DNA of 64,000 bases, taken from an uncultured Chloroflexia bacterium. Lineage in GTDB: Bacteria > Chloroflexota > Limnocylindria > Limnocylindrales > CSP1-4. The position numbers and the translations under genes were made by a program. Location of the stretch: positions 397,752 to 461,751 of the forward strand of contig CAWIQP010000004.1 in the NCBI GenBank assembly GCA_963838285.1. Direction: 5' to 3'. This document shows positions 1-64,000 of the stretch, piece by piece. The notes beneath the pieces are model-generated. The model was not told the DNA's origin. It did no database searches and saw only the letters and a list, made by a program, of their open reading frames with translations. The first letter of the stretch is position 1. Each line of letters opens with the position of its first letter.

Positions 1-807
1 GTCGACTCGCGCTTCTCCCTGCTGCCGTTCCTGGCCGCGCTGGCCGGCGGGATGCTGCTCCACTCGGGCACGAACGTCATCAACGAGGTCTACGACGTCC
101 GCAAGGGCGTCGACACCATCACGTCCCCCCGGATGAGCCACGCCGTCCTGAAGGGCCGGGTCAGCGAGCGCGGCGCCTATGCCTTCGCCCTCGGCCTGTT
201 CGCTGCGGCGACCGTCGTCGGGACCTACCTGGTCTGGCTGCGCGGCCCGGCCATCGTCGGACTCGGTCTGGTCGGCCTCGTCGCCGGCTACACCTACACC
301 GCGCCGCCGTTCCAGTACAAGTACCGGGCCATGGGCGTGCCGATCGTCTTCGTGCTGATGGGCCCGACCATGGTGGTCGGCTCCTACTTCGCGGTAACAG
401 GAGCCTGGGACGTGCGGGCGCTGGTGCTGTCGATTCCCGTTGGACTGCTCGTGGCCGCGATCCTCCACGGCAACGAATGGCGCGACATCGGCGAGGACAC
501 TCGTGCGGGAATCGTCACGCTGTCGAGCCGGCTGGGGCGCGACTGGGCCCACTACGGGTATCTCGCGCTGGTTCTGGGCGCGTACGTGACCCTCGGTCTG
601 GCGGTTGCCCTCCGCTGGCTGCCGCCGACCACTGCCATCGCCGTCCTCTCGCTGCCGTTCCTGGCCCAGGTGGTTCGTTCGGCCGAGCTGGGCGCGACCG
701 GCCAGGCCCGGGCAATCGCCATGATCGACCTCCAGACGGCCAGACTCCACTTTGCCTTCGGGTTGCTGCTCGTGGTCGGGCTGCTCGCGGCGAGGATGCT
801 TCCCTGA
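1..807 (+). CDS. menA: UbiA-family polyprenyltransferase, MenA-like (1,4-dihydroxy-2-naphthoate polyprenyltransferase). The 5' end is truncated by the window edge
   Basis: The frame is open from nt 1 and continues the 52..807 ORF. The polytopic membrane protein has an N-D-x-x-D-x-x-x-G-x-D-like motif (NVINEVYDVRKGVDT) and its C-terminal region is typical of UbiA/MenA. Confidence 0.6.
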   Translation, partial: VDSRFSLLPFLAALAGGMLLHSGTNVINEVYDVRKGVDTITSPRMSHAVLKGRVSERGAYAFALGLFAAATVVGTYLVWLRGPAIVGLGLVGLVAGYTYTAPPFQYKYRAMGVPIVFVLMGPTMVVGSYFAVTGAWDVRALVLSIPVGLLVAAILHGNEWRDIGEDTRAGIVTLSSRLGRDWAHYGYLALVLGAYVTLGLAVALRWLPPTTAIAVLSLPFLAQVVRSAELGATGQARAIAMIDLQTARLHFAFGLLLVVGLLAARMLP

Positions 808-1454
808 TGGCCGGCCAGTTGGCCGGCCGGAGCAGGGTTCTCGAGGGGGCGGCCGCCGTGGGTCTGGCAGCCGCGGTTCCGGCGTTCGCGGCCACGTTCC
901 GGGGACCGCGCGACCGATTCTGGAGCCGCATGACGGCGACGGGCGCCGTGCTCGGCGGCCTGGCCCTCGCCTCCAACCCGCGTCTTCGGCGAACCCACGT
1001 CGGCGCCCGGGAAGTGGCGCTCGGCCTCGCCTCGGCCGCCGCGCTCTACGGCACGTTCAAGCTCGGCGACCGGTTCGCGCGGCGCTTCGTGCCGGGCGGC
1101 GACGCCCAGATCCGGGACATCTACTCGCTGCGCGAGCTCGCGCCCCGGGCGGAGACGGCGGCGCGCCTGGTCACTATCGTCGGCCCGGCCGAGGAGCTTT
1201 TCTGGCGAGGCCTGGTCCAGGAGGCGCTGATGCGCCGCTACGGCCGCTGGACCGGGGCGGCGATGGCGGCGGCGGCTTACTCGGCGGTGCACGTCACGAC
1301 GGGCAACTTCACCCTGATGGGCGCCGCGGGCGTTGCCGGCGTCCACTGGTGCGCGCTCTACGCCGCCGGCGTCCCGATCGGCGCCCTGATCGTGAGCCAC
1401 TGCGCCTGGGACGTCTGGATCTTCCTGGTCCAGCCGACGGGCGACATCCGGTAG
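807..1454 (+). CDS. CPBP-family intramembrane metalloprotease (CAAX protease/Abi)
   Basis: The ATG overlaps the upstream stop (TGATG). Motifs EELFWRG (EExxxR), YSAVH and SHCAWD are present and the protein is multi-TM. Confidence 0.75.
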   Translation: MAGQLAGRSRVLEGAAAVGLAAAVPAFAATFRGPRDRFWSRMTATGAVLGGLALASNPRLRRTHVGAREVALGLASAAALYGTFKLGDRFARRFVPGGDAQIRDIYSLRELAPRAETAARLVTIVGPAEELFWRGLVQEALMRRYGRWTGAAMAAAAYSAVHVTTGNFTLMGAAGVAGVHWCALYAAGVPIGALIVSHCAWDVWIFLVQPTGDIR

Positions 1455-1502
1455 CTCAGGCGGTCCGCCGGCAGCCGCGCGGCCTGCGGCGGCCGGGTCG
1501 GG

Positions 1503-2288
1503 TCAGTCCGCCCAGCGCTCCACGACGCGAGCCCACTTCTCGGCAGTCCGCGAGGGGCGCAGCCGCTGGCGGTGGACGCGCCGGGACTCGAGATCAACCA
1601 GTACCGGGCGCAGGAGCCGGAGCCAGCCATCGACGCGTTCGTAGGAAAGCTCCTGCACGGCCACCACGTCGCCGACCAGTCCGCTCCGGAGCTTGCGCCA
1701 CACGATCCCGACGCCCCAATCGCCGCACTCGAGCGAAGCCTGCGCGGCGGGCCCGCCGAGCGACGTGCCCAGGGTCATGAACCGCGGCCACTTCGAAGTC
1801 GTGACGGGATCGACGAGCGCGTCGACGAGCGCCTTCACGATCCACCACATCCCGTCCGAGCCCAGTCGGATCCGGTTGTCTCCGAGCGCCCAGATGTGGC
1901 CGTCGCCTCGTTCGTCCATCCTGAACACCAGGCCCGTCGGCGACCCGGGCAGGGAGAAGGAGAGCGGCTCGACCGGCGACACGTAGATGCGCGAGTCGCC
2001 CGGGAAGGAGACGGCCGCAGCCGGCGGAACGCCGAGCACCTCGGCCTGCTCGCCCTGTCTGTCCGCCTGGTCTATCAGGCCGCGAACCAGGGTCGTGACG
2101 GCTTCGTCGCTCAGTGGCGATGAATCGTCCCAGGTGGGTCGAGATCCAAGCTCGAAGAGCCTGGCCATGCCATCGCCATCGGACGGCCTGGTGACGACCT
2201 TGACCGTCCTGCCGTCGACCTCGACTTCGAGCGTCTCGTCGCCCGTAGCGACCTTCGTCTGCTGCACGGTGCCTCCTCGCTTGTCCAC
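1503..2288 (-). CDS. hypothetical protein
   Basis: 261-aa ORF with non-repetitive, Trp-containing composition, convergent with the CPBP gene. An alternative GTG start at 2267 lies behind an AGGAGG RBS. Confidence 0.5.
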   Translation of the reverse strand: MDKRGGTVQQTKVATGDETLEVEVDGRTVKVVTRPSDGDGMARLFELGSRPTWDDSSPLSDEAVTTLVRGLIDQADRQGEQAEVLGVPPAAAVSFPGDSRIYVSPVEPLSFSLPGSPTGLVFRMDERGDGHIWALGDNRIRLGSDGMWWIVKALVDALVDPVTTSKWPRFMTLGTSLGGPAAQASLECGDWGVGIVWRKLRSGLVGDVVAVQELSYERVDGWLRLLRPVLVDLESRRVHRQRLRPSRTAEKWARVVERWAD

Positions 2289-2581
2289 TCGGCGACCTCG
2301 GGTGGAGTGATCCCCAATCCCGCGCCCGCTCCTGGCTGAGTGAGGTTCCGCACCTCTGCCGCCCTCTCGCCCCGGCGGCCGAGATGCCCGGGCAGCCGGC
2401 CCGGCTGCTCAAGACTACGCCTTTCCGGCGGACCGAGTGGTACTTTCGGCGCCCGAAACCAGGACCCTCGGCCGCGCCGCAGTGTCGTCGCAGGGATCGA
2501 GGGTCGCCGGCGCCTCTATACTCGGGAGGCCCCGCCGGTCGCCTTCTGCCGGCGACCCGTCTCTTCCGAGGAGCTCGCGTC

Positions 2582-3982
2582 ATGGACACCGCCAAGGATC
2601 AAGCCGTCCCCGCCTCCGCCGCCGTAGCCCCGGCCGGCGCGCCGGCCCGCGACCTGACTCCGGCGGCGATCGACGCGCTCGCCGCCGCCGGGGACTACGC
2701 CGCGATCTCCGTGCCGCACCTCTCGCCGATCCTGGGCCGCTACTACGAGAGCAGCTGGAGCCACGGCGAGGGTCACACCCTGTACGACTCGGCCGGGCGC
2801 GGCTTCCTGGACTTCGCCTGCGGCATCGCCACCACCTCGCTGGGCCACCACCACCCCGCGGTCACCGCCGCGATCAAGGACCAGGCCGACAAGCTGCTCC
2901 ACATCTGCAATGCGCTCGGCTACCTGGAGCCGGTCGGCCGCCTGGCGGCCATGCTGGCCGACGCCTGCCCGGATCCGCTCGACACCGTCTTCTTCGGCAA
3001 CTCCGGCGCGGAGGCTGTCGAGGCGGCCCTGAAGCTCGCCCGCCGCGTCACCGGGCGGCCCGGCATCATCGCCTTCCGGGGCGCCTTCCACGGCCGGACC
3101 TTCGGCGCCGCGTCCATCACCAGCTCCAGCATCAACTACCGGCTCGGCTACGAACCGCTGCTGCCGTCGGTCTACCTTTCGCCCTTCCCCAACGTCTACC
3201 GCTACTTCGGCGACGACGAGGAAGCGGCCACGGCCGGCGCGATGGGCGCGCTGCGGACGCTCCTCGGCCACGAGATCCCGGCGTCGTCCGTGGCCGGCAT
3301 CATCATCGAGCCGATCCAGGGCGAAGGCGGCTTCAATCCCGCTCCCGCCTCTTTCCTGCGCGAACTGCGGGCCCTCTGCGACGAGAACGGCATCCTTCTC
3401 ATCTGCGACGAGATCCAGTCGGGCATCGCCCGGACCGGTCGCATGTGGGCCTTCGAGCACGCGGACATCGTGCCCGACGTGATCTGCGTGGCCAAGGCTC
3501 TGGCCAACGGCATGCCGATCGGCGCGATCGTCACCCGCCGCGAACTCCAGGAGCGATGGGGCGTCGGCGCGCACGGAACCACCTTCGGCGGCAACCCTGT
3601 GAGCTGCGCGGCCGGCATCGCTGTCATGCGCACGATCGAGGAGCAGGGACTCGTAGCCAACGCGGCCGAGCGCGGGGCCGAGCTGCAGGCGGCCCTGACG
3701 GCGCTCATGGCGGAGGACGATCGCATCGGCGACGTTCGGGGTCGGGGCCTGATGGTCGGCGTCGAACTGGTGAAGGACCGCGCCACTCGCGACCCCGACA
3801 CCGAGACGTGCGAGGCGCTCATCGGCGCCTGCGCGGACCAGGGTCTGCTGATTCTCAACTGCGGCACTCACCACAACGTGATCAGGTTCCTGCCGCCCGT
3901 CGACGTAACCGCCGAGGAGATAGCGCGCGGCGTGGAGCTGTTCCGGGCCGGGCTGCGGTCGCTGCCGCGCGCCTCAGCCTGA
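2582..3982 (+). CDS. class III pyridoxal-phosphate aminotransferase (4-aminobutyrate/acetylornithine aminotransferase family)
   Basis: PLP fold-type I class III signatures: GxAxxSLGHHHP, DEIQSGIARTG, VAKALANG, TFGGNP. A GAGGAG RBS precedes the ATG at 2582. Confidence 0.9.
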   Translation: MDTAKDQAVPASAAVAPAGAPARDLTPAAIDALAAAGDYAAISVPHLSPILGRYYESSWSHGEGHTLYDSAGRGFLDFACGIATTSLGHHHPAVTAAIKDQADKLLHICNALGYLEPVGRLAAMLADACPDPLDTVFFGNSGAEAVEAALKLARRVTGRPGIIAFRGAFHGRTFGAASITSSSINYRLGYEPLLPSVYLSPFPNVYRYFGDDEEAATAGAMGALRTLLGHEIPASSVAGIIIEPIQGEGGFNPAPASFLRELRALCDENGILLICDEIQSGIARTGRMWAFEHADIVPDVICVAKALANGMPIGAIVTRRELQERWGVGAHGTTFGGNPVSCAAGIAVMRTIEEQGLVANAAERGAELQAALTALMAEDDRIGDVRGRGLMVGVELVKDRATRDPDTETCEALIGACADQGLLILNCGTHHNVIRFLPPVDVTAEEIARGVELFRAGLRSLPRASA

Positions 3983-4002
3983 GGCGGCGCGATCGCAGAA
4001 AC

Positions 4003-4039
4003 GTCGACGCCCGCGGCAGCCGCCGCGGGCGTCGACTTT
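4003..4039. terminator. bidirectional intrinsic terminator hairpin between convergent genes
   Basis: Perfect 15-bp inverted repeat gtcgacgcccgcggc / gccgcgggcgtcgac with a 4-nt loop, followed by TTTGG. Confidence 0.6.
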
Positions 4040-4102
4040 GGCTCTCCGGATTTGGGCACCTTACCCAGTGGCGGGCCCCGGCGAACCGGTAGTTGCGAAG
4101 GG

Positions 4103-4318
4103 CTAGCGATTCTTGTCGAGGAACGTCATCACGTCCTCTAGCCGGAAGCGGCGGTCGCCACGCTTGCAGACGCGGTAGAAGGGCAGCTCGCCCCGATCAC
4201 CGAGTCTCTTCACGGTATTGACGTGCAGGTGAAGCATTGCCGCCACTTCGCTCGCGGTAAGCATCGGACCGAGTTCGTTAGCGGCCATGGCAGCCATGGG
4301 TTTCCTCTGCGCCTGCAT
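4103..4318 (-). CDS. excisionase-family/MerR-like helix-turn-helix DNA-binding protein (BldC-like)
   Basis: 72 aa. LTASEVAAMLHLHVNTVKRLGDRGELPFYRVCKRGDRRFRLEDV matches the excisionase/HTH_17 fold. An alternative start is at 4297. Confidence 0.7.
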   Translation of the reverse strand: MQAQRKPMAAMAANELGPMLTASEVAAMLHLHVNTVKRLGDRGELPFYRVCKRGDRRFRLEDVMTFLDKNR

Positions 4319-4518
4319 GTGAAACGCTGCGTTCTGTGTTCCTGCGTACCAGGTCCTCGCCGGACCCGAGGCGACGCGAACCGTACAGACTCCACCCAAC
4401 CGTCACAAGCCGTACTTTGGACTAGCGCCATCGGTACCGGCCGTGGCGGCACGATAGGTACCGGTCCCGCCGGCCACCAGTCCCAGTCCGCGTCTCGACC
4501 GGCCGCGGCCGGCGCCGA

Positions 4519-5472
4519 TCAGCTGGCCGCGGGCGTGGCCGTCGCGGAGCCGGAGCCGCTCGGGGCCGGCGTCGCAGTCGCGGGGGCGGTCGGCGAGGCA
4601 CTCGGCGCCGCGGACGCTCCCGGGCTGCCCGACGCCCCGGGCGACGCGGATGGGGCCAGGCTTCCGGACGGCAGGGCGACCACGGGTTCCCCACTCGGCA
4701 GCGGCGCGAGGCCCGGAATCGCGGTCTCCGCCGCCAGGAAGTCGGACTGCAGCGCGGTGTCGTCGGCGTTCAGATCGTCCCTGAGCGCAAGCAGATCGTC
4801 CATCGACTTGGCCGCCCCCATCTGGTTCTGGAGCAGGTCGGCCTCGGCCGTTCCGTCGCCGGTCAGCTGTTGCACCAGCTCCGTCGTGGTGGCGGCCGCG
4901 TTCGGATTGGGCGTGGCGTTGGGGTCGTCCCAGCTGGCGATGTTGTTGAGATCGTCCATCCAGCCCCTCGTGTCCGCGCCGAGAGACTTGTACGCGCTCA
5001 GCAGCGCGTTGAAGTCGTTGTTCGCGACCGCGACCGAGACGGCCTTGAGGTCCGCGTCTCGCTTCGGCTTCCAGATGCTCTCGATCCGCGTCCAGTTGTC
5101 CTTCGCCGTGGGAGTGTGCGGCCCAAAGCTGGTGTACGCCCAGACTCCGGCGAAGAGGATGACGAACGCGATGAAGAGCGGGACGTACGCCTGCACGTAG
5201 CCGTAGGCGTTGCGAGCCATTGAGTTCCGCTGAACTCTGGCGAGGCCGTGCTTGCGGCGGACCGGTCTGCTCTCGCGGCCGGCCGGCGTCAACTCGACCT
5301 CGACCGCGTCGTCGGCAGGCGCGTCGGCCGCGGCGGGCTTTGACGCGTCCGGCGCGGCCGGCTTTCGCGACGCGTCCGGCGCGGCGGGCTTGCGTGCGGC
5401 TTCGGAGGCCTTGCGAGACGAGGTGCGATTGCTGCCTGGCGCGGCTCGGCCGCGGCGCGACTGTGGCGACAA
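4519..5472 (-). CDS. hypothetical single-pass membrane protein with Pro/Ala-rich N- and C-terminal repeats
   Basis: TTG start behind an AGGGAG RBS. The TM segment is VPLFIAFVILFAGVWAY. The N-terminal RKPAAPDAS repeats are encoded by DNA direct repeats at 5280-5400. An alternative ATG start is at 5220. Confidence 0.55.
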   Translation of the reverse strand: MSPQSRRGRAAPGSNRTSSRKASEAARKPAAPDASRKPAAPDASKPAAADAPADDAVEVELTPAGRESRPVRRKHGLARVQRNSMARNAYGYVQAYVPLFIAFVILFAGVWAYTSFGPHTPTAKDNWTRIESIWKPKRDADLKAVSVAVANNDFNALLSAYKSLGADTRGWMDDLNNIASWDDPNATPNPNAAATTTELVQQLTGDGTAEADLLQNQMGAAKSMDDLLALRDDLNADDTALQSDFLAAETAIPGLAPLPSGEPVVALPSGSLAPSASPGASGSPGASAAPSASPTAPATATPAPSGSGSATATPAAS

Positions 5473-5818
5473 TGCGGTTACTCCCTGACGATGCCTGGGC
5501 GGGCCTGTTCCCGCTCGCCTCCGCGGAATCCCCCCCCGAGATACCTCGACGGGGGCCTCGGAAGTCTATCGCGATTCCCCGACCCAAGGCGGACCTCGCT
5601 CCCCCGCCGGCAGCCGCGGGAGTAGTCCTGCGGAGCGGGCACCTCCCGGTCGGTAACCGATTCGCAACCTTCACGAACTTGACCTGGGGCCGCTCCCTAT
5701 TCGACACTCGCCTTTCCGCGACGGAAGATGGCTCCCGCTCTGGAGCAGGCACCGCTGTCGCCACCGCGGGAGGGGCGGTGGAGACGGTTCTGGCGTAGTC
5801 GAGCGAGGACGGCGCAAG

Positions 5819-8800
5819 GTGAAGCAGAACGGCGGATCGCGAGCCGAAGGGCTCTACGACCCCAGCTTCGAGCACGACGCGTGCGGCTTCGGCTTCGTCG
5901 TGGACATCGCCGGGCGCCCCTCTCACGACATCGTGCGCGACGCCCTGACCGTCCTGGTCAACCTCGAGCATCGCGGCGCCACGGGCTCCGACAAGAACAC
6001 CGGCGACGGCGCCGGACTGACCATCCAGATTCCCCACCGCTTCCTCGCCGACATGGCCGCCAGGTCCGGCGTGAGACTCCGCGGCAAGGGCGGCTACGGC
6101 GTCGGGATGGTCTTCCTGCCGCAGGACAAGGTCAGCCGCGTCGAGTGCTTCCGGCTCTTCGAGCAGGTCGTCGCCGACGAGGGCCTGCACTTCCTGGGCT
6201 GGCGCGACGTCCCCACCGAGAACGCCAGTCTTGGCGCCAGCGCGAAGGCCGCACAGCCGCTCATCCGCCAGGTCTTCATCGATCGGCCGGAGCGCCTGGT
6301 CGAGGACATGGCCTTTGAGCGCAAGCTGTACATCGTCCGCCGCCTGGTGGAGAAGGCCGTGTCGCGCTCGGCGATCCCGTCGCGCGGAGACTTCTACATT
6401 CCCTCGCTCAGCTGCCGGACGATCGTCTACAAGGGCATGCTCAATGCCTCGCAGCTGCGCGTCTTCTACCCCGATCTGGCCGACGAGCGCGTCGAGAGCG
6501 CCATCGCCATGGTCCACTCGCGCTTCTCCACCAACACGTTCCCGTCATGGCCGCGAGCCCATCCCTACCGCTTCATCTCGCACAATGGCGAGATCAACAC
6601 ACTTCGCGGCAACGTCAACTGGATGCACGCCCGGCAGTCGCAGTTCAGCTCCACGGTCTTCGGCGACGAGCTTACGAAGGCCCTGCCGGCCATCGACACA
6701 GAGGGTTCCGACTCGGCCATCCTGGACAACGTGCTGGAGTTGCTGTACCTCTCCGGCCGCTCACTGGCCCACGCCCTGATGATGATGGTGCCGGAGCCAT
6801 GGCAGCATCACGAGTCGATGGCGCCGGAGAAGCGAGCCTTCTACGAGTTCCATTCGTGCCTCATGGAGCCCTGGGACGGTCCCGCCTCGATCGCCTTCAC
6901 GGACGGCATCCGGGTCGGTGCCACGCTCGACCGCAACGGCCTGCGACCCGCGCGGTACTGGGTCACGGCCGACGGCCGGGTCGTCATGGCATCTGAGGCC
7001 GGCGTCCTCGACATCCCGCCGGACCAGGTCGTCGCCAAGGGACGGCTTCAGCCGGGACGCATGTTCCTCGTCGACACGGGCGAGCAGCGGATCGTCTCGG
7101 ACGACGAGCTGAAGCGGCGCGTCACCACCGAGCATCCCTACGAGGAGTGGGTCCGCGAGTGGCTGGTCAAGCTGACCGAGCTGCCGCCACCGCCGCGCGT
7201 GATCGAGCCGGACCACGAGACCGTCCTGCGCCGCCAGGAAGTCTTCGGCTACACCGCCGAGGACGTGCGGATGCTGATCAATCCGATGGCCGCGACCGGC
7301 ACCGAGCCGGTTGGGGCGATGGGCGACGACAGCGCTCTGGCCGTCCTCTCCGAACGCCCGCAGCTGCTCTACTCGTACTTCAGACAGCTCTTCGCGCAGG
7401 TGACAAACCCGCCGATCGACTCGATTCGCGAGGAGATCATCACCGCCACCGAGATGGCGATCGGGCCGGAGGGCAACCTGCTCGAGCCGGAGCCGTCGTC
7501 GGCGCACCAGCTCGAGCTGCCGTCGCCGGTCCTCTCCAACGAAGAGCTGGAGAAGATCCGCAACCTGGCCACCGGCGACGCCTCGTGCAAGCCCGCGGAG
7601 CACGGCTTCAAGACGATCACGCTGCCGATCCTCTACCAGGTCGCCGACGGCGGCGCGGGCATGCGCAAGGCCATCGAGCAGCTGCGGGATCGCTGCTCCG
7701 AGGCTATCTCCGAGGGCCACAACATCATCATCCTGTCGGACCGCGGCCACGGCGCCGAAGAGGCCCCGATCCCCGCACTTCTGGCCGTCTCGGCGGTTCA
7801 CCACCACCTCGTGCGGGCCGGCACCCGGACTCAGGTCGGCCTCGTCCTGGAATCCGGCGAGCCCCGCGAAGTCCACCACTTCGCCCTGCTCCTCGGCTAC
7901 GGCGCCAGCGCGGTCAACCCGTACCTAGCCTTCGAGACGGTCCACGACCAGGTCCGCCTGGGCATGATCTCGGGCTCCGCCGACCTGGCCGAGAAGAAGT
8001 ACCGCAAGGCCATCGCCAAGGGCATCGTCAAGGTCATCTCGAAGATGGGCATCAGCACCGTCCAGAGCTACCACGGCGCCCAGGTCTTCGAGGCCCTCGG
8101 GCTCAACCAGGACTTCATCGACGAGTACTTCACCTGGACGCCCACCCGCATCGGCGGCGTCGGCATCGACGTCGTCGCCCGCGAGGTGAAGATGCGCCAG
8201 GATCGAGCCTACCCGCCCAAGCGGCCGATCTACCACAAGCAGCTCGGCGTGGGCGGCAACGTCCAGTACCGCGTCGAGGGCGAGCACCACCTGCTGAACC
8301 CGCTGTCGATCTCGCAGCTCCAGTACGCAACGAGGAGCGGCAGCTATCCCGCGTTCAAGGAGTACTCGAAGCTCATCGACGACCAATCCGAGGGCCTGTG
8401 CACGCTGCGCGGCTTGATGGACTTCAAGTCGAACCACAGGCATCCGCTCTCGATCGACGAGGTCGAGCCGGTCGAATCGATCGTCAAGCGCTTCAAGACC
8501 GGCGCCATGAGCTACGGCTCGATCTCGCGGGAGACCCACGAAGCGCTCGCCATCGCCATGAACCGCCTCGGGGCCAAGTCGAACACCGGGGAAGGCGGCG
8601 AGGACCCGGCGCGATTCGAGACGCTGCCCAACGGCGACTCCCTCAAGAGCGCCATCAAGCAGGTCGCCTCCGGCCGCTTCGGCGTGACGAGCGAATACCT
8701 GGTCAGCGCCCGCGAGATCCAGATCAAGATGGCCCAGGGCGCCAAGCCCGGCGAGGGCGGCCAGCTCCCCGGCCACAAGGTCTACCCGTGGATCGCAAAG

Positions 8801-10468
8801 GTCCGCCACTCGACCCCGGGCGTCGGCCTGATCAGTCCGCCACCGCATCACGACATCTACTCGATCGAGGACCTGGCGGAGCTGATCCACGACCTCAAGA
8901 ACGCCAACCCGGACGCCCGCATCTCGGTCAAGCTCGTCTCCGAGGTAGGCGTCGGGACGATCGCCGCGGGAGTCGCCAAGGCCCACGCCGACGTCATCCT
9001 CATCAGCGGCCACGACGGCGGCACAGGCGCCTCGCCGCTTTCCTCGATCAAGCACGCCGGCCTGCCCTGGGAGCTCGGCATCGCCGAGACGAACCAGACG
9101 CTGCTCATCAACGATCTACGGTCGCGCGTGGCGGTCGAGGTCGACGGCCAGATGAAGACCGGCCGCGACGTCGTCGTCGGCGCCCTGCTCGGGGCGGAGG
9201 AGTTCGGCTTCGCGACCGCGCCCCTGGTCACCCTCGGTTGCGTGATGATGCGGGTCTGTCACCTGAACACCTGCCCCGTCGGCGTCGCCACGCAGGATCC
9301 GGAGCTTCGAAAGCGCTTCACCGGCGACCCTCAGTACGTGGTCAACTTCATGACCTTCGTCGCCCAGGAGGTCCGCGAGTACATGGCCCAGCTGGGCTTC
9401 CGGACGTTCGACGAGATGGTCGGCCACTCCGAGCGGCTCGAGATGCGGCGGGCGATCGACCACTGGAAGGCGCACAGCCTCGACTTCAGCCGGATCCTGT
9501 GCCAGCCGCAGGTGCCGAAGACGACGCTGCGGACCTGCCAGATCGGACAGGAGCACAAGATCGAGGTGTCGCTCGACTCAACGACGCTCATCCCGTTGTG
9601 CCAGCCAGCTCTCGAACGCGGCGAGAAGGTGACTGCCGAACTGCCCATCCGCAACGTCAACCGTGTCGTCGGCACGACCCTCGGCTCCGAGGTCACGCGC
9701 CGCTACGGCGGCGCCGGGCTGCCGGAGGACACGATCAGCCTCCACTTCCGCGGCTCGGCCGGCCAGAGCTTCGGTGCCTTCATCCCGAAGGGCATCACGC
9801 TCACCCTCGAGGGCGACGCCAACGACTACCTGGGCAAGGGCCTCTCGGGCGGCAAGATCGTCCTCTATCCGCCGCGCGAGGCCACGTTCGTGGCCGAGGA
9901 GAACGTCGTTACCGGAAACGTGGCCTTCTACGGAGCCACGTCGGGCGAGGCCTACATCCGCGGCATCGCCGGCGAGCGGTTCTGCGTCCGCAACTCCGGC
10001 GTCAAGGCCGTGGTGGAAGGCGTGGGCGACCACGGCTGCGAGTACATGACCGGCGGCAGGGTCGTCGTGATCGGCAAGACCGGCCGCAACTTCGCGGCGG
10101 GCATGTCGGGCGGCGTGGCCTACGTCCTGGACGAGAGCGGCGAAGGCGGGGCCGCGGGAGGCGGCTTCGAGCGGGTGTGCAACAAGGAGATGGTCCAGCT
10201 CTTCCCGCTGACCGATCCGCGGGAAGTCGCCGAAGTCAAGCGCCTCCTGGAGCGCCATGTCGAGTACACCGCCAGCACGCGGGCCAGGGCGCTTCTCGAC
10301 GACTGGCAGACGACCGTCGGCCGGTTCATCCGAGTCGTCCCGAACGACTACCGCCGCGTCGTCGAGGCCCAGGCAAGGATGCGCGAGAAGGGCCTCTCGC
10401 AGGAGGAGGCCGAGATGGCCGCCTTCGACGAGAACGTCATGGACGCGCGCCGAGTGGCGGGGAACTGA
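5819..10468 (+). CDS. gltB: glutamate synthase large subunit
   Basis: 1549 aa. Has the N-terminal amidotransferase Cys ([11 protein letters not shown]), FMN and GXGXG domains. GTG start. Confidence 0.97.
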
Positions 10469-10470
10469 CG

Positions 10471-11964
10471 ATGGGCAAGCCGACCGGCTTCATGGAGTTC
10501 GGGCGCGAGCCGGCCCACGTCCGGCCGCCGCTGGAGCGAGTCAAGGATTGGGCCGAGACCCACCCGGGCTACGAGGAAGCGACTCTCCGCGACCAGGGAG
10601 CCCGGTGCATGGACTGCGGCATCCCCTATTGCCACACCGGCGCGCTCGTCAACGGCCTGGCTCTGGGCTGCCCGATCCATAACCTTATCCCCGAGTGGAA
10701 CGACCTGATCTATCGCGGGCAATGGCGCGAGGCGATCATCCGGCTTCACAAGACGAACAACTTCCCGGAATTCACGGGCCGCGTCTGCCCGGCGCCGTGC
10801 GAGGGCTCCTGCACTCTGGGCATCAGCCAGCCGGCGGTGACGATCAAGACCATCGAGAACGAGATCGTCGAGCGCGCGTTCCTGGAGGGTTGGATCGTTC
10901 CGGAACCGCCGCTGGCCCGGACGGGCATGAAGGTCGCGGTCGTCGGCAGCGGGCCCTCGGGGCTGGCCGCGGCCGCGCAGCTGAACAAGGCCGGCCACCA
11001 GGTGACGGTCTTCGAGCGCGACGACAGAGTCGGCGGCCTGCTCGTGTACGGCATCCCCAACATGAAGCTGGACAAGTCGGTCGTCGATCGGCGCGTCAAG
11101 CTGCTCGAGGCCGAGGGAATCGACTTCGTCACGGGCACGGCCGTCGGCGTGGACGTTCCGGCCGAGCAGCTCGTCCGGGAGTACGACGCCGTGGTCCTGG
11201 CGACGGGCTCCACGGTTCCACGCGACCTGAAGGTCGAGGGCCGCGAGTTGGCGGGCGTCCACTTCGCCATGGAGTTCCTGGTCGCCAGCACGCGAGCCCT
11301 GCTCGGAGGGCCGGCGACGCCAATCTCGGCCGCGGGCAAGAACGTGGTCGTCATCGGCGGCGGCGACACCGGCACCGACTGCGTCGGCACGGCCGTCCGA
11401 CAGGGCGCGAAGAGCGTGGTCCAACTCGAGATCCTGCCCCGTCCGCCGGAGACGCGCGCTGCCGACAACCCGTGGCCCCAATGGCCCAAGGTGTACAAGC
11501 TCGACTACGGCCAGGAAGAGGCCGCCGCCCTGTGGGGCGCCGATCCACGACGCTATCTCATCAACACGCGGAGGCTCCTCGGCGACGAGGCGTCCGCGGG
11601 CGGCGGTCGGGTGACGGCAATCGAAACCGTCGAGATCGAGTGGGTCCACACCCCGGGCGGACGGCCCGAGATGCGCGAATGCCCAGGCACCGAGTCGCGG
11701 CTTCCGGCCGACCTCGTTCTGATCGCGATGGGCTTCACGGGGCCGGCGCCGGAGCTTCCGGCCGCCTTCGGCTGCAAGCTGGACCACCGCGGCAACATCG
11801 TCCACGACGACGACTTCATGACCACCACGCCGGGCGTCTTCGCGGCGGGCGACTGCTCTCGCGGACAATCGCTGGTGGTCTGGGCCATCAACGAGGGGCG
11901 CCTGGCGGCCCGCGCGGTGGACAAGTACCTGATGTTCGGCGAGTCGGTCCTGCCCGACTACTGA
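10471..11964 (+). CDS. gltD: glutamate synthase small subunit (NADPH)
   Basis: The start is 2 nt after the gltB stop. Fe-S cysteines ([20 protein letters not shown]) and FAD/NAD Rossmann motifs [10 protein letters not shown] and GGGDTGTDC are present. Confidence 0.95.
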
Positions 11965-12099
11965 GAGGCGGCTGGTCGGCCTGGCAGGTTCCGGGGCTCG
12001 CCCCGAGACTGCGCTCGCCCGCGCGGCGAGCGGACTCCCCGAAGCTGGGTTGCCGGCGCGCCGGGCGCGCCGAGCGCGAACCGGACCCCCACGGGCCTG

Positions 12100-12184
12100 G
12101 TGCGGCGCCCCGTGTGCTCTGTTGCGGCGCCCCGGGTGCTCTGTTGCGGCGCCCGGGCGTTCTGTTGCGGCGCCCGGGCGTTCT
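12100..12184. repeat. tandem repeat, about 4 copies of a 21-22 bp unit (gttgcggcgcccgggcgttct)
   Basis: Direct tandem copies with small variants, intergenic downstream of gltD. Confidence 0.85.
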
Positions 12185-12352
12185 AGGCGCCAACCTGGGC
12201 GCGAACCTGGCCAAATGCCGATCCCCGTAGCGCGGCCCCAGGTCTCGCCCACGCAGCGCCTCGGTTCCAGGTCGGCAAGGCGCTCGATATGGGCCCGCGG
12301 GGCCAGCAAACCGGCGTCGCGGATGCCATTCCTGCCATACGCAGGCCTCAGA

Positions 12353-12550
12353 ATCACATGGCCAACTTGCGGCGGAGCCGGAGTCGTCCCCGCGCTACAC
12401 CGGTCGGAATCTGGCCAAGTTCGGCCGCGCGGCGGAGCCGGAGTCGTCCCCGCGCTACCCGGGCCAGAATCTGGCCAAGTTCGGCCGCGCGGCGGAGCCG
12501 GAGTCGTCCCCGCGCTACACCGGTCGGAATCTGGCCAAGTTCGGCCGCGC
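12353..12550. repeat. minisatellite: about 3.2 copies of a 60-bp unit (MIRU/VNTR-like)
   Basis: Units at 12421-12480 and 12481-12540 are near-identical. Copy 1 and copy 3 are identical. Copy 2 differs at about 5 positions (acaccggtcgg versus acccgggccag). Confidence 0.9.
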
Positions 12551-12625
12551 CATCCCCTCCCCGCCGCCCGCGCATCCCCGCCCGCCGCCCGCGCCTCGCC
12601 CGCCCGCCGCCGCGCCGCCACGCCG

Positions 12626-12652
12626 CCACGCCACGCCACGCCACGCCACGCC
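12626..12652. repeat. pentanucleotide microsatellite (ccacg)x5 inside a GC-rich low-complexity tract
   Basis: Direct reading of the sequence. Confidence 0.8.
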
Positions 12653-12715
12653 GAAAGCAACGCACCTGGGCCCTCAGCCGTTGTGGATCGCCGCCGGGCG
12701 GCATACCGTTGGCGC

Positions 12716-13348
12716 ATGCCCACGCGCGACAGCGAAACCGACCGGATTCGCAGGATCTACGACCGCAGAGCGGCCACGCCACCGTCCACGCGGCGAGACG
12801 CCAATCTGCGCTGGCTGTGCGGCCAGGCTGAGGGCGAGACCCTGGAAATCGGGATAGGCCGCGGTCGCACGCTGCCGTTCTATCCGCGTGACGTGCGCCT
12901 GACCGGCATAGAGCTGAGCGGCGTGGCGCTCGGGACCGCAAGCCGACTCGCCGCCGACCTGGGCCGCGACGTCATCCTCCACCAGGGCGACGCCGCCGCC
13001 CTGCCCTACCCCGACGACCACTTCGACACAGTGGTCTTCAGCTTCGTCCTGTGCACGATCCCCGACGACCGCCGGGCGGTCGCCGAGGCCGTGAGGGTCC
13101 TTCACCCGGGCGGCCGGCTCCTGCTCGTCGAACACGTCCGCAGCCCCAACCCGATCGTGAGGGCGATCGAACGACTGGCCGACCCGATCACGCGCCGCTG
13201 GGAAGCCGATCACCTGCTGCGGGAACCGCTGTACCACGTCCTCGCCGAGGGAATGGAGATCGAGACGCTGGAGCGTTCGTGGTTCGGCGTGGTCGAGCGG
13301 CTGGCCGCGCGCAAGCCCGAGGCCGACGAGCTCGAACAGGTCGGCTGA
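12716..13348 (+). CDS. class I SAM-dependent methyltransferase (Methyltransf_11/UbiE-like)
   Basis: Motif I LEIGIGRG, post-I acidic residue, HPGGRLLLVEH. 210 aa. Confidence 0.8.
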   Translation: MPTRDSETDRIRRIYDRRAATPPSTRRDANLRWLCGQAEGETLEIGIGRGRTLPFYPRDVRLTGIELSGVALGTASRLAADLGRDVILHQGDAAALPYPDDHFDTVVFSFVLCTIPDDRRAVAEAVRVLHPGGRLLLVEHVRSPNPIVRAIERLADPITRRWEADHLLREPLYHVLAEGMEIETLERSWFGVVERLAARKPEADELEQVG

Positions 13349-13417
13349 GTCCGGACCCCGGAGTACCGGAGCTCGGCCGGCGAGCGCCCGATGTGGAGCG
13401 GTGGCTGGACCGCGACC

Positions 13418-14054
13418 CTACGACCCCGAAGGGGCGGGCGAGGGCGACGCGGGAGCCTCGATCGCGGGAGAGGAGGACGGAGCGTTCGGAACGCCCTGGT
13501 ACTGCGCCGACTGAACCCAGCCGAAAGCGGACATCGGCCAGTAGCGCAGCCACGCCCGCCCGATCACCGTCGACTTCGGTATCGGCCCGAAGACGCGCGA
13601 GTCCTGCAGATTCCTGGCGGTGGTCACCCAGAACGAACAGGTCTCCGGCCGGCACGCGCCAGCTCGACTGCCCGGTCAGCGGCACCGTCGGTTGTCCCTC
13701 GTACACGTAGGGCTCGTCGAGCTTGACGCCATTCACGTATACGGAGTTGTCGTGGATCTCCACCAGGTCCCCGGCCACTCCGATCACACGCTTGATGAAC
13801 GGAATGTTCTGACCGTCCTCGGAGTATCCGGCGGGCGGCTGGAAGACGATGACGTCGCCCCGCTTGTAGTCGCTGAAGATCGGCGAGAGCTTGTCGACCA
13901 GCACGTACTGCCCGGGCTCGAGGGTGTGCTCCATCGACACCTGCAGGATCTGATACGGCTGAGCAACGAAGTGCTGAACCACGAAGAAGATTACGACGGT
14001 GAGAAGAATCGTCTCCACGATTTCGAGGAGGCAGCCGCGCCAGCGTTTGCTCAT
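13418..14054 (-). pseudogene. lepB: signal peptidase I (LepB) with an apparent +1 frameshift near 13628-13640
   Basis: The N-terminal frame has the Ser motif SMEHTL, Lys motif IKRVIGVAGD and LGDHRQ. A second frame (13418..13627) has the C-terminal NLQDSRVFGPIP...IGRAWLRYWP. The total length of 637 nt is not a multiple of 3. Confidence 0.8.
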
Positions 14055-14315
14055 CCGGAAAAGCACCCCTCTGAGGGTCGCGAACCGTGCCGCGAAAAGG
14101 GCCGGGCAAGAGAGTCGCGCCGTATTCCGGGCGCGACCGGCCTAGAAGGTAGCACCTCCGGAGTTATCGGGAGGCGCCACTGGTGTCAGGAGAGGACGGG
14201 CGTTTCGGTGGATGGACGGCCGTGCCGGCGACACGGACCGACGGCGGGGTCCGGCGACATGCGGAAGCGGCGCAGGCGGCGCGCGAAGACGGCGCAACCC
14301 CGCCACAATCCGCTC

Positions 14316-14879
14316 ATGGGTGAGCAGAAGGATCGAATGCTTCGCGGCGAGCTGTTCTGTTACAACGACCCGGAGCTGGAGGCCGGAAAGCACCGCGGAT
14401 CCCGATTGGTCGAGCGGCTCAACAGCACGGGTCGGGACGAGGCCGAGGCCAGGCGGGCAATTCTGGAGGAGCTACTCGGCCACATCGGGGCCGGGGTGGT
14501 GATCGTGAGCCCGTTCTACTGCGAGTACGGCAGCCAGATCACCATCGAGGACGGCGTCTTCATCAACCTCAACGTCATGTTCCTCGACGTCGGCAGGATC
14601 GTGGTCAAGCGCGGCGCGATGATCGGGCCGGGAGTCCAGCTGCTGACGGCGACTCATCCGCTCGACCCCGAAGGCCGGGTCAGGCAAGCACTCGAGATGG
14701 GCAAGCCGATCACCATCGGCGAGGACGCCTGGCTCGGCGGCGGCGTGATCGTGCTGCCGGGCGTGACCGTCGGGGACCGGACCACCGTCGGTGCCGGAAG
14801 CGTGGTGACGAAGGACCTCCCGCCCGACGTCGTCGCGGTGGGAAACCCAGCTCGGGTGGTTCGCGGAATCCGAGACTGA
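14316..14879 (+). CDS. maa: maltose/galactoside O-acetyltransferase (hexapeptide-repeat, Maa/LacA family)
   Basis: The N-terminal EQKDRMLRGELF is the Maa N-terminal domain. Left-handed beta-helix hexapeptide repeats are present. Confidence 0.85.
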   Translation: MGEQKDRMLRGELFCYNDPELEAGKHRGSRLVERLNSTGRDEAEARRAILEELLGHIGAGVVIVSPFYCEYGSQITIEDGVFINLNVMFLDVGRIVVKRGAMIGPGVQLLTATHPLDPEGRVRQALEMGKPITIGEDAWLGGGVIVLPGVTVGDRTTVGAGSVVTKDLPPDVVAVGNPARVVRGIRD

Positions 14880-14880
14880 C

Positions 14881-15432
14881 GTGGACGTGTTCGCGCTGGT
14901 CGGTGTCCCGTTCGCCGTCTTCCTGGCGGCGTTCACATTCGCCGGCTACTCGATCGGCGGCAGCGCGGCGGGTCCAGAGCGCGATCGCCCGTCGCGAAGC
15001 ACGCCCCAGGCCCGAATCCGCCGCGCCGCGCTGCTTGTGATCGCGGCCGCGTTGGCCGTCCTGGGTTCGGCCGCGGCCGCCGCCGCCGGGGCATTCGCCA
15101 GGCTGACGGACCAGGGTTACCCCATCGAGCCCGCCGCGCTGCTCTTCGCGCTCGAAGCAGCCGTCGACCTGGCCCTTCTCCTCGTCGTCGCGCTTCCGGG
15201 CTGGTCGACCCGGCGCGCCTGGGCAATCCGGGCGATCGGCCTGTACTGGCTGTGCGCGGCCGCGCCGATCCTCATCCTCGCCGACGCCGGCTCGGGTTCG
15301 CCTCCGCCCGCAGGTACGGCAAACGACGCGCTCCTGCTGGGCATGGCTCCCATCCTATGGGAGGTGGCCGCCGTTCTCGCTCCCGCGGTTCTGCTCTGGG
15401 TCGCCAGCATCGGGACCGCCGAGACGCCGTAG
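14881..15432 (+). CDS. hypothetical membrane protein
   Basis: GTG start immediately after the maa stop. Four predicted hydrophobic helices. Confidence 0.4.
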   Translation: MDVFALVGVPFAVFLAAFTFAGYSIGGSAAGPERDRPSRSTPQARIRRAALLVIAAALAVLGSAAAAAAGAFARLTDQGYPIEPAALLFALEAAVDLALLLVVALPGWSTRRAWAIRAIGLYWLCAAAPILILADAGSGSPPPAGTANDALLLGMAPILWEVAAVLAPAVLLWVASIGTAETP

Positions 15433-15458
15433 CGACCGGTTCCGGCAGCCGCGACCCG

Positions 15459-15489
15459 CTTGACGTGTGACCGTTGGGTCACCTATTGT
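15459..15489 (+). promoter_or_regulatory. putative promoter (-35 TTGACG, -10 TATTGT) overlapping a 14-bp palindrome TGACCgttgGGTCA, a candidate ArsR operator
   Basis: The palindrome sits between the -35 and -10 elements. The GTG start is about 7 nt after the -10, so the transcript is probably leaderless. Confidence 0.45.
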
Positions 15490-15495
15490 CGGCCC

Positions 15496-16278
15496 GTGGA
15501 CGAGGTCTTCAGGGCACTCGCGGATCCCAACCGCAGGCTGCTGCTGGACAGTCTGTTCGAGCGAGATGGCCAGTCGCTCGTCGAACTCCAGGCGCACCTG
15601 CCGATGACCCGTTTCGGCGTCATGAAGCACCTCCGAGTCCTCGAGGAGGCCGGCCTGGTCACAACGCGCCGGGCCGGTCGCGCGAAGCTCCACTACCTCA
15701 ACCCGGTCCCGATCCGGCTCGTCCACGACCGCTGGATCAGCCGCTATTCCGAGCCGATCGTCGCGCAGCTCAGCGCGTTGAAGGCTCGCCTGGAGGAGCC
15801 ACCGATGGGCGTCCCGCCCCGACATGTCTACGAGATCTACATCAAGACCACTCCCGAGCGACTGTGGCGGGCGATCACCGACCCGGCCGACACGCGCCTC
15901 TACTACTACGGCACCGAGGTCCAATCCGACTGGAAGGTCGGATCACGGCTCACCTACCTAGACGGCGGCCAGATCTCGCTCGATTGCAAGATCCTCGAGA
16001 TCGATCCGGCCCGCCGCCTCGTTCACAGCTTCACGATGGCCTACGACCCCGAGATGGCGTCGGAGCGGCCCTCGCGGGTCACCTGGGAGATCGAGCAGCT
16101 CGGCGACAGTTGCCGCCTGACTCTGGTCCACGACGAGTTCGACGGCGAGACGAAGACGTTCCGCGAGGTCGAGCACGGCTGGTCGCAGATCCTGTCTGGC
16201 CTCAAGACGCTCCTCGAGACGGGCCGGCCGCTCGTCGTCGGGGAGCGCGACGCGGAGCATGTCGAGACGCCCGCCTGA
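15496..16278 (+). CDS. ArsR-family transcriptional regulator fused to an SRPBCC/AHSA1-like domain
   Basis: N-terminal ALADPNRRLLLDSL...LPMTRFGVMKHLRVLEEAGLV is an ArsR HTH. The C-terminal ~160 aa match the activator-of-Hsp90-ATPase-like SRPBCC fold. Confidence 0.75.
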   Translation: MDEVFRALADPNRRLLLDSLFERDGQSLVELQAHLPMTRFGVMKHLRVLEEAGLVTTRRAGRAKLHYLNPVPIRLVHDRWISRYSEPIVAQLSALKARLEEPPMGVPPRHVYEIYIKTTPERLWRAITDPADTRLYYYGTEVQSDWKVGSRLTYLDGGQISLDCKILEIDPARRLVHSFTMAYDPEMASERPSRVTWEIEQLGDSCRLTLVHDEFDGETKTFREVEHGWSQILSGLKTLLETGRPLVVGERDAEHVETPA

Positions 16279-16483
16279 TCGACCGCCCACCCAACCCACA
16301 CGCGAGCCGGGGGCGACCGCCGCCTCCGGCTCGTTCGTACTCACCGGCGCCTCTGCACGGCTCGCCGCGCCGACGGTGCCAGGCCGCCCCACGGTCCTCG
16401 TGTCGTGGGGCCAAGCCGGGGGCGCCCCCAGGCTGTATCGTCTGGGAGTGAGCACCGTCGTCGAGTTCCGCGGTTCGTTTCGC

Positions 16484-16669
16484 ATGATGGAGAGCGACGG
16501 AGATCGCCTGCGGCGCGCCGGCAAGGGCACGTGGTACGACCGCTGCGGCGCCATCGCGACGACCGAGCACAACAACCCCAAGTGCGAGACCTGCGCCCGC
16601 GGCGGCAATTGCGGTCTCGACTGCACGCTGAGCCGGCTGGTGTGCCCCGGGTGCGGCGCCACAGCCTGA
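16484..16669 (+). CDS. small Cys-rich protein (61 aa, 7 Cys, two CxxC knuckles), zinc-ribbon/rubredoxin-like
   Basis: CETC...CPGCG motifs. The stop is 12 nt before the aldH TTG start, suggesting translational coupling. Low confidence that it is expressed. Confidence 0.35.
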   Translation: MMESDGDRLRRAGKGTWYDRCGAIATTEHNNPKCETCARGGNCGLDCTLSRLVCPGCGATA

Positions 16670-16680
16670 GACGCCGAAAC

Positions 16681-18127
16681 TTGGCCGCTTCCCCCGAAAC
16701 CGACCCGCACCGGATATTCCTGGCCGGCCGATGGGTCGAATCTCCGGACCGCCTCGTCGTGACGAACCCGGCCAGACCGGACGAACCGGCCGGCGCCACG
16801 TACTACGCCACGGCCGAGCAGTACGAGGAGGCCGTGGCCGCGGCGGTGGCGGCGTTCGAGACGACCCGCAAGATGCCCGCCTTCGAGAGGAGCGCGGCGC
16901 TCCGAGCCATCGCTGCCGCCATCGCATCGCGGCGCGAGGAGATCGGTCGACTGATCGCGACCGAGTCGGGCAAGCCCGTTCGCGACGCCTTGGGCGAGGT
17001 CGACCGGGCCGCGCTCACCTTCAGGATCGGGGCCGAGGAGGCCGAACGCATCGGCGGCGAGGTGATCCCGCTCGACCTGAACCCCGCATCCCGAAACCGG
17101 ACCGGCATCACCCGCCGCTTTCCGATCGGCCCCATCGCGGCCGTCAGCCCGTTCAACTTCCCGCTGAACCTGGCCGCTCACAAGCTGGCGCCGGCGATCG
17201 CTTCGGGCAATCCGATCGTGCTGAAGCCGCCGTCCAAGGACCCGCTGACGATGCTGACCGTGGCGGAGTCCATCGCCGAAGCGGGCCTTCCGCCCGGAGC
17301 GGTGAGCATCCTGCCGATGACTCGCGAGCTCGGCGACCGGATGGTCTCGGACGATCGCTTCAAGCTGCTGACGTTCACCGGCAGCCCCGCCGTGGGCTGG
17401 AAGATGAAGGAGCGGGCCGGGAAGAAGAAGGTCGTGCTCGAACTGGGCGGCAACGCCGGCGTCGTCGTCGATCGTTCCGCCGACCTCGACTGGGCGGCCC
17501 GGCGCATCCTCGTCGGCGCCTTCAGCTACGCCGGCCAGGTCTGCATCAGCGTCCAGCGCCTGTTCGTCCACGAGGCCGTGTGGGACGAGTTCATGGGCCG
17601 CTTCGTCGACGGCGCGCGGAGGCTTCGTCTCGGCGACCCGCTCGACCCGCGGACCGACGTCGGCCCCATGGTCGACCCCGCCGCCGCCGAACGCACCCGG
17701 GAGTGGGTGGACGAGGCCCGCTCGATGGGCGGGCAAGGTGCTCCTGGGGGGAACGGCCGACGGCTCGTACTTCCCGCCGACGGTACTAACCCACGTGCCC
17801 GCCTCGGCGCGGATCTGCCGCGAGGAAGCCTTCGCCCCGGTCGTGGTCGCGTTCCCCGTCCGCGAGTTCTCCGACGCGCTGCGCGGCGTGAACGACAGCC
17901 GCTTCGGCCTCCAGGCGGGCGTCTTCACCAACGATCTCGCGCATGCCTGGTCCGCGTTCGAGGACCTGGAAGTCGGCGGAGTCATCGTCAACGACGTGCC
18001 CACGTACCGCATCGACCACATGCCCTACGGCGGTTCCAAGGACTCCGGCATGGGTCGCGAAGGCGTCCGGTACGCCATCGAGGACATGACGGAGCTTCGG
18101 ATCATGGTGATGGCCGCTCCGGCGTAG
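16681..18127 (+). pseudogene. NAD(P)-dependent aldehyde dehydrogenase with an apparent +1 frameshift at ~17731-17737
   Basis: Frame A carries the ALDH motifs FTGSPAVG, ELGGNAG and catalytic Cys AGQVCIS up to ...EARSMGG. Frame B (17738..) continues VLLGGTADGSYFPPTVL...EEAFAPV. The length of 1447 nt is not a multiple of 3. Confidence 0.8.
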
Positions 18128-18196
18128 CGGGGGCCGGCTCCGGCCGGGTCGGCCACTCGGCCGCGTGGCCGCGCCGGAGCCGCTACAGTCCCGCAC

Positions 18197-19228
18197 ATGG
18201 AAATCGGCCTCGCCGTCGGCGGCAGTCTCCAGGATGTGGCGACCCTGGCCGGTCGGGCCGAGGCGGCCGGGCTGGAGTCGATCTGGCTGGCCGAGCTCGA
18301 CCGTTCGGCCTTCGTCCAGGCCGCCGCCGCAATCTCCGCCACGTCGCACGTCGGCGTCGGGACGGCGGTTGCGCTGGCCTTCCCCCGCTCCCCCACCGTC
18401 ACGGCCATGACCGCGTGGGACCTGGACGAGATGTCCGGCGACCGTTTCATGCTGGGCCTCGGGCCGCAGGTCAAGCGGGTCATGGAGGCCCGCTTCTCGG
18501 TCCGAGTGGAGAAGCCGGCGGCGCAGATGCGCGAGTACGTGAAGGCGGTGCGGACCGTCTGGGCCGCCAACCGGGGCGAGCCCGTCGTGCACGAGGGAGA
18601 GGCATATCGGATCACGATGCCCACGTTCCACGGCCCGCTCAGGCCCGAGCGGCGCGACACTCCGATCCTGATCGCGGGCGTCGGCCCGGTGATGTCGCGC
18701 GTCTGCGGCGAAGTCGCCGACGGGCTGCTGGGCCACCCGCTGGCGTCGCCGCGCTACCTGCGCGAGGCGGTGGCGCCGGAGATCGCCGCCGGCCTGGAGC
18801 GCGCGGGCCGTCCGCGCGGCGCGTGCCCGATCACCGCGATGGCTCTCGTCTCGATCGGCGACGACGCCGACGCGGCCAGGCGCGCCGCGCGGCTCCAGAT
18901 CGCGTTCTACGCGACGACTCCCTCGTACAAGCCGATCCTGGAGATGCACGGCAGAGGAGCGCTGCCCAGGGATCTGCGCCGCGCATTCGTGAACCGTGAC
19001 AGGGATCGCATGGCCGATCTCATCGACGACGAGCTCCTGGACTCGATAGCAATCGCGGGCCGTCCCGACGAGGCCCCCGATCGGCTCCGCTCGTGGGAGG
19101 ACGTCGCCGATCGCGTCGTCCTGGGCATACCCTGGTACGGAATGGACGCCGGCCGTCAGGGGGACGCCATCTCGGCGGCGCTGGACCTGGGTTCTCGAGT
19201 GATCGCGGCGAACGCCGCCGCCACCTGA
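18197..19228 (+). CDS. luciferase-like (LLM-class) F420-dependent oxidoreductase
   Basis: TIM-barrel LLM family signature: ESIWLAELDR, LGLGPQ, AGVGP. Confidence 0.8.
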   Translation: MEIGLAVGGSLQDVATLAGRAEAAGLESIWLAELDRSAFVQAAAAISATSHVGVGTAVALAFPRSPTVTAMTAWDLDEMSGDRFMLGLGPQVKRVMEARFSVRVEKPAAQMREYVKAVRTVWAANRGEPVVHEGEAYRITMPTFHGPLRPERRDTPILIAGVGPVMSRVCGEVADGLLGHPLASPRYLREAVAPEIAAGLERAGRPRGACPITAMALVSIGDDADAARRAARLQIAFYATTPSYKPILEMHGRGALPRDLRRAFVNRDRDRMADLIDDELLDSIAIAGRPDEAPDRLRSWEDVADRVVLGIPWYGMDAGRQGDAISAALDLGSRVIAANAAAT

Positions 19229-19252
19229 GGGGCCGTCGACGACGTAAGCCGA

Positions 19253-21580
19253 TCAGCTGTTGAGGCGCAGCGTCATCTCCACCGTCGCTTCGGGCGACGC
19301 CGGCAGGACCAGGCTGCCTTCCGCCGTCGTCTCGACCCTGCCGCCGCGCACCGACTCGACCGTCTCGCCGACGAGGAGCAGGCGCCAGCCCGCAGCGGCC
19401 GCCCCGGGCGTCAGCGTGACCTGCTCGCCTTTGCGGCGAAGCTCGAAGGCGGATCCCGGCCGCCCGTCCTGTGACGGAACCGCCACCTTCACGCAGGCGC
19501 CGTCCTCGATGGCGTAGGCCCTCAGAGTCACACCTCGCGGATAGTCGTAGTCCGCCCTGGAGTCGCACTCTCCCATCGGAAGGACCGTATTCGGGCGGAC
19601 GAGCAGGGGCAGGCTGGAATACGGATGGCGCTCCTGGCGCCAGGCCGGCCCCTCGACGACCTCGCCGCTCAGGAGCTTCGTCCATTTGCCGGCCGGAACG
19701 TAGTACGTGACGTCGCCGGACTCCGTGAAAACCGGGGCCACGAGGAGGCGCTCACCGAGCATGTACTGGGAGTCCAGGTACGAGCACCCCGGGTCGTCCG
19801 GGAACTCGAGGCACATGGCCCTCATCGCCGGGACGCCCCGTTCGCTGGCCTCGACCGCCGCCCCGTACAGGTACGGCATGAGGCGATTCTTGAGCTTCGT
19901 GAACGAGCGCATGACGTCGACGGCCTCGTCGTCGAACAGCCACGGCACGCGATACGACTCGTTGGCGTGGAGCCGGCTGTGCGAAGACAGAAGCCCGAAG
20001 GCGAGCCATCGCTTGAAGACCGAAGCCGGAGGCGTTCCCTCGAACCCGCCGATGTCGTGGCTCCAGAAGCCGAAGCCCGAAAGCCCGAGCGAGAGTCCGC
20101 CTCGCAGACTCTCGGCCATCGATTCGAACGTGGACGTGCAATCCCCGCCCCAATGAACCGGGAACCGCTGAGTGCCGGCGGTGGCGGAGCGGGCGAAGAC
20201 GACCGCCTCTCCCTTGCCTCGCCGCTTCTCCAGCAGCTCGAACACGGTCCGGTTGTAGAGGTACGGGTAGAAGTTGTGCATCCGCTCGGGATCGGAGCCG
20301 TCGAAGTAGGCGACGTCGGTGGGAATGCGCTCGCCGAAGTCCGTCTTGAAGCAGTCGACGCCCATGTCGAGGAGCGGTTCGAGCTTGCTCGCGAACCAGG
20401 TGCGCGCCTCCGGGTTCGTGAAATCCACGAGGCCCATGCCGGGCTGCCAGCGGTCCCACTGCCACACGTCGCCGTTTGGTCTCTTCAGCAGGTAGCCCCG
20501 GTCGCGTCCCTCGGCGAACAGCGGCGAGCGCTGCGCGACGTACGGATTGATCCAGAGGCACACCCGCAGCCCGTCCGCCTTCAGCTGCTCGAGCATGCCC
20601 GGCGGATCGGGGAACTGACGCGTGTCCCACTCGAAGTCGCACCAGTTGAACTCGCGCATCCAGAAGCAATCGAAGTGGAAGACGCTCATGGGGAGGTCGC
20701 GTTCGGCCATCCCCCGGATGAAGCTCGTGACTGTCGGCTCGTCGTAGACCGTCGTGAAGGACGTGCTGAGCCACAGCCCGAACGACCAAGCCGGCGGGAG
20801 AGCGGGCCGGCCCGTCAAGGCCGTGTACTTCTCGAGTATCTCCTTGGGACTCGGTCCGTAGATGACGAAGTACTCGAGAGACTGGCCCTCGACGCTGAAC
20901 TGGACGCGCGACACGGTCTCCGAGGCGACCTCGAACGAGACGCGGCCGGGGTGGTTGACGAAGATGCCGTAGCCGCGGTTGGTCAGGTAGAACGGGATGT
21001 TCTTGTAGGCCTGCTCGCTGCTCGTCCCGCCGTCCTCGTTCCAGATGTCGACGGACTGACCGTTCTTCACGAACGGCCCGAATCGCTCGCCCAGCCCGTA
21101 CACGCACTCGCCCACGCCCAGGCCGATCTGGTCGAACAGGAAGTGGCGGCCGGCTTCGGTATCGACGATGCCGATGCCGTTGTGTTCGCTCGAGGTGAGA
21201 ACTCGACCGTCCGCCTCGTAGTCGATGCGCCACTCCTCGTCCCGGCTCACGCGAACGCTCAGCTTGCCCGCGCTGAGCTGGAGGGCTTCGTTCGTGACCG
21301 ACAGGGCCACCGGGCCGGGAGCGATCTCGAGCGGGAACTCGGGCCTTCGCGGGACCTCGCCTTCGAAATGCGTGAGGCGGACTCCGACGACGTCCGGCAT
21401 CGGCGAGCTCAACCGGATGGTCACGAGCGGGCCGCCGAGCGTGTGACCGCGGTGCTCGATCTTCCGGGTCGGCGCGTAGATGGTCAGCGCTCCGGTCGAC
21501 TCGGCAGCGTCGTACGCCTCGACCGGGTGCCAGACCGTGAGTCCGGGACGCATCTGCCAGTAGCCGTCGGAGAACTTCAT
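19253..21580 (-). CDS. glycoside hydrolase family 31 alpha-xylosidase/alpha-glucosidase (YicI-like)
   Basis: GH31 catalytic region WINPYV...KTDFGE (nucleophile Asp) and HWGGD...SHDIGGF (acid/base). Confidence 0.9.
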   Translation of the reverse strand: MKFSDGYWQMRPGLTVWHPVEAYDAAESTGALTIYAPTRKIEHRGHTLGGPLVTIRLSSPMPDVVGVRLTHFEGEVPRRPEFPLEIAPGPVALSVTNEALQLSAGKLSVRVSRDEEWRIDYEADGRVLTSSEHNGIGIVDTEAGRHFLFDQIGLGVGECVYGLGERFGPFVKNGQSVDIWNEDGGTSSEQAYKNIPFYLTNRGYGIFVNHPGRVSFEVASETVSRVQFSVEGQSLEYFVIYGPSPKEILEKYTALTGRPALPPAWSFGLWLSTSFTTVYDEPTVTSFIRGMAERDLPMSVFHFDCFWMREFNWCDFEWDTRQFPDPPGMLEQLKADGLRVCLWINPYVAQRSPLFAEGRDRGYLLKRPNGDVWQWDRWQPGMGLVDFTNPEARTWFASKLEPLLDMGVDCFKTDFGERIPTDVAYFDGSDPERMHNFYPYLYNRTVFELLEKRRGKGEAVVFARSATAGTQRFPVHWGGDCTSTFESMAESLRGGLSLGLSGFGFWSHDIGGFEGTPPASVFKRWLAFGLLSSHSRLHANESYRVPWLFDDEAVDVMRSFTKLKNRLMPYLYGAAVEASERGVPAMRAMCLEFPDDPGCSYLDSQYMLGERLLVAPVFTESGDVTYYVPAGKWTKLLSGEVVEGPAWRQERHPYSSLPLLVRPNTVLPMGECDSRADYDYPRGVTLRAYAIEDGACVKVAVPSQDGRPGSAFELRRKGEQVTLTPGAAAAGWRLLLVGETVESVRGGRVETTAEGSLVLPASPEATVEMTLRLNS

Positions 21581-21678
21581 AGGCTGTCGGCCGCCTCTCG
21601 CGCGTCGCGCTTCAACTTGCCCTCTGAACCCCGACTGAATGGTATCGAAGACGCGTGCCGAGCACCCGGCGGTCGCGG

Positions 21679-24036
21679 TCAGACGGGCAACCGGACCTCG
21701 ATTCGTGGCGAGTCTGCGGCGGGCGTGACGAGCATGCCTTCGGGGGTGCTCTCGGCGGCGGCGCCGGTCACGGCCAGGCCGGGCGCCGCGTTGACCAGCA
21801 TGAGCCGCCACGGCTTGGTTCCCCGCACGCGCTCCGCTACCACGACCCCGGCCGTCCTGGTCACCTCGAAGGCCGAATCGGTTCCGCCGCCCATTTCGGG
21901 CACGGCGACGGCTACCTTCACGCCTTCGGCGAGCTCATAGGCGTGGAGAGTCACTCCGTCCGCGAAGTCGTAGTCCGCCCTGTCGCTCCGAGCGCCCATG
22001 GCAACGACCGATCCGGGCCTGACCAGCAGCGGCAGACCGGCGGCGTCGCAGCGTTCCCGAATCCAGCCCGGTCCCTCCACGACCGAGCGGCTCAGCAGGT
22101 TCGTCCACCTGCCGGCCGGAACGTAGTACGTGGCGTCGCCCGACTCCGAGAATACCGGCGCCACGAGAAGCGACTCGCCGAGCATGTACTGGCGGTCGAG
22201 AAGAGCGGCCGTTGGATCGTCGGGGAACTCGAGCAACATCGCCCGCATCATCGGCACGCCGGTCCGCGAGACCTCAACGGCAGCACGGTACAGGTACGGC
22301 ATGAGACGGCACTTCAGCTGGGCGAAGTCCCTGACGACTTCGACGGCCCGATCGTCGACGAGCCACGGAACGCGGTACGAGTTGCTGCCGTGCAGGCGGC
22401 TGTGCGAGCTCAGCAAGCCGAACTGGGCCCAGCGCTGGTAGACGGCCGGTGAAGGCGTGCCTTCGAAGCCGCCGATGTCGTGGCTCCAGAAGCCGAAGCC
22501 GGACAGACTCAGGGACAGCCCGCCGCGCAGGGTGTCGGCCATGGATGGGAAGGTGCTCTCGCAGTCGCCGCCCCAGTGGACCGGGAAGAGCCAGCTGCAG
22601 GCCGTGGCCGACCGGGCGAAGACCACTGCCTCGCCCCGGCCGCGCCGCTCGCGCAGCAGACCGAAGACGGCCTCGTTGTAGAGGTACGGATAGAAGTTGT
22701 GCATCCGTTCCGGGTCCGACCCATCGTGCCAGACGACATCGGTCGGTATCCGCTCCCCGAAGTCGGTCTTGAAGGAATCGACGCCCTGGTCCAGGAGGGT
22801 CGCAAGCTTGGCGAGATACCAGTCGCGGGCCTTTGGGTTGGTGAAGTCGAGAATGCCCATCCCGGGCTGCCACTGGTCGCTCTGCCAGGTGTCGCCGTTC
22901 GGACGCCTGAGCAGGTAGCCTGCCTCGCTCGCCTCGCCGAAGAGTGGCGAAGCCTGGGCCACGTACGGGTTGATCCAGACGCAGACCCTCAGGCCGCGCT
23001 CGTGAAGCCGAGCCAGCATGCCGGCCGGATCGGGAAAGACCCCTTCGTCCCAGCTGAAGTCGACCCACTGGAACTCGCGCATCCAGAACGAGTCGAAGTG
23101 GAAGACGCTGAGGGGAATGTCCCGCTCCGCCATGCCCTCCACGAAGTGGGTCACCGTCGCCTCGTCGTAGTCGGTGGTGAACGAGGTCGAAAGCCACAGC
23201 CCGAACGACCAGGCCGGTGGCAGAGCCGGCCGGCCGACGAGGCCCGTAAACCGTTCCAGCACTTCCTTCGGACTCGGGCCGTAGATGACGAGGTACTCGA
23301 GCGTCTGGCCCTCGACACTGAAGCCGACCTGGTCGGCGCGCTCCGTCGCGACCTCGAACTCGACCTTCCCAGGATCGTTGACGAAGACGCCGTAACCGGC
23401 ATCGGTCAGATAGAAGGGCACGTTCTTGTACGCCTGCTCCGAGCCGGTGCCACCGTCGCGGTTCCACATGTCGATCGACTGGCCGTTCTTCACGAACGGA
23501 CCGAAGCGTTCGCCCAGGCCGTAGACGTGCTCGCCGACCCCGAGCGAGAGAGCGTCGGCCATGAAGTGGCCGACTCCGTGGCCGCCGTGAGCGTGCCGGC
23601 CGTGGCCCGCCCATTCGATCGCGGCCATGCTCTTCGAGTCGCTCGTGGTCAGAGTTCGGCCGCCGGCCGTGAACTCCAGGCTCCAGGGACCCGTTCGATT
23701 GATGCGCGCGGCCAGCCGGCCCGATCGGAGGCTCGCCGTGGAATCGTCGACCTCCACGTCGACGTCGGGGGCCTGGCCGGGGAAGATCGGAAAGACCGGC
23801 CCTTTGGCTCGACCGCCGGCGTGATGAGTCACGCGCACGCGGATCACATCGACCGTCGGGGACGACAGCTCGACCGTCAGAGCCACGAGATCGTGCATCT
23901 CCGAGCGATCCTGCGGGACGGCAGTGGGCGCAAGCACCGTCAGCGTGTCCTCGGTTGCGGTAACGCGGTGGACTACCGCCGGATACAGCGCGCGCACACC
24001 GTCACGCAACAGCCAGTACCCGTCCCTGAACTTCAT
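21679..24036 (-). CDS. glycoside hydrolase family 31 alpha-xylosidase, tandem paralog
   Basis: Collinear with the downstream GH31 gene at an estimated ~60-65% identity. Same catalytic motifs. Confidence 0.9.
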   Translation of the reverse strand: MKFRDGYWLLRDGVRALYPAVVHRVTATEDTLTVLAPTAVPQDRSEMHDLVALTVELSSPTVDVIRVRVTHHAGGRAKGPVFPIFPGQAPDVDVEVDDSTASLRSGRLAARINRTGPWSLEFTAGGRTLTTSDSKSMAAIEWAGHGRHAHGGHGVGHFMADALSLGVGEHVYGLGERFGPFVKNGQSIDMWNRDGGTGSEQAYKNVPFYLTDAGYGVFVNDPGKVEFEVATERADQVGFSVEGQTLEYLVIYGPSPKEVLERFTGLVGRPALPPAWSFGLWLSTSFTTDYDEATVTHFVEGMAERDIPLSVFHFDSFWMREFQWVDFSWDEGVFPDPAGMLARLHERGLRVCVWINPYVAQASPLFGEASEAGYLLRRPNGDTWQSDQWQPGMGILDFTNPKARDWYLAKLATLLDQGVDSFKTDFGERIPTDVVWHDGSDPERMHNFYPYLYNEAVFGLLRERRGRGEAVVFARSATACSWLFPVHWGGDCESTFPSMADTLRGGLSLSLSGFGFWSHDIGGFEGTPSPAVYQRWAQFGLLSSHSRLHGSNSYRVPWLVDDRAVEVVRDFAQLKCRLMPYLYRAAVEVSRTGVPMMRAMLLEFPDDPTAALLDRQYMLGESLLVAPVFSESGDATYYVPAGRWTNLLSRSVVEGPGWIRERCDAAGLPLLVRPGSVVAMGARSDRADYDFADGVTLHAYELAEGVKVAVAVPEMGGGTDSAFEVTRTAGVVVAERVRGTKPWRLMLVNAAPGLAVTGAAAESTPEGMLVTPAADSPRIEVRLPV

Positions 24037-24176
24037 GAGTCCTCACTCCTGACACACCCGTGATCAGTCTTCGACTCAGACTCGGCGCCACTCCGTGGCC
24101 GCCGCACGAGAACTGCGAATCGAGCCCAACCAGCGCCGAACATGGCGTCCCCCACCGCCCCGAAAGGAGCCGATTC

Positions 24177-25082
24177 CTATCTGTAGGAGCCTGCGGTAAT
24201 CCCTCTCGTCAGAGTCCTCTGGAACATCAAGAAGAACACGACGCACGGCAGCACGCCCAATAGCGCGGACGCCGCCACCTGACTCTCGTTCATCATGTGC
24301 TGACCCTGCGTCACGGCAACCGCGACCGGCACCGTGTACTGCGAATTGGAGACCAGGAAGACCATCGGCAGGTAGAACTCGTTCCAGGTCCAGATGAAGG
24401 CGAAGACCATGAGAACCGCAAGCGAAGGCCTCATGATCGGCACGACCACCTGAATCAGAAGCTGGAGCTTCCCGCAGCCGTCCACCCGTGCCGCATCCAG
24501 AATCTCCCGCGGGAAAGCCCTCATCACCGATGCGATGAAGTACGTCCCGAAGGCGCTCTGGATGACCGTGAACATGATGATCACCGAGAGTTGCGTGTTG
24601 TACAGGCCAAGCGGTTTGGCCATGTAGTAGAGCGGATAGACGATGGCCTCATTGGGGAGGATGTTGGCCATCATGAAGAACACGAGCAGCCAGACGGCGC
24701 CGCGGATCCGCCCGATGCCGAGCGCGAACGCGTTCAGCAGAGACAGGGTTGTCGCCAGAACGGCCACCGACCCGCTGATGACGATGCTGTTTCTAAGGGC
24801 TCCTCCAAAGTCGACCGCATTCCAGAACGACACGATGTTGTTCAGGGTCGGATCCTGCGGCAACGAGAGGGGCCCGTTCGAGGCCAGGTCCTCGGGCGCC
24901 TTGACCGCGTTGATGGCGATGATGGCGAAGGGCGCGAACATGATCACGAGCAGCGCGATCAGACCGAACAGAACGCCATAGGCCTGAACGACCCCGAGCA
25001 CACGCGAACGCCGGGTTCGGGTCCGTCCCGGTCTTCGCGTCCCCGGCCCCGGCCGTTCTTCCGTCGCGATGTTGGCAGTCAT
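24177..25082 (-). CDS. carbohydrate ABC transporter permease (MalG-like)
   Basis: Six TM segments with EAA-like loop. The ATG lies 1 nt after the upstream permease stop. Confidence 0.85.
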   Translation of the reverse strand: MTANIATEERPGPGTRRPGRTRTRRSRVLGVVQAYGVLFGLIALLVIMFAPFAIIAINAVKAPEDLASNGPLSLPQDPTLNNIVSFWNAVDFGGALRNSIVISGSVAVLATTLSLLNAFALGIGRIRGAVWLLVFFMMANILPNEAIVYPLYYMAKPLGLYNTQLSVIIMFTVIQSAFGTYFIASVMRAFPREILDAARVDGCGKLQLLIQVVVPIMRPSLAVLMVFAFIWTWNEFYLPMVFLVSNSQYTVPVAVAVTQGQHMMNESQVAASALLGVLPCVVFFLMFQRTLTRGITAGSYR

Positions 25083-25083
25083 G

Positions 25084-26022
25084 CTAGGAGTCCTCGGCGA
25101 GGTCGCGCCTCGCCTGGAAGTTGATGAAGACGACGGCAACCGCCAGGACGACCACGGTCACGACCGTCGCGACCGCCGACCCCAGCCCAACCTGGTCCTT
25201 CTGGAAGAAGTTCAGGTACGTGTAGTACGAGGGCACGTAGGTCGACGTTCCAGGCCCGCCCCTCGTCAGGACGAACACCTGGGCGAAAACCTTGAACGTG
25301 GCGATCGTCGTCATCAGAACGACCACGAAGATCTCCGGCCGTATCTGGTGGATCGTCACGTGTATGAACGTCTGCCAGCCGGAAGCCCCGTCCAGGGCCG
25401 CCGCCTCGATGATGCTCTGGTCCATCCGCTGAAGCGCGGTGAAGAAGATGACCAGCGGGAACCCGACCTGGAACCAGACCATCATTCCCATCACGGAGAA
25501 GAGAGCGATGTCCGGGTTCCCGAGCCAGTTCTGTGCGAGGACATTGAGGCCGACGGCCTGGAGAATCGAGTTGAGGGCCCCGTCGGGTGTCAGGATCCAG
25601 CCCCACACGACGCCGGCCACCGCCACCGGCATTACCTGTGGCAGATAGAAGCCGGCTCGGAAGAAGCTGGCGGTTTTTGGGCCGAACCTGCGGCTGACAT
25701 AGCTGTACAGCAGGCCGGCGAGGAGCAGGCCGAGGATCGTCGGTATGACGACCATGGCCAGAAGCAGACTCAGCGTGTTCTGGAACGACGCGATGAAGTA
25801 CGGGTCGCTGAGCAGGTTGACGTAGTTGTCGATCCCGACCCACGTTGGAAGTTGAACGCCGTTCCAGGTCGTGAAGCTGACTGCGATCGTGGCCGCGAAG
25901 GGCACGATGATAACGATCAGGAACATCACCAGGCCGGGGAGCAGAAACACCCAATAGCCGCTGTCGAGCGAACTCTTCTTTCTCTTCGCGGCTTTCCCGG
26001 ATATCACCTCAAGTGCCTCCAC
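25084..26022 (-). CDS. carbohydrate ABC transporter permease (MalF-like)
   Basis: Polytopic. EAA motif region IEAAALDGASGWQTF. GTG start. Confidence 0.85.
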   Translation of the reverse strand: MEALEVISGKAAKRKKSSLDSGYWVFLLPGLVMFLIVIIVPFAATIAVSFTTWNGVQLPTWVGIDNYVNLLSDPYFIASFQNTLSLLLAMVVIPTILGLLLAGLLYSYVSRRFGPKTASFFRAGFYLPQVMPVAVAGVVWGWILTPDGALNSILQAVGLNVLAQNWLGNPDIALFSVMGMMVWFQVGFPLVIFFTALQRMDQSIIEAAALDGASGWQTFIHVTIHQIRPEIFVVVLMTTIATFKVFAQVFVLTRGGPGTSTYVPSYYTYLNFFQKDQVGLGSAVATVVTVVVLAVAVVFINFQARRDLAEDS

Positions 26023-26143
26023 ACCCCGCTACGAGGCGCCTCGCCTGCATCGGCGCGCCTCGAATTGCTCATGGAAAGTGCTCTGCCCGCAGGACCGCCG
26101 GAGGAAAGGGTCCCGGCGGTCCTGCGGACGAGAGGGTCTCTGG

Positions 26144-27550
26144 CTAGAGGCTGGGCTTGCCGGCGTTGTACGCCGTGGCGAGCGCGTCGAGGAACTTCGA
26201 CGGGTCTTGCCCGTTCATGAGGTTCTGCACGTTCGAAACGAGGACGTTGTAGAAGCCGGGGACCGGCCAGTCGGGATAGTAGGCCAGTCCGTCGTTCTTG
26301 AGCAGCGTCTGGAAGTTCTGGTTGAACGTCTGGAGCGCCGGATCGGTGATGGCCGTCGCGTCCGCGGCGACCGGCAGGCCGCCGGCCCGACCCATGATGT
26401 TCTGGATCGGCGTGGAGAGGGTGATGTCGATGAAGTCCTCCGCCAGGTCCGCGTTCTTGGACCCGCTCGGAATGACCCAGATGTTACCGCTCGAACCGGG
26501 GGCGAGGGTGTTGCCCGGGAAGAGGAAGATTCCCCACTTGAACTTGGTGATCTCGGTGATGAACGAGCCGTACCACCAGCTGCCGGTGGGGAAGATCGGG
26601 TTCTTGCCTGCCATGAATGCGTCGCCGGCCTGCTGGGCGGTCAGAGACACCTCGTTCTTGGTCAGGTAACCGTTCTTCATCCACTTGGCGAACTCCGTGG
26701 CGCCGAAGGTCAGCGCCGTGTCGTGGAAGTCGACGGCGTTCGCGTACATCTCATAGTCGTTGACCCACTGGCGATTCGCCTGGCTCAGGACCAACTGATA
26801 GAAGATCTGCTGGGCCGGATACTCGGCGCCGCCCGTCGCGACCGGAGTGATCCCGGCCTTGACGAAGGTGTCCATCGCCGTCTCGAAATCGGCGAGGGTA
26901 TTGGGGACCGTGATGTTGTACTTGGTGAACATGTCCTGGTTGTAGTAGACCATGACGTATTCGCCGTACGTCGTCACGCCGTACCACTTGCCGGAGCCCA
27001 TGATCCCCTTCGGGCTGTACATGCAGGTGGTCTGCAGGCTCGGGGTGAGGATCTTGTCCCAGCCCCGCGTCGTGGCGACGCTCGTGAGGTCCGTAAGCAA
27101 TCCCTGCGTCGACAGGAGGCCCGCCGTCGCGTTGCCCTTGTTGTACTCCATCACGTCGGGGGCGGCGCCCGAGTTGAGGATCATCGACGCGTTCGACTGG
27201 ATGTCCTCGAACGCCTTCGCCTCGTGAGTGACGGTGCAGCCGGGGTGCGTGGACTTGAACGTGTCGATCGCGGCGGCCCAGGACTGGCCCATGGCGCTGT
27301 CGGCCAATTCATAGTCCCAGATCGTGAGCGTGCGGCCCGTGTAGTTCGGCGTTGTCGGCGCGGGAACTACCGTCGGGGCCGGGGCCGTGGTGGGGGCCGG
27401 GGCCGTGGTGGGGGCCGGGGCCGTGGTGGGAGTGGCGGAGCTCGAAGAGCATGCCGCGGCGACGGCCGGCAGAACGGTCAGGCCGACTGCGCCCAGCACT
27501 CCCTTCTTCAGGATCTCTCGACGGGTAACTGGACCTTCCAACTCAGGCAT
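26144..27550 (-). CDS. sugar ABC transporter extracellular solute-binding lipoprotein (family 1)
   Basis: Tat-like RREILKKG plus lipobox AAACSS, then a (PAPTTA)n linker and an SBP_bac_1 fold. Confidence 0.85.
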   Translation of the reverse strand: MPELEGPVTRREILKKGVLGAVGLTVLPAVAAACSSSSATPTTAPAPTTAPAPTTAPAPTVVPAPTTPNYTGRTLTIWDYELADSAMGQSWAAAIDTFKSTHPGCTVTHEAKAFEDIQSNASMILNSGAAPDVMEYNKGNATAGLLSTQGLLTDLTSVATTRGWDKILTPSLQTTCMYSPKGIMGSGKWYGVTTYGEYVMVYYNQDMFTKYNITVPNTLADFETAMDTFVKAGITPVATGGAEYPAQQIFYQLVLSQANRQWVNDYEMYANAVDFHDTALTFGATEFAKWMKNGYLTKNEVSLTAQQAGDAFMAGKNPIFPTGSWWYGSFITEITKFKWGIFLFPGNTLAPGSSGNIWVIPSGSKNADLAEDFIDITLSTPIQNIMGRAGGLPVAADATAITDPALQTFNQNFQTLLKNDGLAYYPDWPVPGFYNVLVSNVQNLMNGQDPSKFLDALATAYNAGKPSL

Positions 27551-27772
27551 GTTTCCCTACTCCTCCGTGTCGGGCTCGTTGCCGACTGGCCAACGTAGAC
27601 CCGATCGATTGCGGTGCCTCTGCTGTCCCTCTTGAGATGACACGAGCGCCACGATCGCTGGGTGGCGGACAGCACTCGTCGGGCATTGCCTGTGACTACT
27701 CTCACCTCCTTGAAGTCGCGGCGCTTGTCTTGGTCGCCAAGTCGAATTGGCGGAATTGGCAAGGGAACGGGA

Positions 27773-28846
27773 CTACCTCGTCGCAGCTCGAGCGTGAACT
27801 GGCTTTTGTCGGGATCGGGTGGTCGGATTCGGCGCGGGACCGGTACTGCCTCGAACGACGAGGCGGCAAGGCAGCAGCTGCTGCACGAGTTCGCGGTTGT
27901 CGTCCTCGAGCTGCCCGATCAGCATCTCCACGCCGAGCCGTCCCAGCTGTGCGCTCTGCGGAGTCATCGCCGTCAGCGACGGCAGCGTCATCTCGGCGAC
28001 TCGCGCCGACGAGACCAGGGACACGATCGAGAGATCGTCAGGAACCCTCCAGCCGCGCCGGGCGGCCGCCTGCATGACGCCGAACGTCGCCGGCTCGTTC
28101 ATCGTGACCAGCGCCGTTACGTCGGGGTGTTCCTCTATGAGCTCCTCGAAGACCTCCTGCCCGGCCATCGCCGTGTCTCCGCAGAATCGGCTGATCGGCG
28201 TCAGACCGGCCGAGTTGGCCACCTGGTTGAAGCCGGCAGCCGCTCGAACGGAGGGACCGTAGCCGGCGGAGAACGTTTCCTCGGAATGGTTGAGAAAGGC
28301 GATCTGCCGGTGACCGAGCTCGACCAGATACGTCACGGCATCGCGAGTCGTCTGCTCGAAGTCGATGTCCGCGTAGCCGATGTCGGAAACCGCGGCCGGG
28401 CGTCCGATCATGCTGAACGGGACCCCGATCTGCCGCAGCAGCTCGATGCGTTCGTCGTTCAGCCGCACCTCCATGACCAGCACGCCGTCGACGAGGCTCT
28501 GGCGAACCAGCTGCTGGAGGTCTCCGACCGCGTGGATCTCCATCGGCCACAGGACGAGGTGATACCCGAGGCCCTGCGCAGCCTCGGCGGCCCCGGTGAC
28601 GAATTCGAGCTCGGTGGCGCCGAAGCCACGCGGAAACGCCGGGAACAGCAGGGCGATGATGCGGCTCCGCTTGCTCGCCAGTCCCCGGGCCAGGGCGTGC
28701 GGCTGATAGCCGAGCTCGGCCATCGCCTGCCAGATCCGCAGGCGCGTTTCCTCGGAGACCGGCCTCGTGCCGTTCAAGGCATACGATACGGTGCTCAGGG
28801 CTACGTTCGCCCTCTTGGCCACTTCGAGCATCGTCGGTGCGGGCAT
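27773..28846 (-). CDS. LacI-family transcriptional regulator (probable repressor of the xyloside/xylose locus)
   Basis: N-terminal HTH MLEVAKRANVALSTVSYALNG plus a periplasmic-binding-like sugar-binding domain. An alternative start is at 28831. Confidence 0.85.
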   Translation of the reverse strand: MPAPTMLEVAKRANVALSTVSYALNGTRPVSEETRLRIWQAMAELGYQPHALARGLASKRSRIIALLFPAFPRGFGATELEFVTGAAEAAQGLGYHLVLWPMEIHAVGDLQQLVRQSLVDGVLVMEVRLNDERIELLRQIGVPFSMIGRPAAVSDIGYADIDFEQTTRDAVTYLVELGHRQIAFLNHSEETFSAGYGPSVRAAAGFNQVANSAGLTPISRFCGDTAMAGQEVFEELIEEHPDVTALVTMNEPATFGVMQAAARRGWRVPDDLSIVSLVSSARVAEMTLPSLTAMTPQSAQLGRLGVEMLIGQLEDDNRELVQQLLPCRLVVRGSTGPAPNPTTRSRQKPVHARAATR

Positions 28847-28888
28847 CGATACTCCGAGGAGCGGGTTCCTGCCGGGAGTAAGATCAGC

Positions 28889-28943
28889 GTCGAAGCGCGT
28901 AGTCGAAGCGCGTAGTCGAAGCGCGTAGTCGAAGCGCTTCGAC
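28889..28943. promoter_or_regulatory. operator array: 3 tandem 13-bp units (gtcgaagcgcgta) ending in a perfect 16-bp palindrome GTCGAAGCGCTTCGAC
   Basis: Sits in the lacI/xylA divergent intergenic region. The palindrome has the central AAGCGCTT typical of LacI-family operators. Confidence 0.6.
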
Positions 28944-29063
28944 GGCACGCTAATGGAGTGGCCGGGCCGTGTCAAGATGGAAACTGCAGGCGGGCAGAAT
29001 CGCCCGCGACAGGACCCAATACGGCGGCGGGAATTCGAAGGTCGGGGCCAAGGAGGACAGACC

Positions 29064-30431
29064 GTGACACAGGACTTCTTCGCGGAGGTACCGGGGCGCA
29101 TCCGCTTCGGCGGCCTCGATTCGGGCGACCCGCTGACCTACAAGGTCTACGAGCCCGATCGCCTGGTCCTCGGAAAGCGCATGGAGGACCACCTCCGGAT
29201 CGCGGTTTGCCTGTGGCACTCGTTCGCCTCACCCGGTGGGGACATGTTCGGCTCGGGCACGTTCGACCGTCCCTGGCTGGATGCCGGAGTGGATCCCCTG
29301 GTAGCGGGGCGGGCCAAGCTCGACGCCGCCTTCGAGTTCATCGCCAAGCTCGGCGTCCCGTTCTACTGCTTCCACGACCGCGACATCGCTCCAGAGGGCG
29401 CGACGTTCACCGAGACGAAGTCGCGATTGGCCGCTATGGTCGACTACGCGGCCGAGCAGATGGCTCGGACCGGCGTGAAGCTCCTGTGGGGCACCGCCAA
29501 CCTCTTCGGCCATCCGCGCTACGCCGCCGGCGCGGCCACCAATCCCGATCCCGACGTGTTCGCCTACGCCGCCGCCCAGGTCAAGCTCGTGCTGGAGGCG
29601 ACGAAACAGCTCGGCGGCGCCAACTACGTTCTGTGGGGCGGCCGCGAGGGCTACGACACGCTCCTCAACACCGACCTCGCCCATGAGGAAGCGCAGCTCG
29701 CCCGATTCCTGAGCCTGGTCGCCGAGCACAAGCACCGCATCGGCTTCAGCGGCACTCTCCTGATCGAGCCCAAGCCCCACGAGCCGACCAAGCACCAGTA
29801 CGACCACGATTCCGCGGCCGTCCACGGATTCCTCGTCCGCCACGGCCTGCAGGACGAGTTCCGGCTGAACATCGAGGCCAACCACGCCACCCTGGCAGGC
29901 CACAGCTTCCATCACGAGGTCGCGTACGCCGCGGCCAACGGCATTCTCGGCAGCATCGACGCCAACAGAGGCGACTACCAGAACGGCTGGGACACGGACC
30001 AGTTCCCCAACTCGGTCGACGAGCTGGCCCTGGCCATGTACGAGATCCTGCGCGGCGGAGGCCTCACAACTGGCGGCTTCAACTTCGACGCCAAGCTGCG
30101 CCGCCAGAGCCTGGACCGGACCGATCTGTTCCACGGCCACATCGGCGGCATCGACACGCTCGCCCGGGCCCTGGTCGTGGCCTCGGACATGATCGAACGC
30201 GGGGCCGTCGAGAGGCTTCGGGAGGAGCGCTACGCCGGCTGGTCTGGCGAGCTTGGGAAGTCGATCATGTCGGGCGGCGCCACTCTCGATGATTTGGAGC
30301 GCCGCGCCGCCGCCGGCGAGATCGATCCAAAACCCGTTTCCGGCAGGCAGGAACTGCTCGAGAACCTGGTCAACCAGCAGATCTGGGCGGCGGAACGCCG
30401 GGCCGCGACCGACACGACGCCTGCGGGCTGA
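29064..30431 (+). CDS. xylA: xylose isomerase (class II)
   Basis: Perfect AAGGAGGA RBS 7 nt upstream of GTG. Motifs [31 protein letters not shown]. Confidence 0.95.
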
Positions 30432-30438
30432 GACCTGC

Positions 30439-31473
30439 ATGGGGGGCCTGATGACGGGCCGGCTCGCCGGGATCGACCGGCGACGGGCGCTCGCGATCGC
30501 GGCGCAGGTGGCGCTGGCCGCCTGGTTTGCCTATTGGAGCTGGCAGATCCTGCGCTTCTACTTCGAGAGCTTCCCGTACCACCTCGACATGTTCGGGTTC
30601 GACTCCCGCATATACCTGCACGGAGCCCAGACCTGGCTCGCCGGCGGCGATCCCTGGACCGCCTACGCGTCCCAGCATGCCTGGCCGCAGGGAGCGGGCG
30701 ACGTTCCGTACTACTTCACCGGTCCCCCACCGACCGTCCTGGCATTCGCCCCGTTCGCCTGGCTGCCCGACGCGCCGTTCACGGCCGTCTGGCAGGTTCT
30801 CACTGTCGGATCGGCGCTCTACATCCTTCGAAGGCTGCGCCTGCCCGTCTGGTGGCTGCTGTTCCCACCGCTGGCTCAGGCGGTCTTCATCGGCAACCCG
30901 CACGTGGTCTGCCTGGCTCTGATCCTGAGCGGCTGGAGCGTCCTCCGGGCGCTCGCCCCGGCGGTGAAGGCCTACGCGGTCATACCGATGGTCGGCGAGC
31001 GACAGTGGCGGGCCCTGGGAATCCTGGCGGTTGCGGGCACGCTATCCCTCGTCGCCTTCTGGCCGCTGTGGTCCCAGTACGCGGCCGACTATCAGCACAT
31101 TCAGACGTGGATCTCCAACGCGACGTGGGGTGGATTCTCCGCTTCCCGCGACCCGCGACTCTTCGTGGTTGCGGGCGTGGCGCTGGCGGCGCTCGCGGTC
31201 ATCGACTTCCGCGCGGCCGGCTGGCTCGTGGTTCCGGCGATGTGGCCCGCCGCCGAGTACTTCTACGCTTCGTTCGCGCTGCCACTGCGTTCGCCCTGGC
31301 TCATGGCGGCGCTCGCGGTCCCGGCGACGCAGGCCACCGCTCTGGTGCCGTGGACCATCGTCGCGTACGCCCTGGCGCGGGTCGGACTCGCCGTATTCCG
31401 GTGGTGGGCTCCGGCTCCCGAGGAGAGTGCGCCACCGCCTGGGCTCGATCCCGAGGACGCCGGCGCGCTGTAG
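30439..31473 (+). CDS. polytopic membrane protein (DUF2029/GT87-like, possible mannosyltransferase)
   Basis: About 9 TM segments. Aromatic-rich loops. Confidence 0.55.
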   Translation: MGGLMTGRLAGIDRRRALAIAAQVALAAWFAYWSWQILRFYFESFPYHLDMFGFDSRIYLHGAQTWLAGGDPWTAYASQHAWPQGAGDVPYYFTGPPPTVLAFAPFAWLPDAPFTAVWQVLTVGSALYILRRLRLPVWWLLFPPLAQAVFIGNPHVVCLALILSGWSVLRALAPAVKAYAVIPMVGERQWRALGILAVAGTLSLVAFWPLWSQYAADYQHIQTWISNATWGGFSASRDPRLFVVAGVALAALAVIDFRAAGWLVVPAMWPAAEYFYASFALPLRSPWLMAALAVPATQATALVPWTIVAYALARVGLAVFRWWAPAPEESAPPPGLDPEDAGAL

Positions 31474-31548
31474 TGCTGGCGTCGCGATCGACTCAATCGA
31501 CGTGCGGGCGCGTAGATCCGACGCCGGGCAGCCGCTGGAAGGGCAGGC

Positions 31549-31596
31549 TTGGCGTCCCCGGCGGGATTCGAACCCACGACCCGCCGCTTAGAAGGC
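31549..31596 (-). repeat. 48-bp direct repeat identical to the 3' part (anticodon stem to CCA) of tRNA-Arg(TCT). An att-like site, attR of an integrated islet
   Basis: 31549-31596 is identical to 33519-33566. Identity stops exactly in the anticodon stem. Confidence 0.85.
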
Positions 31597-31793
31597 CAAA
31601 GCGGCTATGCGCAATAGCACCACGCTCAGAGGCCCGAGCGTAACGTGTCCAGTTAGCGTGTCTTGCGCATGGCTCTCCCGCCCAAGTCATGGCTGGAGGA
31701 TTGCTTAGTTGTTGGCCTTGGTCGCGCCAACACAATCCCTCCGGCGTGCAACACCTAGGGGCACTCGGACGTTAGTCTGGTCAGGGAGGCATC

Positions 31794-32294
31794 TTGGAAG
31801 CTGCGACCCGGCTGAGTCCGGCCCATGCTCGTGAACTCCAGACGGCATTCAGGGTCCACATGCCCTGGCTCCGGCGGCGGATCGCGTTGATCGTTGGCGA
31901 TCCCGACGAGGCGTCGGACATCGCCCAGGAAGCCTTCGCCCGCGCCGTGGAGAACTGGCCGCTCGGCTCACGCGACGATGTGGCCCGCTGGCTTGCGACG
32001 GTCGGCATCAGGCTGGCAATCGATGCGCTGCGCCGACGCAGGCGTTGGGGTTTCACGCCGCTCCACGAAACCGACGCGACCTGGGCTCTGGATGTCGACC
32101 CCGACCTCTGGCGGGCGATTGCGACGCTGAAGCCGACAGCTCGTGCCGCGTTGCTGCTCACCGTGCTCGATGGATACACACAGGACGAGGTCGCGGCCGC
32201 GCTCAGCGTGAGGCGCGGCACCGTCGCAAGCTGGCTCTTGCGAGCACGCGACGAGCTGCGACCCCTCATCGGGAGTTCCGAAGATGGACGATAA
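31794..32294 (+). CDS. ECF-type RNA polymerase sigma factor (sigma-70 regions 2 and 4)
   Basis: Region 2 DIAQEAF. Region 4 ARAALLLTVLDGYTQDEVAAALSVRRGTVASWLLRARDEL. TTG start behind a GGGAGG RBS. Confidence 0.8.
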   Translation: MEAATRLSPAHARELQTAFRVHMPWLRRRIALIVGDPDEASDIAQEAFARAVENWPLGSRDDVARWLATVGIRLAIDALRRRRRWGFTPLHETDATWALDVDPDLWRAIATLKPTARAALLLTVLDGYTQDEVAAALSVRRGTVASWLLRARDELRPLIGSSEDGR

Positions 32295-33423
32295 GTTCGA
32301 CGAACGATTGCGCGAGCGGCTCCGGTCGCTCGACGCGGCAGTGCCTCCGGAAACTCGCGTGGTTGGCGTGGCTCCCATCACCAGGCGCCGATCCGCCGTC
32401 CGACTGGTCGGCGTGCCATCGCTCGGGTTGGCGGCAGCCCTCCTGATCGTTCTCGCGGCCGTCATGGTTGCGGGCGGCGCGCCCAAGGCCGCCGGGCCGG
32501 CACGCAGCGAGCCTGCACCGACTTCCGCGGCGCCGACCTCTGCCACGCAGACCTCGGCCGCGCCGACCTCGGCCTCGCGAGTGCTGGGCCAGCCTGACGT
32601 CGTCATGGGGTCGGCCGGCTTTCCGGTTTCGATCGACGGCCAGGCGGTCTACCGCTTCGAATACGCGACGACCTGGGAGAGCCTGACCGGAAGCTTTTTG
32701 GTCGCCGCAGAAGCGCCATCCGGAGCGCCAAGCTGCCCCGGGGCATACCCGTCGCCCACGCCAATGCCCAATGCGGAGTCCGACCTCTTTGCTGATTGCC
32801 CGGAGGTCATCCTCGGCTACACGTCCTCGTCCCAGAGCAGTGGGTTCTCGGGCACGGCGGTCGCGCCAAAAGGGCTGCCGCTCGCAGCCATATCGACCTG
32901 GGGTGGCCATGTTGTGGTGTTCCGGGCCCACACCCACGACCCGGAAGCAGCTCAGTGCGAACGTGCCGATCTTGCTCGATGCGAGGCTGCCCTTGTCGTC
33001 GAGTCGGTCGTCTGGCCGTATCTCCCGTCGAGCATCGACGGCGAGCATGTCTATCTGGGCAGCGACGCGTGGGGCGGCGAAATCGAGAAACTCAGCAAGA
33101 GTTTCTTGATTGGTGGTTTGGTTGGAATGAGCGAGGGCAACGTGGTGAGCGAATGCAAGTCCTCAGCCGCCGCCCGAGAGCTCGCGGTCAACTGCGCCAG
33201 CTTCGACACCGAGTTGGGCGGAGCCTGGATCGCACCGGAGAGCGCAGCCGAGCTGACAAACGGGTGGGTTGTGGTTGTGCGCGCTCATTTCGACCAGACG
33301 CTTGCGGCCCAATGCCCGGCGGACATCAGATACGAGTGTCCGCAGGCCGTCATCGTCGACTCGGTCGTGTGGTCTTCGAACCCGTACGCCTCAAACGGCG
33401 CGACTCCGACACCCTACCGTTAG
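32284..33423 (+). CDS. putative anti-sigma factor: short cytoplasmic N-terminus, one TM, Ala/Pro/Thr-rich linker and a Cys-containing extracytoplasmic domain
   Basis: Its start overlaps the sigma-factor stop, so the two are translationally coupled. The TM is LGLAAALLIVLAAVMVAG. Four CxxxxxxxC-like pairs in the ecto-domain. Confidence 0.6.
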   Translation: MDDKFDERLRERLRSLDAAVPPETRVVGVAPITRRRSAVRLVGVPSLGLAAALLIVLAAVMVAGGAPKAAGPARSEPAPTSAAPTSATQTSAAPTSASRVLGQPDVVMGSAGFPVSIDGQAVYRFEYATTWESLTGSFLVAAEAPSGAPSCPGAYPSPTPMPNAESDLFADCPEVILGYTSSSQSSGFSGTAVAPKGLPLAAISTWGGHVVVFRAHTHDPEAAQCERADLARCEAALVVESVVWPYLPSSIDGEHVYLGSDAWGGEIEKLSKSFLIGGLVGMSEGNVVSECKSSAAARELAVNCASFDTELGGAWIAPESAAELTNGWVVVVRAHFDQTLAAQCPADIRYECPQAVIVDSVVWSSNPYASNGATPTPYR

Positions 33424-33519
33424 GTATCGCCGGTGGTCACGCCTCCTCATGTCGAGACGACCGCGGTTGTGGGCTGTCGCACTCAAGCGGCATGTCGTCC
33501 CGCGCTCAAACAGGGAAGT

Positions 33520-33595
33520 TGGCGTCCCCGGCGGGATTCGAACCCACGACCCGCCGCTTAGAAGGCGGCCGCTCTATCCACTGAGCTACGGGGAC
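33520..33595 (-). tRNA. tRNA-Arg (anticodon TCT), CCA encoded
   Basis: Cloverleaf folds by hand: acceptor GTCCCCG/CGGGGAC, D-arm GCTC/GAGC, anticodon loop CTTCTAA, T-arm GTGGG-TTCGAAT-CCCGC. Confidence 0.9.
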
Positions 33596-33864
33596 ACCGG
33601 TTGGACGCCGCGGCTAGCGTACCCGAAGGCAGGGTGCCGGCCAAGTCGGTCGAGCCCGACTGCGATGGGAAACGGACGCGCCGCCTGGTCTGGTCAGACC
33701 GCCCGCGCGCGGCCCGCGCCACATCCACGGCGGACGACGACCGCGGGCCGAGACCACAGGCAATCGTTCTTTCGTCCCATCGTTGCGCCGCACGACCGGT
33801 GCTAGACTCCGGTCTTCTTCCGTCATCGACCGGTGGCCGGCTGCGCATTTCGGAGGTCGTCATC

Positions 33865-35415
33865 TTGGCATCGCTCTCGCTCGAGCTCGATCGGGCCGAC
33901 CTGCCGGTGACACCCGACCCGCGACTCGCGGCCTCGACTCCGGCGGGCGACGCGCGGGTCTCGACCGCGGGCCAGCTGGCCCTCCAGCTTCCGAGCGAAC
34001 TGCCGCGCCTCTCCATCGAGCCGGAATGGAAGGATCAGCAGCGGCTCTGGGGTCACAGCTTCCATCCCATGTGCTCGTATCTGGCGAGCTTCCCGGCCGG
34101 TCTGGTCCACGCCTTCATCGCCCGCTACACGCGCCCCGGCGACGTGGTCCTGGACCCGTTCAGCGGCCGCGGAACGACGCCTCTTCAGGCTTGCGCCGAG
34201 GGTCGGATCGGCGCCGGCAACGACCTCAACCCGTTCGCCCAGATCCTGACCGCGGCCAAGGTCGATCCGCCCACGAAGTCCGACATCAAGACTCGCGTCG
34301 CGTCGCTCCGTCTCGCCTGGGCCGCCTCCGCCGCCGAGTGGAACGCCCTCGCCGACGCGATCGTGGCGGAGCCGGGCTCGCCAGACATCGTGGTCCCGGG
34401 ACCGGGCAGCCGGCCGATCTCCACCCCCGCGCGGTCGGACTCCGGATCGTCCGGACGATCGAGCACGTCGAGTAGATCGAACGATCGCACCGGCTCCAGC
34501 GCGATCCGGCCGGACTCCGCGGTGCCGGCCGAAGTCGCGCTCGCCTTCCACCCTCGAACGCTCGCTCAGCTGCTCTACCTCCGGGCCGGCCTCAACCCGG
34601 ACGATCGCACCGATCGTTTCGTCCTGGCCACCCTGACGGGCATCCTTCACGGCAAGAGCGCCAGCTACCTCTCGGCGGTCATGCCCAACACGTTCAGCAT
34701 GGCGCCGCGCTACGTCAGGGACTTCGTCGCGCGGACCGACTTCCACTCGCCCGAGCGCGACACGTTCGCGCTCCTCGAAGACAAACTGCGCCGCCTCTAC
34801 CGCCAGCCGCTGCCCGCATCCAGGGGGATCGCCCTTCTCGGCGACGCTCGCGACGCCGGCGTCCGCTTCCGCGAGGCGCTGCGCGCCCGTGGCCTGCCCG
34901 AGCGAGCCCGGCTCGTGGTCACTTCCCCACCCTACCTGCGAGTGGTGAAGTACGGCTACTACAACTGGCTGCGGCTGTGGCTGCTCGGCTACGACGCCTC
35001 GGCCATCGACGAGCTCCTCGACGACGCCCATCACCGGGACGCCTATCTCGTCTTCATGCGCGAGGTCCTGAGCGGTCTGCGTTCCGCCCTGGCCGACGAC
35101 GCGGTGATCGCCCTCGTGATCGGCGACGTCGAAATGGACCGCGGCCGGCCCGCGAACGGTGGCGTGGGCCTGGCCGAGTCCGTCTGGGAGCTGGCCGCCG
35201 CGCCTGAGGGCTATCGGCTCGCGGGCATCGCCACCGACGACGTAGCCGCGGGCCGGAAGATGACGAAGCTGTGGGGCGACGAGGCCGGACAGGCCACCAA
35301 ACTGGATCGGATCCTGGTTCTGGCGACGAGCGAGGCCGGTCGCCGCCGGGCCATCAACGGCGCCACTCTCCCAATCGACTGGGAGTGGCCGCCGCGCTCG
35401 CCGCGTCTGCTGTAG
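33865..35415 (+). CDS. DNA methyltransferase (N6-adenine/N4-cytosine amino-MTase), orphan
   Basis: HP...DPFSGRGTT (motif I, PF01555-like) and VVTSPPY (motif IV) are separated by a ~250-aa low-complexity-containing insert. TTG start behind a GGAGG RBS. The longer ORF from 33601 would abut the tRNA. Confidence 0.7.
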   Translation: MASLSLELDRADLPVTPDPRLAASTPAGDARVSTAGQLALQLPSELPRLSIEPEWKDQQRLWGHSFHPMCSYLASFPAGLVHAFIARYTRPGDVVLDPFSGRGTTPLQACAEGRIGAGNDLNPFAQILTAAKVDPPTKSDIKTRVASLRLAWAASAAEWNALADAIVAEPGSPDIVVPGPGSRPISTPARSDSGSSGRSSTSSRSNDRTGSSAIRPDSAVPAEVALAFHPRTLAQLLYLRAGLNPDDRTDRFVLATLTGILHGKSASYLSAVMPNTFSMAPRYVRDFVARTDFHSPERDTFALLEDKLRRLYRQPLPASRGIALLGDARDAGVRFREALRARGLPERARLVVTSPPYLRVVKYGYYNWLRLWLLGYDASAIDELLDDAHHRDAYLVFMREVLSGLRSALADDAVIALVIGDVEMDRGRPANGGVGLAESVWELAAAPEGYRLAGIATDDVAAGRKMTKLWGDEAGQATKLDRILVLATSEAGRRRAINGATLPIDWEWPPRSPRLL

Positions 35416-35504
35416 CTTCACCGCCCCGGGCTCAGGCCGAGGCCCAGGGTCGGGCCGTGGCGGCGGGCGCGACGTCCCGGCGTCCGGGCCAATACAATCG
35501 CCCT

Positions 35505-35732
35505 ATGCAGCCGATGTACGAAGCCGGCGACCTCGCCGCGATGGACCCGCTCGTCCTGATGAAGAACCTCGACCACGTCCGAATGTCGAGCCGGCGCCTG
35601 AGCTACATCCTTCAGCAGCAGGTCCACCTGTACACGCCGACGGCCAACGAACTGCGCGACCGCATCGATGCCTACGTGGAGGCCGAGCGCCAGATCGAGG
35701 CCGAGATGGCTCGCCGCCAGCTTCGCTCCTAG
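35505..35732 (+). CDS. hypothetical small protein (75 aa)
   Basis: Non-repetitive. No RBS. Low confidence. Confidence 0.3.
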   Translation: MQPMYEAGDLAAMDPLVLMKNLDHVRMSSRRLSYILQQQVHLYTPTANELRDRIDAYVEAERQIEAEMARRQLRS

Positions 35733-35750
35733 CGAGGCGAGCCCGAGCGC

Positions 35751-35820
35751 AGCGGGCCGGGCGGTTTCAGCGGGCCGCGCGGTTTCAGCGGGCCCGGCGG
35801 TTTCAGCGGGCCGCGCCGAC
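35751..35820. repeat. tandem repeat, about 3.7 copies of an 18-bp unit (agcgggccgcgcggtttc)
   Basis: Direct reading. Immediately 3' of the small ORF. Confidence 0.85.
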
Positions 35821-36168
35821 GAAGGCCCCGCCGCGCCGAAGACCCTCGGACGCTTCCTCCGATGTGTCCGCACGCGCCGGGACGGGGGCCATGACGCCGA
35901 CCAGCGCGCGAGGGCGACGCTCGGACTCCTGATTCACGACCTCGGCCACGAGTCCGGCGAGGCGCGGCATCTCGACCAGACCGAAGGCGATCCCATGTTC
36001 GGCAAGCTCGCCGAAACCCCAGCCGTGGTAAAGGCCTCGGCTCGCGACGTGGCACATCTCGTCGTAGAGCTCGGGCCAGCCGACGCGCCTTCGCCGATGG
36101 CAGAACCGCACGAAATCGAAGGCAGCGTCGTTGGCGGCGGGATCGTCGGGATGCCTGCGCGAATCCAT
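35803..36168 (-). CDS. hypothetical protein (121 aa)
   Basis: ATG behind a GGAG RBS. Composition is protein-like (FDFVRFCHRRRRVGWPELYDEMCHV...). Confidence 0.4.
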   Translation of the reverse strand: MDSRRHPDDPAANDAAFDFVRFCHRRRRVGWPELYDEMCHVASRGLYHGWGFGELAEHGIAFGLVEMPRLAGLVAEVVNQESERRPRALVGVMAPVPARADTSEEASEGLRRGGAFVGAAR

Positions 36169-36655
36169 GGGTGCACTCCGCTCCTCTACCGTGCCAGACC
36201 GAATCCAAACCACCTGGTGACGACCGCAGGCTCGGTCCCGTTGGGACTCGGTCCCCCCGCGTGTCTCTCCTCCGCGGTAAGTGGGTGCATGCTAGGCGGG
36301 CCCCAGCCCGCGGGGAAGAGCTTTCTCCACCAACTCTTCCACCAAGTTTTCCACAGAACAGCCGTTCTAAGACCGTCTGTTCGAGCCGCCCGAGCGAACC
36401 GGCCCGGAGCCGGCTCGAACCGCCTCCAGCCTGGCCGGACCGGACCGCGAATCGACCGCGCGGAAGAACGCCCGGACGCGGCCACCACATGTCCGGGACG
36501 ACACCGGACCGTGCGCCGGCTCGCCTGTCGAAACGGCCCAGATTCGCCACAGGCGCCCGGCACGCGGCCACGGCCGGGCCGGTCGGCTTTCGGCGCGCCC
36601 GGGTCGCACGAAGAACGCCCCCGGGGCGCGGTCCGGGGGCGTCGGTATCGGCGAG

Positions 36656-36732
<77 letters not shown>

Positions 36733-36864
36733 ACGGACGGCCGCCCTGCGGCGGGCCGGGCGGGATGATAACAGGCCTCCCCGCGGCGCGCCAACCGGCG
36801 CGGTGACTACCGTCGGTCCCGACCCTCCCGATCTGCGGGCGGAGACGTTCCGAGCGGGCGCGGA

Positions 36865-37746
36865 CTACATACGGTGCGATTCCAGGAACGCCCTTATGCC
36901 GTCGGCGACCTGCTGGAAGCTCGACTCGCCGATCACCAGGCCGTAGTGCGAATGGGCCCCGAAGGGTTCGTAGGTGCCGCCGAGCCAGTCGGCCAGCCGC
37001 TCGGCGCCCGTCGCCGAGGACGTTCCGTCCAGGCCTGCGCCGACGACCAGGATGGGCACGCCGACCAGACGGGACCGGTCGATGGCGACGCCCTCCATGA
37101 TTTCGCGCTTGACCTGGCCCGATTCGTGCGGCTTCTGCCCGAAGAGGTGCTGCAGGCGGACGATGTCGGCGATCGTGAGGTCGCGATTATCGCGCTGAAG
37201 CTTTTCCGGCAGCGTCTCCCAGCCGATGTGGTCGCGGCCGTAGACGTCGGGGATCTCGCGCAGCTCGTGCGGCCGGACGGGCGGGCGCAGGTCGCGGGGC
37301 AGCTCGCTGTCGAGCAGCACGACCGCTCCGACGGAATGCTGCTCGGCCGCCTTGAGCGCGAGCAGTCCTCCCATGCCGTGCCCGACCGCCACGGCGCTGG
37401 GGCCGAGCTTGTCCATGACCGCCACGACATCCTCGACGTAGTCGCCGAAGCAGACCGCGGCGATCTCCGTCGTCTCGGACCAGAAGTGGTTGCGCAGATT
37501 GAGGGCGTGGCCCTCCCAGCCGCGGCTGGCGAAGTAGGAGAGGTACCGCTCCCAGATCCACGAACCGGTCAGCTCGCCGTGGATGAACAGCAGCGGACGG
37601 CGCCGCGATCGTCGCTCGGGCATCCACGATTCCACGTACAGGCCGCGCTCGGACAGCTCGATCTCGTCCTTGCGGATCGGCCGCCCGTTGGCGCCGACGG
37701 GGTGCGGTCGGGCTACGTGCAGCTCGTCGGGTGTGTTGTCACTCAT
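36865..37746 (-). CDS. alpha/beta-fold hydrolase
   Basis: Nucleophile elbow GHGMGG, catalytic His near the C-terminus. Confidence 0.8.
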   Translation of the reverse strand: MSDNTPDELHVARPHPVGANGRPIRKDEIELSERGLYVESWMPERRSRRRPLLFIHGELTGSWIWERYLSYFASRGWEGHALNLRNHFWSETTEIAAVCFGDYVEDVVAVMDKLGPSAVAVGHGMGGLLALKAAEQHSVGAVVLLDSELPRDLRPPVRPHELREIPDVYGRDHIGWETLPEKLQRDNRDLTIADIVRLQHLFGQKPHESGQVKREIMEGVAIDRSRLVGVPILVVGAGLDGTSSATGAERLADWLGGTYEPFGAHSHYGLVIGESSFQQVADGIRAFLESHRM

Positions 37747-37795
37747 CTCGCAAGCTTCCCTCGGCCCCGCATCGACAGACCGGCCCCACGCGACC

Positions 37796-39115
37796 TCACC
37801 ATTCGTGGGGGTTGATAACCAGGCCGGTGAGGGCCTTGGGGTAGAAGTAGGTCGACTTCTGTGGCATCACGTCGCCGTCCGCCGCCACGGCCGCGATCTC
37901 GGCCACGGGCGTGGGGTCCAGCAGGAAGGCGGCGTCGGCGCCGTCGCGCCCCGCGTCGACCCAATCGAGGGCTTCGGCAACGGACTTGCTGTAGGCCAGG
38001 CGGCCGGCCGCGATCGCGGCCGCGTCGATACGGCACAGCCGATCGAGGGCGACCTGCAGAAGCGTCACGTCGAGGCGCCGCAGCGCGGCCCCACCTTCAC
38101 GAAGGGACATGGCGAAGTCGTCGCGCCGGGCCGTAAGGACCGCGCCCCCGCTTCTCGTCCACAACCCGAAGCGACCCTGCCCGCCGGGTACGTCGGCCGA
38201 GCCGAAGGCGGTCTCGAGCTCGCCCCGATCCCCCACCGGCTTCACGTCGAACAACCAGGGGGCGTGGTCCAGCAGGTCGCGGACGCCCTCCTCGCCGAGA
38301 CCGCGGACGATGCGGTGGGTCGGCAGGACGGTCAGCTTCTGCCTGGTCGTCTCGAGGAAGAGCGTCATCACGTAGTCGGACGCGAGATCGGTCTCGCCCG
38401 TCTTGTTGGCCCGCCGCTCGTCGCGATAGCGAAGCGCGGTCTCGTAGCGGTGATGGCCGTCGGCGATGGTGATCGGCCTTCGGCCGGCGGCGTGTATCAG
38501 CGTCGCGACGAGGTTGGCCTGCGGCCCGTCCTCCGGCACAGCCCAGAGGCGGTGGCGCACGCCGTCGTCGTCGGTTATGTCGACGTCGGGGCTCTCCGCG
38601 GCGATGGCGGCGAGCGCCTTCGTAGCACGACCGCTGGGATCGGCGAACAGCCCGACGATGGGGCTGGTGTTGACTGCGGTCGCCCGCAGCAGCTTGTGGC
38701 GATCTTCCTTTGGGGCCGACAGCGTCCTCTCGTGCGGCAGCACGCCGGAGCCCGGAACGAGGTCCTCGAGGCGCAGCCGGGCGAAGAAGCCACGCTGCGT
38801 ACGAACCTGATCGCTGCCGGGAACGCGGTAGGTCTGTTCGTAGCAGTAGACGCTTGGCTGGCCGTCCGTGCGGAGCGTGCCTTCAACTCGCCAGTTCGAC
38901 AGCATGCGCGCGGCCCGCCGGTACCGGTCGTCCGGCTCTTCACCGGCCAGCATCTCGGGCAGGTCGAGCCGCACCGCGTTGGCCGGATGGCGAGCCAGAA
39001 GGATCTGGTGCAACTCCGGCCCGATCACGTCGTAGGGCGGGCAGACGACGCGGCTCAGATCTCCGACCGCCTCCCGGTCGAAGCGGAGCGCGCGAAAGGC
39101 TCGAATCTCTGGCAA
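37796..39115 (-). CDS. DUF1015 domain-containing protein
   Basis: The N-terminal MPEIRAFRALRF is characteristic of the DUF1015 family. 439 aa. Confidence 0.7.
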   Translation of the reverse strand: MPEIRAFRALRFDREAVGDLSRVVCPPYDVIGPELHQILLARHPANAVRLDLPEMLAGEEPDDRYRRAARMLSNWRVEGTLRTDGQPSVYCYEQTYRVPGSDQVRTQRGFFARLRLEDLVPGSGVLPHERTLSAPKEDRHKLLRATAVNTSPIVGLFADPSGRATKALAAIAAESPDVDITDDDGVRHRLWAVPEDGPQANLVATLIHAAGRRPITIADGHHRYETALRYRDERRANKTGETDLASDYVMTLFLETTRQKLTVLPTHRIVRGLGEEGVRDLLDHAPWLFDVKPVGDRGELETAFGSADVPGGQGRFGLWTRSGGAVLTARRDDFAMSLREGGAALRRLDVTLLQVALDRLCRIDAAAIAAGRLAYSKSVAEALDWVDAGRDGADAAFLLDPTPVAEIAAVAADGDVMPQKSTYFYPKALTGLVINPHEW

Positions 39116-39396
39116 ACCGGGGCTCCCTGTGCAGGCGACTCTGTGCGGATCTCCGACTCGCCGACCGGCAGCTGCGCCATGCGCGGCCCGGTGCCGCCGT
39201 CGGGATCAGGCCTGATCGTACGGTAACGGAGCCCGAAGAGCGAGTCCGCTCCGGTACCGACGGCCGAAAACGCCGTGAGCGGAATGTTCGTCGGCGCCCA
39301 CGGCCGGCCGGTACCGCCCAATGCCGCACGGCGCACGGCCGGCAATCGGGGCCACGGCATGAGCAAGTTTCGGCGCACGCTGCTACTTTTCCCGTC

Positions 39397-40257
39397 ATGG
39401 ATCGGGAACCCGCCGTACCGTCCGAATTGCCGCCGGTTTCGGCCCCTACGTCGCCCCGGCCGGGAGCCGTCCAGGCGGCCGGCCACGCGATGACACCCCA
39501 CGCCGCCGACGACGACCACGGGTCGGCTCATCCCTTCGAGCACGGCACGGACGCCCAGATGATCGAGCGCCGCGTACGCACGGTCACGCCCCTGGTTACG
39601 CCCTCGCCCGGACCGGGCGCGTCGTCCACTCTCCGCCGCGAGGTCCTCTACGCGCTCAGGACGGGCGGGCCCGCTTCTCCGGATCAGGTCGCCGACCGCG
39701 TCGGCGCGAGCCGCACCGGCGTTTTGCAGCAGCTCCGCACGCTTGAATCCGCGGGTCTGGTCACTCGCAGCCTGAGCCGCCACGGCGTCGGCCGGCCGCG
39801 CCATGTCTACGACCTGACGCCCGCGGCGCAGGAACTCTTCCCGGCCAACTACGGGGCGCTGGCCCAGTCGTTCCTGACCGCGATCCGTTCGATCGGCGGC
39901 GAGGCATTGATCCACGACGTCTTCGAGGCGCGACGCGAGCAGCTCAAGACACGCATCCGCAATCGCATCGCCGACCGTCTGCCGAACGGGGCGTCGTTGT
40001 GGGAGCAGGTCCGCGAAGTTGCGAGCTACGAGGATGAGACCGGCTACCTGGGCCGGGCCACGCGCGACTCCGAGGGCACCATCTGGCTCAGCCTGCACAA
40101 CTGCGCCATCTCAGGCGTCTCCGGTCCGTATCCGATCGCCTGCGAAGAGGAACTGCAGCTCCTCGGCGAGGTTCTCGGCGCCAGAGTCACGCGCGAGTGC
40201 CACATCGCTTCCGGCGGCCGCAGCTGCAGCTACCGAGTACAGCCACTCGAAAAGTAG
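39397..40257 (+). CDS. winged-helix transcriptional regulator (ArsR/DeoR-like HTH) with a C-terminal Cys-rich domain
   Basis: LYALRTGGPASPDQVADRVGASRTGVLQQLRTLESAGLV is the HTH. The start is uncertain and a later Met is possible. Confidence 0.55.
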   Translation: MDREPAVPSELPPVSAPTSPRPGAVQAAGHAMTPHAADDDHGSAHPFEHGTDAQMIERRVRTVTPLVTPSPGPGASSTLRREVLYALRTGGPASPDQVADRVGASRTGVLQQLRTLESAGLVTRSLSRHGVGRPRHVYDLTPAAQELFPANYGALAQSFLTAIRSIGGEALIHDVFEARREQLKTRIRNRIADRLPNGASLWEQVREVASYEDETGYLGRATRDSEGTIWLSLHNCAISGVSGPYPIACEEELQLLGEVLGARVTRECHIASGGRSCSYRVQPLEK

Positions 40258-40305
40258 CTCGCCGGCCCGACGACACCAGATCTCCACGCGCTTCGACGCG
40301 CGACG

Positions 40306-41373
40306 TCAGGCCTCTTCGCGCTCGACCTCTTTGCGCTTGGCCGGCTCGCGCACCGCGGCCGCTACGTCGGTCACCTTGGGCACGAACGACGCCTGCAGCG
40401 ACGTCTGAGCCGCCCGAACCTGCTCCTCGTAGGACAGGATGCCGAGCCGGCCGAGCGTGGCCAGCTCGTCTCGGATATAGGTCCGCAGCATCTCCGGGCC
40501 GTCCGTGCTGATCGCGAAACGGATCTCGTTGCGGCGGAACTGGTCGAAGATCCAGCGGAACTCCTCCCAGCCCGACACGACTCCGGTCTGGAGGTTCGAC
40601 GTAGGACACACCTCCAGGACGATCCCGCGCTCTCGCAGCATGGCCATCGTCCGCGGGTCGTAGGCCGATTTCACGCCGTGGCCGATCCGGTCCGGCTCGA
40701 GCGTCCTCACGACCTCGGCAATCTCTTCGACCGGCCCGGCCTCGCCCACGTGAACGGTTATTCCCAGCCCGAACTGGCGGGCGCGGCGGAAGAGCTTGCG
40801 GTAGTCGCCCGGGCGAAACGCGGCCGACTCAGGTCCGGCGATGTCGACGCCGACGACGCCTCGATCCCGCCAGGCGATGGCCTTCTCGACGATGATCTCG
40901 TTGAGGGCGTAGGGGAACGCGCGATCCAGGCAGAAGATCAGCCCCGGCCGAATCGGGTATTCGAGCACCGCCCGATCCATGCCCCGCAGCGACGCGGCGA
41001 CGATGTGGTCCAGGTCCTGCTCGCCGCCGCGGTTGCGCTTCATGGGGTTGAAGCGCAGCTCCATCGTGGTGACGTTGTTCTTGCGATAGGCCCCGCCGAC
41101 CACCTCGTACACGGAGCGCTCCATCGCCAGCGGCGACGACTGGATCAGCTCGGTCCAGTGGAACAGGTCCAGGTAACCGTCGAAGGAGTGGCCGCGGGTC
41201 GGCGAGGCGGTGATCATCTCGCGGAATTGCCAGTAGTCCTTCGTCGGCAGCTTGATGCCCTGCTCGTGGGCGATGCCCCACATCACGGACGGCGTGACGG
41301 CGCTGCCGAGGTGGCAGTGGAGCTCGGCGAGCGGCATCCGGCGCGGTAGCTGGCGGACCATTGGCGAGAGCAT
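40306..41373 (-). CDS. adenosine/adenine deaminase-family amidohydrolase (paralog 1)
   Basis: Metal-binding LAELHCHLGS, HVGE, ISTDGP (Asp-Asp region). An alternative start is at 41445. Confidence 0.8.
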   Translation of the reverse strand: MLSPMVRQLPRRMPLAELHCHLGSAVTPSVMWGIAHEQGIKLPTKDYWQFREMITASPTRGHSFDGYLDLFHWTELIQSSPLAMERSVYEVVGGAYRKNNVTTMELRFNPMKRNRGGEQDLDHIVAASLRGMDRAVLEYPIRPGLIFCLDRAFPYALNEIIVEKAIAWRDRGVVGVDIAGPESAAFRPGDYRKLFRRARQFGLGITVHVGEAGPVEEIAEVVRTLEPDRIGHGVKSAYDPRTMAMLRERGIVLEVCPTSNLQTGVVSGWEEFRWIFDQFRRNEIRFAISTDGPEMLRTYIRDELATLGRLGILSYEEQVRAAQTSLQASFVPKVTDVAAAVREPAKRKEVEREEA

Positions 41374-41625
41374 AGCCGCTCCGCCGCGAGATGCCCGCGG
41401 CAGTCTCGCCGGGGCCTGCTCCCGCGCCCAACGCCTCGGGGACAAGCGAACTTCTGCTGTCGATCACCGCGCATCTGCAACCGTGCCGCAACCGCCAGTG
41501 TTGGATGTGTCTTGCACGCGCTCCCGTCGGCGGCTACGCTGCCCGCACCGATGTACCCAGAAGCGCGTCGAGGGTGGACGGCGTGCGGTGTGGGGAGGTC
41601 CAGGAGGACAGGAGGAACACCAGTG

Positions 41626-42561
41626 ATGCAGTCGCGATTCCGCGTCGTCGGGCTTCTCGCAGCGGCGGCGCTCGCCATCGGTGCCTGCTCCAGCAGCGCC
41701 GCCACGGCGGCTCCGTCCAGTGGAACCGCGGTCGTGGCCACCGCGCCGGCCGGTCAGCTGATCAAGGCCGGGACTCTGACGGTCTGCTCCGATACGAGCT
41801 ATGCGCCCCAGGAGTCCCTCGACGCCAGCAACAACGCCGTTGGCTCGGACATCGATCTTGCGACCGAGATCGCGGCCCGCATGGGCCTCACGCTGAAGGT
41901 CCAGTCGACCACGTTCGACTCGATCATCCCGGCCCTCCAGGGCGGCAGCTGTGACGTCATCATCTCGGCCCAGACGATCACGAGCGACCGCCTCGCGGCC
42001 GTCGACATGATCCCCTACTTCGCCGCAGGCCAGTCATTCGTTGTCCTCGCGGGCAACCCGGACAAGATCAACTCCATCGATGACCTGTGCGGCAAGGGCG
42101 TGGCTGCCGAGAAGGGCACGATCGAGGCCGATCACGTCGGCGGCACCGGCTCGGGTTACGACAACACCAACAGCCTCGACGCCAACTGCACGGCCAAGGG
42201 CAAGGCGGCCATCACGCTTCAGCAGTTCGATGCGGACACCAACGCGCTGGCGGCCCTCCAGGCCGGCACGGTTGTTGCCCACTTCACCGATGAGCCGGTC
42301 GCCGGCTACGAAGTGGCCCAGAGCGCGGGCAAGTTCATGCTCGTCTCGTCGATGACCCTCGAGCGCGGCGCCGAAGGCATCAGCGTCCTCAAGACCAAGA
42401 CCGGGCTGCGCGACGCGGTCAAGGCGGCGTTGCTGTCCATGATGAACGACGGCACGTACACCACGATCCTCACGAAGTGGGGCGTGCAGTCGGGTGGGAT
42501 CACGCCCGCCGACGTGAACGCGACCCCGGCGCCGGCGGCCGCCACGGCGGCGGCCTCCTAG
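41626..42561 (+). CDS. polar amino-acid ABC transporter substrate-binding lipoprotein (SBP_bac_3)
   Basis: AGGAGGAACACC RBS. Lipobox IGACSS. Family-3 SBP fold. Confidence 0.85.
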   Translation: MQSRFRVVGLLAAAALAIGACSSSAATAAPSSGTAVVATAPAGQLIKAGTLTVCSDTSYAPQESLDASNNAVGSDIDLATEIAARMGLTLKVQSTTFDSIIPALQGGSCDVIISAQTITSDRLAAVDMIPYFAAGQSFVVLAGNPDKINSIDDLCGKGVAAEKGTIEADHVGGTGSGYDNTNSLDANCTAKGKAAITLQQFDADTNALAALQAGTVVAHFTDEPVAGYEVAQSAGKFMLVSSMTLERGAEGISVLKTKTGLRDAVKAALLSMMNDGTYTTILTKWGVQSGGITPADVNATPAPAAATAAAS

Positions 42562-42591
42562 AACACCTCGAAACCTGACCCGGACGACGCG

Positions 42592-43479
42592 ATGACCGCG
42601 TCCACGTTCAACCGTTCGGGCACCCGGCGGGCTTTGCTTGCCGGGTGCCTCTTCATCGTTGCGATATCCGTAAGCGGCTGCGCTTTCACCGACAGCATCA
42701 GGCCGCAATTCTTCTGGGACTCGCTCTTCCATCCGAGCCCGGCGCTGGTGAACGGGATCGGGCTCACGCTCGTGATCTCCGTGGTGGCCCAGTTCCTCGG
42801 CGTCATCCTCGGAGTCATCGCCGCCATCGCGAAGATGGCGAAGTTCTTCCTGTTCCGACTTGTCGCCAACCTCTACGTCTGGTTCTTCCGAGGCACGCCC
42901 CTGCTCGTCCAGCTGATGTTCTTCTACTACGGCTTCCCGAGCGCCGGGATCTTCAAGTGGCCGGCCATCGTGATCGGCCCGCTGAACATCCTGCCTGAGG
43001 TGCTGGCCGGAGTGGTCATCCTCGGCATCAACGAGGGTGCCTACATGGCGGAGATCGTCCGAGCTGGAATACTCTCGGTGGATCCGGGTCAGACCGAGGC
43101 ATCCAAGTCCCTCGGCATGACATACGGCCAGACGATGAGGCGCATCGTCCTGCCGCAGGCCGCGCGCGTCATCATTCCGCCGCTCGGCAACGAGTTCAAC
43201 AACATGCTCAAGACGACGTCGTTGCTGACCGTCATCAGCGTGTTCGAGCTGTACAACACGACGTCCGTGGCCGCGGGCCGTTCGTACGCCTACTTCGAGC
43301 TCTTCGCCGGCGCCGCGGTCTGGTATCTGCTGATGACGACGGTCTGGGGTGTTGTCCAGTCCTGGATAGAGAAGCGCTTCGCCAAGGGAACCGGAACTTC
43401 TCAGTCCGGAGCGTCCGGTCCACGCAGAGAGGGCTTCGCTGCCAGGTTCATGTCGCTAAGGGCGCCGATCGAACAATGA
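42592..43479 (+). CDS. amino-acid ABC transporter permease (His/Glu/Gln/Arg/opine family)
   Basis: EAA-type loop [33 protein letters not shown]. Confidence 0.9.
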
Positions 43480-44351
43480 CTAGCGTGACAAGTGACCTTC
43501 TTGGCGCCATCGGCGGCGTGCCTCGGCCCGATGTTGACGTCGTGGTCGATGCCCGCGACGTCAACAAGTGGTTTGGCCGGCTGCACGTCCTGAAGAACGT
43601 GTGTCTCCAGGTCAAGCGCCAGGAGACGGTCGTCGTCATCGGACCCTCCGGGTCGGGCAAGACGACTTTCATCCGCTGCATGAATCACCTGGAGAAGATC
43701 CAGAGCGGCCGCATATTCGTGAACGGCCACCTCATCGGCTATCGGGAGACTCCTGCCGGCCGATTGAGGCTGCCCACCTTCGGGCGGCGAGGCGGGGCCG
43801 CCCCCGGATCGATGAGGCTGGTCGAGGACAAGGAGAAGAACATCGCTCTGCAGCGCCAGGAGATCGGCATGGTCTTCCAGCGCTTCAACCTGTTCCCACA
43901 CATGACGGCCCTCGAGAACATCATCGAGGCACCGATCCACGTGCGCGGAATGGGCCATGACGAGGCTGTGGCTGTCGGCCGGGCGCTGCTCGAGCGAGTC
44001 GGCCTCGCGGCCAAGGAGAGCGTCTACCCGAACCAGCTCTCCGGCGGGCAGCAGCAGCGCATCGCCATCGCGCGAGCTCTTGCCATGAAGCCCGCCCTGA
44101 TGCTCTTCGACGAGCCAACCTCCGCCCTGGACCCCGAGATGATCGGCGAGGTGCTGGAGGTCATGAAGGAGCTGGCCCGCGAGGGCATGACAATGGTCGT
44201 CGTAAGCCACGAGATGGGCTTTGCCCGCGAAGTGGCCAACCGCGTCGTCATGATGGACGACGGCGTGGTCGTCGAAGAGGGCACGCCCGACCAGGTATTC
44301 AGCGCGCCAACCCAAGAACGCACGAAGGCCTTCCTCTCGAAGATCCTGTAG
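43476..44351 (+). CDS. amino-acid ABC transporter ATP-binding protein
   Basis: Walker [10 protein letters not shown], signature LSGGQQQR, Walker [13 protein letters not shown]. Carries a ~25-aa insertion before the Q-loop. Confidence 0.9.
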
Positions 44352-44521
44352 CGGCCGCCCGCCCCGGGCGCGGCACGGAGCGGCGTGGCGGCGCGCGGGG
44401 CGACAGGGCGCAGGGGGCGACAGGGCGCAGGGGCCTTGGGCCCCGGCTCGGGCACGTCAGCGAAAGCGCGGCTACCGATCCCCGCGTGCCTGCGAACGAG
44501 CGGCGGGCCTCGAGCCGCCGC

Positions 44522-45556
44522 CTACTCGACCCAGGTCGGGTCGCCGACGAGGCGGGCCCGGAGATCCGCCCGGCGTTCCTCCGGGAGCCAGCAGCTCTCC
44601 ACGGCGTTGAGCAGGAGAGTGCGAACGTCGGCGTCGGTGAAGCCGAGCCGGGTCTGCACGGCCGCCAGCTCGCCAGCCAGTGACAGCCCGAACATCGCGG
44701 GGTCATCGGTAGAGACACTGACCAGCACACCCGCATCCAGGAACCGCCGGATCGGGTGCTCCTCCAGCGAAGCCAGGGCGCCGGTTGCCACGTTGGAGCC
44801 CGGGCACGCCGTCACCGGGAGCCGCCGCTCGGCGAGATAGGCTACGAGCATGGGGTCGTCTGCGGCCCGCAGCCCATGGTCAATCCGGTCCACGCCCAGG
44901 GCCTTGATCGCGCCCCAGACGCTCTCGGGGCCGGCGACCTCGCCGGCATGGGCGGTGGTTCGCAGCCCGAGGTCGCGCGCTCGCGCGTACACGGTCGCGA
45001 ACGGCTCGGGCGGGTAGAGCTGCTCGGAGCCGCCCAGGCCGATGCCGATCACCCCGGCCTCGGCGGCAACCTCGGCCACTTCGGCGAGCGTACGCGCGCC
45101 GGCGGCCGGACCGTAGTCGCGGCACAGATCGGCGATGAGCGCCACCTCCACGCCGGCGACCGAGTCGAGGCCTCTCCGGAGCGCCAGCGACACTTCCTGC
45201 GTCGACAGGCCCGCGGCCGCGTCGGCGGGCGTGTAGAACGCTTCCGCGTAGACGATCCGCCGGCGCAGCAACTCGCCGGCCACTGCCGCGCCGACCAGCT
45301 CGTAGTCCGCCGCCTCGCGCAGGAAACCCTGCTTCCACGTCCATTTGTCGATGAACTCGGGGAAGTCGCGATACGTGAAATAGCCCCGCAGCGACTCGAG
45401 GCTCGGCACGCGGGGGTCGCCGCCGTACTTGCCGATGAGCCGCCACAGCGCCGCGTCCGGGATGGCGCCCTCGAGATGCAGGTGCAGCTCGACTTTCGGA
45501 ACGCGCTCGAGCCACTCGCGCCGTACCGGGTGACCGACCTTGTCCTCCGAGGTCAC
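44522..45556 (-). CDS. adenosine/adenine deaminase-family amidohydrolase (paralog 2)
   Basis: KVELHLHLEGA, TAHAGE, VSTDDPAMF. Confidence 0.8.
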   Translation of the reverse strand: MTSEDKVGHPVRREWLERVPKVELHLHLEGAIPDAALWRLIGKYGGDPRVPSLESLRGYFTYRDFPEFIDKWTWKQGFLREAADYELVGAAVAGELLRRRIVYAEAFYTPADAAAGLSTQEVSLALRRGLDSVAGVEVALIADLCRDYGPAAGARTLAEVAEVAAEAGVIGIGLGGSEQLYPPEPFATVYARARDLGLRTTAHAGEVAGPESVWGAIKALGVDRIDHGLRAADDPMLVAYLAERRLPVTACPGSNVATGALASLEEHPIRRFLDAGVLVSVSTDDPAMFGLSLAGELAAVQTRLGFTDADVRTLLLNAVESCWLPEERRADLRARLVGDPTWVE

Positions 45557-45577
45557 GCGCTCCCCTCCTCTTCCCGC

Positions 45578-46711
45578 TCAGTCGGGCCGGTAGATCACTC
45601 GCCCGTCCGCGTCGACGGTCGGTCCGGGACGGCCTGCGCCCGCGGATGCCGGCGAGGCTCCCGCGCTCGCGACAACGCCAGAACCCGCGCCCGCCCCCGC
45701 CGACGCCAGGGCCCGGGCGGCCCGCCGCGCCTCCGCACCGGGCACCTGGTCGCGGGCGTGGTAGCTCGACCGAACCAGCGGGCCCGACTCGACGTGCTTG
45801 AAGCCCAGCGCCAGCGCCTCCTCGCGCATCTCGGCGAACTCGTCGGGGTGGTAGTAGCGCTCGACCGGCAGGTGCTCCGGCGACGGCCGCAGATACTGCC
45901 CCAGCGTCAGGATGTCGCAGTCGACCGCCCGCAGGTCGAGGAACGTCTGACGCAGCTCCGGCCGCGTCTCGCCGAGACCGACCATGATCGAGGACTTGGT
46001 GTGCACCGCCGCCGCTTCGTCCGACCCGGCGAATTCGCGCGCGTACGCCTTCGCCCGCAGGAGCACGCCGAGCGATCGGTCGTATCGGGCCCGTTTCCGA
46101 ACCGGCTTCTGCAGCCGCGCCACCGTCTCGACGTTGTGATTCAGGATGTCGGGGCCGGCCGCCATGACGGTGCGCAGCGGTCCTTCCTCGCCGTTGAAGT
46201 CGGGGATCAGCACCTCCACGCCCATGCCCGGGCAGGCGGCGCGAAGGCGGCGGATCGTCTCCGCGAAGATGCCGGCGCCGCCGTCGTCGAGGTCGTCGCG
46301 GGCCACGCTGGTGATGACCACGTGGTCGAGGCCCAGGCCGCGGATCGCCTCGGCGACCCGACGCGGCTCGTCCAGGTCGTGGACCAGGGGCTTGCCCGTC
46401 TTTACGGCGCAGAACCCGCAGGCTCGGGTGCAGGTGTCGCCGAGGATCATGACCGTCGCCGTGCGCTGGTCCCAGCACTCCCCGACGTTGGGGCAGCGCG
46501 CCTCCTCGCAGACGGTGTTGAGGGTCAGCCCGTGGAGAAGCCGCCGGACCTCCTGGTAGGTCTCGCCGGACGGGATGCGGGCCTTTATCCAGTCGGGATG
46601 GCGCCGCGGCGCGGTCGAACCGTCGGCGGCAGTCTCAAAGGTGCCGCCGCCCATCGCTATGGTCGGCGGCAGCACGCGCGGCGCCGTATCGGTTCTGGTC
46701 GAGTCGGACAT
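45578..46711 (-). CDS. lipA: lipoyl synthase
   Basis: Radical-SAM CxxxCxxC (CTRACGFC) plus the N-terminal auxiliary-cluster cysteines CEEARCPNVGEC. Confidence 0.9.
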   Translation of the reverse strand: MSDSTRTDTAPRVLPPTIAMGGGTFETAADGSTAPRRHPDWIKARIPSGETYQEVRRLLHGLTLNTVCEEARCPNVGECWDQRTATVMILGDTCTRACGFCAVKTGKPLVHDLDEPRRVAEAIRGLGLDHVVITSVARDDLDDGGAGIFAETIRRLRAACPGMGVEVLIPDFNGEEGPLRTVMAAGPDILNHNVETVARLQKPVRKRARYDRSLGVLLRAKAYAREFAGSDEAAAVHTKSSIMVGLGETRPELRQTFLDLRAVDCDILTLGQYLRPSPEHLPVERYYHPDEFAEMREEALALGFKHVESGPLVRSSYHARDQVPGAEARRAARALASAGAGAGSGVVASAGASPASAGAGRPGPTVDADGRVIYRPD

Positions 46712-46743
46712 TGGGGGTGAGCCTGCCAGCGCTTGGATGGTGA

Positions 46744-48249
46744 CTAGTAGATCGGCGTGTCGGGCCCTACGGCCTCGAGCCAGCAGATCACGTCGCGGAC
46801 GAATCGGCCGACCTGGGCGCCGTCGGTGGCACGGTGATCGTACCCGGCCACGAGATTCATCATCGACCGCACCGCTATCACGTCGCCCTCCGGAGTCTCC
46901 CGGACGACGGGCCGCTTGACGACCGCCTCGGTGGTCAGGATGCAGACCTCGGGCGTGTTGATGATCGGGACGGTGAGGATCGACCCGAACCAGCCGGTGT
47001 TGTCGACCGTGAAAGTGCCGCCCCCGAGATCCTCGACCCGGAGCCTGTTCGATCGGGCTCGAGAGGCCAGATCCTGTATCGCCCGGTTGATGCCGCTGAT
47101 CGACAACCGATCGGCGTCGCGTATCACCGGCACGATGAGGCCTCCGCCCTGCGGCCCCTCGACGGCGATGGCGATGCCGATGTTGATGCGGCGTTTGCGC
47201 AGCAGACCGGCGTCGGTGTAGTGGGCGTTGAGATCCGGGCTGCCGTGCAGCGCCTCGACGACGGCTTTGACCACGAACGGCAGGAAGCTCAGCCCGACGC
47301 CCTCGCGAGCCTTGTACGAATCGGCCTGGGCTCGGCGAAGGTTCACCACGGCCGTCATGTCGACTTCGAACGTGCTGTGAGCCACCGGCACCGCCGCGGC
47401 GCGGGTCATCTGGGCGGCAATGCCGCGACGCATCTGGCTGTGCGGGACGAGAACCTCGTCCTGGTCCGGTTCCCAGGCAACGCCGTGGGCGGACGGCGAT
47501 GGTGAAGGCGCGCCCGGAGCCAGGCCCGGCGCATGGCTCGGGAGGCCGGGCACGGGTGCCCGAAGGGCGTCCGCGAAGACGGCGGCCTGGTCGGCCGCAG
47601 TGGCGATTCCCGGCCACGACGAGGGCTCGGCGGCAGTGGCGGCTCCCCTCCCCGTGGCCGAAGCGGGAGTGGCGGCTCCGCTCCCCGTGGCGCCGCGCTC
47701 GACAAAGGTAATCACGTCGTCGCGAGTGATCCGGCCGGCATGGCCCGTACCCACGATCTGCACCGGCGAGAGGCTGTACCGGCGCATCAGCATCCGCACG
47801 GCCGGCGTCATGCGCGCGTTCGGGTCGCCGACCGCCAAAGCTGGCAGAGCCTGGGGTTGGGCGGCGCGAGTGGCGGTAGCGACAGGAGTGGCAGGAGTTG
47901 CCGGCGCGGCCGGCGCGGCCGGGCTCGGAGCCACGACGGCGGCCGCGGGAGCCGCCGCCTTCGCGGCGGCAGTGCCCGCTCCACGGGGAGTGGCCCCGGC
48001 CGAGGCCGGCATCGCCACTTCCTCTATCTCCGCAATCTCGACCATATGCGGAACCGTCTGCCCCTCGGCGACCAGGATCTTTCGCAGCACGCCCTCGAAC
48101 GGCGACGGAACCTCCGCGTTGACCTTGTCGGTGATGACCTCGAGAAGCGGCTCGTCCTTGGCCACGGCGTCGCCCGGTTGCTTGAGCCACTTCCCGATCG
48201 TCCCCTCGGCCACGCTCTCGCCCAGCTGGGGCATGGTCACCTTGGCCAC
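46744..48249 (-). CDS. 2-oxo-acid dehydrogenase E2 component (dihydrolipoamide acyltransferase)
   Basis: Lipoyl domain ITDKVNAEVPSP, Ala/Pro linkers, E3-binding domain, catalytic DHRATDG. GTG start behind a GGGAGGAG RBS. An alternative ATG start is at 48234. Confidence 0.85.
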   Translation of the reverse strand: MAKVTMPQLGESVAEGTIGKWLKQPGDAVAKDEPLLEVITDKVNAEVPSPFEGVLRKILVAEGQTVPHMVEIAEIEEVAMPASAGATPRGAGTAAAKAAAPAAAVVAPSPAAPAAPATPATPVATATRAAQPQALPALAVGDPNARMTPAVRMLMRRYSLSPVQIVGTGHAGRITRDDVITFVERGATGSGAATPASATGRGAATAAEPSSWPGIATAADQAAVFADALRAPVPGLPSHAPGLAPGAPSPSPSAHGVAWEPDQDEVLVPHSQMRRGIAAQMTRAAAVPVAHSTFEVDMTAVVNLRRAQADSYKAREGVGLSFLPFVVKAVVEALHGSPDLNAHYTDAGLLRKRRINIGIAIAVEGPQGGGLIVPVIRDADRLSISGINRAIQDLASRARSNRLRVEDLGGGTFTVDNTGWFGSILTVPIINTPEVCILTTEAVVKRPVVRETPEGDVIAVRSMMNLVAGYDHRATDGAQVGRFVRDVICWLEAVGPDTPIY

Positions 48250-48511
48250 TAAACGCTCCTCCCGCGAGGTCCCGGCACGTCCTGCGTGCCGCAGGGCAAG
48301 ATCGATCGCCGGTCCGACCGGCGAGGTGGCCCTAGTTTGGCCCATTTCGGGCGCGATTGGGGGAGGCGGGCGAACGAGGCGCGCTCTGCGGACTGCCGGC
48401 GCCCCTCGCGGGCCGCATTCCTCGCGGGCGACAGCCGCGCTCACCGCCGGAGGCCCTCGCAGCCGGCCACGCCGCGCTAGGCTTTGGCGCGTCGTCTCGA
48501 GCGGGAGGCAT

Positions 48512-49108
48512 ATGGCCGAGATCGTCCTGTTCCACTCGGCTCTTGGAATGCGGCCCGGCGTGGTCGCGGCCGCCGACCGGCTGCGCGCGGCCGGCCACAA
48601 AGTCCACACACCCGATCTCTTCCCCGGCGAGGCGCCGCTCGACACGTACGCACCCGCCGCCGGCCGTTTGCGCGCCGTCGGCCCGGCGGAGATCGAAGAC
48701 CGCGCCACTGCTGCCGTGGATTCGCTCCCGTCGTCGCTCGTCTATGCCGGCTTCTCGATAGGTGCAAGCCTCGCTGCCCGGCTCGCGGCGACTCGGCCGG
48801 GCGCCAGGGCGGCGATCCTGCTGAGCGGCGCTCCCCGGCCCGCGTCAATCGGGCTTGCCGCCTGGCCAGCCTCCGTTCCGATGCAAATCCACTTCAAGAC
48901 TCGAGATCCGTATCGGAGCGGCCGGGCGATCGACGAGCTCTCCACGCTGGTCCGGGCCTCCGGCGCGGAGTGTTCGATCTTCGAATACAAGGGTTCCGCC
49001 CACCTGTTCGCGGATCCGAGCCTTCCTTCGGCCTACGACCCCGAAGCGGCCGACCTGATGTGGCGCCGCGTCCTCGATCTGCTCGCGAAGCTGGACCCAA
49101 CGCCATGA
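48512..49108 (+). CDS. dienelactone hydrolase-family protein
   Basis: GGGAGG RBS. alpha/beta fold with GFSIGAS nucleophile elbow. Confidence 0.7.
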   Translation: MAEIVLFHSALGMRPGVVAAADRLRAAGHKVHTPDLFPGEAPLDTYAPAAGRLRAVGPAEIEDRATAAVDSLPSSLVYAGFSIGASLAARLAATRPGARAAILLSGAPRPASIGLAAWPASVPMQIHFKTRDPYRSGRAIDELSTLVRASGAECSIFEYKGSAHLFADPSLPSAYDPEAADLMWRRVLDLLAKLDPTP

Positions 49109-49689
49109 TCTCGGAGTGGCACCCGTCCCGGGCGACGATGGTGGGCTGGGCGATCGCCCAGATCCCGATGGCGGCCGCAGGGCTCGTCGTCTACCTGGGC
49201 ATCGCTCTCGGCGGAGCCATCCACACGGCGGCGACGATCTCGCTGGTCCAGATCGCCGTGGTCCTGGTTTTGACCCTTCTGCTGGCGGCAATCCACGAGG
49301 CCGTCCACGGCATCGTCATGCTCGCGTTCGGTGCGAAGCCGGAGTTCGGCGTGCTCCGGGTGGACGGTGTTCCGGCCGGCTTCTACGCGACCGCGCCGGG
49401 CCATCGCTTCGGCCGCAGGGCGTACCTGGTCGTCTGTCTGGCCCCGCTCGCCGTCCTGGCCCCGCTGGGCGTCCCGGCCTGCAGGCTTCCCTTCGGGGCG
49501 TATCTGGTCGTGCCGTTCGCGATCCATCTGGCCGGCTGCATCGGCGACCTGGACATCTTCCGGCACGTCCTTGCCGCACCGTCGGACGCCCTCGTCGAGG
49601 ATCTGCGCGACGGGATGCGTCTCTGGCGGGCCGATCCGGAGCCCTCCGGCAGCCCGCCGCCCGCCCCCGGGAAGACGCCTACGCGTTGA
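49105..49689 (+). CDS. DUF3267-like membrane protein
   Basis: ATGA start/stop overlap with the upstream gene. HEAVHG motif. Four TM segments. Confidence 0.55.
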   Translation: MISEWHPSRATMVGWAIAQIPMAAAGLVVYLGIALGGAIHTAATISLVQIAVVLVLTLLLAAIHEAVHGIVMLAFGAKPEFGVLRVDGVPAGFYATAPGHRFGRRAYLVVCLAPLAVLAPLGVPACRLPFGAYLVVPFAIHLAGCIGDLDIFRHVLAAPSDALVEDLRDGMRLWRADPEPSGSPPPAPGKTPTR

Positions 49690-51118
49690 TCTGGCGACCC
49701 GCTACGGCCATGGCGGCCTCGCCGACCACCTCGGCCAGGGTCGGGTGCGGATGCGTGGCGGCGCCGATCTCCCAGGCCGTGGCCTCGAGAGTCATGCCCA
49801 GCGCCGCTTCCGCGATCAGATCCGTCACCGCGGGCCCGATCAGATGCACGCCCAGCACCTCGTCCGTCGTCGCATCGGCGATCACCTTGGCGAAGCCCTC
49901 GGTCTCGCCCACGATGACAGCCTTGGCGATCGCGGCGAAGTTGAAGACGCCCTTCTTGACCGCGATGCCCCGCTCTGCGCATTGCTGCTCGGTCAGGCCG
50001 ATGGACGCCACCTGGGGATGCGTGTACGTCGCCCGCGGCTGGTGGTCGTAGTCGATGGCCTCGGGCCCCTCCCCGGCGATCTCGTGGACGGCAACGATTC
50101 CCTCGTGCGCCGCCACGTGGGCCAGCATCAATCCGCCGATCGCGTCGCCGATCGCGTAGACGTGCTCCTGAGCGGTTCGCATCCAGCCGTCGACCTTGAC
50201 GAAGCCCCGCTCGAGCTCGACCTTGGTCTTCTCGAGACCGAGGTCCTCCGTGTTCGGCGCTCGACCGGTTGCGACCAGCAGCTGCTCGACGCGGAGCTCC
50301 TCGGAGATGCCGCCGTCCGGGCCCACCAGCATCGAAACGCCGTCGGCCGTCACCTTGACCGCGGCCGTGTCGAAGCGGGCCTTCGTCACGACCTTGATTC
50401 CGCGGCGGGTGAAGCTCCGCTCGAGAGCGGCGCTGAGGTCGCGATCTTCGAGCGGAACGATCGCCGGCAGGTACTCGAGGAGGGTCACGGAGACGCCCAG
50501 ATCGTGGTAGAGCGAGGCGAACTCCGACCCGACCGCGCCCGCGCCGACGATGGCGATCGACTTCGGCAGGACCGCCTTGGTCGTCACGTCGTCCGAGGTG
50601 ATGACCCGGCGGCCGTCGGGAACCAGCCCCGGCAGGCTCTTGACGCGGCTGCCGGTGGCCACGATCACGTTCTTCGCGGTGACGACTCGCTCTCCACCGG
50701 CGCCCGGCGTTCCGTCCTCGCCGTTGAGCTGGACGCGAATCGTCGTCGGCCCGTCGAAGCGGCCGCGGCCGCCAATCCACGTCACTTTGTTCTTGTCGAC
50801 GAGGCCGCGCAGTCCCGTCCACATCCGCTTCACGACCTGGTCGCGGCGCTTCGCGATGACCTCGAAGTCGAACCCGGGCTGGCCCTCGAGCAGGATGCCG
50901 AACTCCTTCGCCTTCTTGAGGCGCGCGAACAGCTCGGCCGACTCCAGGAGCGCCTTGGTCGGGATGCAGCCGACGTGCAGGCACGTGCCTCCGATCTTGC
51001 CCTGATCCACGAGGGCGACGTTCATCCCCAGCTGGGCGGCTCGGAAGGCGGCGGTGTATCCGCCGGTACCGGCGCCGAGGACGATCAGATCGAAGTCGGG
51101 GTTGGAGCCTGGGGCCAT
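49679..51118 (-). CDS. lpdA: dihydrolipoyl dehydrogenase (E3)
   Basis: GAGTGGY FAD motif, redox-active disulfide GGTCLHVGCIPTK, C-terminal HAHPTL. Confidence 0.95.
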   Translation of the reverse strand: MAPGSNPDFDLIVLGAGTGGYTAAFRAAQLGMNVALVDQGKIGGTCLHVGCIPTKALLESAELFARLKKAKEFGILLEGQPGFDFEVIAKRRDQVVKRMWTGLRGLVDKNKVTWIGGRGRFDGPTTIRVQLNGEDGTPGAGGERVVTAKNVIVATGSRVKSLPGLVPDGRRVITSDDVTTKAVLPKSIAIVGAGAVGSEFASLYHDLGVSVTLLEYLPAIVPLEDRDLSAALERSFTRRGIKVVTKARFDTAAVKVTADGVSMLVGPDGGISEELRVEQLLVATGRAPNTEDLGLEKTKVELERGFVKVDGWMRTAQEHVYAIGDAIGGLMLAHVAAHEGIVAVHEIAGEGPEAIDYDHQPRATYTHPQVASIGLTEQQCAERGIAVKKGVFNFAAIAKAVIVGETEGFAKVIADATTDEVLGVHLIGPAVTDLIAEAALGMTLEATAWEIGAATHPHPTLAEVVGEAAMAVAGRQINA

Positions 51119-51363
51119 GGGAATGCGGCCTCGCGCTACGAGTGTTGGCTGAGCAGTGGAGACGCGGCTCGGGCGCGCCGCTGCCGGCATCGTAGTTGAG
51201 GGGCACGCAGGCGGCAACCACGCCGCCCGATGGTCACGCCCCGCGCCACTCGGGATGGATCCGGAGCGGAGCCGGTGCCACGCCCCGGCTCATCGCCGCG
51301 CGGCCTCTAAACGAAACGACCCGGGCCTCGAAGCCCGGGTCGCTCGCTCGACTTGTGTCGGAG

Positions 51364-51684
51364 TCAGTTGCCGCGGACGGAGCGGAAGCAGTCGCTGCAG
51401 TAGACGGGCTTGCCGTTGGTCGGACGGAACGGCACTTCGGTGGAGCGCCCGCATCGGCTGCATGTCGCCGGGAACATCTCGCGCGGGCCCCGGTCGTATC
51501 CGCCACCGAACCCGCCGGCGTGGCCCGTGCCGCCCTCGGGGCGGGACGCCTTCCGGGCGCTGCGACACGAGGCGCATCTCTTGGGTTCGGTGAAGCCGCG
51601 CTGGGCGTAGAAGTCCTGCTCGCTGGCGGTGAATACGAATTGCTGGTTGCAGTCGGCGCAGACGAGAATCTTGTCCGTGTACAC
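51364..51684 (-). CDS. conserved zinc-ribbon domain protein (two CxxC...CxxC fingers)
   Basis: CADCNQQFVFTASEQDFYAQRGF...CASC and CSRCG...CSDC. Confidence 0.7.
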   Translation of the reverse strand: MYTDKILVCADCNQQFVFTASEQDFYAQRGFTEPKRCASCRSARKASRPEGGTGHAGGFGGGYDRGPREMFPATCSRCGRSTEVPFRPTNGKPVYCSDCFRSVRGN

Positions 51685-52179
51685 GGGACCCCGAAGCTCC
51701 TCTCAGTAGCCGCTCCCTCCGTGTCCTCGCGGCTGCGCGTGAGAGGCCCGGTCGTCGTGCTACTTGGACGCGCCCGCGGCCAGCCCGCGGACTTTGCGGC
51801 GGGATTGTACGTCCGGCGACGCGGCGTGCATAGAGTTGTCGATGGCCGACGTTTGCGCCGACCGCGCCATTCGAGATCTCGATCTCTACTCGCGATCGAC
51901 CATCCTCGTGTGAGATGAGCCGGGGTCCGAAGGCGCGGGAAATACGCCGCTTGGCTCCCCGCGCGATGGACGCGCCACGAGGAGCGCACGCGTGACGCTC
52001 AGGCGCGCCCGCACGACTGGCTCAGGACCGGGCTCACATCCCCGCCACGGCCGAGCGCCCGCATCGACCACACATAACCGAACCGCTCCGCCCGGTCGCA
52101 AGCGCGATACCGGCATCGTTCGGGCGCCCCGTGCCCAAACAAAAGCCGCGCTCTGCCGAACGGCGCTGACGAATCCCGA

Positions 52180-53124
52180 TCAGCCCCGATCGGCCTCCTG
52201 TGGAATACCGATCGGCGCCACCAGGACGCGGCCGGCGACGGCCGAACCGCGCCGCGCCAGAAGTCCGGTCTTGGGCCTGTGGAATGTCACCGTCACGTGC
52301 GCGATCACGACCGGGTCCGATAGATCGCCGCTCGTGAGGTCGACGGCCGTGGGCGCGTCCACCGCCAGAATCGGGATGCCCGCCCTCCTGGCGCGCCCGA
52401 TCAGCTCGACGGCGCTCCGGATCGGGTCGCGCAGCGGCCCCTGGACGCCGGTGCCGAGGAGGGCGTCAACGACCAGGGCGGCCTTCTCGATCCCCTGGGC
52501 CAGGATGGCCACGTCTCGGGCGACGGGCGTGTGGATCCGCTCGACGCGATCCTCGGCCTCGAGGCGATCCCAGTTGCGGATGGCGTCCTTGCCCGCCGGT
52601 CGCCCTTCGGTGCCGACCAGAACCGCGACCACGAGGGCCCCCTGGCGGGAGAGGTGGCGCGCGGCCACGAAGCCGTCGCCGCCGTTGTTGCCCGGGCCGC
52701 ACAGGATCAGGATTGGCCCCTTGCCCCAGCGCCCCGTCTGAACTGCCAGGGCCTTCGCGGCCGCGGCCACGGCGCAGCCGGCGTTTTCCATCAGCCGGAT
52801 GCTCATCACGCCCATCGATTGCGCCCGGCGATCGGCCCCGCGCATCGCCTCGGCACCCATCGGCGCGGACTCCATGGATCGCGCCCAGTGGGCCGCGAGC
52901 CCGTCGATGGTCAGACCGAAGATCGCGGGATCCTCGGACGGCAGCGCCGCGGGCGCGTTGGGGTCGTCCGGGACCGGCAGCCCTACGGGCCCGGCGGCGG
53001 ACTCTGGGGCGCGCCCCGAAGCGGGCCCCGACGCGGGACCCTCAGTGGACGCCCCGCCAATCCCCGGCTCCACGGCCGCCGGAGCGGCGTGGCGGCGAGG
53101 GACGTTCCGTCGCGGCGCTGGCAT
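52180..53124 (-). CDS. NAD(P)H-hydrate epimerase (YjeF N-terminal domain) with a low-complexity N-terminal extension
   Basis: MENAGCAVA...LCGPGNNGGDGFVAARHL signature. ATG at 53124 behind GGAGGAGG. A shorter start at 52875 is possible. Confidence 0.75.
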   Translation of the reverse strand: MPAPRRNVPRRHAAPAAVEPGIGGASTEGPASGPASGRAPESAAGPVGLPVPDDPNAPAALPSEDPAIFGLTIDGLAAHWARSMESAPMGAEAMRGADRRAQSMGVMSIRLMENAGCAVAAAAKALAVQTGRWGKGPILILCGPGNNGGDGFVAARHLSRQGALVVAVLVGTEGRPAGKDAIRNWDRLEAEDRVERIHTPVARDVAILAQGIEKAALVVDALLGTGVQGPLRDPIRSAVELIGRARRAGIPILAVDAPTAVDLTSGDLSDPVVIAHVTVTFHRPKTGLLARRGSAVAGRVLVAPIGIPQEADRG

Positions 53125-53140
53125 TGCGTTCCTCCTCCGA

Positions 53141-56100
53141 CTAACCGGTGTTCTGAAGGCCGGCGGCCACGCCGTTGACGGTGAGCTGGACCAGGCGGCG
53201 GAAGCGCTCTCTGTCCGGATCGTCGGCCGGAAGCGAACGCAGTCTCGCCAGGAAGCGTACCTGGATGTGGGAGAGAGGATCTATGTAGGGGCGGCGCAGC
53301 CTGATCGAGCGGGCCGCCAGGGGCTCGGCCGCCAGCAGCTCGGCTCGACCGGTCACTCGCGCCAGGCAGCGGATCGATCGCTCGTACTCGTCGGTGATAC
53401 GAGCCCAGAGGCGGGCCCCGTCCCCGTCCCCGGCCAACGCCGCATACAGCCCGGCAATCTTCGGCTCCGATCGGCCGAGGATCAGCTCGGCGTTGTCGAA
53501 GGCGCTCGTCAGGAACGGCCAATCCCGGTACAGCTCGGCGACGCGGTCGAGCGAGCCCTCGCCGTGCGCCTTCTCGAAGCCCTCCAGGGCGGAACCCAGG
53601 CCGTACCAGGCGGGCAGCCCGATGCGCGCCTGAGACCACGAGAAGACCCAGGGAATCGCCCGCAGCGACTCGATCCAGGCCGTCCGGGAGGGACCGGCTT
53701 CCGCCCGCCCGTCACCCGGCGCGCCGCCGCGCCCCCCGGCGGCGGCTCCGGCACTCGCACCGGGCGCTCCGGACCGTTCGCCGGCGGCCCCGCGCCGGGC
53801 CGGTCTCGATCCGAGCGCCATAGTCGATAGCTCGGCCACCGGCGTTACGGCCCGGAAGAATCGTTCGAAGCCCGGCTCTTCGTAGACGAGGTCCCGGTAG
53901 GCTCGGCGGGCCAGGCCGGCCAGTTCGTCCATCGCCGCCCGGCCTCGCTCGTCCACCTCGTCGACGCACTCGTCGTGCTCCTGCGTGGACGCCACCACGA
54001 CGGCGGAGCCCACGAGCTCCAGGTGGTTCTCGGCGACGTCCAGGTTGGAGTAGTTTGCCGCGATCGTCTCGCCCTGCTCGGTCATCTTGAAGCGGCCGTC
54101 GATCGAGCGGGGCGCCTGGGCCAGAATTGCCCGGTTGGTCGGACCGCCGCCGCGCCCGATGGCTCCGCCGCGGCCGTGGAAGAGCGTCAGCTCCACGCCG
54201 TGGCGCCGCGCCACTTCGGCAAGGCGGGCCTGGGCCCGGTAGAGCATCCACACCGCCGCCAGGAACCCCGATTCCTTGTTCGAGTCCGAATACCCGAGCA
54301 TCACCTCCTGGCGGTCGCCCCGGGCTGCCAGGTGGCGCCGATACCGCGGGTCGGTCAGCAGCGCCTCGAGCAACTCGCCCGACCCGGTCAGGGCGTCGCT
54401 GGACTCGAACAAGGGCACGATGTCGAGCGCCGCGGAGCCGGGCGGGAGGCCGCCGGTGGCGGATGCCGGGATGGCCGGTCCGGCGGCGACCTCCGCGAGG
54501 TCGAGGACGTGCATGACGTCGCCGGCGGAGCGCGTGAAGCTGATCACGTAGCGGTGGCAGGCATCCTCGCCGAACCGGCGCTGGATCGCGGCCGCGGCCC
54601 GGAAAGTGGCGACGACCTCGGCGGCGCTCACTCCGGGTACCAGCTCGGTCGCGAGATCCGGGGCAGCCGAACCGCCCGGAACGCCGTCCCTCCCGGCCGT
54701 GCCGGCGTCCCCTGTTCCACGCAGGGCCGCGAGCGCCGCCTCGTGCACCTCCGAGTGCTGCCTGAGCTCGAGCGAGGCCAGGTGGAAGCCGAACGTCTCG
54801 ACCTGCCAGCGGAAGTCCTGCACCTCGCCGAAGGCAACGCGCGGAAGGCGATCGGCGACCAGGCAGCGCTGCATCTCCTCGAGCTCCGACACGAGCTGGG
54901 CCGGCGTCTCGTAGCGCCCCGCGATGGGACCGGCCTCCTCGGTGAGGTACGCGCGAGTCCGGCGGAGCCGCTCCCCGATCGCTCCGAGCCGCTGCCGGTA
55001 GGGCTCCTCCGGATAGCGACCGGCCATGTCGCGCATCGTTTCCGGCAGCTCCTCGCCGTCGCGGGCCAGCCGCGCTTCCATGGCCGGCTGGATCTCCTCC
55101 CGCGGCACGTAGGCCGCGATCGTGGAGAGCAGGCGCGCGGCTACGGCCTCGTAGCCGTGGAGGACGTGGTCGGCGTGGATGCGCGGCACCTGGCGGGTGA
55201 CTTCGGCCGTCACGGTGGGGTTGCCGTCCCGGTCGCCACCGATCCACGAGCCCCAGCGCAGGAACGCGGCCACGCGCGCGGGCCGCGTTCCAGTTTGGCC
55301 CGCGTCGCCGGCGAGAAGGCCGTCGGCCGCCGGTCGCGCCGGCCGTCGCGCCGGCCGGCGCGTCGGCCGCCCCGGTCGCCTCGACACCGACGCCGGCCAC
55401 GCCGGCCGCCGACCGCGCCGGCTTCGTCCATGGCTCTGTCGAAGGCCCGGTACACGCGGGGGACGACCCTGAACAGCGTCTCGTCGAAGAACGTGAGGGC
55501 GGTCCGGACTTCGTCGATCGGACTGGGCGCCAGGCGGCGAACCGCGGACGACCGCCAGAGCAGGCTGATCTCCTCCCGCAAGCGGCGGCGGATCTCGGCT
55601 TCGTCCGTCGCTCCCAGGCGAGGATCGTCGAGCTGCTCCAGGAGCCGGTAGCAGCGTCGCAGCGCGGTCAGCATCGTGCGCCGCCGCGCCTCCGTCGGGT
55701 GCGCCGTCAGGACGGGCGTGATCCGCATCCGGCCGAGCAGCGCCGCCGCGCGATCGCCCGACCAGCCGCGCTCGAGCAGCCACGCCAGGGCTTCGGCCGG
55801 CGTCCCCTGACCCGCGGTGCCGGCCGCCGGCCGGTCGAGCCTGAAGCGGCGCACGGCGTCACGCTCCTCGGCGAGATTGACGAGCTGGAAGTACAGGCTG
55901 AACGCCCCCGCCAGCGCCTCGGCCTCGGCGACGTCGAGCGAGTCGAGCTCGGCGGCGAGAGCGCTCTCGGCTGCTTCGTCGCCGGTCTCGCGGAATGCGA
56001 TCGAACGCAGCCGGCATCGCTCGACCAGGTCCAGCAGCGGCGGGCCGCCCTGCTCGGCGATCACCTGGCCGAGGAGCGCGCCCAGCAGCTTGACCTCGCG

Positions 56101-56211
56101 CGGGAGCGGATCGCGGGCGCGCGCCGTGCCGGCGGTCGCAGACCCCGAGCGCGTTGCCACACTCCGGCCGACGCGGCGCCGGGCCTTGCGATCGGGGCCA
56201 TCTGCGGTCAT
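53141..56211 (-). pseudogene. ppc: phosphoenolpyruvate carboxylase with an apparent frameshift at ~55300-55370
   Basis: The N-terminal frame (…VLTAHPTEARRRT…RVYRAFD) and the C-terminal frame (FLRWGSWIGGDRDGNP…LQNTG) differ by one position across a GC repeat (gtcgcgccggcc x2). The 3071-nt span is not a multiple of 3. Confidence 0.8.
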
Positions 56212-56514
56212 GCGCTGCTCCACTTCGGGCGAGCCGTCGTCCAATCCCTCGCCGAGCCGGCCTTAGGGCCGCGCGCCGAGGGACGGGCTACTAGGGCGAG
56301 AATACAGCGCCACCGGAACCGGCAGGCGGACGTGGCCGGAGCGGACAGCCCCGCGGTCCGCGGGCGGGCAACCACTCCTACCCGAGGCGGGCGGGCCGGC
56401 GTCTCCGGTGCGCTCGAGCCGCGGCCTCCGCGCCGGCGGGCCGTCCTACGCCAGCGGCCACCCCACCGCACGCCGCCGCACGCTTGTCGCGCCGCCGCGC
56501 TACCATTCGGCGCC

Positions 56515-57015
56515 ATGACCACCCCAACGATGGAGCCCGAGGCGCGCGTCGTCGAAGACCTGGCGGCGTCTGCCGGCCCGTTGACGGTCGTCTACGACCG
56601 GGATTGCGGCGTCTGCCGCGAAACGGTTCGGGTCCTGCGCCGCTGGGACCGCGAGTCCCGGTTCGAGTTCATGCCGCTCCAGACGGCCGCTACCTGCGGA
56701 CGGCCGCTGCTGGCGCAGCTGGCCGCGGAAGGCCACCTCGCCGACGCCGTCCACGTCATAGACGAGGCCACCGGACGCGTCGTCTCGGGCGGTCATGCGG
56801 CTCTGGCGATTCTCGACGCGCTGCCGGGCGGCTGGCTGCTCCGTCCATGGGCCGCCCTTCCCCCTACCGCCGCGGCCGCCGACGTCGTCTATCGTGTCGC
56901 CGCCAGACACCGCGACCGGGTGACCTGGTTGGTGGGCATGCGCGACGAGGTCAGCTGTCCCGTCCGTCCGACCGTCGACGACCCAACGTCCTCCAGGGAC
57001 CGCCTCGCGCGCTAG
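56515..57015 (+). CDS. DCC1-like thiol-disulfide oxidoreductase (DUF393)
   Basis: VVYDRDCGVCRETVRVL CxxC motif. Confidence 0.75.
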   Translation: MTTPTMEPEARVVEDLAASAGPLTVVYDRDCGVCRETVRVLRRWDRESRFEFMPLQTAATCGRPLLAQLAAEGHLADAVHVIDEATGRVVSGGHAALAILDALPGGWLLRPWAALPPTAAAADVVYRVAARHRDRVTWLVGMRDEVSCPVRPTVDDPTSSRDRLAR

Positions 57016-57195
57016 GTTCGCGCCGACTCATCCGCACCGACGCGGCGGGCGTCTCTCCACAGCAATCCGCACCTCCAGCCCCTTCGTATCGGCGTCGCCA
57101 CGACCCATCGAGGTAGGTTCGATCGGGCCGTTGGTCACGCCCGAGCCGTACCAAGTCCGATACCCCCGCGGCGCCCAGCCCCCTAACCTCTCTCC

Positions 57196-57729
57196 ATGGC
57201 GAGCGTCCCCTCCCACATGACACCCCTGCGGCTGGTTCAACGTGCCTCGATCGACCTCGTGCGGGCCGTGCCGTTGCTCACCGAGCAGGCGACGGCCTGG
57301 CTGGGCACGCCCGTGCCGGCGCCTCGTCGCGGCTGTCGTCGCTACCTGACGGACCTCAGGCTGCCGATCCGGGATCGCTCGCCGAGCCTGGTCTTCAACA
57401 AGGCCGCCTACGTGGACCTCGGCGAAGTGAGGGACACGCCCGACGGTTTCGAGCTCGAGATCGGCTGGCAGTCGTCTTCGCTTGCGCCTCTCTTCCCGGT
57501 GTTCGCCGGCCACCTCACGTTGACTTCGACGCAACTCCGCCTCGAGGGCTACTACGCACCACCCGGCGGAGAGTTCGGAGCGGTCCTCGACAAGGCCTTT
57601 CTCGGCATCGCCGCCCGGGGTACGGCGCGCTGGTTCCTGGAGCGCACGCTGGAGGTCGTCGCGCCGGCTTCGGCGGAAACCGACCTGGCCCGGCTGACAC
57701 GGCCATCGGCCGAGGAGGCCTCGGCTTAG
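57196..57729 (+). CDS. hypothetical protein
   Basis: 177-aa ORF with no recognisable motifs. Confidence 0.35.
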   Translation: MASVPSHMTPLRLVQRASIDLVRAVPLLTEQATAWLGTPVPAPRRGCRRYLTDLRLPIRDRSPSLVFNKAAYVDLGEVRDTPDGFELEIGWQSSSLAPLFPVFAGHLTLTSTQLRLEGYYAPPGGEFGAVLDKAFLGIAARGTARWFLERTLEVVAPASAETDLARLTRPSAEEASA

Positions 57730-57818
57730 AGCCCGGCCGGCCGCCGAACAAGGCCTCCTTCGCGTGAGCGGGTGCACACCCACAGGCGTCGTCCGAGACG
57801 GCTAAATCCGACAGATTC

Positions 57819-57848
57819 TTGCGACTTTCGAATGAGTTCCCCTATAGA
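57819..57848 (+). promoter_or_regulatory. sigma-70-like promoter (TTGCGA-N18-TATAGA) in a locally AT-richer tract
   Basis: Near-consensus hexamers about 80 nt upstream of a strong-RBS small ORF. Confidence 0.4.
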
Positions 57849-57929
57849 AGCGCAATCTCCATCGGAGTAAGGTGAGCCGGCTACCAGAATTCGCTCGCAT
57901 GAACTGCTGCCCAGTGGAAGGAGGTTCCG

Positions 57930-58166
57930 GTGCCTGAGCCATCCGCCGTAGAGGGAGTAGTGCGTGCGCTCGTCGAGGCCATGGAAGCGCGCGAGTCGGC
58001 CGAGCCGGATCTCCCCGAGTGGGAGGCGAACGCCCGGCTCCGCGCCGCGGAGGCGCACCTGCTGCAGCTGTACCGCGGATCCAGCCGGCCCCCGGCTGAG
58101 CTCGTGGCGATCGACATCGAAGTCGGGCAGTCCCAGGTCGGGCCGACCGCCGTCGAAGTCGCCTGA
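57930..58166 (+). CDS. hypothetical small protein (78 aa)
   Basis: GGAAGGAGG RBS 5 nt before GTG. Confidence 0.5.
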   Translation: MPEPSAVEGVVRALVEAMEARESAEPDLPEWEANARLRAAEAHLLQLYRGSSRPPAELVAIDIEVGQSQVGPTAVEVA

Positions 58167-58263
58167 CCAAGGTCGCCTTTCCTCGTCCGCGGAAGCCGCG
58201 CGCCCAAACCTGTAGTTGACAGGTCGGCCGACCGATACCTCGCACGGTTGGGCACACCTTGCC

Positions 58264-59578
58264 ATGGAGCCTGCCGTGCAATCACGGGCGACGGAGAAGC
58301 CGGACGCCAGCGCCCGCAAGGATCGCCGCCTGCGGGCGGTGTACCGACGCGAACTCCAGAACAGCGTCTTCTACTCGGCACTCATCGTGAGCGTCGGGAT
58401 CGCGGCTGCGATGGTCGCGAGCGCACTGCTCGCACCCGCGGCGGCGCTGGCCTATGCCGTCGTGACTCTGCCACTCGTCATCGCGGCCCTGGCGGTCGCC
58501 CATGTCGTGCGGAGCCGCGGCCGCAGGTACGTCATTCCGCTCGGCATGCTGATCGGACTGCTCCCCGGGGTGTCGACGGCCGCATCGGTCCTGCTGGTTC
58601 AGAGGCCGGAATTCGCCCTCGGCACGCTCGGGCTCATTCCCATCGCCTTCGCCGTGTTCGTTCCGTTCGAGCGCAGGCCGCACTTGACCTGGCTTGTCCT
58701 GGCCGACTGCCTCTTCCTCGTGGTCGTCGCCGGCATGGTGTACATCGGAGCGGGCTCGACCGAGGTCGTTGCCATGCTCGCCGGCGGAGGAATGGCCAGC
58801 GCGCTCAGCGTGGCAGCCAACGAGATCCAGCTCCGCCGGCGCCGCCAGATGAACGGCCAGCTTCTGGCGGTGCGCGGGCTGTACAGCCGAATGAAGGAGC
58901 ACGAGCTCGATCTCCGACGACAGGACGAGTTCCTGTTCATGCAGCAGGAGACGCTCGTCGTCCAGCAGGCCGAGCTTCTTCGCCTCAACGAGGAGCTCGA
59001 AATCGATCGCCCGCCTCGACGCGCTGACCGGTCTCGGCAACCGACTTCGCCTCAACGAGGACCTGGCCCAGATGGCCGGCCGAATCGAGCGCAACGGTGG
59101 CACGGCCGGGGTGCTGCTGCTGGACCTCGACCGGTTCAAGCGGCTCAACGACAGCGCCGGACACCTGGCCGGAGATGCCGCTCTTCGCGGAGTGGCGGAC
59201 GCGCTTCGCAAGACCAGCCGGGTCGGCGACGGAGTCTATCGCTACGGCGGCGAGGAGTTCCTGGTGCTGCTCCACGACTGCGACCAGGGGGATCTGCACT
59301 CGGCCGGGCAGCGCTACATTTCCGCGATCCAGGCCTCGGGGATGCCGCATCCGGACAACCAACCGTACGGCGTGGTCACGGCCAGCGCCGGCGCCACGGA
59401 ACTCTCGCAGGCCAACTGCGCCGACGTCGACTCCGCCCTCCACGACGCGGACGCAGCCCTGTACGTGGCCAAGGCCCGGGGCCGGAACCGCCTGGAGATC
59501 CACGCCCGGCCCATGCCGGCCGACGTGGTGCCGCTCGACCAGCAGCGCGCCGCCAGCCAGCAGCGCGCCGCGAGCTAA
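58264..59578 (+). pseudogene. membrane-anchored diguanylate cyclase (GGDEF) with an apparent +1 frameshift at ~58990-59030
   Basis: The N-terminal frame has 5-6 TM helices and a coiled coil up to ...LRLNEELE. Frame +1 continues ARLDALTGLGNR...LLLDLDRFKRLND...YRYGGEEF. The length is not a multiple of 3. Confidence 0.75.
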
Positions 59579-59680
59579 AGCCGGCCGACCGTCAGCGTCG
59601 ACACCGCCGCCGAAACGGCCGATACAGCCGCACCGTTGGCGCGAGCGGACCGCGCCCGCGGGGTGGTACCGTCTCGGGCT

Positions 59681-60529
59681 ATGAAAGAAGAAGCAGCCTG
59701 GCGTACCGAGCTCAAGTGGTGGCTCTCGTCGTTCGCGACGTTGATGCCCATCCTGCTGGCCTTTCGGGCGCTGGCCACGGCCGGCTCCTTCGCCACGACA
59801 AGCGCCAATGAGCTCGACGTTGCCGGAGTCACGGATCGCTACGGTGCCGCGGTCGGCCTCGAGCTCCTCTGGCCCATCTCCGTTCTCCTCGTTTTCTTTC
59901 CATTCCTGATCATCGCCGCGCTCGGCTTCCGGCTGCTCCTCCCGGCCGACGAGGAGGCTCGCCCGCGCGCCCTGGCGGTGGCCGTGGCAACCTGGCCGCT
60001 GGCCCTCGGCGCCGGCATCGTCAGCATGGACCCGCTGGGCGTGCTCTTCTTCGCCGCGATCGGCGCCATCTGGGGCCTGACGATGCCCCTGCCTGGGAAG
60101 ACGCTGCTGTCCGGCGACCCGATCAAGGGCGGTCTCGTCGTCGGGCTGGCGTTCGGGTCGCTGCTTCTCGTGGAGGGCGTCCTCTGGGGGATCCTGTGGT
60201 GCGCATGGCGGATCTACAAGGGGGCGTCGGTGGATGTGGTGGCGACGGCGGCCGGAGCGGCCGTCGTGCCCGTCCTTCTGCTCGTCGACGAGTTGCGAAC
60301 CACGTCCATCGCCGGCGTCGCGCTGGACTTCGCGGTCGAGGTGGTCGGCCTGATCGGCGTGTCAGTTGCGGCCGTCGTCGCCGACAAGATGAGGCGCCGC
60401 GACGCCAGATTGGCCGCGGCGGCGGCGGCCGCGGCGGCAGGGCTCCGGGACGGGGAGCCCGCCGAGGCTGCGCCCGACGCCCTGTCCGAGGCCGCGGCCG
60501 ACGACCTGTCCGGTACCTGGGAGAGCTGA
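59681..60529 (+). CDS. hypothetical polytopic membrane protein
   Basis: About 7 hydrophobic helices. The start is uncertain (the ORF extends back to 59636). Confidence 0.45.
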   Translation: MKEEAAWRTELKWWLSSFATLMPILLAFRALATAGSFATTSANELDVAGVTDRYGAAVGLELLWPISVLLVFFPFLIIAALGFRLLLPADEEARPRALAVAVATWPLALGAGIVSMDPLGVLFFAAIGAIWGLTMPLPGKTLLSGDPIKGGLVVGLAFGSLLLVEGVLWGILWCAWRIYKGASVDVVATAAGAAVVPVLLLVDELRTTSIAGVALDFAVEVVGLIGVSVAAVVADKMRRRDARLAAAAAAAAAGLRDGEPAEAAPDALSEAAADDLSGTWES

Positions 60530-60533
60530 TCCC

Positions 60534-60947
60534 TCAGGCGATCGGCAGAAGCACGGCCCCAACGCCAACGGCGAGTCCGATCGCCAGGCTGGCCAGGCCG
60601 ATCTGCAGCGACCGCATCCGGTCGCGGAACCGCGCCTGGGGGTCCGCCACCCGCTGAACCGAGCCGAGCGGCCCGAAGTTGTAGACGCCCGAAGATCCGA
60701 ACCCGGCGCAGAAGTGCAGCCAGGCCTGGAGGTAGCCGGTGGCCGCCACCGCGGCGGTCGGGACCAGCACGAGCCGCGTCCAGGTCGGCGCGGCTACGGC
60801 GAGCAGCAACGCCAGGACGACCGCCGAAACGATCACCCCCGCGTGGCCGGCCCGCCGGCGCCGGGCTATCTCCTCGGGCCCGATGTTGCAAACGCCCGGT
60901 TCGTAGCTGATGACATTGAGAGGGCCCAGACCCTGAACGCTCGACAT
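60534..60947 (-). CDS. DUF4395-like small membrane protein
   Basis: Four TM helices. This family commonly neighbours DCC-family genes. Confidence 0.5.
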   Translation of the reverse strand: MSSVQGLGPLNVISYEPGVCNIGPEEIARRRRAGHAGVIVSAVVLALLLAVAAPTWTRLVLVPTAAVAATGYLQAWLHFCAGFGSSGVYNFGPLGSVQRVADPQARFRDRMRSLQIGLASLAIGLAVGVGAVLLPIA

Positions 60948-61267
60948 GATTGCGACCTCAACTTTCCGAATGGATCGTAGAGGGGTGACGCGGGAGACTC
61001 GCCCGTTTCACGACTTGGACCGCCAGGCGCGCCATCGAGCGCCGCGGCGGCGCCACCTGCCCGTTCCGCGGTTGCCCGGATCCCACGGGACCGTTTCAAT
61101 TGCGAGACCTTCGCCGAGTTTTCACCTGAGGAGGTCCAGAAGGGGTTCTTTCGGACGGCCCGAGCCCGTACAATCGGACAAGACTCACACGAGGCCGGCG
61201 GGCCGATGATCTAGGCCAGCGGTCCCGTCCCGGCGGACCGGTGGTCCTTGTCCCGGAGGATCAAGCG

Positions 61268-61477
61268 TTGGTGTTCAGTCGCAAGCAAGTCAAAGACGAG
61301 GAGGCTCGGAGCGACGCGCAGTCCGCGCTCGTGGAGATGCTCCTCGATGCCGACGAGCTCGAGCGACGACGCCTCCTTCTTTTCGCGCTCCAGACAGGCG
61401 AGCTCAGGAAGAGCGAAGCCGCCGATCTGCTTCGTCTGGTCGATCGGCTCCAGTCGGTTTCCGGCCGCGGCAGCTAG
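61268..61477 (+). CDS. hypothetical small protein (69 aa)
   Basis: TTG start behind a GGAGG RBS with an 8-nt spacer. Charged and helical. Confidence 0.35.
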   Translation: MVFSRKQVKDEEARSDAQSALVEMLLDADELERRRLLLFALQTGELRKSEAADLLRLVDRLQSVSGRGS

Positions 61478-61575
61478 CCGGATCGTCCGAGCCGGGTCCC
61501 CGCTTCCCTACCCAGCGCCTCGACGCGCCTGTTTCGGCGTGCTCGATGGCAGTTCGCGCGTCGCCCGGTCGCGGG

Positions 61576-62886
61576 TCACGACACCTGGGACGAGCGGCGT
61601 TCGAAGAAACCCCTGAACCTGCGCGCCAGGAAGCCCAGCCCCGCTCCGCCGCCCGGTTCCAGCTCCTGCAGGAGACGGTCCGCCAGCGCGTCGATGTCGC
61701 CGATCACCTTGGCCGTCGGGAATCGCTCCACGGCCGACTTGCCTTCGTCGGCGGCCCTGACGAACAGCATTCCCGCCGACCGGACGCGGCCCAGCGAAGG
61801 CAGCACGACCACGCGCTCCACGTCAGAGCCTCCGATGCCGCTGTTGGCCCTGTTGATGACGATCGACAGCCGCTCGCGAATGCCGAGCTCGTCGGCCACG
61901 TCGCGGAACTGAACCGCCGCCCGGATGCACGGGATGTCGGGGGTGACCGGGACGATGATCTTGTCCGCCTGCTCGAACAGTGCCTGGTTCAGCGGCCCGT
62001 AGTCCGGGTGCATGTCGAGGATGACCCAGTCGTAGGACTCGCGGGCGGCCAGGATGGCCTCGGCCACTCGCCTTGGCTCGAGGATCTCCGTGTGCAGCGG
62101 AGACTCCGCCAGAACGAGCACACCCATGCCGCTGCTGTGAACGGTCGCGATCTGCGCCATTGACTCTTCGGCACCGGTCCTGGCATCGTCCCGCCAGGCG
62201 CTTGCCAGCGTTCGCGGCCGCTCCAACCCGAGCGACGAGGCAAGGTGGCCCGTGATCGTGTCGCAATCCACGAGCAGGACCCGCTGGTCCCTGCGAAGGC
62301 GCAGCGCCGCGCCCACGTTGATCGAGATCGTCGTCTTGCCGACGCCGCCCTTGGGGTTGAAGACGATGACGATTCGGCCGTGCTTGTGGCCCGCGGGGCT
62401 CGGGCCCTGGCCCTCGGCCGGACGCGCGGGAGCCGGGATCGACGGCTCGATGTCGTCGCCGCCTCCGACACTGCCCACCAGGCCGTCCTCGGCCGGCTTC
62501 TCGACCGTCTCGTTCTCGACTCGGATCAGCATCGCCTCGATGCGCCAGCGCAGTGACTCCGCCGAGTAGGGCCGGGTGAAGTACTCGTCCTGGGTGTCGC
62601 CGCTGCCGCCGATGCCCATTCGACCGAGCGACCGCGGCGGCATGAGCATCAAGGCCGGTATCCCGCGCCCGCCCTCGTGCAGGACGGCGTACATCTCGAG
62701 CGTGCCGTCGAAGTCGCTCTCAGCGTCGAGGACCGCCACGTTGAGGTCGCCGCGAGTGTCGAGCAGCCGGTCGAGCTCGTCGGCCGAATGGACCGCCACG
62801 GCCTCGTAGCCCGCCTCGGCCAGCTGATCCCGAACGGCGGCAAACTCGGCCCGCGGCAGAGCTATTGCGACAGCGGAACGTGCCAA
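61576..62886 (-). CDS. receiver-like domain + ParA/MinD-type P-loop ATPase (CpaE/TadZ/Ssd-like)
   Basis: The N-terminal pseudo-receiver lacks the conserved Asp. Deviant Walker A is NPKGGVGKTT. TTG start. Confidence 0.75.
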   Translation of the reverse strand: MARSAVAIALPRAEFAAVRDQLAEAGYEAVAVHSADELDRLLDTRGDLNVAVLDAESDFDGTLEMYAVLHEGGRGIPALMLMPPRSLGRMGIGGSGDTQDEYFTRPYSAESLRWRIEAMLIRVENETVEKPAEDGLVGSVGGGDDIEPSIPAPARPAEGQGPSPAGHKHGRIVIVFNPKGGVGKTTISINVGAALRLRRDQRVLLVDCDTITGHLASSLGLERPRTLASAWRDDARTGAEESMAQIATVHSSGMGVLVLAESPLHTEILEPRRVAEAILAARESYDWVILDMHPDYGPLNQALFEQADKIIVPVTPDIPCIRAAVQFRDVADELGIRERLSIVINRANSGIGGSDVERVVVLPSLGRVRSAGMLFVRAADEGKSAVERFPTAKVIGDIDALADRLLQELEPGGGAGLGFLARRFRGFFERRSSQVS

Positions 62887-63075
62887 GAGACCCCAATCCT
62901 CCCTGCAACGCGGAAGCGGCGATTGGAGTGTATCCGATAGAACACAGACGTCGAGAACAAGCGGCTTGCCGTGTGGTTTGCCGGCTTCCGGCGCTGACCG
63001 GACCTTACGCGGAGGGGCTCACAGGATCGAACCGGACACGCCGAGTCAGTCTACGGCCCCGCCGATTCGGCCGAC

Positions 63076-63513
63076 CTACTCGATCGGCTCGAGCACGAAG
63101 ACGGGGATCTGGCGGTCGGTCCTCGCCTGGTAGTTCGCGTAGTCGGGCCATGCTTCGACGGCGCGCTCCCACCAGATCGCCTTTTCGGCGCCGACGACCT
63201 CGCGAGCCATGTAGTCGCGTTTGGCCGCACCGTCCTGCAGCTCGACGTGCGGATTGGCCTTGAGGTTGTAGTACCAGACGGGGTGCTTCGGTGCGCCGCC
63301 GAGCGACGCGACGGCCGCGTATACGCCCTCGTGCTCGACCCGCATGAGGGCGGTCTTGCGGAGCTTGCCGGTCTTCGCCCCGACCGACGTCAGGACGATC
63401 ACCGGCCTGCCGCGGAGGCTGCCGCCCTTCTCCCCGTTCGTCGCCTCGTAGAGCTCGGCCTGATCGCGCGCCCATCTGGCCGAGCTCGGTTCGTACTCCC
63501 CGGTAAGCGGCAT
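63076..63513 (-). CDS. deazaflavin (F420H2)-dependent nitroreductase family protein (Ddn/DUF385-like)
   Basis: Split-barrel PNPOx-like. [19 protein letters not shown]...[17 protein letters not shown] signature. Confidence 0.8.
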
Positions 63514-63769
63514 CCATTCATCCTTTCGAGGTCGCGAGTTGCCCGGGCTCAGCCTACTGCGCGCCGTCCACGAACGGCGGGAGGTCGAGGCCGCGGTGTT
63601 GTAGCAGCGACGCCCGGACGCCGCGCCTCACTTCCGGGCTCGACACGTACTGAACCTGAGCCCCGCGCCGGGCTGCTCTTCGCCAATCCTGGAGCGGATC
63701 CCGGGCCTGAAGTACGATCGCGACCACGGAACGCGAGTGCTTCGCTCGCCGGCAAGCGCGGAGTCTTCG

Positions 63770-64000
63770 ATGACAGCCACACGAGTCGGGATCGTCGGGG
63801 CAGGTTGGGTCACCAGGGTGCACCTGCGAGTTCTCGCGGGCTTCGACGACGTCCGGGTCGTCGGCGTCGCGTCGCGCAATCCGGAGTCGGGAGGCAGATT
63901 GGCCGAGGCTGCCGGCGCCCGCCTCTATCCCGACTATCGATCGATGCTCGACGTGGCCGAGCTGGACGCCGTCTTCGTGTGCCTGCCGCCCTACGCCGCG
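63770..64000 (+). CDS. Gfo/Idh/MocA-family oxidoreductase (3' end truncated by the window edge)
   Basis: N-terminal Rossmann VGIVGAGWVTRVHL. Confidence 0.75.
   Translation, partial: MTATRVGIVGAGWVTRVHLRVLAGFDDVRVVGVASRNPESGGRLAEAAGARLYPDYRSMLDVAELDAVFVCLPPYAA

Follow-up and report, generated by a model that had tools for sequence, protein, structure and literature searches.

The 60-bp tandem repeat downstream of gltD is built on one arm of an inverted-repeat element. Each of its units consists of 21 nt of inner flank and the ~38-nt right arm (IR-R) of a ~230-bp element whose left arm (IR-L) lies upstream of the array, and the same element is found in single copy at the same position in two other Limnocylindria-like lineages (L004 and L092/L093). 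Taking together the anatomy of the tract, the homology of the element, the co-variation of its arms, its patchy distribution and the variation among strains, we regard the locus as, probably, a near-neutral spacer in a gene-turnover hotspot, in which local duplications in tandem have remodelled the sequence surrounding a MITE-like palindromic element.

The 64,000-nt stretch of DNA that was analysed (the window) has a GC content of 69% and comes from an uncultured Limnocylindria-like member of the Chloroflexota. The closest relatives of its GltD (86-87%) are found in 'Chloroflexia/Chloroflexi' MAGs, and the relatives of the methyltransferase encoded downstream are named Candidatus Limnocylindrales. 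The features of the locus are collected in Table 1.

Table 1. Features of the gltD-methyltransferase spacer and its flanks, in window coordinates (TRF, Tandem Repeats Finder)
Feature	Position	Strand	Basis and remarks
gltD (glutamate synthase small subunit)	10471-11964	+	Upstream flank; 497-aa product, Fer4_20/Pyr_redox_2 domains in identical locus L001
Perfect 7-bp stem, 5-nt loop (GCTCGCC-CGCGC-GGCGAGC)	12013-12031	+	gltD 3' region; without T-tract; from sequence, present in minimum-free-energy fold
9-bp x2.7 micro-array (GGCGCGCCG)	12055-12078		TRF
21/22-bp x4 array	12097-12184		TRF x3.6-4.1, 89-92% matches; strain alignments
Terminator-like hairpin from two adjacent 21/22-bp units	12131-12167	+	10-pair stem, 7-nt loop, then CGTTCTGTTG
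12-bp x2 duplication (GGCGCCAACCTG / GGCGCGAACCTG)	12186-12210		Outer end of left arm; TRF and sequence
Left arm (IR-L), inverted partial copy of 60-bp unit	12198-12235	-	Homologous to L004 ~10517-10554, L092 ~4679-4716
Element centre (154 nt)	12236-12389		Last 21 nt (12369-12389) belong to 60-bp unit
60-bp x3 array	12369-12550		TRF x3.0, score 336
Right-arm copies	12390-12427, 12450-12487, 12510-12547		Homologous to single-copy right arm, L004 ~10683-10720, L092 ~4846-4885
C-rich tract	12551-12652	+	Degenerate 21-bp x3.7 and 8-bp periodicities, ending CCACG x5
Putative methyltransferase core promoter	12681-12709	+	TTGTGG (12681-12686), 17 nt, TACCGT (12704-12709), 6 nt, ATG
Class I SAM-dependent methyltransferase (210 aa)	12716-13348	+	Downstream flank; Methyltransf_11/25/31 domains

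The spacer and its tandem arrays

All three tandem-repeat arrays lie inside the 751-bp spacer between gltD and the methyltransferase gene, in agreement with the first-pass annotation, which had placed them in an intergenic region downstream of gltBD and had described the flanking genes correctly. The identity of gltB and gltD rests on Pfam domains, and the methyltransferase has 1659 homologues at E <= 1e-40. The perfect stem in the 3' region of gltD is a predicted terminator of this gene. At the other end of the spacer, a putative promoter of the methyltransferase stands immediately ahead of the ATG in a leaderless-type layout, and the arrangement of TACCGT, 6 nt and ATG is kept in 11 of the 13 orthologous loci, most of them with TTYYCA 17 nt upstream. 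A scan for sigma-70 consensus promoters found none, the conserved TACCGT motif scoring below the threshold of that scan.

Tandem Repeats Finder and direct reading confirmed the three array families that had been reported from the sequence. Each unit of the 21/22-bp array consists of the palindrome CGCCC(C)GGGCG followed by TTCTGTTG. For the terminator-like hairpin formed by two adjacent units, a consensus scan gave one site where 0.3 +/- 0.6 were expected, which is weak evidence, and the fold of the array as a whole is not stronger than that of shuffled sequences (z = -1.5). An origin of the 21/22-bp unit in the 5' flank of the sigma gene found in relatives was also considered and rejected, the similarity not being significant. 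In the 60-bp array, the perfect-imperfect-perfect pattern noted earlier was recovered, with copies 1 and 3 identical and copy 2 94% identical, and sub-patterns of the unit gave 3 matches against 0.00 expected in 100 shuffles. The shortened junction copy that had been described beside this array (~12348-12368) does resemble the unit at 19 of 21 nt and in register with the array, but the alignment is not significant (p=0.32). As microhomology seeding the 60-bp duplication it was rejected on the same p value and because its spacing predicts a 54-bp period, not 60 bp. In the C-rich tract, TRF called the 21-bp x3.7 periodicity at 12545-12624, and direct reading placed five contiguous copies of CCACG, again as reported, at 12626-12650, with one further separated copy at 12618-12622. 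The opposite strand of this tract is G-rich with runs of at least three G, and as plus-strand RNA the tract is unusually unstructured (z = +2.2). Folded as RNA, the whole spacer tract is not more structured than shuffled sequences (z = +0.9 and -1.1), nor do the arrays stand out individually. The repeats do not form a CRISPR array, their units standing head-to-tail with a start-to-start spacing equal to the unit length.

The frame that continues into the methyltransferase is open from 12050, as had been pointed out, and the view that it is open by chance also held, because no codon-position GC pattern is seen upstream of 12716, because orthologues of the methyltransferase start at the same Met and because the spacer is without a called gene in two assemblies (L001/L002). 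We find it barely plausible that the repeats are coding, whether as an N-terminal extension of the methyltransferase or as a protein of 20-residue repeats in plus frame 0 (AAEPESSPRYTGRNLAKFGR x3). Besides the open frame, such a reading can draw on the periods of 21 and 60, both multiples of 3, and on a GC3 of 0.87-0.97 in frame 0 within the 60-bp array; but the GC3 excess, with 18/20 in one phase, does not reach significance (p=0.10) and is seen in the array alone and not in its flanks, frame 0 has a stop at 12228-12230 and no ATG, GTG or TTG before the array, one unit of the first array is 22 bp long, and a strain indel shifts the frame. Pfam gave no hits in the six frames of the tract, the frame-0 repeat peptide had no homologue among 5.8 billion proteins, and a codon-degenerate motif scan of metagenomes gave no match.

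An inverted-repeat element shared between lineages

The first-pass annotation overlooked the inverted partial copy that constitutes the left arm, and it therefore missed the inverted-repeat element underlying the 60-bp unit. Local alignment for the left arm scored 34 against a null maximum of 30; when the array was reduced to a single unit, the window tract aligned to L004 with a score of 69.5 against a null maximum of 58. Both arms have the same order, orientation and spacing in L004 and L092 as in the window; the arms are 34-38 nt long and 76-79% complementary (34 nt and 79% in the window), and across the three lineages the element measures ~215-240 bp. Unlike the arms, the centre is poorly conserved between clades, and only a short block (GCGCTCGAT) is common to the window and L004/L092. 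In the 35-pair outer stem, 88.6% of cells are paired compared with 27-43% in slid controls, and 8 pairs show double-sided changes compared with 0-2 in the controls, the co-variation being drawn from three sequences in two clades. Minus-strand folding of the element (z = -4.3, -4.0 and -3.0 in the three lineages) is stronger than plus-strand folding in all three, and when the full array is folded, it is the outermost of the right-arm copies that forms the stem with the left arm (z = -3.1). The compensatory changes in the arms and the conserved position would also fit a selected hairpin, of RNA or of DNA.

Among relatives, the element is patchily distributed. The gap between gltD and the methyltransferase measures 44-61 bp in L083, L096 and L100, is filled with beta-propeller genes in L003 and L086 and with other genes in L087, L088 and L094, and contains an ECF sigma-factor operon in L004, L092/L093 and L103. 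In L004 and L092/L093 the element lies between the putative divergent promoters of the sigma-factor operon and the methyltransferase; in the window lineage the sigma and anti-sigma genes are absent. Both conserved flanks of the element are present in L103 with only 145 bp between them, and the element is missing from most relatives, including most of those with the same sigma gene or methyltransferase. The tandem arrays are absent from all relatives compared, in none of which is anything homologous to the left part of the tract. A pseudogene origin of the tract, from the genes that relatives have at this place (beta-propeller, S26 peptidase, 665/710-aa proteins, ECF sigma, anti-sigma), was also considered and rejected, as tblastn returned scattered noise that was inconsistent in order and strand. 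Since relatives carry opposite-strand genes between gltD and the methyltransferase, these two genes are not a conserved operon, and the methyltransferase has, in addition, its own putative promoter.

We take the inverted-repeat element to be, most likely, the fossil of a MITE-like palindromic insertion. When filled and empty sites were compared, no target-site duplication was visible, the flanks being too diverged to fix the boundaries. Conservation of the arms is higher at their inner than at their outer ends, an unusual pattern for transposon termini. It is possible, although unlikely, that the element instead functions as a structured hairpin of RNA or DNA, such as a regulatory RNA on the minus strand that is linked to the neighbouring ECF sigma operon or to the promoter of the methyltransferase, in which case the triplicated right arm would give alternative pairing partners and alter function. 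Such a hairpin is consistent with the complementarity kept through the double-sided changes, with the stronger folding of the minus strand and the pairing of the left arm with the outermost right-arm copy, with a position upstream of the same gene that is kept in two clades whose methyltransferases are ~70% identical, and with the finding of no other copy in the loci examined. Against it stand the poor conservation of the centre, the fact that relatives with the same sigma gene or methyltransferase mostly lack the element, and the result of the Rfam search, which at E <= 1 matched neither the tract nor L004/L092, two tRNAs alone reaching the gathering score in the window and no tRNA being found in the tract; moreover, a strong folding z-score is expected of any inverted repeat. 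The element lies between conserved blocks, one beside each of the two genes, that resemble their core promoters and may therefore be in neither transcript, and within-species substitutions at 12473 and 12540, in right-arm copies, break the arm pairing, suggesting relaxed constraint. We hold it to be quite unlikely that Limnocylindria-like Chloroflexota have in this element a structured RNA not described before, whose sense strand would be the minus strand and which would act beside the ECF sigma operon. Compensatory evolution would then preserve its long closing stem, and the three alternative right arms of the window would provide a structural switch dependent on repeat number.

Strain variation and the origin of the arrays

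Strain-level comparison covered four sequences, and the 60-bp array is spanned by three assemblies. In these four, change in the arrays is about nine times faster than at third-codon positions nearby: 15 substitutions fall in the 751-bp tract and only 5 in the 2259 third-codon positions compared (p=3e-6), and all but one of the 15 lie in arrays (14; p=4e-4). The strain-variable copy number that had been suggested for the locus was found in the 21/22-bp array, of which L090 has 3 units and each of the other sequences 4, but not in the 60-bp array, which has 3 copies in all three spanning assemblies. This constant copy number could reflect constraint and not chance. The 21/22-bp array has three sequence alleles among the four strains, the strain alleles of the C-rich tract differ by 7 substitutions and a 6-bp indel, and L001 and L002 have one common tract allele despite 145 differing sites elsewhere. 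Some 1-bp differences may be long-read homopolymer errors.

That the arrays are artefacts of long-read metagenome assembly is hardly credible. Judging by the naming and length of their contigs, the source and L001/L002 do appear to be long-read, and one difference is a 1-bp change in a C-run, but three independent assemblies from different samples have the same architecture, a fourth, short-read contig (L090) agrees where it covers the tract, and the tract allele shared by the otherwise differing L001 and L002 also argues against an artefact. We consider it very unlikely that the arrays are protein-binding sites (operators or iteron-like) controlling the methyltransferase promoter or a replication/partition function. 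The 21/22-bp spacing corresponds to two helical turns with a 10-bp palindrome per unit, regular palindromes recur (CGCCCGGGCG in the 21-bp unit and GCCGCGCGGC at each 60-bp junction) and the arrays lie upstream of the putative promoter, as might be expected of such sites; however, the palindromes vary, with three alleles and one unit loss among four sequences, and the arrays have no counterpart in any relative, the left part of the tract being without homology. An iteron-type replication origin was rejected, the neighbours including no initiator gene and the cumulative GC skew being monotonic across the locus.

In our preferred reading of a near-neutral spacer, the ancestral core would have been the single-copy ~230-bp element, made up of the left arm, the 154-nt centre and the right arm at 12390-12427. 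In the window lineage, several independent local tandem duplications may then have occurred in the spacer: the right arm with its 21 nt of inner flank would have been triplicated to form the 60-bp array, the left arm would have been duplicated at its outer end to give the 12-bp pair, the palindrome-bearing 21/22-bp unit would have reached its four copies, and a C-rich stretch would have grown into the 21-bp and CCACG repeats. Replication slippage or unequal recombination, helped by the GC-rich palindromes, would be the simplest mechanism. The arrays keep turning over in sequence, and the 21/22-bp array also in copy number; their fast change, in four sequences only, suggests that they are without selected function. 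The locus may offer a snapshot of the origin of a minisatellite in a bacterial genome, in which a palindromic element that is single-copy in relatives has had one arm triplicated in one lineage and nearby short palindromic seeds have been amplified too, within a slot of gene turnover between close lineages. If the element were mobile or an RNA, it would be the first described family of that kind for this uncultured soil/freshwater class, a modest advance.

Comparison with known repeat systems

The first-pass annotation likened the locus to the MIRU/VNTR minisatellites of mycobacteria. MIRUs have small ORFs overlapping the ends of flanking genes. The window tract resembles them in its tandem 60-bp unit, within the 40-100 bp range, and in its intergenic position between same-strand neighbours with an open frame into the methyltransferase; the 21/22-bp array, for its part, varies between 3 and 4 units among the four strain-level sequences. 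It differs in having no small ORF coupled to flanking genes and no coding signature, and in belonging to another phylum, the host being one of the Chloroflexota. MIRUs are minisatellites, mostly intergenic, that are thought to be transcribed within polycistronic operons (PMC3635867), whereas opposite-strand genes lie between gltD and the methyltransferase in relatives and the methyltransferase has a promoter-like motif of its own.

Neither was a dispersed family detected. The 60-bp unit has no other copy in the 64-kb window, and its pattern is absent from 185,579 species-representative genomes, mycobacteria included. A degenerate 34-nt pattern, specific to the window's version of the arm such that it would miss that of L004, gave no match in species-representative genomes, IMG/VR, plasmid records or JGI metagenomes, the JGI scan having omitted sample 3300081534, whose contig L090 carries a match. 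A profile search of 1.05 Mb of loci brought up no second copy of the element, and none was found in the window, L004, L092 or L093 (~88 kb of carrier genomes). With a 60-bp copy number that is invariant in the spanning assemblies, membership of a MIRU/VNTR-type system, with dispersed 40-100-bp units in operons, transcribed together with gltBD and the methyltransferase and hypervariable in copy number, is highly improbable and largely refuted. The locus belongs neither to a mycobacterium nor to a MIRU-like system, and it has no coding content; as the arrays lie in a non-coding spacer and the 60-bp unit is a local triplication of one arm, it points to the birth of a repeat and not to a MIRU-type system.

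The tract has in common with bacterial minisatellites and VNTRs its head-to-tail, non-coding units of 5-60 bp, its elevated rate of change and one array that gains or loses a unit, but it is without a typing scheme, phenotype or phase-variable gene, and its 60-bp array is stable in the few strains compared. GC-rich imperfect palindromes in an intergenic position after a gene, sometimes as inverted pairs, recall REP, BIME and REPIN sequences, whereas a REP unit is shorter and has tens to hundreds of copies, compared with no extra copy of the window element in 64 kb. In BOX elements (boxA - boxB(n) - boxC), the end modules pair into a stem-loop that holds a variable-number tandem module (PMC3049150); in the window, too, a module of an inverted-repeat element has been amplified in tandem. 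However, boxB is internal and barely in the stem of the pneumococcal BOX, whereas the repeated module of the window contains the arm itself, and BOX is dispersed at many loci per genome, whereas the window element is located at one known locus and its amplified form in one lineage; with an arm in the amplified module and no dispersal detected, the locus is not a BOX-like composite.

For MITEs, the defining features used here are those in PMC3049150. MITEs are AT-rich relative to their genome (PMC3049150), whereas the tract is at or above the genome's 69% GC; the window element further differs from them in having inner arm ends that are the better conserved. No target-site duplication was recognised between its diverged flanks, and no second copy was found in ~88 kb of carrier sequence. 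In its length of ~230 bp, its inverted repeats of ~35-38 nt and its patchy presence at an otherwise conserved site, the non-coding element nevertheless resembles MITEs such as Correia, with which it shares the defining features of terminal inverted repeats, small size, no coding capacity and a highly base-paired structure.

Tandem arrays in the gltD-methyltransferase spacer

The 751-bp spacer between gltD and the methyltransferase gene in the window (GC content 69%) contains several tandem arrays, and Tandem Repeats Finder (TRF) and direct reading agree on the three that the first-pass annotation had described. Its perfect-imperfect-perfect pattern in the 60-bp array is likewise borne out, as copies 1 and 3 are identical and copy 2 shows 94% identity with clustered substitutions; sub-patterns of the unit occur three times, with none expected by chance. 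Two independent strain-level metagenome contigs of this locus, L001 and L002 (over 20.6 kb, 99.3-99.5% identical to the window), contain every array, and a third, L090, agrees over the part it covers, therefore we rejected an assembly artefact. The closest GltD relatives (86-87% amino-acid identity) belong to MAGs labelled uncultured Chloroflexia/Chloroflexi, and methyltransferase relatives carry the NCBI name Candidatus Limnocylindrales, which places the window in an uncultured, high-GC Chloroflexota.

Features of the spacer, its flanking genes and other tandem arrays (window coordinates unless stated)
Feature	Position	Remarks
gltD, flanking gene (gltB/gltD pair)	10471-11964	
21/22-bp array, x3.6-4.1	12097-12184	TRF
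Left arm of ~230-bp inverted-repeat element	12198-12235	centre 154 nt
60-bp array, x3.0	12369-12550	TRF, score 336
C-rich degenerate 21-bp periodicity	12545-12624	TRF
CCACG x5, contiguous	12626-12650	direct reading; TRF shows the run as 10/15-bp rows
Class I SAM methyltransferase, 210 aa, flanking gene	12716-13348	
27 bp x2.8	5320-5391	
18 bp x3.1, perfect	27375-27430	in high-GC3 open frame
13 bp x3.8, perfect	28889-28937	apparently at gene boundary
18 bp x3.6	35750-35813	
24 bp x2.1	60462-60512	in high-GC3 open frame
45 bp x2.8	5740-5917 of L103 (a relative's locus)	TRF score 226; within/near RDD-domain gene

Arrays with a TRF score of at least 80 number seven in the 64-kb window versus one in ~97 kb of relatives' loci, an excess that may reflect either a lineage-specific tendency to tandem duplication or long-read versus short-read assembly bias. 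A pair of neighbouring glycoside hydrolase family 31 genes on the minus strand at ~19640-23320 (16534-20633 in L001) are tandem paralogues with ~76-77% DNA identity over 1.3-1.4 kb.

The frame running into the methyltransferase is open from 12050, but every plus frame of this GC-rich tract comes close to being open. A methyltransferase-like codon-position GC pattern is absent 5' of 12716 and the start Met is identical in all orthologues, in keeping with the earlier view that this open frame is probably due to chance. Frame 0 across the 60-bp array would read AAEPESSPRYTGRNLAKFGR three times with a GC3 of 0.87-0.97, an excess limited to this array which corresponds to 18 of 20 independent codons and is reached by 10% of shuffles. 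This frame has a stop at 12228-12230 and no start codon after it; Pfam gave no match in the six frames of the tract, searching 5.8 billion proteins with the repeat peptide gave none either, and a codon-degenerate motif scan of JGI metagenomes was empty. With no start codon, Pfam match, protein homologue or significant GC3 signal, a coding reading was rejected. A known RNA family was also rejected, Rfam and ARAGORN being blank on the tract, and neither the whole tract nor any array alone folds better than shuffles.

Origin of the 60-bp unit in an inverted-repeat element

A repeat search revealed an inverted partial copy of the 60-bp unit at 12202-12235 (34 nt, 79% complementary), a significant match whose score of 34 exceeds the shuffle maximum of 30. 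A profile built from the window copies alone gave weak matches in L004, the corresponding locus of a relative, in opposite orientations ~140 bp apart and just upstream of its methyltransferase; by direct reading, both arms are homologous and single-copy there. Alignment of the window tract, with the array collapsed to one unit, to L004 scored 69.5 against a null maximum of 58. The element is also present, single-copy and without tandem arrays, in L092/L093 of the L004 clade. These single-copy homologues indicate that the 60-bp unit joins 21 nt of inner flank to the ~38-nt right arm of a ~230-bp inverted-repeat element, an arm that the window lineage has triplicated. The left arm also has its outer 12 nt duplicated in tandem (12186-12209, TRF).

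In an alignment of three independent versions, the three sequences on which the co-variation is based, 88.6% of cells in the 35-pair outer stem are paired and 8 pairs show double-sided changes, compared with 27-43% and 0-2 when partners were slid by 1-3 columns; 8 such changes were reached in 4/500 shuffles. Folding of the element is far stronger than that of shuffles, chiefly on the minus strand, with z = -4.3 in L004, -4.0 in L092, -3.0 in the window with one right arm and -3.1 with the full array, where the pairing partner of the left arm is the outermost copy of the right arm (plus-strand folds, z = -1.7, -3.4 and -1.9). Because the double-sided changes maintain complementarity and the element is known from one locus only, a selected hairpin or structured RNA is a serious alternative. 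We favour a fossil MITE-like insertion, as the element is patchily distributed at a conserved site, has arms better conserved than its centre, is independent of both neighbouring genes and lies between two apparent core promoters. The arms share ~67-68% identity between the window and L004, with the centre aligning poorly except for one short block. The window's nearer relatives (L083, L086, L087, L088, L003) lack the element, as do four of the six L004-clade lineages; one of these four, L103, has both conserved flanks, yet only 145 bp lie between its sigma gene and methyltransferase.

No target-site duplication is recognisable around the element. The window and 1.05 Mb of fetched loci contain no further copy of the 60-bp unit, for which the first-pass annotation had suggested looking, and no second element copy occurs in these loci or in the carrier sequences (the window, L004, L092 and L093, ~88 kb of carrier genomes). 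Collection scans, made with a pattern tailored to the window's version of the arm, found nothing similar in plasmid records and nothing among JGI metagenome contigs; the latter negative is limited by coverage, as the scan omits at least one JGI sample, 3300081534, whose contig L090 matches the pattern. L093 carries an IS630-type transposase gene (HTH_32 + DDE_3; 8134-9039) absent from the near-identical L092, indicating active insertion sequences in a lineage carrying the element.

Turnover of the spacer within and between lineages

In a comparison of four sequences, some of them from long-read assemblies, where 1-bp differences in homopolymers are unreliable, the tract differs between the window and L001 by 15 substitutions over 751 bp (2.0%) and two indels, versus 5/2259 at third codon positions across gltB, gltD and the methyltransferase gene (Fisher p=3e-6); 14 of the 15 fall inside arrays (p=4e-4). 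L001 and L002 differ at 145 sites over 20 kb and share a single tract allele, therefore these differences are real alleles and not random assembly noise. The 21/22-bp array undergoes unit turnover and copy-number change: L001/L002 have three near-identical units where the window's are heterogeneous, and L090 carries a third allele, shorter by exactly one unit. The strain-variable copy number proposed earlier thus holds for this array. In the 60-bp array, each of the three assemblies that span it has three copies; L090, a short-read contig, breaks where copy 2 starts. Within-species substitutions at 12473 and 12540 in right-arm copies disrupt left-arm pairing as read from the sequence, consistent with redundant copies being under relaxed constraint.

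The junction between gltD and the methyltransferase is a hotspot of gene turnover. A gap of 44-61 bp separates the two genes in L083-85, L096-99 and L100; a convergent beta-propeller gene lies between them in L003 and L086, other minus-strand genes in L087, L088 and L094, and, in L004, L092/93 and L103-105, an ECF sigma factor (Sigma70_r2/r4_2) with a long gene downstream of it, in divergent orientation to the methyltransferase. No remnants of these genes are detectable in the window tract. Junction contents over L003, L004, L083-L088, L092-L100 and L103-L107 include genes of 665-737 aa and an S26 peptidase, and the long gene downstream of the opposite-strand ECF sigma factor possibly encodes an anti-sigma factor. 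An ECF-type sigma factor paralogue at window 31881-32282 (34% identity to the methyltransferase-neighbouring one of L004/L092) is not an orthologue of the lost junction gene.

The last ~45 nt before the methyltransferase start carry TT(T/C)(T/C)CA-17 nt-TACCGT-6 nt-ATG in 11 of 13 lineages (comparing window 12681-12718 with L083, L091, L092, L094, L096, L100, L103, L003, L004 and L086), a layout kept even where gltD ends just 44-61 bp upstream. The window retains TACCGT-6-ATG, with TTGTGG at the 17-nt spacing; ~10 extra nt separate the ancestral -35-like CCCTCAG from TACCGT. Conservation predicts that this layout is a leaderless-type core promoter of the methyltransferase, and its position directly before the ATG would place all arrays upstream of the probable promoter and outside its mRNA. 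The minus strand of 12551-12652 has repeated runs of at least three G (e.g., GGGCGGCGGGCGGGGATGCGCGGG), so that the complement of this C-rich tract would match a G-quadruplex motif immediately 5' of the predicted promoter; the plus-strand RNA of the tract has unusually little structure (z = +2.2). Adjacent 21/22-bp units form a terminator-like hairpin followed by CGTTCTGTTG (one site versus 0.3 expected), the sole hint of array function and a candidate that might aid in ending gltBD transcription.

GC-rich palindromes and long inverted repeats promote replication slippage and unequal exchange. Every unit contains a GC-rich palindrome, namely CGCCCGGGCG in the 21-bp unit, GCCGCGCGGC at each 60-bp junction and GGCGCGCC in a 9-bp micro-array, and the tract core is a long inverted repeat. 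We conclude that the tract is near-neutral and reshaped by local duplications; at least four tandem duplications would have arisen around the palindromic element, with slippage or unequal exchange at these sequences generating the units.

Comparison with known repeat systems

MIRUs, a set of minisatellite loci in Mycobacterium tuberculosis, lie mostly between genes and are thought to be transcribed as part of polycistronic operons (PMC3635867). The window arrays are alike only in unit size and intergenic position, whereas dispersal within the sequence scanned, operon context and host (Chloroflexota, not mycobacterial) all fail, and the MIRU/VNTR architecture suggested on first pass is not supported. 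By definition, MITEs end in inverted repeats, form a base-paired structure, carry target-site duplications and are AT-rich, and BOX elements have boxA and boxC ends flanking a variable tandem boxB array (PMC3049150). The element has a similar architecture to both; neither a second copy in the ~88 kb of carrier genomes nor a recognisable target-site duplication was found, and unlike in BOX, the amplified module is the arm itself. Altogether, the locus is best described as a cluster of locus-specific bacterial minisatellites built on an inverted-repeat element that is MITE-like.

Follow-up and report, generated by a model that had tools for sequence, protein, structure and literature searches.

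Four split genes in a Limnocylindrales metagenome assembly are very probably residual consensus indel errors rather than pseudogenes

The closest described counterparts of the split genes analyzed here are the indel errors of nanopore-only assemblies and MAGs (IDEEL test; Sereika et al. 2022, PMC9262707; PMC12313526), in which, as here, single-base indels cut genes into adjacent-frame fragments at a rate that is set by the assembly and not by the lineage, and accurate assemblies carry the genes intact. The classic description of these errors centers on homopolymer deletions and on low-G+C genomes, whereas in the present case insertions outnumber deletions, most lie outside long homopolymers, and the technology is deduced from features of the contigs. 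For the Microflora Danica long-read MAGs, which were assembled with Flye and one round of Medaka, a short-read polishing step is not described (PMC12313526). A second counterpart is provided by methylation-induced nanopore basecalling errors at modification motifs (e.g., PMC11610573, PMC11610603), which resemble ours in being reproducible, tied to sequence context, and liable to recur at one site across independent assemblies; the published cases considered are substitutions or mismatches, whereas here we deal with indels and with a putative methylation. Bacterial frameshift pseudogenes likewise consist of a conserved ORF cut by a ±1-base indel, the rest of which is readable in another frame. 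Unlike such pseudogenes, the lesions described below are not common to conspecific strains, are discordant with haplotypes, show no further decay, and, in lepB, a gene of the essential type, take three forms that are inconsistent with one another. Here we analyze a 64,000-nt stretch (the window) of the genome of an uncultured Chloroflexota bacterium, Candidatus Limnocylindrales, and compare it with other assemblies of the same species and lineage. Judged by these sequence comparisons, its split genes are almost certainly an assembly artefact and not a real biological feature, and it is very likely that they represent residual small-indel errors in a metagenome assembly consensus and not pseudogenes.

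Using a codon-usage Viterbi scan set against stop-to-stop ORFs, we found that 4 of the approximately 55 genes in the window are broken, namely lepB, aldH, ppc, and a GGDEF gene; ORFs, Pfam matches, and the scan all confirm the places at which the initial annotation had seen the proteins continue in another frame. The scan and the ORF check revealed no in-frame stop codons in the window genes, and the codon bias, in a host with a G+C content of about 70%, is retained on either side of every break. The fragments match Peptidase_S26, Aldedh, PEPcase, and GGDEF above the Pfam curated cut-off, with the exception of the C-terminal lepB fragment (65 aa), which alone scores 21.3 bits, slightly below the cut-off of 22.9 bits. 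The Pfam coordinates of the fragment pairs adjoin each other (2-141 and 146-168 of 168 for Peptidase_S26; 1-330 and 336-459 of 461 for Aldedh; 2-228 and 231 onward, of 919, for PEPcase), and the intact conspecific genes receive the same Pfam calls as the window fragments. Identity to orthologs is 80-89% for the two aldH fragments, the two ppc parts, the N-terminal part of lepB, and the C-terminal part of the GGDEF gene; it drops to 65-70% in the C-terminal tail of lepB and does not exceed about 68% in the N-terminal part of the GGDEF gene. The latter two are less conserved regions of their proteins.

The species is represented by contigs from three further assemblies, with 98.5-99.7% DNA identity to the window, which were found as cluster members of protein hits; scans of genome contigs and metagenome contigs for a same-species copy yielded other species only, at no more than 86% amino-acid identity. 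Exact-protein look-ups with the window ORFs 18197-19228 and 59072-59578 and with the aldH fragment P0122 gave no match. The DNA identity to the window is 99.5% for L149/L152, 99.4-99.7% for L151/L153, 99.2% for L155, and 98.5-98.9% for the JGI contigs L150 and L154. The technology behind the window, ERZ25039480, ERZ25039473, and JGI 3300081534 is inferred from the length of the contigs, their Flye-style names, and fragmentation at repeats. A comparison of the broken sites in sister strains, as the initial annotation had suggested, was run on this set, and all four genes proved to be intact in conspecific assemblies, with proteins of 211 aa for lepB, 494 aa for aldH, 1014 aa (L152) and 1029 aa (L154) for ppc, and 437 aa for the GGDEF gene. 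The fragmented JGI contigs have all four unbroken, and no private frame breaks were found over the 22 kb that these contigs cover. Each conspecific contig with a Flye-style name has private frame breaks in other genes: contig_25841 in the genes for an LLM oxidoreductase, an E2 acyltransferase, and an adenosine deaminase, with an ABC permease called 14 aa shorter beside another private insertion, and contig_57489 with a private break that affects the N-terminus of the GGDEF protein.

The signal peptidase I gene lepB (Peptidase_S26; 13418..14066, minus strand) is divided into an N-terminal piece at about 13620-14066 and a C-terminal piece at 13418-13615, where the sequence 'GDHRQES' resumes as 'QDSRVFGPIP' one frame over, due to an extra base near 13608. 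In this error hotspot (13605..13614), the minus strand of the window reads GAATC[T]GCAGG versus GAATCGCAGG, one base longer, the insertion being a T after GAATC; once base 13608 is deleted, the protein is one substitution apart from the intact 211-aa LepB of JGI L150. On the plus strand, the window reads gtcctgCAgattcc, L149 reads gtcctgCGaattcc, which is also one base longer with other bases, L151 reads gtcctg--aattcc (one base shorter), and JGI L150 reads gtcctgC-gattcc and is in frame. Thus, three contigs with Flye-style names, a kind to which the window is presumed to belong, carry three different wrong versions of one spot, while the LepB of JGI L150 is normal; the more distant orthologs L068 and L069 likewise have no extra base.

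The aldehyde dehydrogenase gene aldH (Aldedh; 16642..18127, plus strand) is split near 17731, where 'EARSMGG' resumes as 'VLLGGTADGSYFPPTVL' in another frame, leaving a C-terminal fragment of 129 aa (P0122), which is recorded from an NCBI/ENA contig 1,137,616 bp in length. The lesion is an extra G at 17731 (17729..17733, plus strand; ggcGGGc versus ggcGGc) that is private to the window: it is missing from all three conspecific contigs in a four-way alignment (L149, L150, and L151), as well as from eight more distant orthologs, and the conspecific proteins P0121, P0123 (494 aa), and P0124 are unbroken through 'EARSMGGRVLLGG'. The initial annotation had located the breaks in homopolymers or short repeats; only those of aldH (GG to GGG) and the GGDEF gene (AA to AAA) lengthen a short homopolymer, and the lepB site is neither a homopolymer nor 'ccagg'. 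Most error sites in the window lie outside long homopolymers, which are the classic nanopore failure mode, and this counts against the explanation by assembly errors.

For the PEP carboxylase gene ppc (53141..56244, minus strand), the initial expectation of one indel per gene did not hold, since two events disrupt the frame, and three different frames are needed to read the N-terminal part, a linker piece of 84 nt, and the C-terminal part. The first event is one extra base at 55411 (55409..55413; plus strand gccgccGacc), coinciding with a Viterbi frame switch at 55404/55405; the second is a loss of two bases at about 55327, accompanied by substitutions (55322..55332; minus strand accggcg--gccgac versus acccgcgcggccgac), and coincides with a switch at 55325/55326. 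The 84 nt between the events read in the third frame of the window, which is the true reading of the linker, as the codon-usage scan had predicted. Both events are private to the window, being missing from three of three conspecific contigs (L152, L154, and L155). A single one-base deletion in ppc was ruled out by the codon statistics and the conspecific sequences, with their two events and the third-frame stretch between them. The conspecific comparison also revealed a window-private, in-frame insertion of 15 nt in the low-complexity linker (55344..55358, minus strand), which may be either genuine repeat-length variation or an assembly artefact; in relatives this linker is hypervariable and made of tandem peptide repeats.

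A clean continuation in an adjacent frame, together with the short G or A runs touched by the aldH and GGDEF sites, is what would be expected if the cell decoded the shifts deliberately, through programmed ribosomal frameshifting or slippage during transcription, and still made full-length proteins. We regard such decoding as extremely unlikely, since orthologs and conspecific assemblies are plainly in frame at the same codons, the runs are merely three bases long, the sites have no slippery motif in common, and ppc would require two recoding events 84 nt apart within a hypervariable linker.

The gene for a membrane-anchored GGDEF diguanylate cyclase (58264..59578, plus strand) is split just 5' of the GGDEF domain, where 'LNEELE' resumes as 'SIARLDALTGLGNR' in another frame owing to an extra A at about 59000 (58999..59001, plus strand; gAAAtcgatcg versus gAAtcgatcg). 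In a full-length BLASTP comparison, the repaired protein is 100% identical to the intact JGI protein P0125 (437 aa), with two C-terminal residues differing in the printed sequences. A 4-nt tandem duplication (atcg atcg) was also considered at this site and rejected, because relatives have two residues there (S/T and I) and the conspecific DNA differs by one A. The extra A is present in the window and in L152, the partner being contig_45599 of ERZ25039480, and is not found in JGI L154 or L155; 13 more distant orthologs are in frame at the site. An identical extra A in two independent assemblies is unlike a random error; it calls for a miscall that is systematic and context-dependent, or else for a real variant. 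The second of these options would confine assembly errors to lepB, aldH, and ppc and make the GGDEF frameshift a genuine loss-of-function variant segregating in the population, for which the recurrence of the same A speaks, as does the dispensability of a diguanylate cyclase, several of which are usual per bacterium. We consider this option improbable. The extra A contradicts the haplotypes on both sides, because the flanking SNPs at 58884, 116 bp upstream of it, and at 59167, 59362, and 59420, which lie 167, 362, and 420 bp downstream, pair the window with L155 and L152 with L154; of the region's 58 biallelic SNPs, just one backs a grouping of the window with L152, and the downstream GGDEF domain shows no decay. 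Such a pattern fits a miscall that recurs, not a mutation that was inherited.

The sequence context bears on the same question, as the GGDEF error and the lepB hotspot, at which three assemblies disagree, both occur at GAATCG. Discrepancies of all kinds are in excess at GAATC sites, an enrichment that is only suggestive, as the motif was picked after two sites had been seen. One motif common to all error sites was not found; GAATC(G) alone recurs, and it was noticed after the fact. A possible, although doubtful, reading is that the motif GAATC/GATTC is methylated in this population of Limnocylindrales and has left the lepB hotspot and the recurrent extra A of the GGDEF gene as footprints; a real segregating GGDEF variant is less likely than this. 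If GAATC/GATTC were indeed methylated, discordance between assemblies would report an epigenetic mark.

To compare break rates across the lineage, we surveyed 67 related loci, counting a frame break when it was supported by at least eight relatives. The 22 nanopore-only Microflora Danica loci (474 kb) contain 34 such breaks, 29 of which are of the insertion type, matching the direction seen in the window; in the remaining 45 loci (752 kb) there is one, located at an 'nn' scaffold gap. Well-supported breaks are thus approximately 50 times more frequent per base in the nanopore-only relatives than in other MAGs of the same lineage, and the break rate tracks assembly technology, not phylogeny.

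These data also bear on the proposal that the breaks are genuine recent pseudogenes in a strain that is losing genes or whose genome is decaying. The lesions are really present in the deposited sequence, and four of them in 64 kb would suit a decaying genome; still, we judge this very unlikely, given the intact conspecific genes, the three-way disagreement over lepB, and a break rate that follows the assembly type. Nonsense codons, larger deletions, and mobile elements are absent, and neither conservation nor codon bias is lost on either side of the breaks. Inheritance of the lesions is contradicted as well, three genes having window-private lesions and the fourth a shared lesion that is haplotype-discordant. 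Real mutations specific to the strain are conceivable in the population from which the window derives, although improbable. Window-private one-base indels, moreover, extend to intergenic DNA, with an insertion at 56506 (plus strand; accaTtcgg), located at the start of a DCC1-like gene or slightly ahead of it, and a deletion in a C run at 12151 (plus strand), within an intergenic tandem-repeat region.

The systematic long-read indel errors that the initial annotation had favored are thus supported by lesions that are private to individual contigs or discordant with haplotypes. On this explanation by residual consensus errors, the source consensus was very probably long-read and nanopore-only, without polishing by accurate short reads, and in the organism itself lepB, aldH, ppc, and the GGDEF gene would all be unbroken. 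The errors would for the most part consist of one additional base in G+C-rich sequence, mainly outside homopolymers, and GAATCG in lepB and the GGDEF gene would act as a reproducible miscall hotspot, possibly via methylation. The value of the observation is practical and not biological. Annotators would wrongly record the loss of signal peptidase I, PEP carboxylase, aldehyde dehydrogenase, and diguanylate cyclase. In nanopore-only MAGs of high-G+C Chloroflexota, a small indel can occur about every 6-15 kb; many of these indels are insertions outside homopolymers, and some recur at a specific sequence context. Because of such residual indels, any screen of these MAG catalogues that looks for pseudogenes, lost genes, or recoding needs a control by same-species assemblies or accurate reads.

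An Rfam search of the window returned two tRNAs only, with no credible match to a conserved non-coding region near 51.7-51.9 kb. The Viterbi signal at about 51.7 kb was attributed to this kind of sequence, a conserved non-coding stretch with shadow ORFs, and not to a frameshift. Three other signals were also rejected as frameshifts: the switches at 4653/4654 and 34399-34472 reflect low-complexity or variable insertions within single intact ORFs, and the switch at 46658-46747 lies where lipA and the E2 acyltransferase gene, which are separate genes, meet.

Four conserved genes in the window are broken, and our comparisons support the interpretation that the breaks are assembly indel errors and not a biological feature. 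The long-read type of error proposed in the initial annotation is favored by cross-assembly comparison at the four sites, an error hotspot in lepB, haplotype discordance in the GGDEF gene, the lack of decay, and a break rate that depends on sequencing technology. The breaks matter mainly as a warning to those who screen nanopore-only MAG catalogues for pseudogenes or recoding.

Continuation of a conserved protein in an adjacent frame, as previously described, was seen at all four sites in both the ORF lists and the DNA of the window, which has ~70% G+C throughout. In lepB (13418-14066, minus strand), the peptide 'VLGDHRQES' turns to nonsense and 'QDSRVFGPIPKSTVIGRAWLRYWP' carries on one frame over; in aldH (16642-18127, plus strand), '...EWVDEARSMGG' leads on to 'VLLGGTADGSYFPPTVL...' in the next frame; in the GGDEF gene (58264-59578, plus strand), '...LRLNEELE' gives way to 'SIARLDALTGLGNR...'; and in ppc (53141-56244, minus strand), the N-terminal 270 and C-terminal 710 residues lie in different frames. 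Gene identities are backed by Pfam, and the halves of each fragment pair cover adjoining parts of a single profile: Peptidase_S26 positions 2-141 and 146-168 of 168 for lepB, Aldedh 1-330 and 336-459 of 461 for aldH, and PEPcase 2-228 and 231 onward of 919 for ppc, while the GGDEF domain is complete within the downstream fragment of its gene. A codon-usage model was trained on the window and applied in a six-frame Viterbi segmentation, with the coding segments checked against stop-to-stop ORFs. In exactly these four of the ~55 window genes, the coding signal breaks off at a point distant from any stop codon and picks up again in a different frame. The remaining Viterbi frame switches proved to be shadow ORFs, junctions between genes, or tails of low complexity, and no in-frame stop codon was found in any window gene by the codon-usage scan and ORF check.

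When representative genomes were scanned with the C-terminal part of ppc, 67 loci of at most 86% amino acid identity were returned, nearly all of them in Chloroflexota MAGs labelled Candidatus Limnocylindrales, and a metagenome scan with aldH returned relatives of up to 85% identity. The genes are single-frame in these more distant orthologs, and DNA alignments with them pinned the lesions to exact bases: ggcGGGcaagg in the window versus ggc-GGcaagg in relatives for aldH, gaatcTgcagg versus gcgtc-gcagg for lepB, and gaaAtcgatcg versus gaaa-cgatcg or gaat-cgatcg in 13 relatives for the GGDEF gene. Short homopolymers are extended in aldH, where GG became GGG, and in the GGDEF gene, where AA became AAA; the lepB break, contrary to the initial annotation, lies outside any homopolymer.

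Conspecific sequences were found through the repaired aldH protein, which belongs to a 90%-identity cluster holding four protein records (P0121-P0124), and the repaired GGDEF protein and a zinc-ribbon protein led to further contigs. In DNA, these contigs are 98.5-99.7% identical to the window over 6.6-28.1 kb and 41.4-61.7 kb. One record (P0122, 129 aa, from an NCBI/ENA contig of 1,137,616 bp) is identical to the C-terminal aldH fragment of the window, which places the window on a megabase-scale contig; the records from JGI sample 3300081534 (P0121), contig_45599 of ENA ERZ25039480 (P0123; 507 kb), and contig_25841 of ENA ERZ25039473 (P0124; 61 kb) are intact and near-identical to the repaired aldH protein. 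The extra G of aldH (17731) is missing in all three conspecific contigs. At the lepB site, the plus strand reads gtcctgCAgattcc in the window (+1), gtcctgCGaattcc in contig_45599 (+1, with bases that differ from those of the window), gtcctg--aattcc in contig_25841 (-1), and gtcctgC-gattcc in the JGI contig L150, which is in frame and encodes a normal 211-aa LepB. Removal of base 13608 from the window yields the L150 LepB with one substitution. Disagreement among three assemblies at a single position is typical of an error hotspot; an essential-type gene mutated three times independently would look different.

The ppc gene departs from the initial annotation, which assigned one indel to each gene, in having two frame-disrupting events, at 55411 and ~55327. 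Its linker between 'FDRA(L/M)D' and 'DGxLAGDAGxTGTRP' is hypervariable and low-complexity in relatives, often with tandem peptide repeats, and cannot be aligned across species. In the window, the third frame of the linker ('AAGVAGVGVEATGAADAPAGATAGATGG') has the right composition and is taken by the Viterbi path over 55326-55404, pointing to two shifts rather than one. The gene is intact in contig_45599 (1014 aa) and in the JGI contig L154 (1029 aa), whose linker 'AVAAGVAGVGVDATGAAHAAGATRAADGLLAGD' corresponds to the third frame of the window. Relative to both of these and to contig_57489 of ERZ25039473, three indels occur in the window alone (+1 at 55411, -2 at ~55327, and +15, in frame, at 55344-55358), and the two frame-disrupting events coincide exactly with the two Viterbi switches. 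Across the more distant loci L001-L029, the region equivalent to 55320-55420 ranges from zero to >50 residues, its tandem repeats vary by species (e.g., PAGEALA x3 and GGAGS repeats), and in-frame 12- and 15-nt indels separate the conspecific contigs.

Among the contigs compared, the lesions of aldH and ppc are confined to the window, and lepB and the GGDEF gene are in frame in the JGI contigs Ga0643848_0004392 and Ga0643848_0012647. A JGI record (P0125, 437 aa) is 100% identical over its full length to the repaired GGDEF protein by BLASTP, yet two C-terminal residues are not the same in the sequences as printed. The site reads gAAtcgatcg in L154 and contig_57489 and gAAAtcgatcg in the window and contig_45599; this extra A is the only lesion common to two assemblies, and for this reason its inheritance was tested. 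The closest SNPs, at 58884 on the upstream side and at 59167, 59362, and 59420 on the downstream side, pair the window with contig_57489 and contig_45599 with L154, so that the extra A is both present and absent on each haplotype; the grouping of the window with contig_45599 is backed by only one of 58 biallelic SNPs in the region. A real variant, to which we give a small probability, agrees with the presence of the base in two assemblies but would have to have arisen more than once, or else have recombined within 116 bp upstream and 167 bp downstream. The haplotype pattern is more simply explained by a context-dependent miscall. For the four genes together, true pseudogenes or programmed frameshifting are very unlikely, and assembly indel errors are supported.

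Private breaks are not limited to these genes. One-base indels peculiar to contig_25841 split an LLM oxidoreductase (283 + 72 aa versus 343), an E2 acyltransferase (261 + 221 aa versus 501), and an adenosine deaminase (295 aa versus 344), and an ABC permease called 14 aa shorter (281 aa versus 295) adjoins another private insertion. In contig_57489, indels lie at 57814 and within the GGDEF N-terminus, and contig_45599 gains a single private base at each of two more places (window ~44472 and ~52170), both non-coding by the codon-usage scan. The window itself has private one-base indels outside genes at 12151 and 56506, and in total ~7 private or discordant indels of at most 2 bases over the 41.8 kb open to comparison, roughly one per 6 kb. 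No gene breaks were found in the 22 kb of JGI contigs. Contig_57489 matches the window only from 55150 onward, within ppc; its positions 1-3399 are unrelated to the window, which suggests a chimeric join or rearrangement in that assembly.

Across the lineage, ORF translations of the 67 loci were compared with all 67 loci, and a break was defined as one query with two adjacent alignments on the same strand in different frames, supported by at least 8 different relatives. The 22 loci from Microflora Danica (MFD) MAGs (474 kb) contain 34 well-supported breaks, versus a single one, at an 'nn' scaffold gap, in 45 loci from other MAGs (752 kb). Most MFD breaks (29 of 34) are +1 events, or insertions, within G+C-rich and largely non-homopolymeric sequence; the lesions of lepB, aldH, and the GGDEF gene go in this direction too. 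The MFD long-read catalogue was built from nanopore reads with Flye and one Medaka round, with no short-read polishing step described, and was inspected by its authors for nanopore-associated errors (PMC12313526). In an R10.4 benchmark, ~40-fold coverage was needed for near-finished consensus, below which indels fragment gene calls (PMC9262707). The sequencing platform of individual records is our inference.

The lepB and GGDEF sites both lie within GAATCG, and GAATC/GATTC occurs at three or four more short indels: ~21706 (contig_25841), 52170 (contig_45599), 57814 (contig_57489), and possibly 58279. Among 52 GAATC sites in the aligned regions (6634-28129 and 41365-61713), 3 have indels and 9 have SNP discrepancies, compared with a rate of ~3-5% for GATC, GGCC, GAGTC, and other 4-6-mers; this excess is only suggestive, since the motif was chosen post hoc from two of the sites. 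GAATC may be methylated and thereby prone to nanopore miscalls, and the discrepancies fit methylation-linked systematic nanopore errors, a known phenomenon (PMC11610573 and PMC11610603).

Several other features of the window were recorded. Upstream of the zinc-ribbon gene (51364-51684), the region 51690-51900 (minus strand) is conserved at the DNA level in many Limnocylindrales relatives; each of the three frames gives translated matches that reach 77-100% identity, a pattern consistent with conserved non-coding sequence, for example a leader or regulatory RNA, and an Rfam search of this region gave no credible match. Tandem repeats crowd the intergenic DNA that separates the gene for the glutamate synthase small subunit from a methyltransferase gene (12097-12184, 12369-12550, and 12545-12652), including four copies of a 21-22 nt unit, three copies of a 60 nt unit (93% match), and short CCCGCCG-type units; among conspecific contigs this DNA varies by indels of 6 and 49 nt, and it is where the JGI contig stops. 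Immediately before aldH, and overlapping its start, is a small cysteine-rich ORF at 16442-16669 (plus strand; '...CGAIATTEHNNPKCETCARGGNCGLDCTLSRLVCPGCGATA'), which is called in conspecific contigs as a 97-136-aa gene without a Pfam match. Finally, tRNA-Arg(TCT) (33520-33595) and tRNA-Glu(CTC) (36656-36732), both on the minus strand, flank a weak-coding region of slightly lower G+C that contains a DNA methyltransferase gene (33841-35415), listed together with 31399-33840; this region could be an integrated element.

Follow-up and report, generated by a model that had tools for sequence, protein, structure and literature searches.

A miniature ECF sigma islet at tRNA-Arg(TCT) and a family of integrase-less tRNA cassettes in Limnocylindria

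Integrative elements that have kept their att sites, with the genes for integration and transfer being absent, are defined as CIMEs (PMC5704250), and those related to the ICESt1-type islands of Streptococcus thermophilus have attL and attR in the 3' end of their target gene and stand in tandem with related elements through accretion (PMC5704250). Within the Chloroflexota, 15 of the Dehalococcoides islands at ssrA are without an integration module and have been proposed to be CIMEs (McMurdie et al. 2011, PMC3146451); these multi-gene islands are stacked in tandem behind one small-RNA gene, are bounded by direct 20-bp repeats of the tmRNA 3' end with conserved sequence adjoining the repeats, and depend on a CcrB-like serine recombinase, DsiB (PMC3146451). 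The tycheposons of Prochlorococcus are tRNA-targeted, tyrosine-recombinase elements that form tandem stacks between partial tRNAs, bring niche cargo, have PICI-like members in the same arrays and are defined by an integrase and a replication module of their own (bioRxiv 10.1101/2020.12.28.424599). Integron cassettes, finally, are one- or two-gene units with one recombination site each (the attC hairpin), which are lined up head-to-tail by a recombinase of the Xer/IntI branch beside an intI-attI-Pc platform.

The locus described here belongs to a 64-kb stretch of DNA (the whole of what was analyzed, hereafter “the window”), in which 1,922 bp (31597-33518), holding nothing but two overlapping plus-strand genes, separate an intact tRNA-Arg(TCT) gene from a displaced copy of its 3' part (Table 1). 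The repeated sequence runs from tRNA nt 30, within the anticodon stem, to the CCA and includes one downstream base, the proximal core copy thus being made up of the 3' 47 nt of the gene (33520-33566) and base 33519, and the block of identity begins two bases before the anticodon loop. This corresponds to the classical anticodon-loop sublocation (Williams 2002). This is the only such pair in the window, even when up to three mismatches are allowed (shuffled sequences lead one to expect 0), and a low-stringency search of the whole window, including the far end of an extra 12-kb sugar cluster, gave no further att copies. As the bases bordering the two copies differ and the repeat is exactly 48 bp long, it is not part of a larger duplication, and segmental duplication, which a preliminary description of the window had named as an alternative, is excluded. 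The same description had recognized the repeat itself, the two-gene cargo (an ECF sigma factor and a membrane protein, whose anti-sigma role is presumptive) and the missing integrase, and all three have held: an HMM built from 80 Xer-like integrases found no match at E <= 10 among the 629 ORFs of the window, islet included, while recovering distant control integrases at other loci. Measured by Islander-type criteria, the islet has an intact tRNA at one end, a displaced direct 3' fragment at the other and a sporadic occurrence (the relatives L008, L063, L064 and L065 hold other DNA at the syntenic tRNA-Arg), and it is without the internal integrase gene that these criteria also call for. No P' motif is found in the flank beyond the displaced fragment, which marks the islet as the last unit of an array.

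Table 1. Features of the sigma islet and of the tRNA gene bounding it, in window coordinates
Feature	Position	Strand	Remarks
Displaced tRNA-Arg(TCT) 3' part (distal core copy, far from the tRNA)	31549..31596	-	48/48 identical to 33519-33566, direct orientation
Distal (P) arm	31597..31665		Motif GAGGCCCGAGC-GTAA-CGTGTCCAGTTAGCGTGTC at 31629-31662
ECF-type promoter-like motif, GCAAC-N17-CGTTA	31748..31774	+	Upstream of sigma gene
ECF sigma factor, 166 aa	31794..32294	+	Pfam Sigma70_r2 and Sigma70_r4_2; TTG start behind AGGGAGG
Presumed anti-sigma/sensor protein, 379 aa	32284..33423	+	11-nt overlap with sigma gene
Proximal (P') arm	33463..33518		Boxes GCGGTTGTGGGC (33463-33474) and GCGGCATGTCGTCCC (33487-33501)
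Intact tRNA-Arg(TCT)	33520..33595	-	ARAGORN; Rfam tRNA, 69.8 bits

What occupies this site in other genomes depends on how closely related they are. The relatives that bear a name are Limnocylindrales / Chloroflexota MAGs, which suggests a Limnocylindria-like source for the window as well. The same-species assemblies L001/L087 and L086 share 99.7% identity with the window and contain the islet with both cores perfect, so that all three sampled strains have the cassette; in L086, a 7-nt deletion frameshifts the end of the 379-aa gene, as might come from decay or from a faulty assembly. No other strains were retrieved when the left-flank GT87 protein was looked up exactly, and a look-up of the neighboring 75-aa protein, made in search of an empty site, yielded two further strains only, both of them occupied. 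Among more distant relatives, the flanking genes of L008 are readily matched to those of the window (abhydrolase 91%, methyltransferase 87%, 75-aa protein 92%), and there the tRNA-Arg is followed by a 306-aa integrase, Replic_Relax, an antitoxin, a homologous sigma/anti-sigma pair and two more genes, the whole island being bounded by a 52-nt direct repeat with a spacing of 8,480 bp. The syntenic tRNA-Arg of L064 is occupied by an integrase element of 4.4 kb that has the same arm, and the tRNA-Arg of L065-68 by a larger one; in L065, L088 and L089, the integrase gene is directly 3' of the tRNA and preceded by the same P' motif, and L063 has a 5.6-kb integrase-free TPR cassette at the syntenic position. 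The constant neighbor of the site across the window and its relatives is a DNA methyltransferase gene. The comparison with sister genomes that had been proposed delivered different occupants, but a truly empty tRNA-Arg site was seen neither among the same-species assemblies nor among the related genomes compared.

Since relatives with 87-92% identical flanks hold different cargo, the tRNA-Arg site is a hot spot and the arrangement in the window is not an ancestral one. That the two genes are nevertheless an old chromosomal pair, next to which the repeat arose by chance or by duplication without any integration event, is scarcely credible, and the base composition, to which one would turn in its favor, points both ways. 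The overall GC of the islet, which had been called visibly lower, is 66.0% against a window mean of 69.0%, a marginal drop that places it at the 10th percentile among same-size windows, and its tetranucleotide distance is likewise unremarkable, so that neither measure makes it an outlier; the GC3 of both islet genes, on the other hand, is 0.77, about 4 SD below that of the 35 other window genes (0.874 +/- 0.026, minimum 0.81). Apart from this aberrant GC3 and from the other DNA in relatives, the ancestral reading would have to cope with a repeat for which the chance expectation is 0 and which ends exactly at tRNA nt 30, as it does in dozens of related units.

The att-site integration suggested earlier finds its most direct backing in the inner ends of the islet, which are homologous to those of islands that carry an integrase and occupy this tRNA-Arg in relatives. 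Between the distal arm and the inner distal end of the L008 island (13631-13698 of L008) the identity is 80%, the alignment at that end extending over 120 nt of the window (31546-31665, again 80%), and window positions 33484-33626 align, over about 144 nt and at 87.5%, with the L008 tRNA and the 35 nt ahead of its integrase. The P' arm can be aligned with the 35-90 nt that lie between tRNA-Arg and the integrase gene in L008, L064, L065, L088 and L089, as well as with the trailers of the array units described below, and the proximal motif GGGACGACATGCCGC is found beside every integrase of the L008-type clade. The boxes CGTGTCCAGTTAGCGTGTC and GGCATGTCGTCC are candidates for arm function. A structured RNA or attC-like hairpin in the arm was considered and rejected: RNAalifold gives no arm structure, an Rfam scan of the arm returned no structured-RNA family, and a 7-bp helix proposed by hand was 62.7% paired, as compared with 60.1% in shuffles.

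The integrase of the autonomous members is the 306-aa protein at the same tRNA-Arg in related genomes, and it has roughly 4,000 relatives. It is Xer-like, or Xer/integron-integrase-like, scores below every equivalog cut-off and is without an arm-binding N-domain. The L008 enzyme itself and all five relatives that reach 69% identity or more and were examined in their genomic context (L064, L065, L088 and L089) are at tRNA-Arg, and a relative of 63% identity is at tRNA-Leu(TAG). The integrases found sit inside att-bounded elements.

A far larger number of elements became visible when the distal-arm motif (GAGGCCCRAGC-N4-CGTGTCCAGTTAKCGTGTC) was scanned against JGI metagenome contigs. The scan returned 31 contigs, in every one of which (31/31) the motif is about 30 nt from a tRNA 3' half, this half being of the tRNA-Gly(TCC) type in 27 contigs and of the tRNA-Arg(TCT) type in four; on nine contigs the intact tRNA is also present, 0.67-7.5 kb from the arm-adjacent fragment. 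A search with the 47-nt half found 62 direct core copies, and the 15 contigs with two to five copies delimit 27 complete intervals of 496-5,652 bp (median 1,737 bp). The arm follows 46 of the 50 distinct fragment copies, which were located by the core alone and are thus free of any motif-search bias, and the start of the repeat at tRNA nt 30 is common to dozens of these related units. Every internal array junction reads P' trailer, 47-nt half, P arm; this junction unit of about 150 nt is the sole sequence common to most contigs (85-94% identity), and its P' side reaches about 90 nt in array units and carries a second box there. The order of the cassettes is uncertain, as most of the array contigs are short-read metagenome assemblies and may be chimeric at repeats of about 150 bp. 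The cargo, with genes pointing both ways, includes enzymes (a kinase, dehydrogenases, peptidases, methyltransferases, a GH3 hydrolase), regulators (MarR and Crp types, a cyclase), toxin-antitoxin parts (PIN, AbiEi), transporters and two IS-type transposases. None of the 27 complete cassettes has an integrase by HMM, no integrase for the tRNA-Gly arrays was found in the array contigs, and over 329 kb (array contigs and ten other loci) the HMM reported three control integrases and one remnant, namely a frameshifted C-terminal piece of about 60 aa beside a core copy in L045, which is the sole trace in array contigs. The wider finding is a family of miniature integrase-less tRNA cassettes in Limnocylindria, set apart by the tiny size of its units, by arms that stay strongly conserved although the cargo is unrelated, by an almost complete lack of integrases and by an Xer-like enzyme.

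The sigma cassette itself recurs within this family. In L004, the layout is that of the window (fragment, arm, promoter, sigma, anti-sigma, trailer, fragment), with 80% DNA identity to window 31629-33465, yet it is set between tRNA-Gly-type halves; L046 is 92.7% identical to L004, the match covering precisely the cassette with its two units and giving way to unrelated neighbors on either side. Homologous sigma/anti-sigma pairs are also found on elements with RepSA and an integrase at tRNA-Leu(CAA) (L005-7) and tRNA-Lys (L015), which brings the other tRNA-integrated backbones carrying such pairs to at least four (Arg, Gly, Leu-CAA and Lys) so that their carriage on integrative elements, which had been called unusual, is not so in this lineage. 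Att features were absent from the sigma copies L010, L012-14 and L022, and at L010, L013, L014 and L022 there were no flanking repeats and no integrase within 10 kb of the module.

It seems probable to us that the islet is a non-autonomous integrative cassette, i.e., circle-derived cargo with a split attP-type site, which a tyrosine recombinase inserted at the anticodon-loop region of tRNA-Arg(TCT); this CIME-like reading is the best one because the same arms are found on integrase-free cassettes and the same sigma cassette is found at tRNA-Gly halves. The recombinase would be the 306-aa Xer-like integrase of autonomous members such as those at tRNA-Arg in L008 and L064, and it might act on the cassette ends in trans, or in cis after landing alongside (accretion). 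Excision would then yield a circle with P'-core-P, able to re-enter a tRNA, the predicted attP junction (33518 joined to 31597 via one core) being ...ACAGGGAAG + 48-bp core + CAAAGCGGCTATGCG... and the predicted empty attB ...GGAAGGGCAGGC + full tRNA-Arg + right flank. What speaks against this reading is that neither an excised circle nor an empty site was seen, that the cassette is present in all three assemblies of the species, that the L008 module has the other orientation relative to the arms, and that no integrase turned up for the tRNA-Gly arrays.

The principal competitor is an inert scar, that is, what ordinary deletions have left of an integrase-bearing island, its integrase and further genes gone and the islet immobile between leftover repeats. 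Such a decay route is described in the CIME literature (PMC5704250), the L045 remnant beside a core testifies that integrase decay happens, and the presence of the islet in all three strains, one of them with a frameshifted anti-sigma gene, would be in keeping with immobility; the scar is nonetheless unlikely, given that both cores are perfect, that both arms keep the family motifs, and that L004 and L046 show the identical arm-promoter-sigma-anti-sigma-arm order with another type of tRNA core. L045 aside, the array contigs with their 27 complete cassettes show no integrase trace, an outcome hard to obtain from random deletions that would have occurred independently and left arms of about 60-90 nt untouched each time. 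The only integrase-bearing island with the same arms that carries the module is that of L008, and there the sigma module runs the opposite way with respect to the arms; as L008 also has no internal att unit, a simple deletion from an L008-type island was rejected. Of the two origins offered in the preliminary description, a decayed remnant and a minimal cargo module mobilized in trans, the evidence thus leans to the latter, since the cassette architecture recurs at tRNA-Gly halves (L004, L046) and dozens of integrase-free cassettes share the arms; mobility is suggested here by the distribution of sequences.

A more sweeping reading, which we advance tentatively and would not yet bet on, is that of a tRNA-anchored cassette system in Limnocylindria: a small Xer-like recombinase, provided in trans by rare autonomous members, may insert hundreds of integrase-free cassettes of 0.5-6 kb behind tRNA-Gly(TCC) and tRNA-Arg(TCT), stack them there and exchange them, each cassette having a conserved attP-type unit of about 150-200 nt in which a 47-nt tRNA half stands between a P' arm and a P arm, and the sigma islet would be one of them.

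The cargo of the islet looks like a self-regulating, self-contained ECF module with its own ECF-type promoter. The sigma factor has sigma-70 regions 2 and 4 without region 3 and scores 55 bits against the NCBIfam model sigma70-ECF (TIGR02937; cut-off 42.9). The putative promoter of the operon is the motif ahead of it, which an alignment shows to be conserved ahead of the sigma homologues in L004, L005 and L008; this single match in the window (0.06 expected) leaves no further candidate promoters of a regulon there. The 379-aa protein has a conserved N-terminal helix, one TM helix, a Pro/Thr/Ala linker and two Cys-containing repeat domains, and it matches nothing in Pfam or NCBIfam, a recognizable anti-sigma domain included. 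Its gene always comes after the sigma gene in homologous loci, and of its 61 relatives the few with a source name are mostly from Limnocylindrales. The AF2 model has a pLDDT of 68 overall and 75-90 in the ectodomain, for which Foldseek found nothing below E = 0.1 in the PDB. Gene overlap, conserved pairing and the conserved N-terminal helix lead us to infer an anti-sigma factor, a single-pass protein that probably keeps the sigma factor inactive as long as an extracytoplasmic cue is absent. Pairs of ECF sigma and single-pass anti-sigma factors, e.g., those of the actinomycete SigE type, likewise combine a sigma factor of regions 2 and 4 only with an overlapping downstream membrane protein and an AAC...CGT-type promoter before the operon, whereas the islet partner lacks a recognizable anti-sigma domain, its ectodomain has no solved relative and the sigma factor scores below the SigE-family cut-off. 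The module, with its uncharacterized Cys-rich sensor domain, is carried like a plug-in by several integrative backbones that are unrelated to each other.

Compared with the described systems, the islet has what a CIME is defined by: attL and attR are retained, with perfect cores and both family arms, and integration and transfer genes are absent. As regards an origin by decay from an ICE or IME, an integrase remnant is seen in L045 only, and the L008 module is inverted. With the CIMEs of ICESt1-type islands, the islet shares the position of attL/attR in the 3' end of the target gene, and its family shares the lack of integrase and transfer genes and the tandem arrangement with related elements; it is, however, far smaller (1.9 kb, with a family median of 1.7 kb), has arms that are strongly conserved on unrelated cargo and targets a tRNA anticodon loop; arrays of the family reach at least five units, and no linked conjugative element was seen. 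The Dehalococcoides ssrA islands resemble the family in belonging to the Chloroflexota, in being arranged in tandem behind one small-RNA gene, and in their direct repeats of the RNA 3' end with conserved sequence next to them; the family differs in its Xer-like tyrosine recombinase, its 47-48-bp tRNA halves and its units of mostly one or two genes.

Integron cassettes are like the family in their one- or two-gene units with one recombination site each, their head-to-tail order and the Xer/IntI branch of the recombinase, but the family has no attC hairpin, no intI-attI-Pc platform and a mixed gene orientation, its cassettes have their own promoters, and its anchor is a tRNA gene. The islet is not an integron cassette, as there is neither a hairpin nor an intI platform beside the tRNA in the window or in the arrays. 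A dedicated, integron-like capture platform, in which a host-resident recombinase that is not borne by a mobile element would shuffle cassettes at the tRNA, is for related reasons highly improbable. The median of 1.7 kb with one or two genes per cassette, the conserved recombination unit of about 150-200 nt between cassettes (up to five units per contig) and the fact that the family's only integrase is Xer/integron-integrase-like and has no arm-binding N-domain would all suit it; but the arrays have no recombinase gene in a fixed place next to the tRNA, the constant neighbor of tRNA-Arg being the DNA methyltransferase gene, the integrases found are inside att-bounded elements, the cargo is of mixed orientation and the sigma cassette, at least, has its own promoter, and an attC-like hairpin is unsupported.

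Should the islet and its relatives, which we regard as non-autonomous cassettes, indeed be mobilized in trans, two tRNA loci would serve a poorly known yet abundant lineage of soil, peat and freshwater as compact points of exchange for single genes, among them those for regulators, enzymes, transporters and parts of toxin-antitoxin systems, in what could be called a tyrosine-recombinase counterpart to integron arrays and also a small-scale version of the island arrays of Dehalococcoides and Prochlorococcus. The cassette-system reading, if true, would amount to a functional parallel to integrons, built from a tRNA-integrating element. For annotation, there is a warning in it: island finders that rely on integrases will miss this whole class of cassettes.

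Phage origin was also considered and rejected, the 46-nt core and the strict arm motif both having no match in IMG/VR; a 16-mer gave 13 matches there, of which only L077 is genuine. The tycheposons share with the cassettes the tRNA target, the tyrosine recombinase and the tandem stacks between partial tRNAs, but the islet and the array cassettes have neither an integrase nor a replication module of their own, and the islet is therefore not a tycheposon. The PICI-like members of tycheposon arrays may be compared with the neighbors seen in L077 and L004, which include D5 primase, methylase and TerS genes.

The homologous sigma/anti-sigma gene pair is present on both RepSA-type (AICE-like) elements (L005-L007 and L015), which are sited in tRNA-Leu(CAA) and tRNA-Lys(TTT). 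These elements match in RepSA (86%) and in a 141-aa protein (92%), whereas their integrases share only 33% identity and lie in opposite orientation, a clear exchange of the integration module.

In some P' arms (the proximal element ends) of the metagenome contigs L043, L040 and L049 the box adjoining the core is CAGTTATCGTGTCGT, identical to the end of the P arm (the distal one), and two boxes are therefore common to both arms, in the same order and orientation. The sole trace of an integrase found in the arrays is a frameshifted C-terminal fragment (~60 aa) of an integrase of the type encoded in the related genome L008, lying beside a tRNA-Gly half. Elements with a D5-type primase, an N6/N4 methylase and a small terminase subunit (Terminase_4) adjoin family att units in L077, which is classed as viral in IMG/VR, and in L004, where the same sigma cassette as in the window lies between tRNA-Gly halves; they belong, as satellite- or PICI-like elements, to the same tRNA-Gly arrays.

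Coordinates of the features discussed
Feature	Location	Strand	Remark
Sugar-utilisation cluster, ~12 kb	window 19250-31548		directly past distal att copy
Linker-encoding 15-nt tandem repeats	window 32520-32578
N6/N4 DNA methyltransferase	window 33865-35415	+	5' side of tRNA-Arg
18-nt tandem repeats	window 35750-35816		between tRNA-Arg and tRNA-Glu(CTC)
P' arms with box CAGTTATCGTGTCGT	L043 1500-1640; L040 1-82; L049 5700-5751		metagenome orientation
Integrase fragment	L045 2455-2850		metagenome orientation
D5-primase/Terminase_4 elements	L077 1-7250; L004 4031-9160
GT87-like homologue and anti-sigma-like paralogue	L025 8479-11254

The gene that invariably adjoins tRNA-Arg on its 5' side, in the window as in the related genomes L008, L063, L064 and L065, is the methyltransferase gene; strain L001 has lost 1 nt from it at 34822, which leaves two ORFs (360 aa and 166 aa). 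A third strain, L086, has a 7-nt deletion (corresponding to window 33312-33326) that puts the final ~40 codons of the anti-sigma-like gene out of frame, and its ORF consequently continues across the tRNA region; either the gene is truly decaying or the long-read assembly is in error here. The 15-nt tandem repeats in the gene for the 379-aa protein encode its Pro/Thr/Ser/Ala linker, which differs in length between homologues.

The sugar-utilisation cluster, comprising two GH31-type hydrolases, ABC transporter genes, LacI, a XylA2-like gene and a GT87-like gene, bears no att remnant at its far end in the window; L008 and L063 lack it at the corresponding position, their synteny picking up again at window 10.1-19.2 kb. 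A homologue (70%) of the window's GT87-like left-flank gene is found in L025, adjacent and divergent to a distant (39%) paralogue of the anti-sigma-like protein, with no tRNA nearby. The three 18-nt repeats, CAGCGGGCCGGGCGGTTT, lie inside or adjoin a small ORF.

Follow-up and report, generated by a model that had tools for sequence, protein, structure and literature searches.

A vertically inherited, solitary alpha-class methyltransferase gene between two tRNA genes in the Limnocylindria, probably encoding an m4C DNA methylase

Background

Dam of the Gammaproteobacteria, CcrM of the Alphaproteobacteria and Zim (HVO_0794), the haloarchaeal m4C methylase of CTAG, are conserved orphans: solitary DNA amino-methylases that are found taxon-wide and are vertically conserved (PMC4752239, PMC5867850). 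Orphan methyltransferases (MTases) are conserved at genus-to-class level far more often than the MTases of restriction-modification (R-M) systems, and only 9% of R-M methylases are conserved even at the level of the genus (PMC4752239). Among the marks of a regulatory orphan given there are target motifs concentrated at oriC or in promoters, and sites that persistently escape methylation. Dam has the alpha order of sequence motifs, and CcrM and Zim have the beta order.

The TSPPY signature serves as a PROSITE-style pattern for N4-cytosine methyltransferases. In the textbook alpha-class order motif I is followed by the TRD and then by motif IV (PMC7544214), and the corresponding class D topology of DNA amino-methyltransferases has been described (10.1101/2023.12.13.571470). 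M.DraR1 of Deinococcus radiodurans is an alpha-class m4C methylase that modifies C(m4C)GCGG; the SPPY motif is a hallmark of m4C, and the enzyme's own endonuclease lies 10 ORFs away (PMC6712171, PMC10855626).

Here we investigate an MTase gene in a 64-kb stretch of the chromosome of an uncultured member of the class Limnocylindria; the whole stretch is referred to as the window. The Limnocylindria, formerly Ellin6529, are abundant uncultured Chloroflexota of soil, peat and freshwater. We found no literature on methylation in this class. The MTase is like Dam, CcrM and Zim in being solitary, taxon-wide and vertically inherited. It has the same alpha motif order as Dam, and like Zim it has an SPPY motif with m4C as the product, which for the window enzyme is predicted. 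It differs from all three in sequence family, from CcrM and Zim in motif order, and in that their target motifs and biological roles are established. With a probability of about 0.7, we consider it a domesticated, vertically inherited, solitary alpha-class DNA methylase, probably forming m4C, with an epigenetic role. It is a further example of the known conserved orphan methylases, and neither the enzyme nor the system is of a new kind.

Results and Discussion

The gene and its neighbours

The locus comprises the following features, in window coordinates.

33520..33595, minus strand: tRNA-Arg(TCT), conserved upstream neighbour of the MTase
33852..33856, plus strand: putative ribosome-binding site GGAGG, read from the sequence, with the TTG start 8 nt further on
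33865..35415, plus strand: MTase coding sequence, 516 aa, alpha-class (class D topology) SPPY amino-methyltransferase
35505..35732, plus strand: orf75, 75 aa, usual downstream neighbour of the MTase, predicted helical hairpin, extremely conserved
35750-35813, no strand: 18-bp x3.6 tandem repeat in the convergent orf75/orf121 spacer
35803..36168, minus strand: orf121, 121 aa, conserved, convergent with orf75
36656..36732, minus strand: tRNA-Glu(CTC), conserved downstream neighbour of the MTase

An earlier note on this DNA had placed a 516-aa MTase between tRNA-Arg and tRNA-Glu, with a 75-aa ORF, a tandem repeat and a 121-aa ORF as neighbours, and all of these are present. The longest ORF over the gene runs from 33601 to 35415 (604 aa). 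The 516-aa form begins at TTG 33865, a start also used in public gene calls for the MTase and its homologues, and a public protein of 516 aa (P0001) is 100% identical to it. The GC content is 0.70-0.71, the same as in the flanks, and both GC and GC3 are typical of the window. GC3 of the plus frame is 0.86, on par with the other genes, and the 532-aa ORF opposite the MTase was dismissed as a shadow ORF of high-GC DNA. A division of the MTase into two genes, one for each half, was ruled out because every homologue has a single ORF, including the relatives of about 400 aa that have no insert, and because the AlphaFold model is one split Rossmann core. Scanning for promoters and terminators yielded one promoter-like site, upstream of tRNA-Glu, but no terminator, and told us nothing about the MTase; Rfam found the two tRNAs and nothing else between 33000 and 37200.

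Motif order and predicted fold

Within the coding sequence the following elements can be distinguished, all on the plus strand.

34054..34179: motif X / motif I block, HSFHPMCSYLASFP...DVVLDPFSGRGTT, aa 64-105, predicted to bind AdoMet
34276..34797: helical inserted domain, aa 138-311, between Rossmann strands 2 and 3 (AlphaFold order, conservation)
34372..34509: low-complexity Ser/Gly/Pro/Arg-rich loop, aa ~170-215 (pLDDT, gapped alignment columns)
34921..34935: putative catalytic motif IV T-S-P-P-Y, aa 353-357, read from the sequence

The earlier note described the protein as PF01555-like with an SPPY about 250 aa after motif I, and both points hold. The Pfam match to PF01555 (N6_N4_Mtase) scores 58.3 bits against a cutoff of 26.7 (E=1.4e-15) and falls into two reversed stretches. 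The part of the profile that the motif I block matches is its C-terminal end, positions 160-212 out of 221. DPFSGRGTT occupies aa 97-105, with 257 residues from D97 to S354 of TSPPY. The PF01555 model has the beta order, IV before I; here SPPY is 257 aa downstream of motif I. Because of this downstream position, and because the motif I block matches the end of the profile, the sequence reads as a circularly permuted member of the PF01555 clan. The motif X/I block is invariant within the clade, and its counterpart in beta-class DNA MTases of the PDB, by alignment, is their motif X-I region.

The AlphaFold model (pLDDT 84.5, pTM 0.85) has disordered residues 1-34, followed by helix 78-88, strand 94-97, helix 104-111, strand 115-120 and helix 123-133, after which comes the inserted segment 138-311. 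The C-terminal half has strand 322-325, helix 328-341, strand 348-353 (leading into SPPY), helix 391-408, strand 409-420, helix 436-448 and strands 451-459 and 480-487. This element order agrees with class D (alpha), that is X, I-III, TRD, IV-VIII, with the TRD between Hd3 and S7. As modelled, the order X/I, TRD, IV is thus the canonical alpha-class ("class D") order, and it is common to thousands of relatives of the MTase and to M.DraR1. The motif order that the earlier note called unusual is so when set against the beta-ordered PF01555 model, but it is the normal one for the alpha class (PMC7544214). The enzyme is not a canonical beta-class MTase and its halves are not separate genes, the two outcomes that the note had set against its own reading.

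The N-terminal half with motifs X and I-III would bind AdoMet, and the C-terminal half with TSPPY would be catalytic. Motifs I and IV are both present, with key residues invariant or nearly invariant in alignments A1, A2 and A4: A1 and A4 show no variation at S354, P355, P356 and Y357, and in A2 the same is true of P355 and P356, with S354 and Y357 nearly invariant. The helical domain of about 175 residues that follows strand 2 occupies the TRD position of alpha-class enzymes, carries conserved GILHG and MPNTFSMAPRYV motifs, and is the predicted TRD. It is conserved across phyla, unusually so for a TRD, which could mean a shared substrate recognized without sequence specificity. The loop within it varies in length inside the clade, is missing from the ~400-aa relatives and is predicted to be disordered (10-residue pLDDT means of 46-53 over about aa 190-210, with aa 198-210 below 50).

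Family assignment and nearest characterised enzyme

The PADLOC Type II MTase model PDLC03325 (MTase_II) matches with E=5.8e-38, and motif I is at the N-terminus of protein and profile alike. Matches of the family profile to PDB sequences are to DNA amino-MTases only. The Pfam search gave no PF02086 match that would place the MTase in the Dam family, to which the class D members with characterised structures belong, and NCBIfam gave merely weak motif I matches to CcrM-type models, far under their cutoffs. The haloarchaeal CTAG orphan methylase was considered as a member of the same family and rejected, as it is a beta-subtype enzyme (PMC5867850). In PHROGs the matches were to unspecific phage families labelled "DNA methyltransferase", a tblastn search of phage and plasmid records brought up distant relatives only, and Foldseek against the PDB was weak, with AviRa as the best match (E=2.5e-4).

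M.DraR1 is, by profile comparison, the nearest characterised enzyme that we found. In hhalign both halves are collinear with the family profile, at 97.6% and 96.8% probability, and identity over the aligned parts is only 26-30%. Both proteins have an N-terminal DPFxGxGTT, an NP(F/L)...AK helix and then a central domain, and both have TSPPYL...Y...LxWLGY in the C-terminal half. The middle domain of the window enzyme differs from that of M.DraR1 and has the disordered insert. M.DraR1 is plasmid-borne, occurs in a single species and is paired with an Eco29kI-type endonuclease; the window enzyme is chromosomal, lineage-wide and unpaired. In M.DraR1 the SPPY goes with experimentally shown m4C. The tetrad S-P-P-Y/F of m4C enzymes is present as V-T-S-P-P-Y at aa 352-357, and because of this TSPPY motif the product is probably m4C.

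Could the substrate be RNA? Recruitment as a tRNA or rRNA exocyclic-amine methyltransferase would account for the housekeeping-like conservation described below. The match to the tRNA m2G MTase family (UPF0020, PF01170) reaches 13.7 bits against a cutoff of 22.3, and Pfam found no match to THUMP, the N-terminal RNA-binding domain expected of Trm11, TrmN and Trm14. Those enzymes are 15-23% identical to the window MTase and lack the inserted helical domain. We regard an RNA substrate as quite improbable, and infer a DNA substrate, an m4C product and an epigenetic or regulatory role.

Distribution, synteny and selection

Relatives of the MTase are present in 439 species-representative genomes, a count of positives and not a share of the class; the criterion for orphan conservation is presence in at least 50% of the species of a taxon (PMC4752239). 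Synteny was assessed in the best 80 genome loci of these 439 positives (L001-L080) and in 28 metagenome loci (L093-L120). By their titles the best 80 are Chloroflexota or Limnocylindria MAGs, except for L064 and L073, which carry Verrucomicrobiia in the title.

Across the 80 genome and 28 metagenome loci, at 51-90% identity, the recurring order is tRNA-Arg, MTase, orf75, orf121, tRNA-Glu, hydrolase, DUF1015, and the metagenome loci keep it at 51-69% MTase identity. Among the genome loci orf75 is found in 75/80 and orf121 in 73/80. The adjacency of MTase and tRNA genes, which the earlier note had proposed to check in related genomes, recurs: of the 56 related loci whose sequence extends 4 kb or more upstream of the MTase, 45 have tRNA-Arg there, and tRNA-Glu is present in 48 of 60. 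The MTase has diverged together with its neighbours (Spearman rho 0.90 between MTase and hydrolase identities), and its median dN/dS of 0.18 (hydrolase, 0.14) indicates purifying selection. The gene is inherited vertically in the class Limnocylindria, and the order tRNA-MTase-orf75-orf121-tRNA is ancestral.

Solitary status and the defence modules of distant relatives

For about 14 kb on each side of the MTase, the genes in the 64-kb window are metabolic by Pfam: GH31 enzymes, a sugar ABC transporter, LacI, an ECF sigma factor, an alpha/beta hydrolase, DUF1015 and adenosine deaminases. Within these flanks Pfam found no nuclease, specificity subunit or helicase. Homologues of HerA, NurA and DrmE are likewise absent from the window and from the 108 related loci (L001-L080 and L093-L120, ~11 kb each). 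The solitary status proposed in the earlier note, with no endonuclease, specificity subunit or helicase nearby, is thus supported in the window and extends to these 108 loci.

The situation is different in other phyla. Relatives at 30-48% identity are mostly found in defence modules, HerA + NurA-like or DISARM-like, and it is only beside such distant relatives that an adjacent nuclease, helicase or ATPase was seen. These are PF01555 methylases of about 400 aa, found for example in Bacillus paralicheniformis, Thermaerobacillus, Deferribacter pDF308, Halorarius, Thalassobacillus and Clostridium. They resemble the window MTase over their full length, with the ILHG + MPNTFSM domain (GILHG / MPNTFSMSPxYV) in the middle and SPPY...NWxRLW after it, and PDLC03325 is the best PADLOC model for them too. 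They differ from it in their patchy, cross-phylum distribution and in having no low-complexity insert. Their neighbours are HerA (DUF87) and NurA-like genes; other distant relatives adjoin DrmE and a helicase, or a DEAD/ResIII helicase. Two such modules are cargo of Tn7-like elements. We found no paper on an MTase/HerA/NurA triad.

Does the MTase then belong to a working restriction or defence system that has its nuclease gene in another part of the genome? The defence context of the 30-48% relatives would fit such an unlinked R-M pair, as would the distance between M.DraR1 and its cognate endonuclease. Against it, no nuclease, helicase or ATPase partner was found in the flanks or in the 108 related loci, and class-wide synteny with co-divergence is atypical of R-M methylases, given how few of them are conserved at genus level. 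We think an unlinked pair unlikely.

In the domesticated-orphan reading that we prefer, the ancestors of the MTase would have been methylase components of mobile defence modules. The nuclease partner would have been lost in the Limnocylindria and the methylase retained under purifying selection, which would make it a clear case of a defence-module methylase turned resident gene. It would methylate one short motif genome-wide, and the cell may use the mark, in the manner of Dam, CcrM and the CTAG methylase of haloarchaea, for gene regulation, for timing replication or repair, or to label its own DNA. The haloarchaeal enzyme is the closest parallel to a lineage-wide MTase. Retention at one chromosomal position across hundreds of species strongly suggests the gene as the candidate basis of an epigenetic system common to the lineage. 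A universal motif, if true, would help to bin Limnocylindria contigs by their methylation in long-read metagenomes. More tentatively, there may be a class-wide m4C mark of HerA/NurA-type origin, written at one motif in all members of the class, whose enzyme acts as a Dam- or CcrM-like regulator of replication or transcription, possibly together with orf75.

The tRNA-Arg integration site

One further feature lies on the other side of tRNA-Arg.

31549..31596, no strand: att-like 48-bp repeat, identical to the 3' part of tRNA-Arg, at the left edge of a 1.9-kb insert

The earlier note had suggested a remnant of a defence or mobile island left at a tRNA hotspot. The hotspot is real: tRNA-Arg(TCT) is a recurrent integration site, with the 48-bp repeat in the window and partial tRNA copies in seven related loci, and the wider MTase family is mobile as Tn7-like cargo. 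Yet integration takes place on the 3' (left) side of the tRNA gene and the MTase is outside it. The repeat brackets 31549-33566, a sigma-factor mini-island on the opposite side of tRNA-Arg from the MTase, and the 3' end of tRNA-Glu has no second copy in the window. Nor does the MTase look like a decaying gene, as its catalytic residues are all invariant and dN/dS is low. Its position is kept down to 51% identity, its neighbours co-diverge with it, the gene order is ancestral and its composition is native. The island-remnant explanation is therefore largely refuted, and we give it very little credence.

orf75, orf121 and the intergenic spacers

We also considered whether the MTase and orf75, perhaps with orf121, form one conserved module, the small helical protein acting as a regulator or targeting factor of the enzyme. 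In most loci orf75 is on the same strand, 9-140 bp 3' of the MTase (89 bp in the window). It stays 72-87% identical where the MTase falls to 51-69%, and it is lineage-restricted (450 clusters). Several observations weigh against such a module. Three loci (L068, L071, L079) have a protein of ~700 aa inserted right after the MTase; in L071 and L079 this is followed by a PspA-like gene, with orf75 ~3 kb downstream, and in L068 no orf75 was found within the locus. In two further loci orf75 is inverted. Synteny is just as strong for the hydrolase, DUF1015 and both tRNAs, so that the linkage may be due only to a quiet chromosomal region. No orf75-like gene accompanies the distant members of the MTase family, and orf75 has no family match in Pfam, PADLOC or PHROGs and no significant fold match by Foldseek against the PDB. 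A functional module is on balance doubtful.

For orf121, Pfam, NCBIfam, PADLOC, PHROGs and PDB sequences gave no match. A specific function for the 18-bp repeat was rejected, as relatives hold unrelated short repeats in the same spacer. The spacer between orf121 and tRNA-Glu is variable in length, from 0.28 to 4.2 kb in relatives.

Gene organization between tRNA-Arg(TCT) and tRNA-Glu(CTC)

The elements described in an earlier note on this DNA, a methyltransferase (the MTase) between two tRNA genes, a 75-aa ORF (orf75), an 18-bp repeat, and a 121-aa ORF (orf121), were all found in the window:

33520-33595, minus strand, tRNA-Arg(TCT) (ARAGORN, Rfam)
33601-35415, plus strand, sole long ORF of this strand between both tRNA genes, containing the MTase
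35505-35732, plus strand, orf75
35750-35813, 18-bp tandem repeat, 3.6 copies
35803-36168, minus strand, orf121
36656-36732, minus strand, tRNA-Glu(CTC) (ARAGORN, Rfam)

The biologically supported start of the MTase is the TTG at 33865, which has GGAGG 8 nt upstream and gives a protein of 516 aa. The same length, 516 aa, is given by a public gene call with an identical sequence, and the start position is the same in close homologues. The MTase has a native composition, with a GC content of 0.70-0.71 and a GC3 of 0.86. No nuclease, specificity subunit, or helicase is present within about 14 kb on each side, in agreement with the earlier reading that restriction endonuclease, specificity subunit, and helicase genes are missing nearby. 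The sole sigma-70-like promoter match in 33400-36800 is at 36765-36794 on the minus strand, about 30 bp upstream of tRNA-Glu, and has a TG-extended -10 element.

Classification and predicted structure of the MTase

The suggested likeness to PF01555 was borne out by the Pfam profile search, in which the MTase scored 58.3 bits (cutoff 26.7) with the match in two stretches. The N-terminal DPFSGRGTT block pairs with the C-terminal end of the profile, and the TSPPY block, 257 residues downstream, pairs with the N-terminal SPPY of beta-class PDB enzymes. Alpha-class DNA amino-methyltransferases are defined by the order of motif X/I, long insert, and motif IV (PMC7544214), a topology that Samokhina and Alexeevski name class D (10.1101/2023.12.13.571470). 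An AlphaFold model built with 80 homologues (pLDDT 84.5, pTM 0.85) contains a single Rossmann core that is split by an insertion. It is comprised of a helix, strand (DPF), helix, strand, and helix at aa 78-133, a helical domain at aa 138-311, and then strand 3, a helix, the SPPY strand (348-353), and the remaining strands. This predicted order of elements matches class D. The N- and C-terminal halves are not separate genes, as all homologues have a single ORF and the model has one split core. By sequence, the AdoMet half resembles beta-class TTHA0409, CcrM, PvuII, and a eukaryotic N4C methylase, and is unlike Dam. Because this half is beta-like and the element order is that of class D, the MTase is a permuted PF01555-clan member with alpha topology.

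What had been seen as a low-complexity insert is a loop of about 45 residues within the helical domain. Disorder is predicted here, as the pLDDT block means are 46-53 over approximately aa 190-210 and values are below 50 at aa 198-210. The loop differs in length among close homologues, is missing from relatives of about 400 aa, and is lineage-specific. Contrary to the earlier proposal, the motif order is not atypical, and the architecture is not rare. An exhaustive representative search found relatives in 4166 clusters at E<=1e-3 and 205 at E<1e-30, and the PADLOC Type II methylase model PDLC03325 (426 positions), which matches the MTase, likewise has motif I at its N-terminus.

Conservation across Limnocylindria

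In a scan of one genome per species, 439 genomes encode an MTase relative. The best 80 of these share 64-90% identity, and 78 of the 80 are titled as Chloroflexota or "Candidatus Limnocylindria/Limnocylindrales" MAGs. Two loci (L064 and L073) come from MAGs titled Verrucomicrobiia, yet their contigs hold the full Limnocylindria-type MTase-orf75-orf121 arrangement, and mis-binning is suspected. Among the best 80 loci, orf75 is present in 75, usually 9-140 bp downstream of the MTase on the same strand, and orf121 in 73. Adjacency to the tRNA genes is retained in related genomes: of 56 loci with sufficient flank, 45 have tRNA-Arg(TCT) upstream of the MTase. On the downstream side 48 of 60 have tRNA-Glu(CTC), and the alpha/beta hydrolase and DUF1015 genes come next, as in the window. 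The gene order is unchanged in metagenome loci where the MTase is merely 51-69% identical to that of the window.

The identities of the MTase and the hydrolase are correlated (Spearman 0.90) as tightly as those of the hydrolase and DUF1015 (0.83). The median dN/dS is 0.18 for the MTase and 0.14 for the hydrolase, and the catalytic residues are invariant in the alignment of close homologues. From the synteny, the correlation, the dN/dS, the native GC and GC3, and these invariant residues, the MTase is a resident gene under selection and of vertical descent, not island debris.

Does the MTase form a functional module with orf75? The latter is exactly 75 aa without indels, has 88% mean column identity, and is restricted to Limnocylindria-type contigs (450 clusters). 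Its identity is still 72-87% in loci where that of the MTase to the window copy is down to 51-69%. AlphaFold confidently predicts a helical hairpin (pLDDT 92.5), for which neither fold nor family searches gave a significant match. However, in three deeper-branching genomes (regions L068 6510-8588, L071 6290-9502, L079 6459-9447) a protein of about 700 aa directly follows the MTase. In L071 and L079 this is followed by a PspA/IM30-like gene, with orf75 about 3 kb downstream; neither was found within the L068 locus. In two other loci orf75 is inverted, and the entire region is syntenic in any case. Such a module is unlikely.

Many relatives have short tandem repeats in the spacer between the convergent orf75 and orf121 (35733-35802; equivalents in L002-L074). 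Their periods range from 5 to 50 bp, and the sequences of the units are unrelated. The 18-bp array is one case of a hypervariable spacer and not a conserved element.

Integration at tRNA-Arg(TCT)

The 3' part of tRNA-Arg(TCT) is directly and exactly repeated over 48 bp, at 31549-31596 and 33519-33566, with identity stopping sharply on both sides. The repeat copy and the tRNA flank a 1.9-kb segment (31549-33566) that contains an ECF sigma factor (31794-32294) overlapped by a 379-aa ORF (32284-33423), both lacking in nearly all related loci. No integrase is present, and the segment resembles an integrated element that is small or has decayed. Seven related loci (L011, L016, L025, L031, L040, L050, and L063) have partial tRNA-Arg(TCT) copies at a distance of 0.9-3.9 kb from the intact gene. 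In L050 and L063 the copy is between the tRNA and the MTase, which are 2.6-3.5 kb apart. This indicates recurrent integration across Limnocylindria. Given the repeat and the partial copies, the lineage has an integration hotspot at tRNA-Arg(TCT), with the MTase as its stable flank. No duplicate of the tRNA-Glu 3' part is present in the 64-kb window. The earlier note was partly right about a tRNA hotspot, but the repeat brackets 31549-33566 and leaves the resident MTase outside, and its origin as an island remnant is essentially refuted.

Distant relatives in defence modules

Outside Limnocylindria the family is scattered among Bacillota, Deferribacterota, Haloarchaea, Methanomassiliicoccales, CPR bacteria, Sumerlaeota, and Fidelibacterota. 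Ten gene contexts of these relatives were inspected. Four (Deferribacter pDF308, a Halorarius plasmid, B. paralicheniformis, and Thermaerobacillus; L081, L082, L084/L085, L089) have a three-gene module of alpha-class PF01555 methylase, HerA-like DUF87 ATPase, and NurA-like protein of about 455 aa. The partners are mutually homologous across the four modules and the ATPase matches HerA models. This triad resembles an R-M-like defence system; its NurA-like nuclease partner is not covered by any PADLOC model, and no paper on the triad was found in the literature. In two contexts (Thalassobacillus L087 and Clostridium L092) a family methylase is followed directly by DrmE (PF24957) and a large helicase, making up a DISARM-like module whose amino-methylase belongs to this family. 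The remaining contexts have, in one case each, a DEAD/ResIII helicase, an unannotated 304-aa gene 4 bp downstream, a second PF01555 methylase, and a methylase alone beside an IS66 element. The Thermaerobacillus triad and the Clostridium DrmE module are Tn7-like cargo, in Clostridium of an element with TniB, TniQ/TnsD, and TnsE. Among non-Limnocylindria relatives of known context, the nearest (P0131, 48% identity) belongs to a HerA/NurA triad, and the derivation of the MTase from defence-module methylases can be traced.

Proposed role of the MTase

HerA, NurA-like, and DrmE-type partners are absent from the window and from 108 Limnocylindria-type loci. We conclude that the MTase is solitary, with DNA as its presumed substrate. 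The earlier interpretation was half right, in that the enzyme is solitary but neither an island remnant nor atypical in architecture. A nuclease partner encoded elsewhere in the genome, beyond the 64-kb window, is unlikely. Since TSPPY is an m4C hallmark (PMC6712171, PMC10855626), the MTase is probably N4-cytosine-specific. By analogy, it would most likely place its mark at one short motif throughout the genome, and the cell itself would use this mark. Precedents for solitary conserved methylases are Dam, CcrM, and the haloarchaeal CTAG m4C orphan, which is class-wide (PMC4752239, PMC5867850), and the MTase is a new lineage-wide example of this known kind, the conserved orphan DNA methyltransferase. 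A methylome with a universal Limnocylindria motif and regulatory signatures would add to its interest.

Of the experimentally characterised enzymes, the nearest one identified is the D. radiodurans M.DraR1, an alpha-class methylase that makes m4C in CCGCGG (PMC6712171, PMC10855626), both halves of which are collinear with the MTase family profile (97.6% and 96.8% probability). In the older reference record of D. radiodurans CP1 (NC_000959.1; L088 21579-22882) its gene is split over two overlapping frames, so that sequence searches of that record see half the enzyme. The RefSeq annotation covers only the 258-aa C-terminal (SPPY) half, and there are ambiguous bases nearby.
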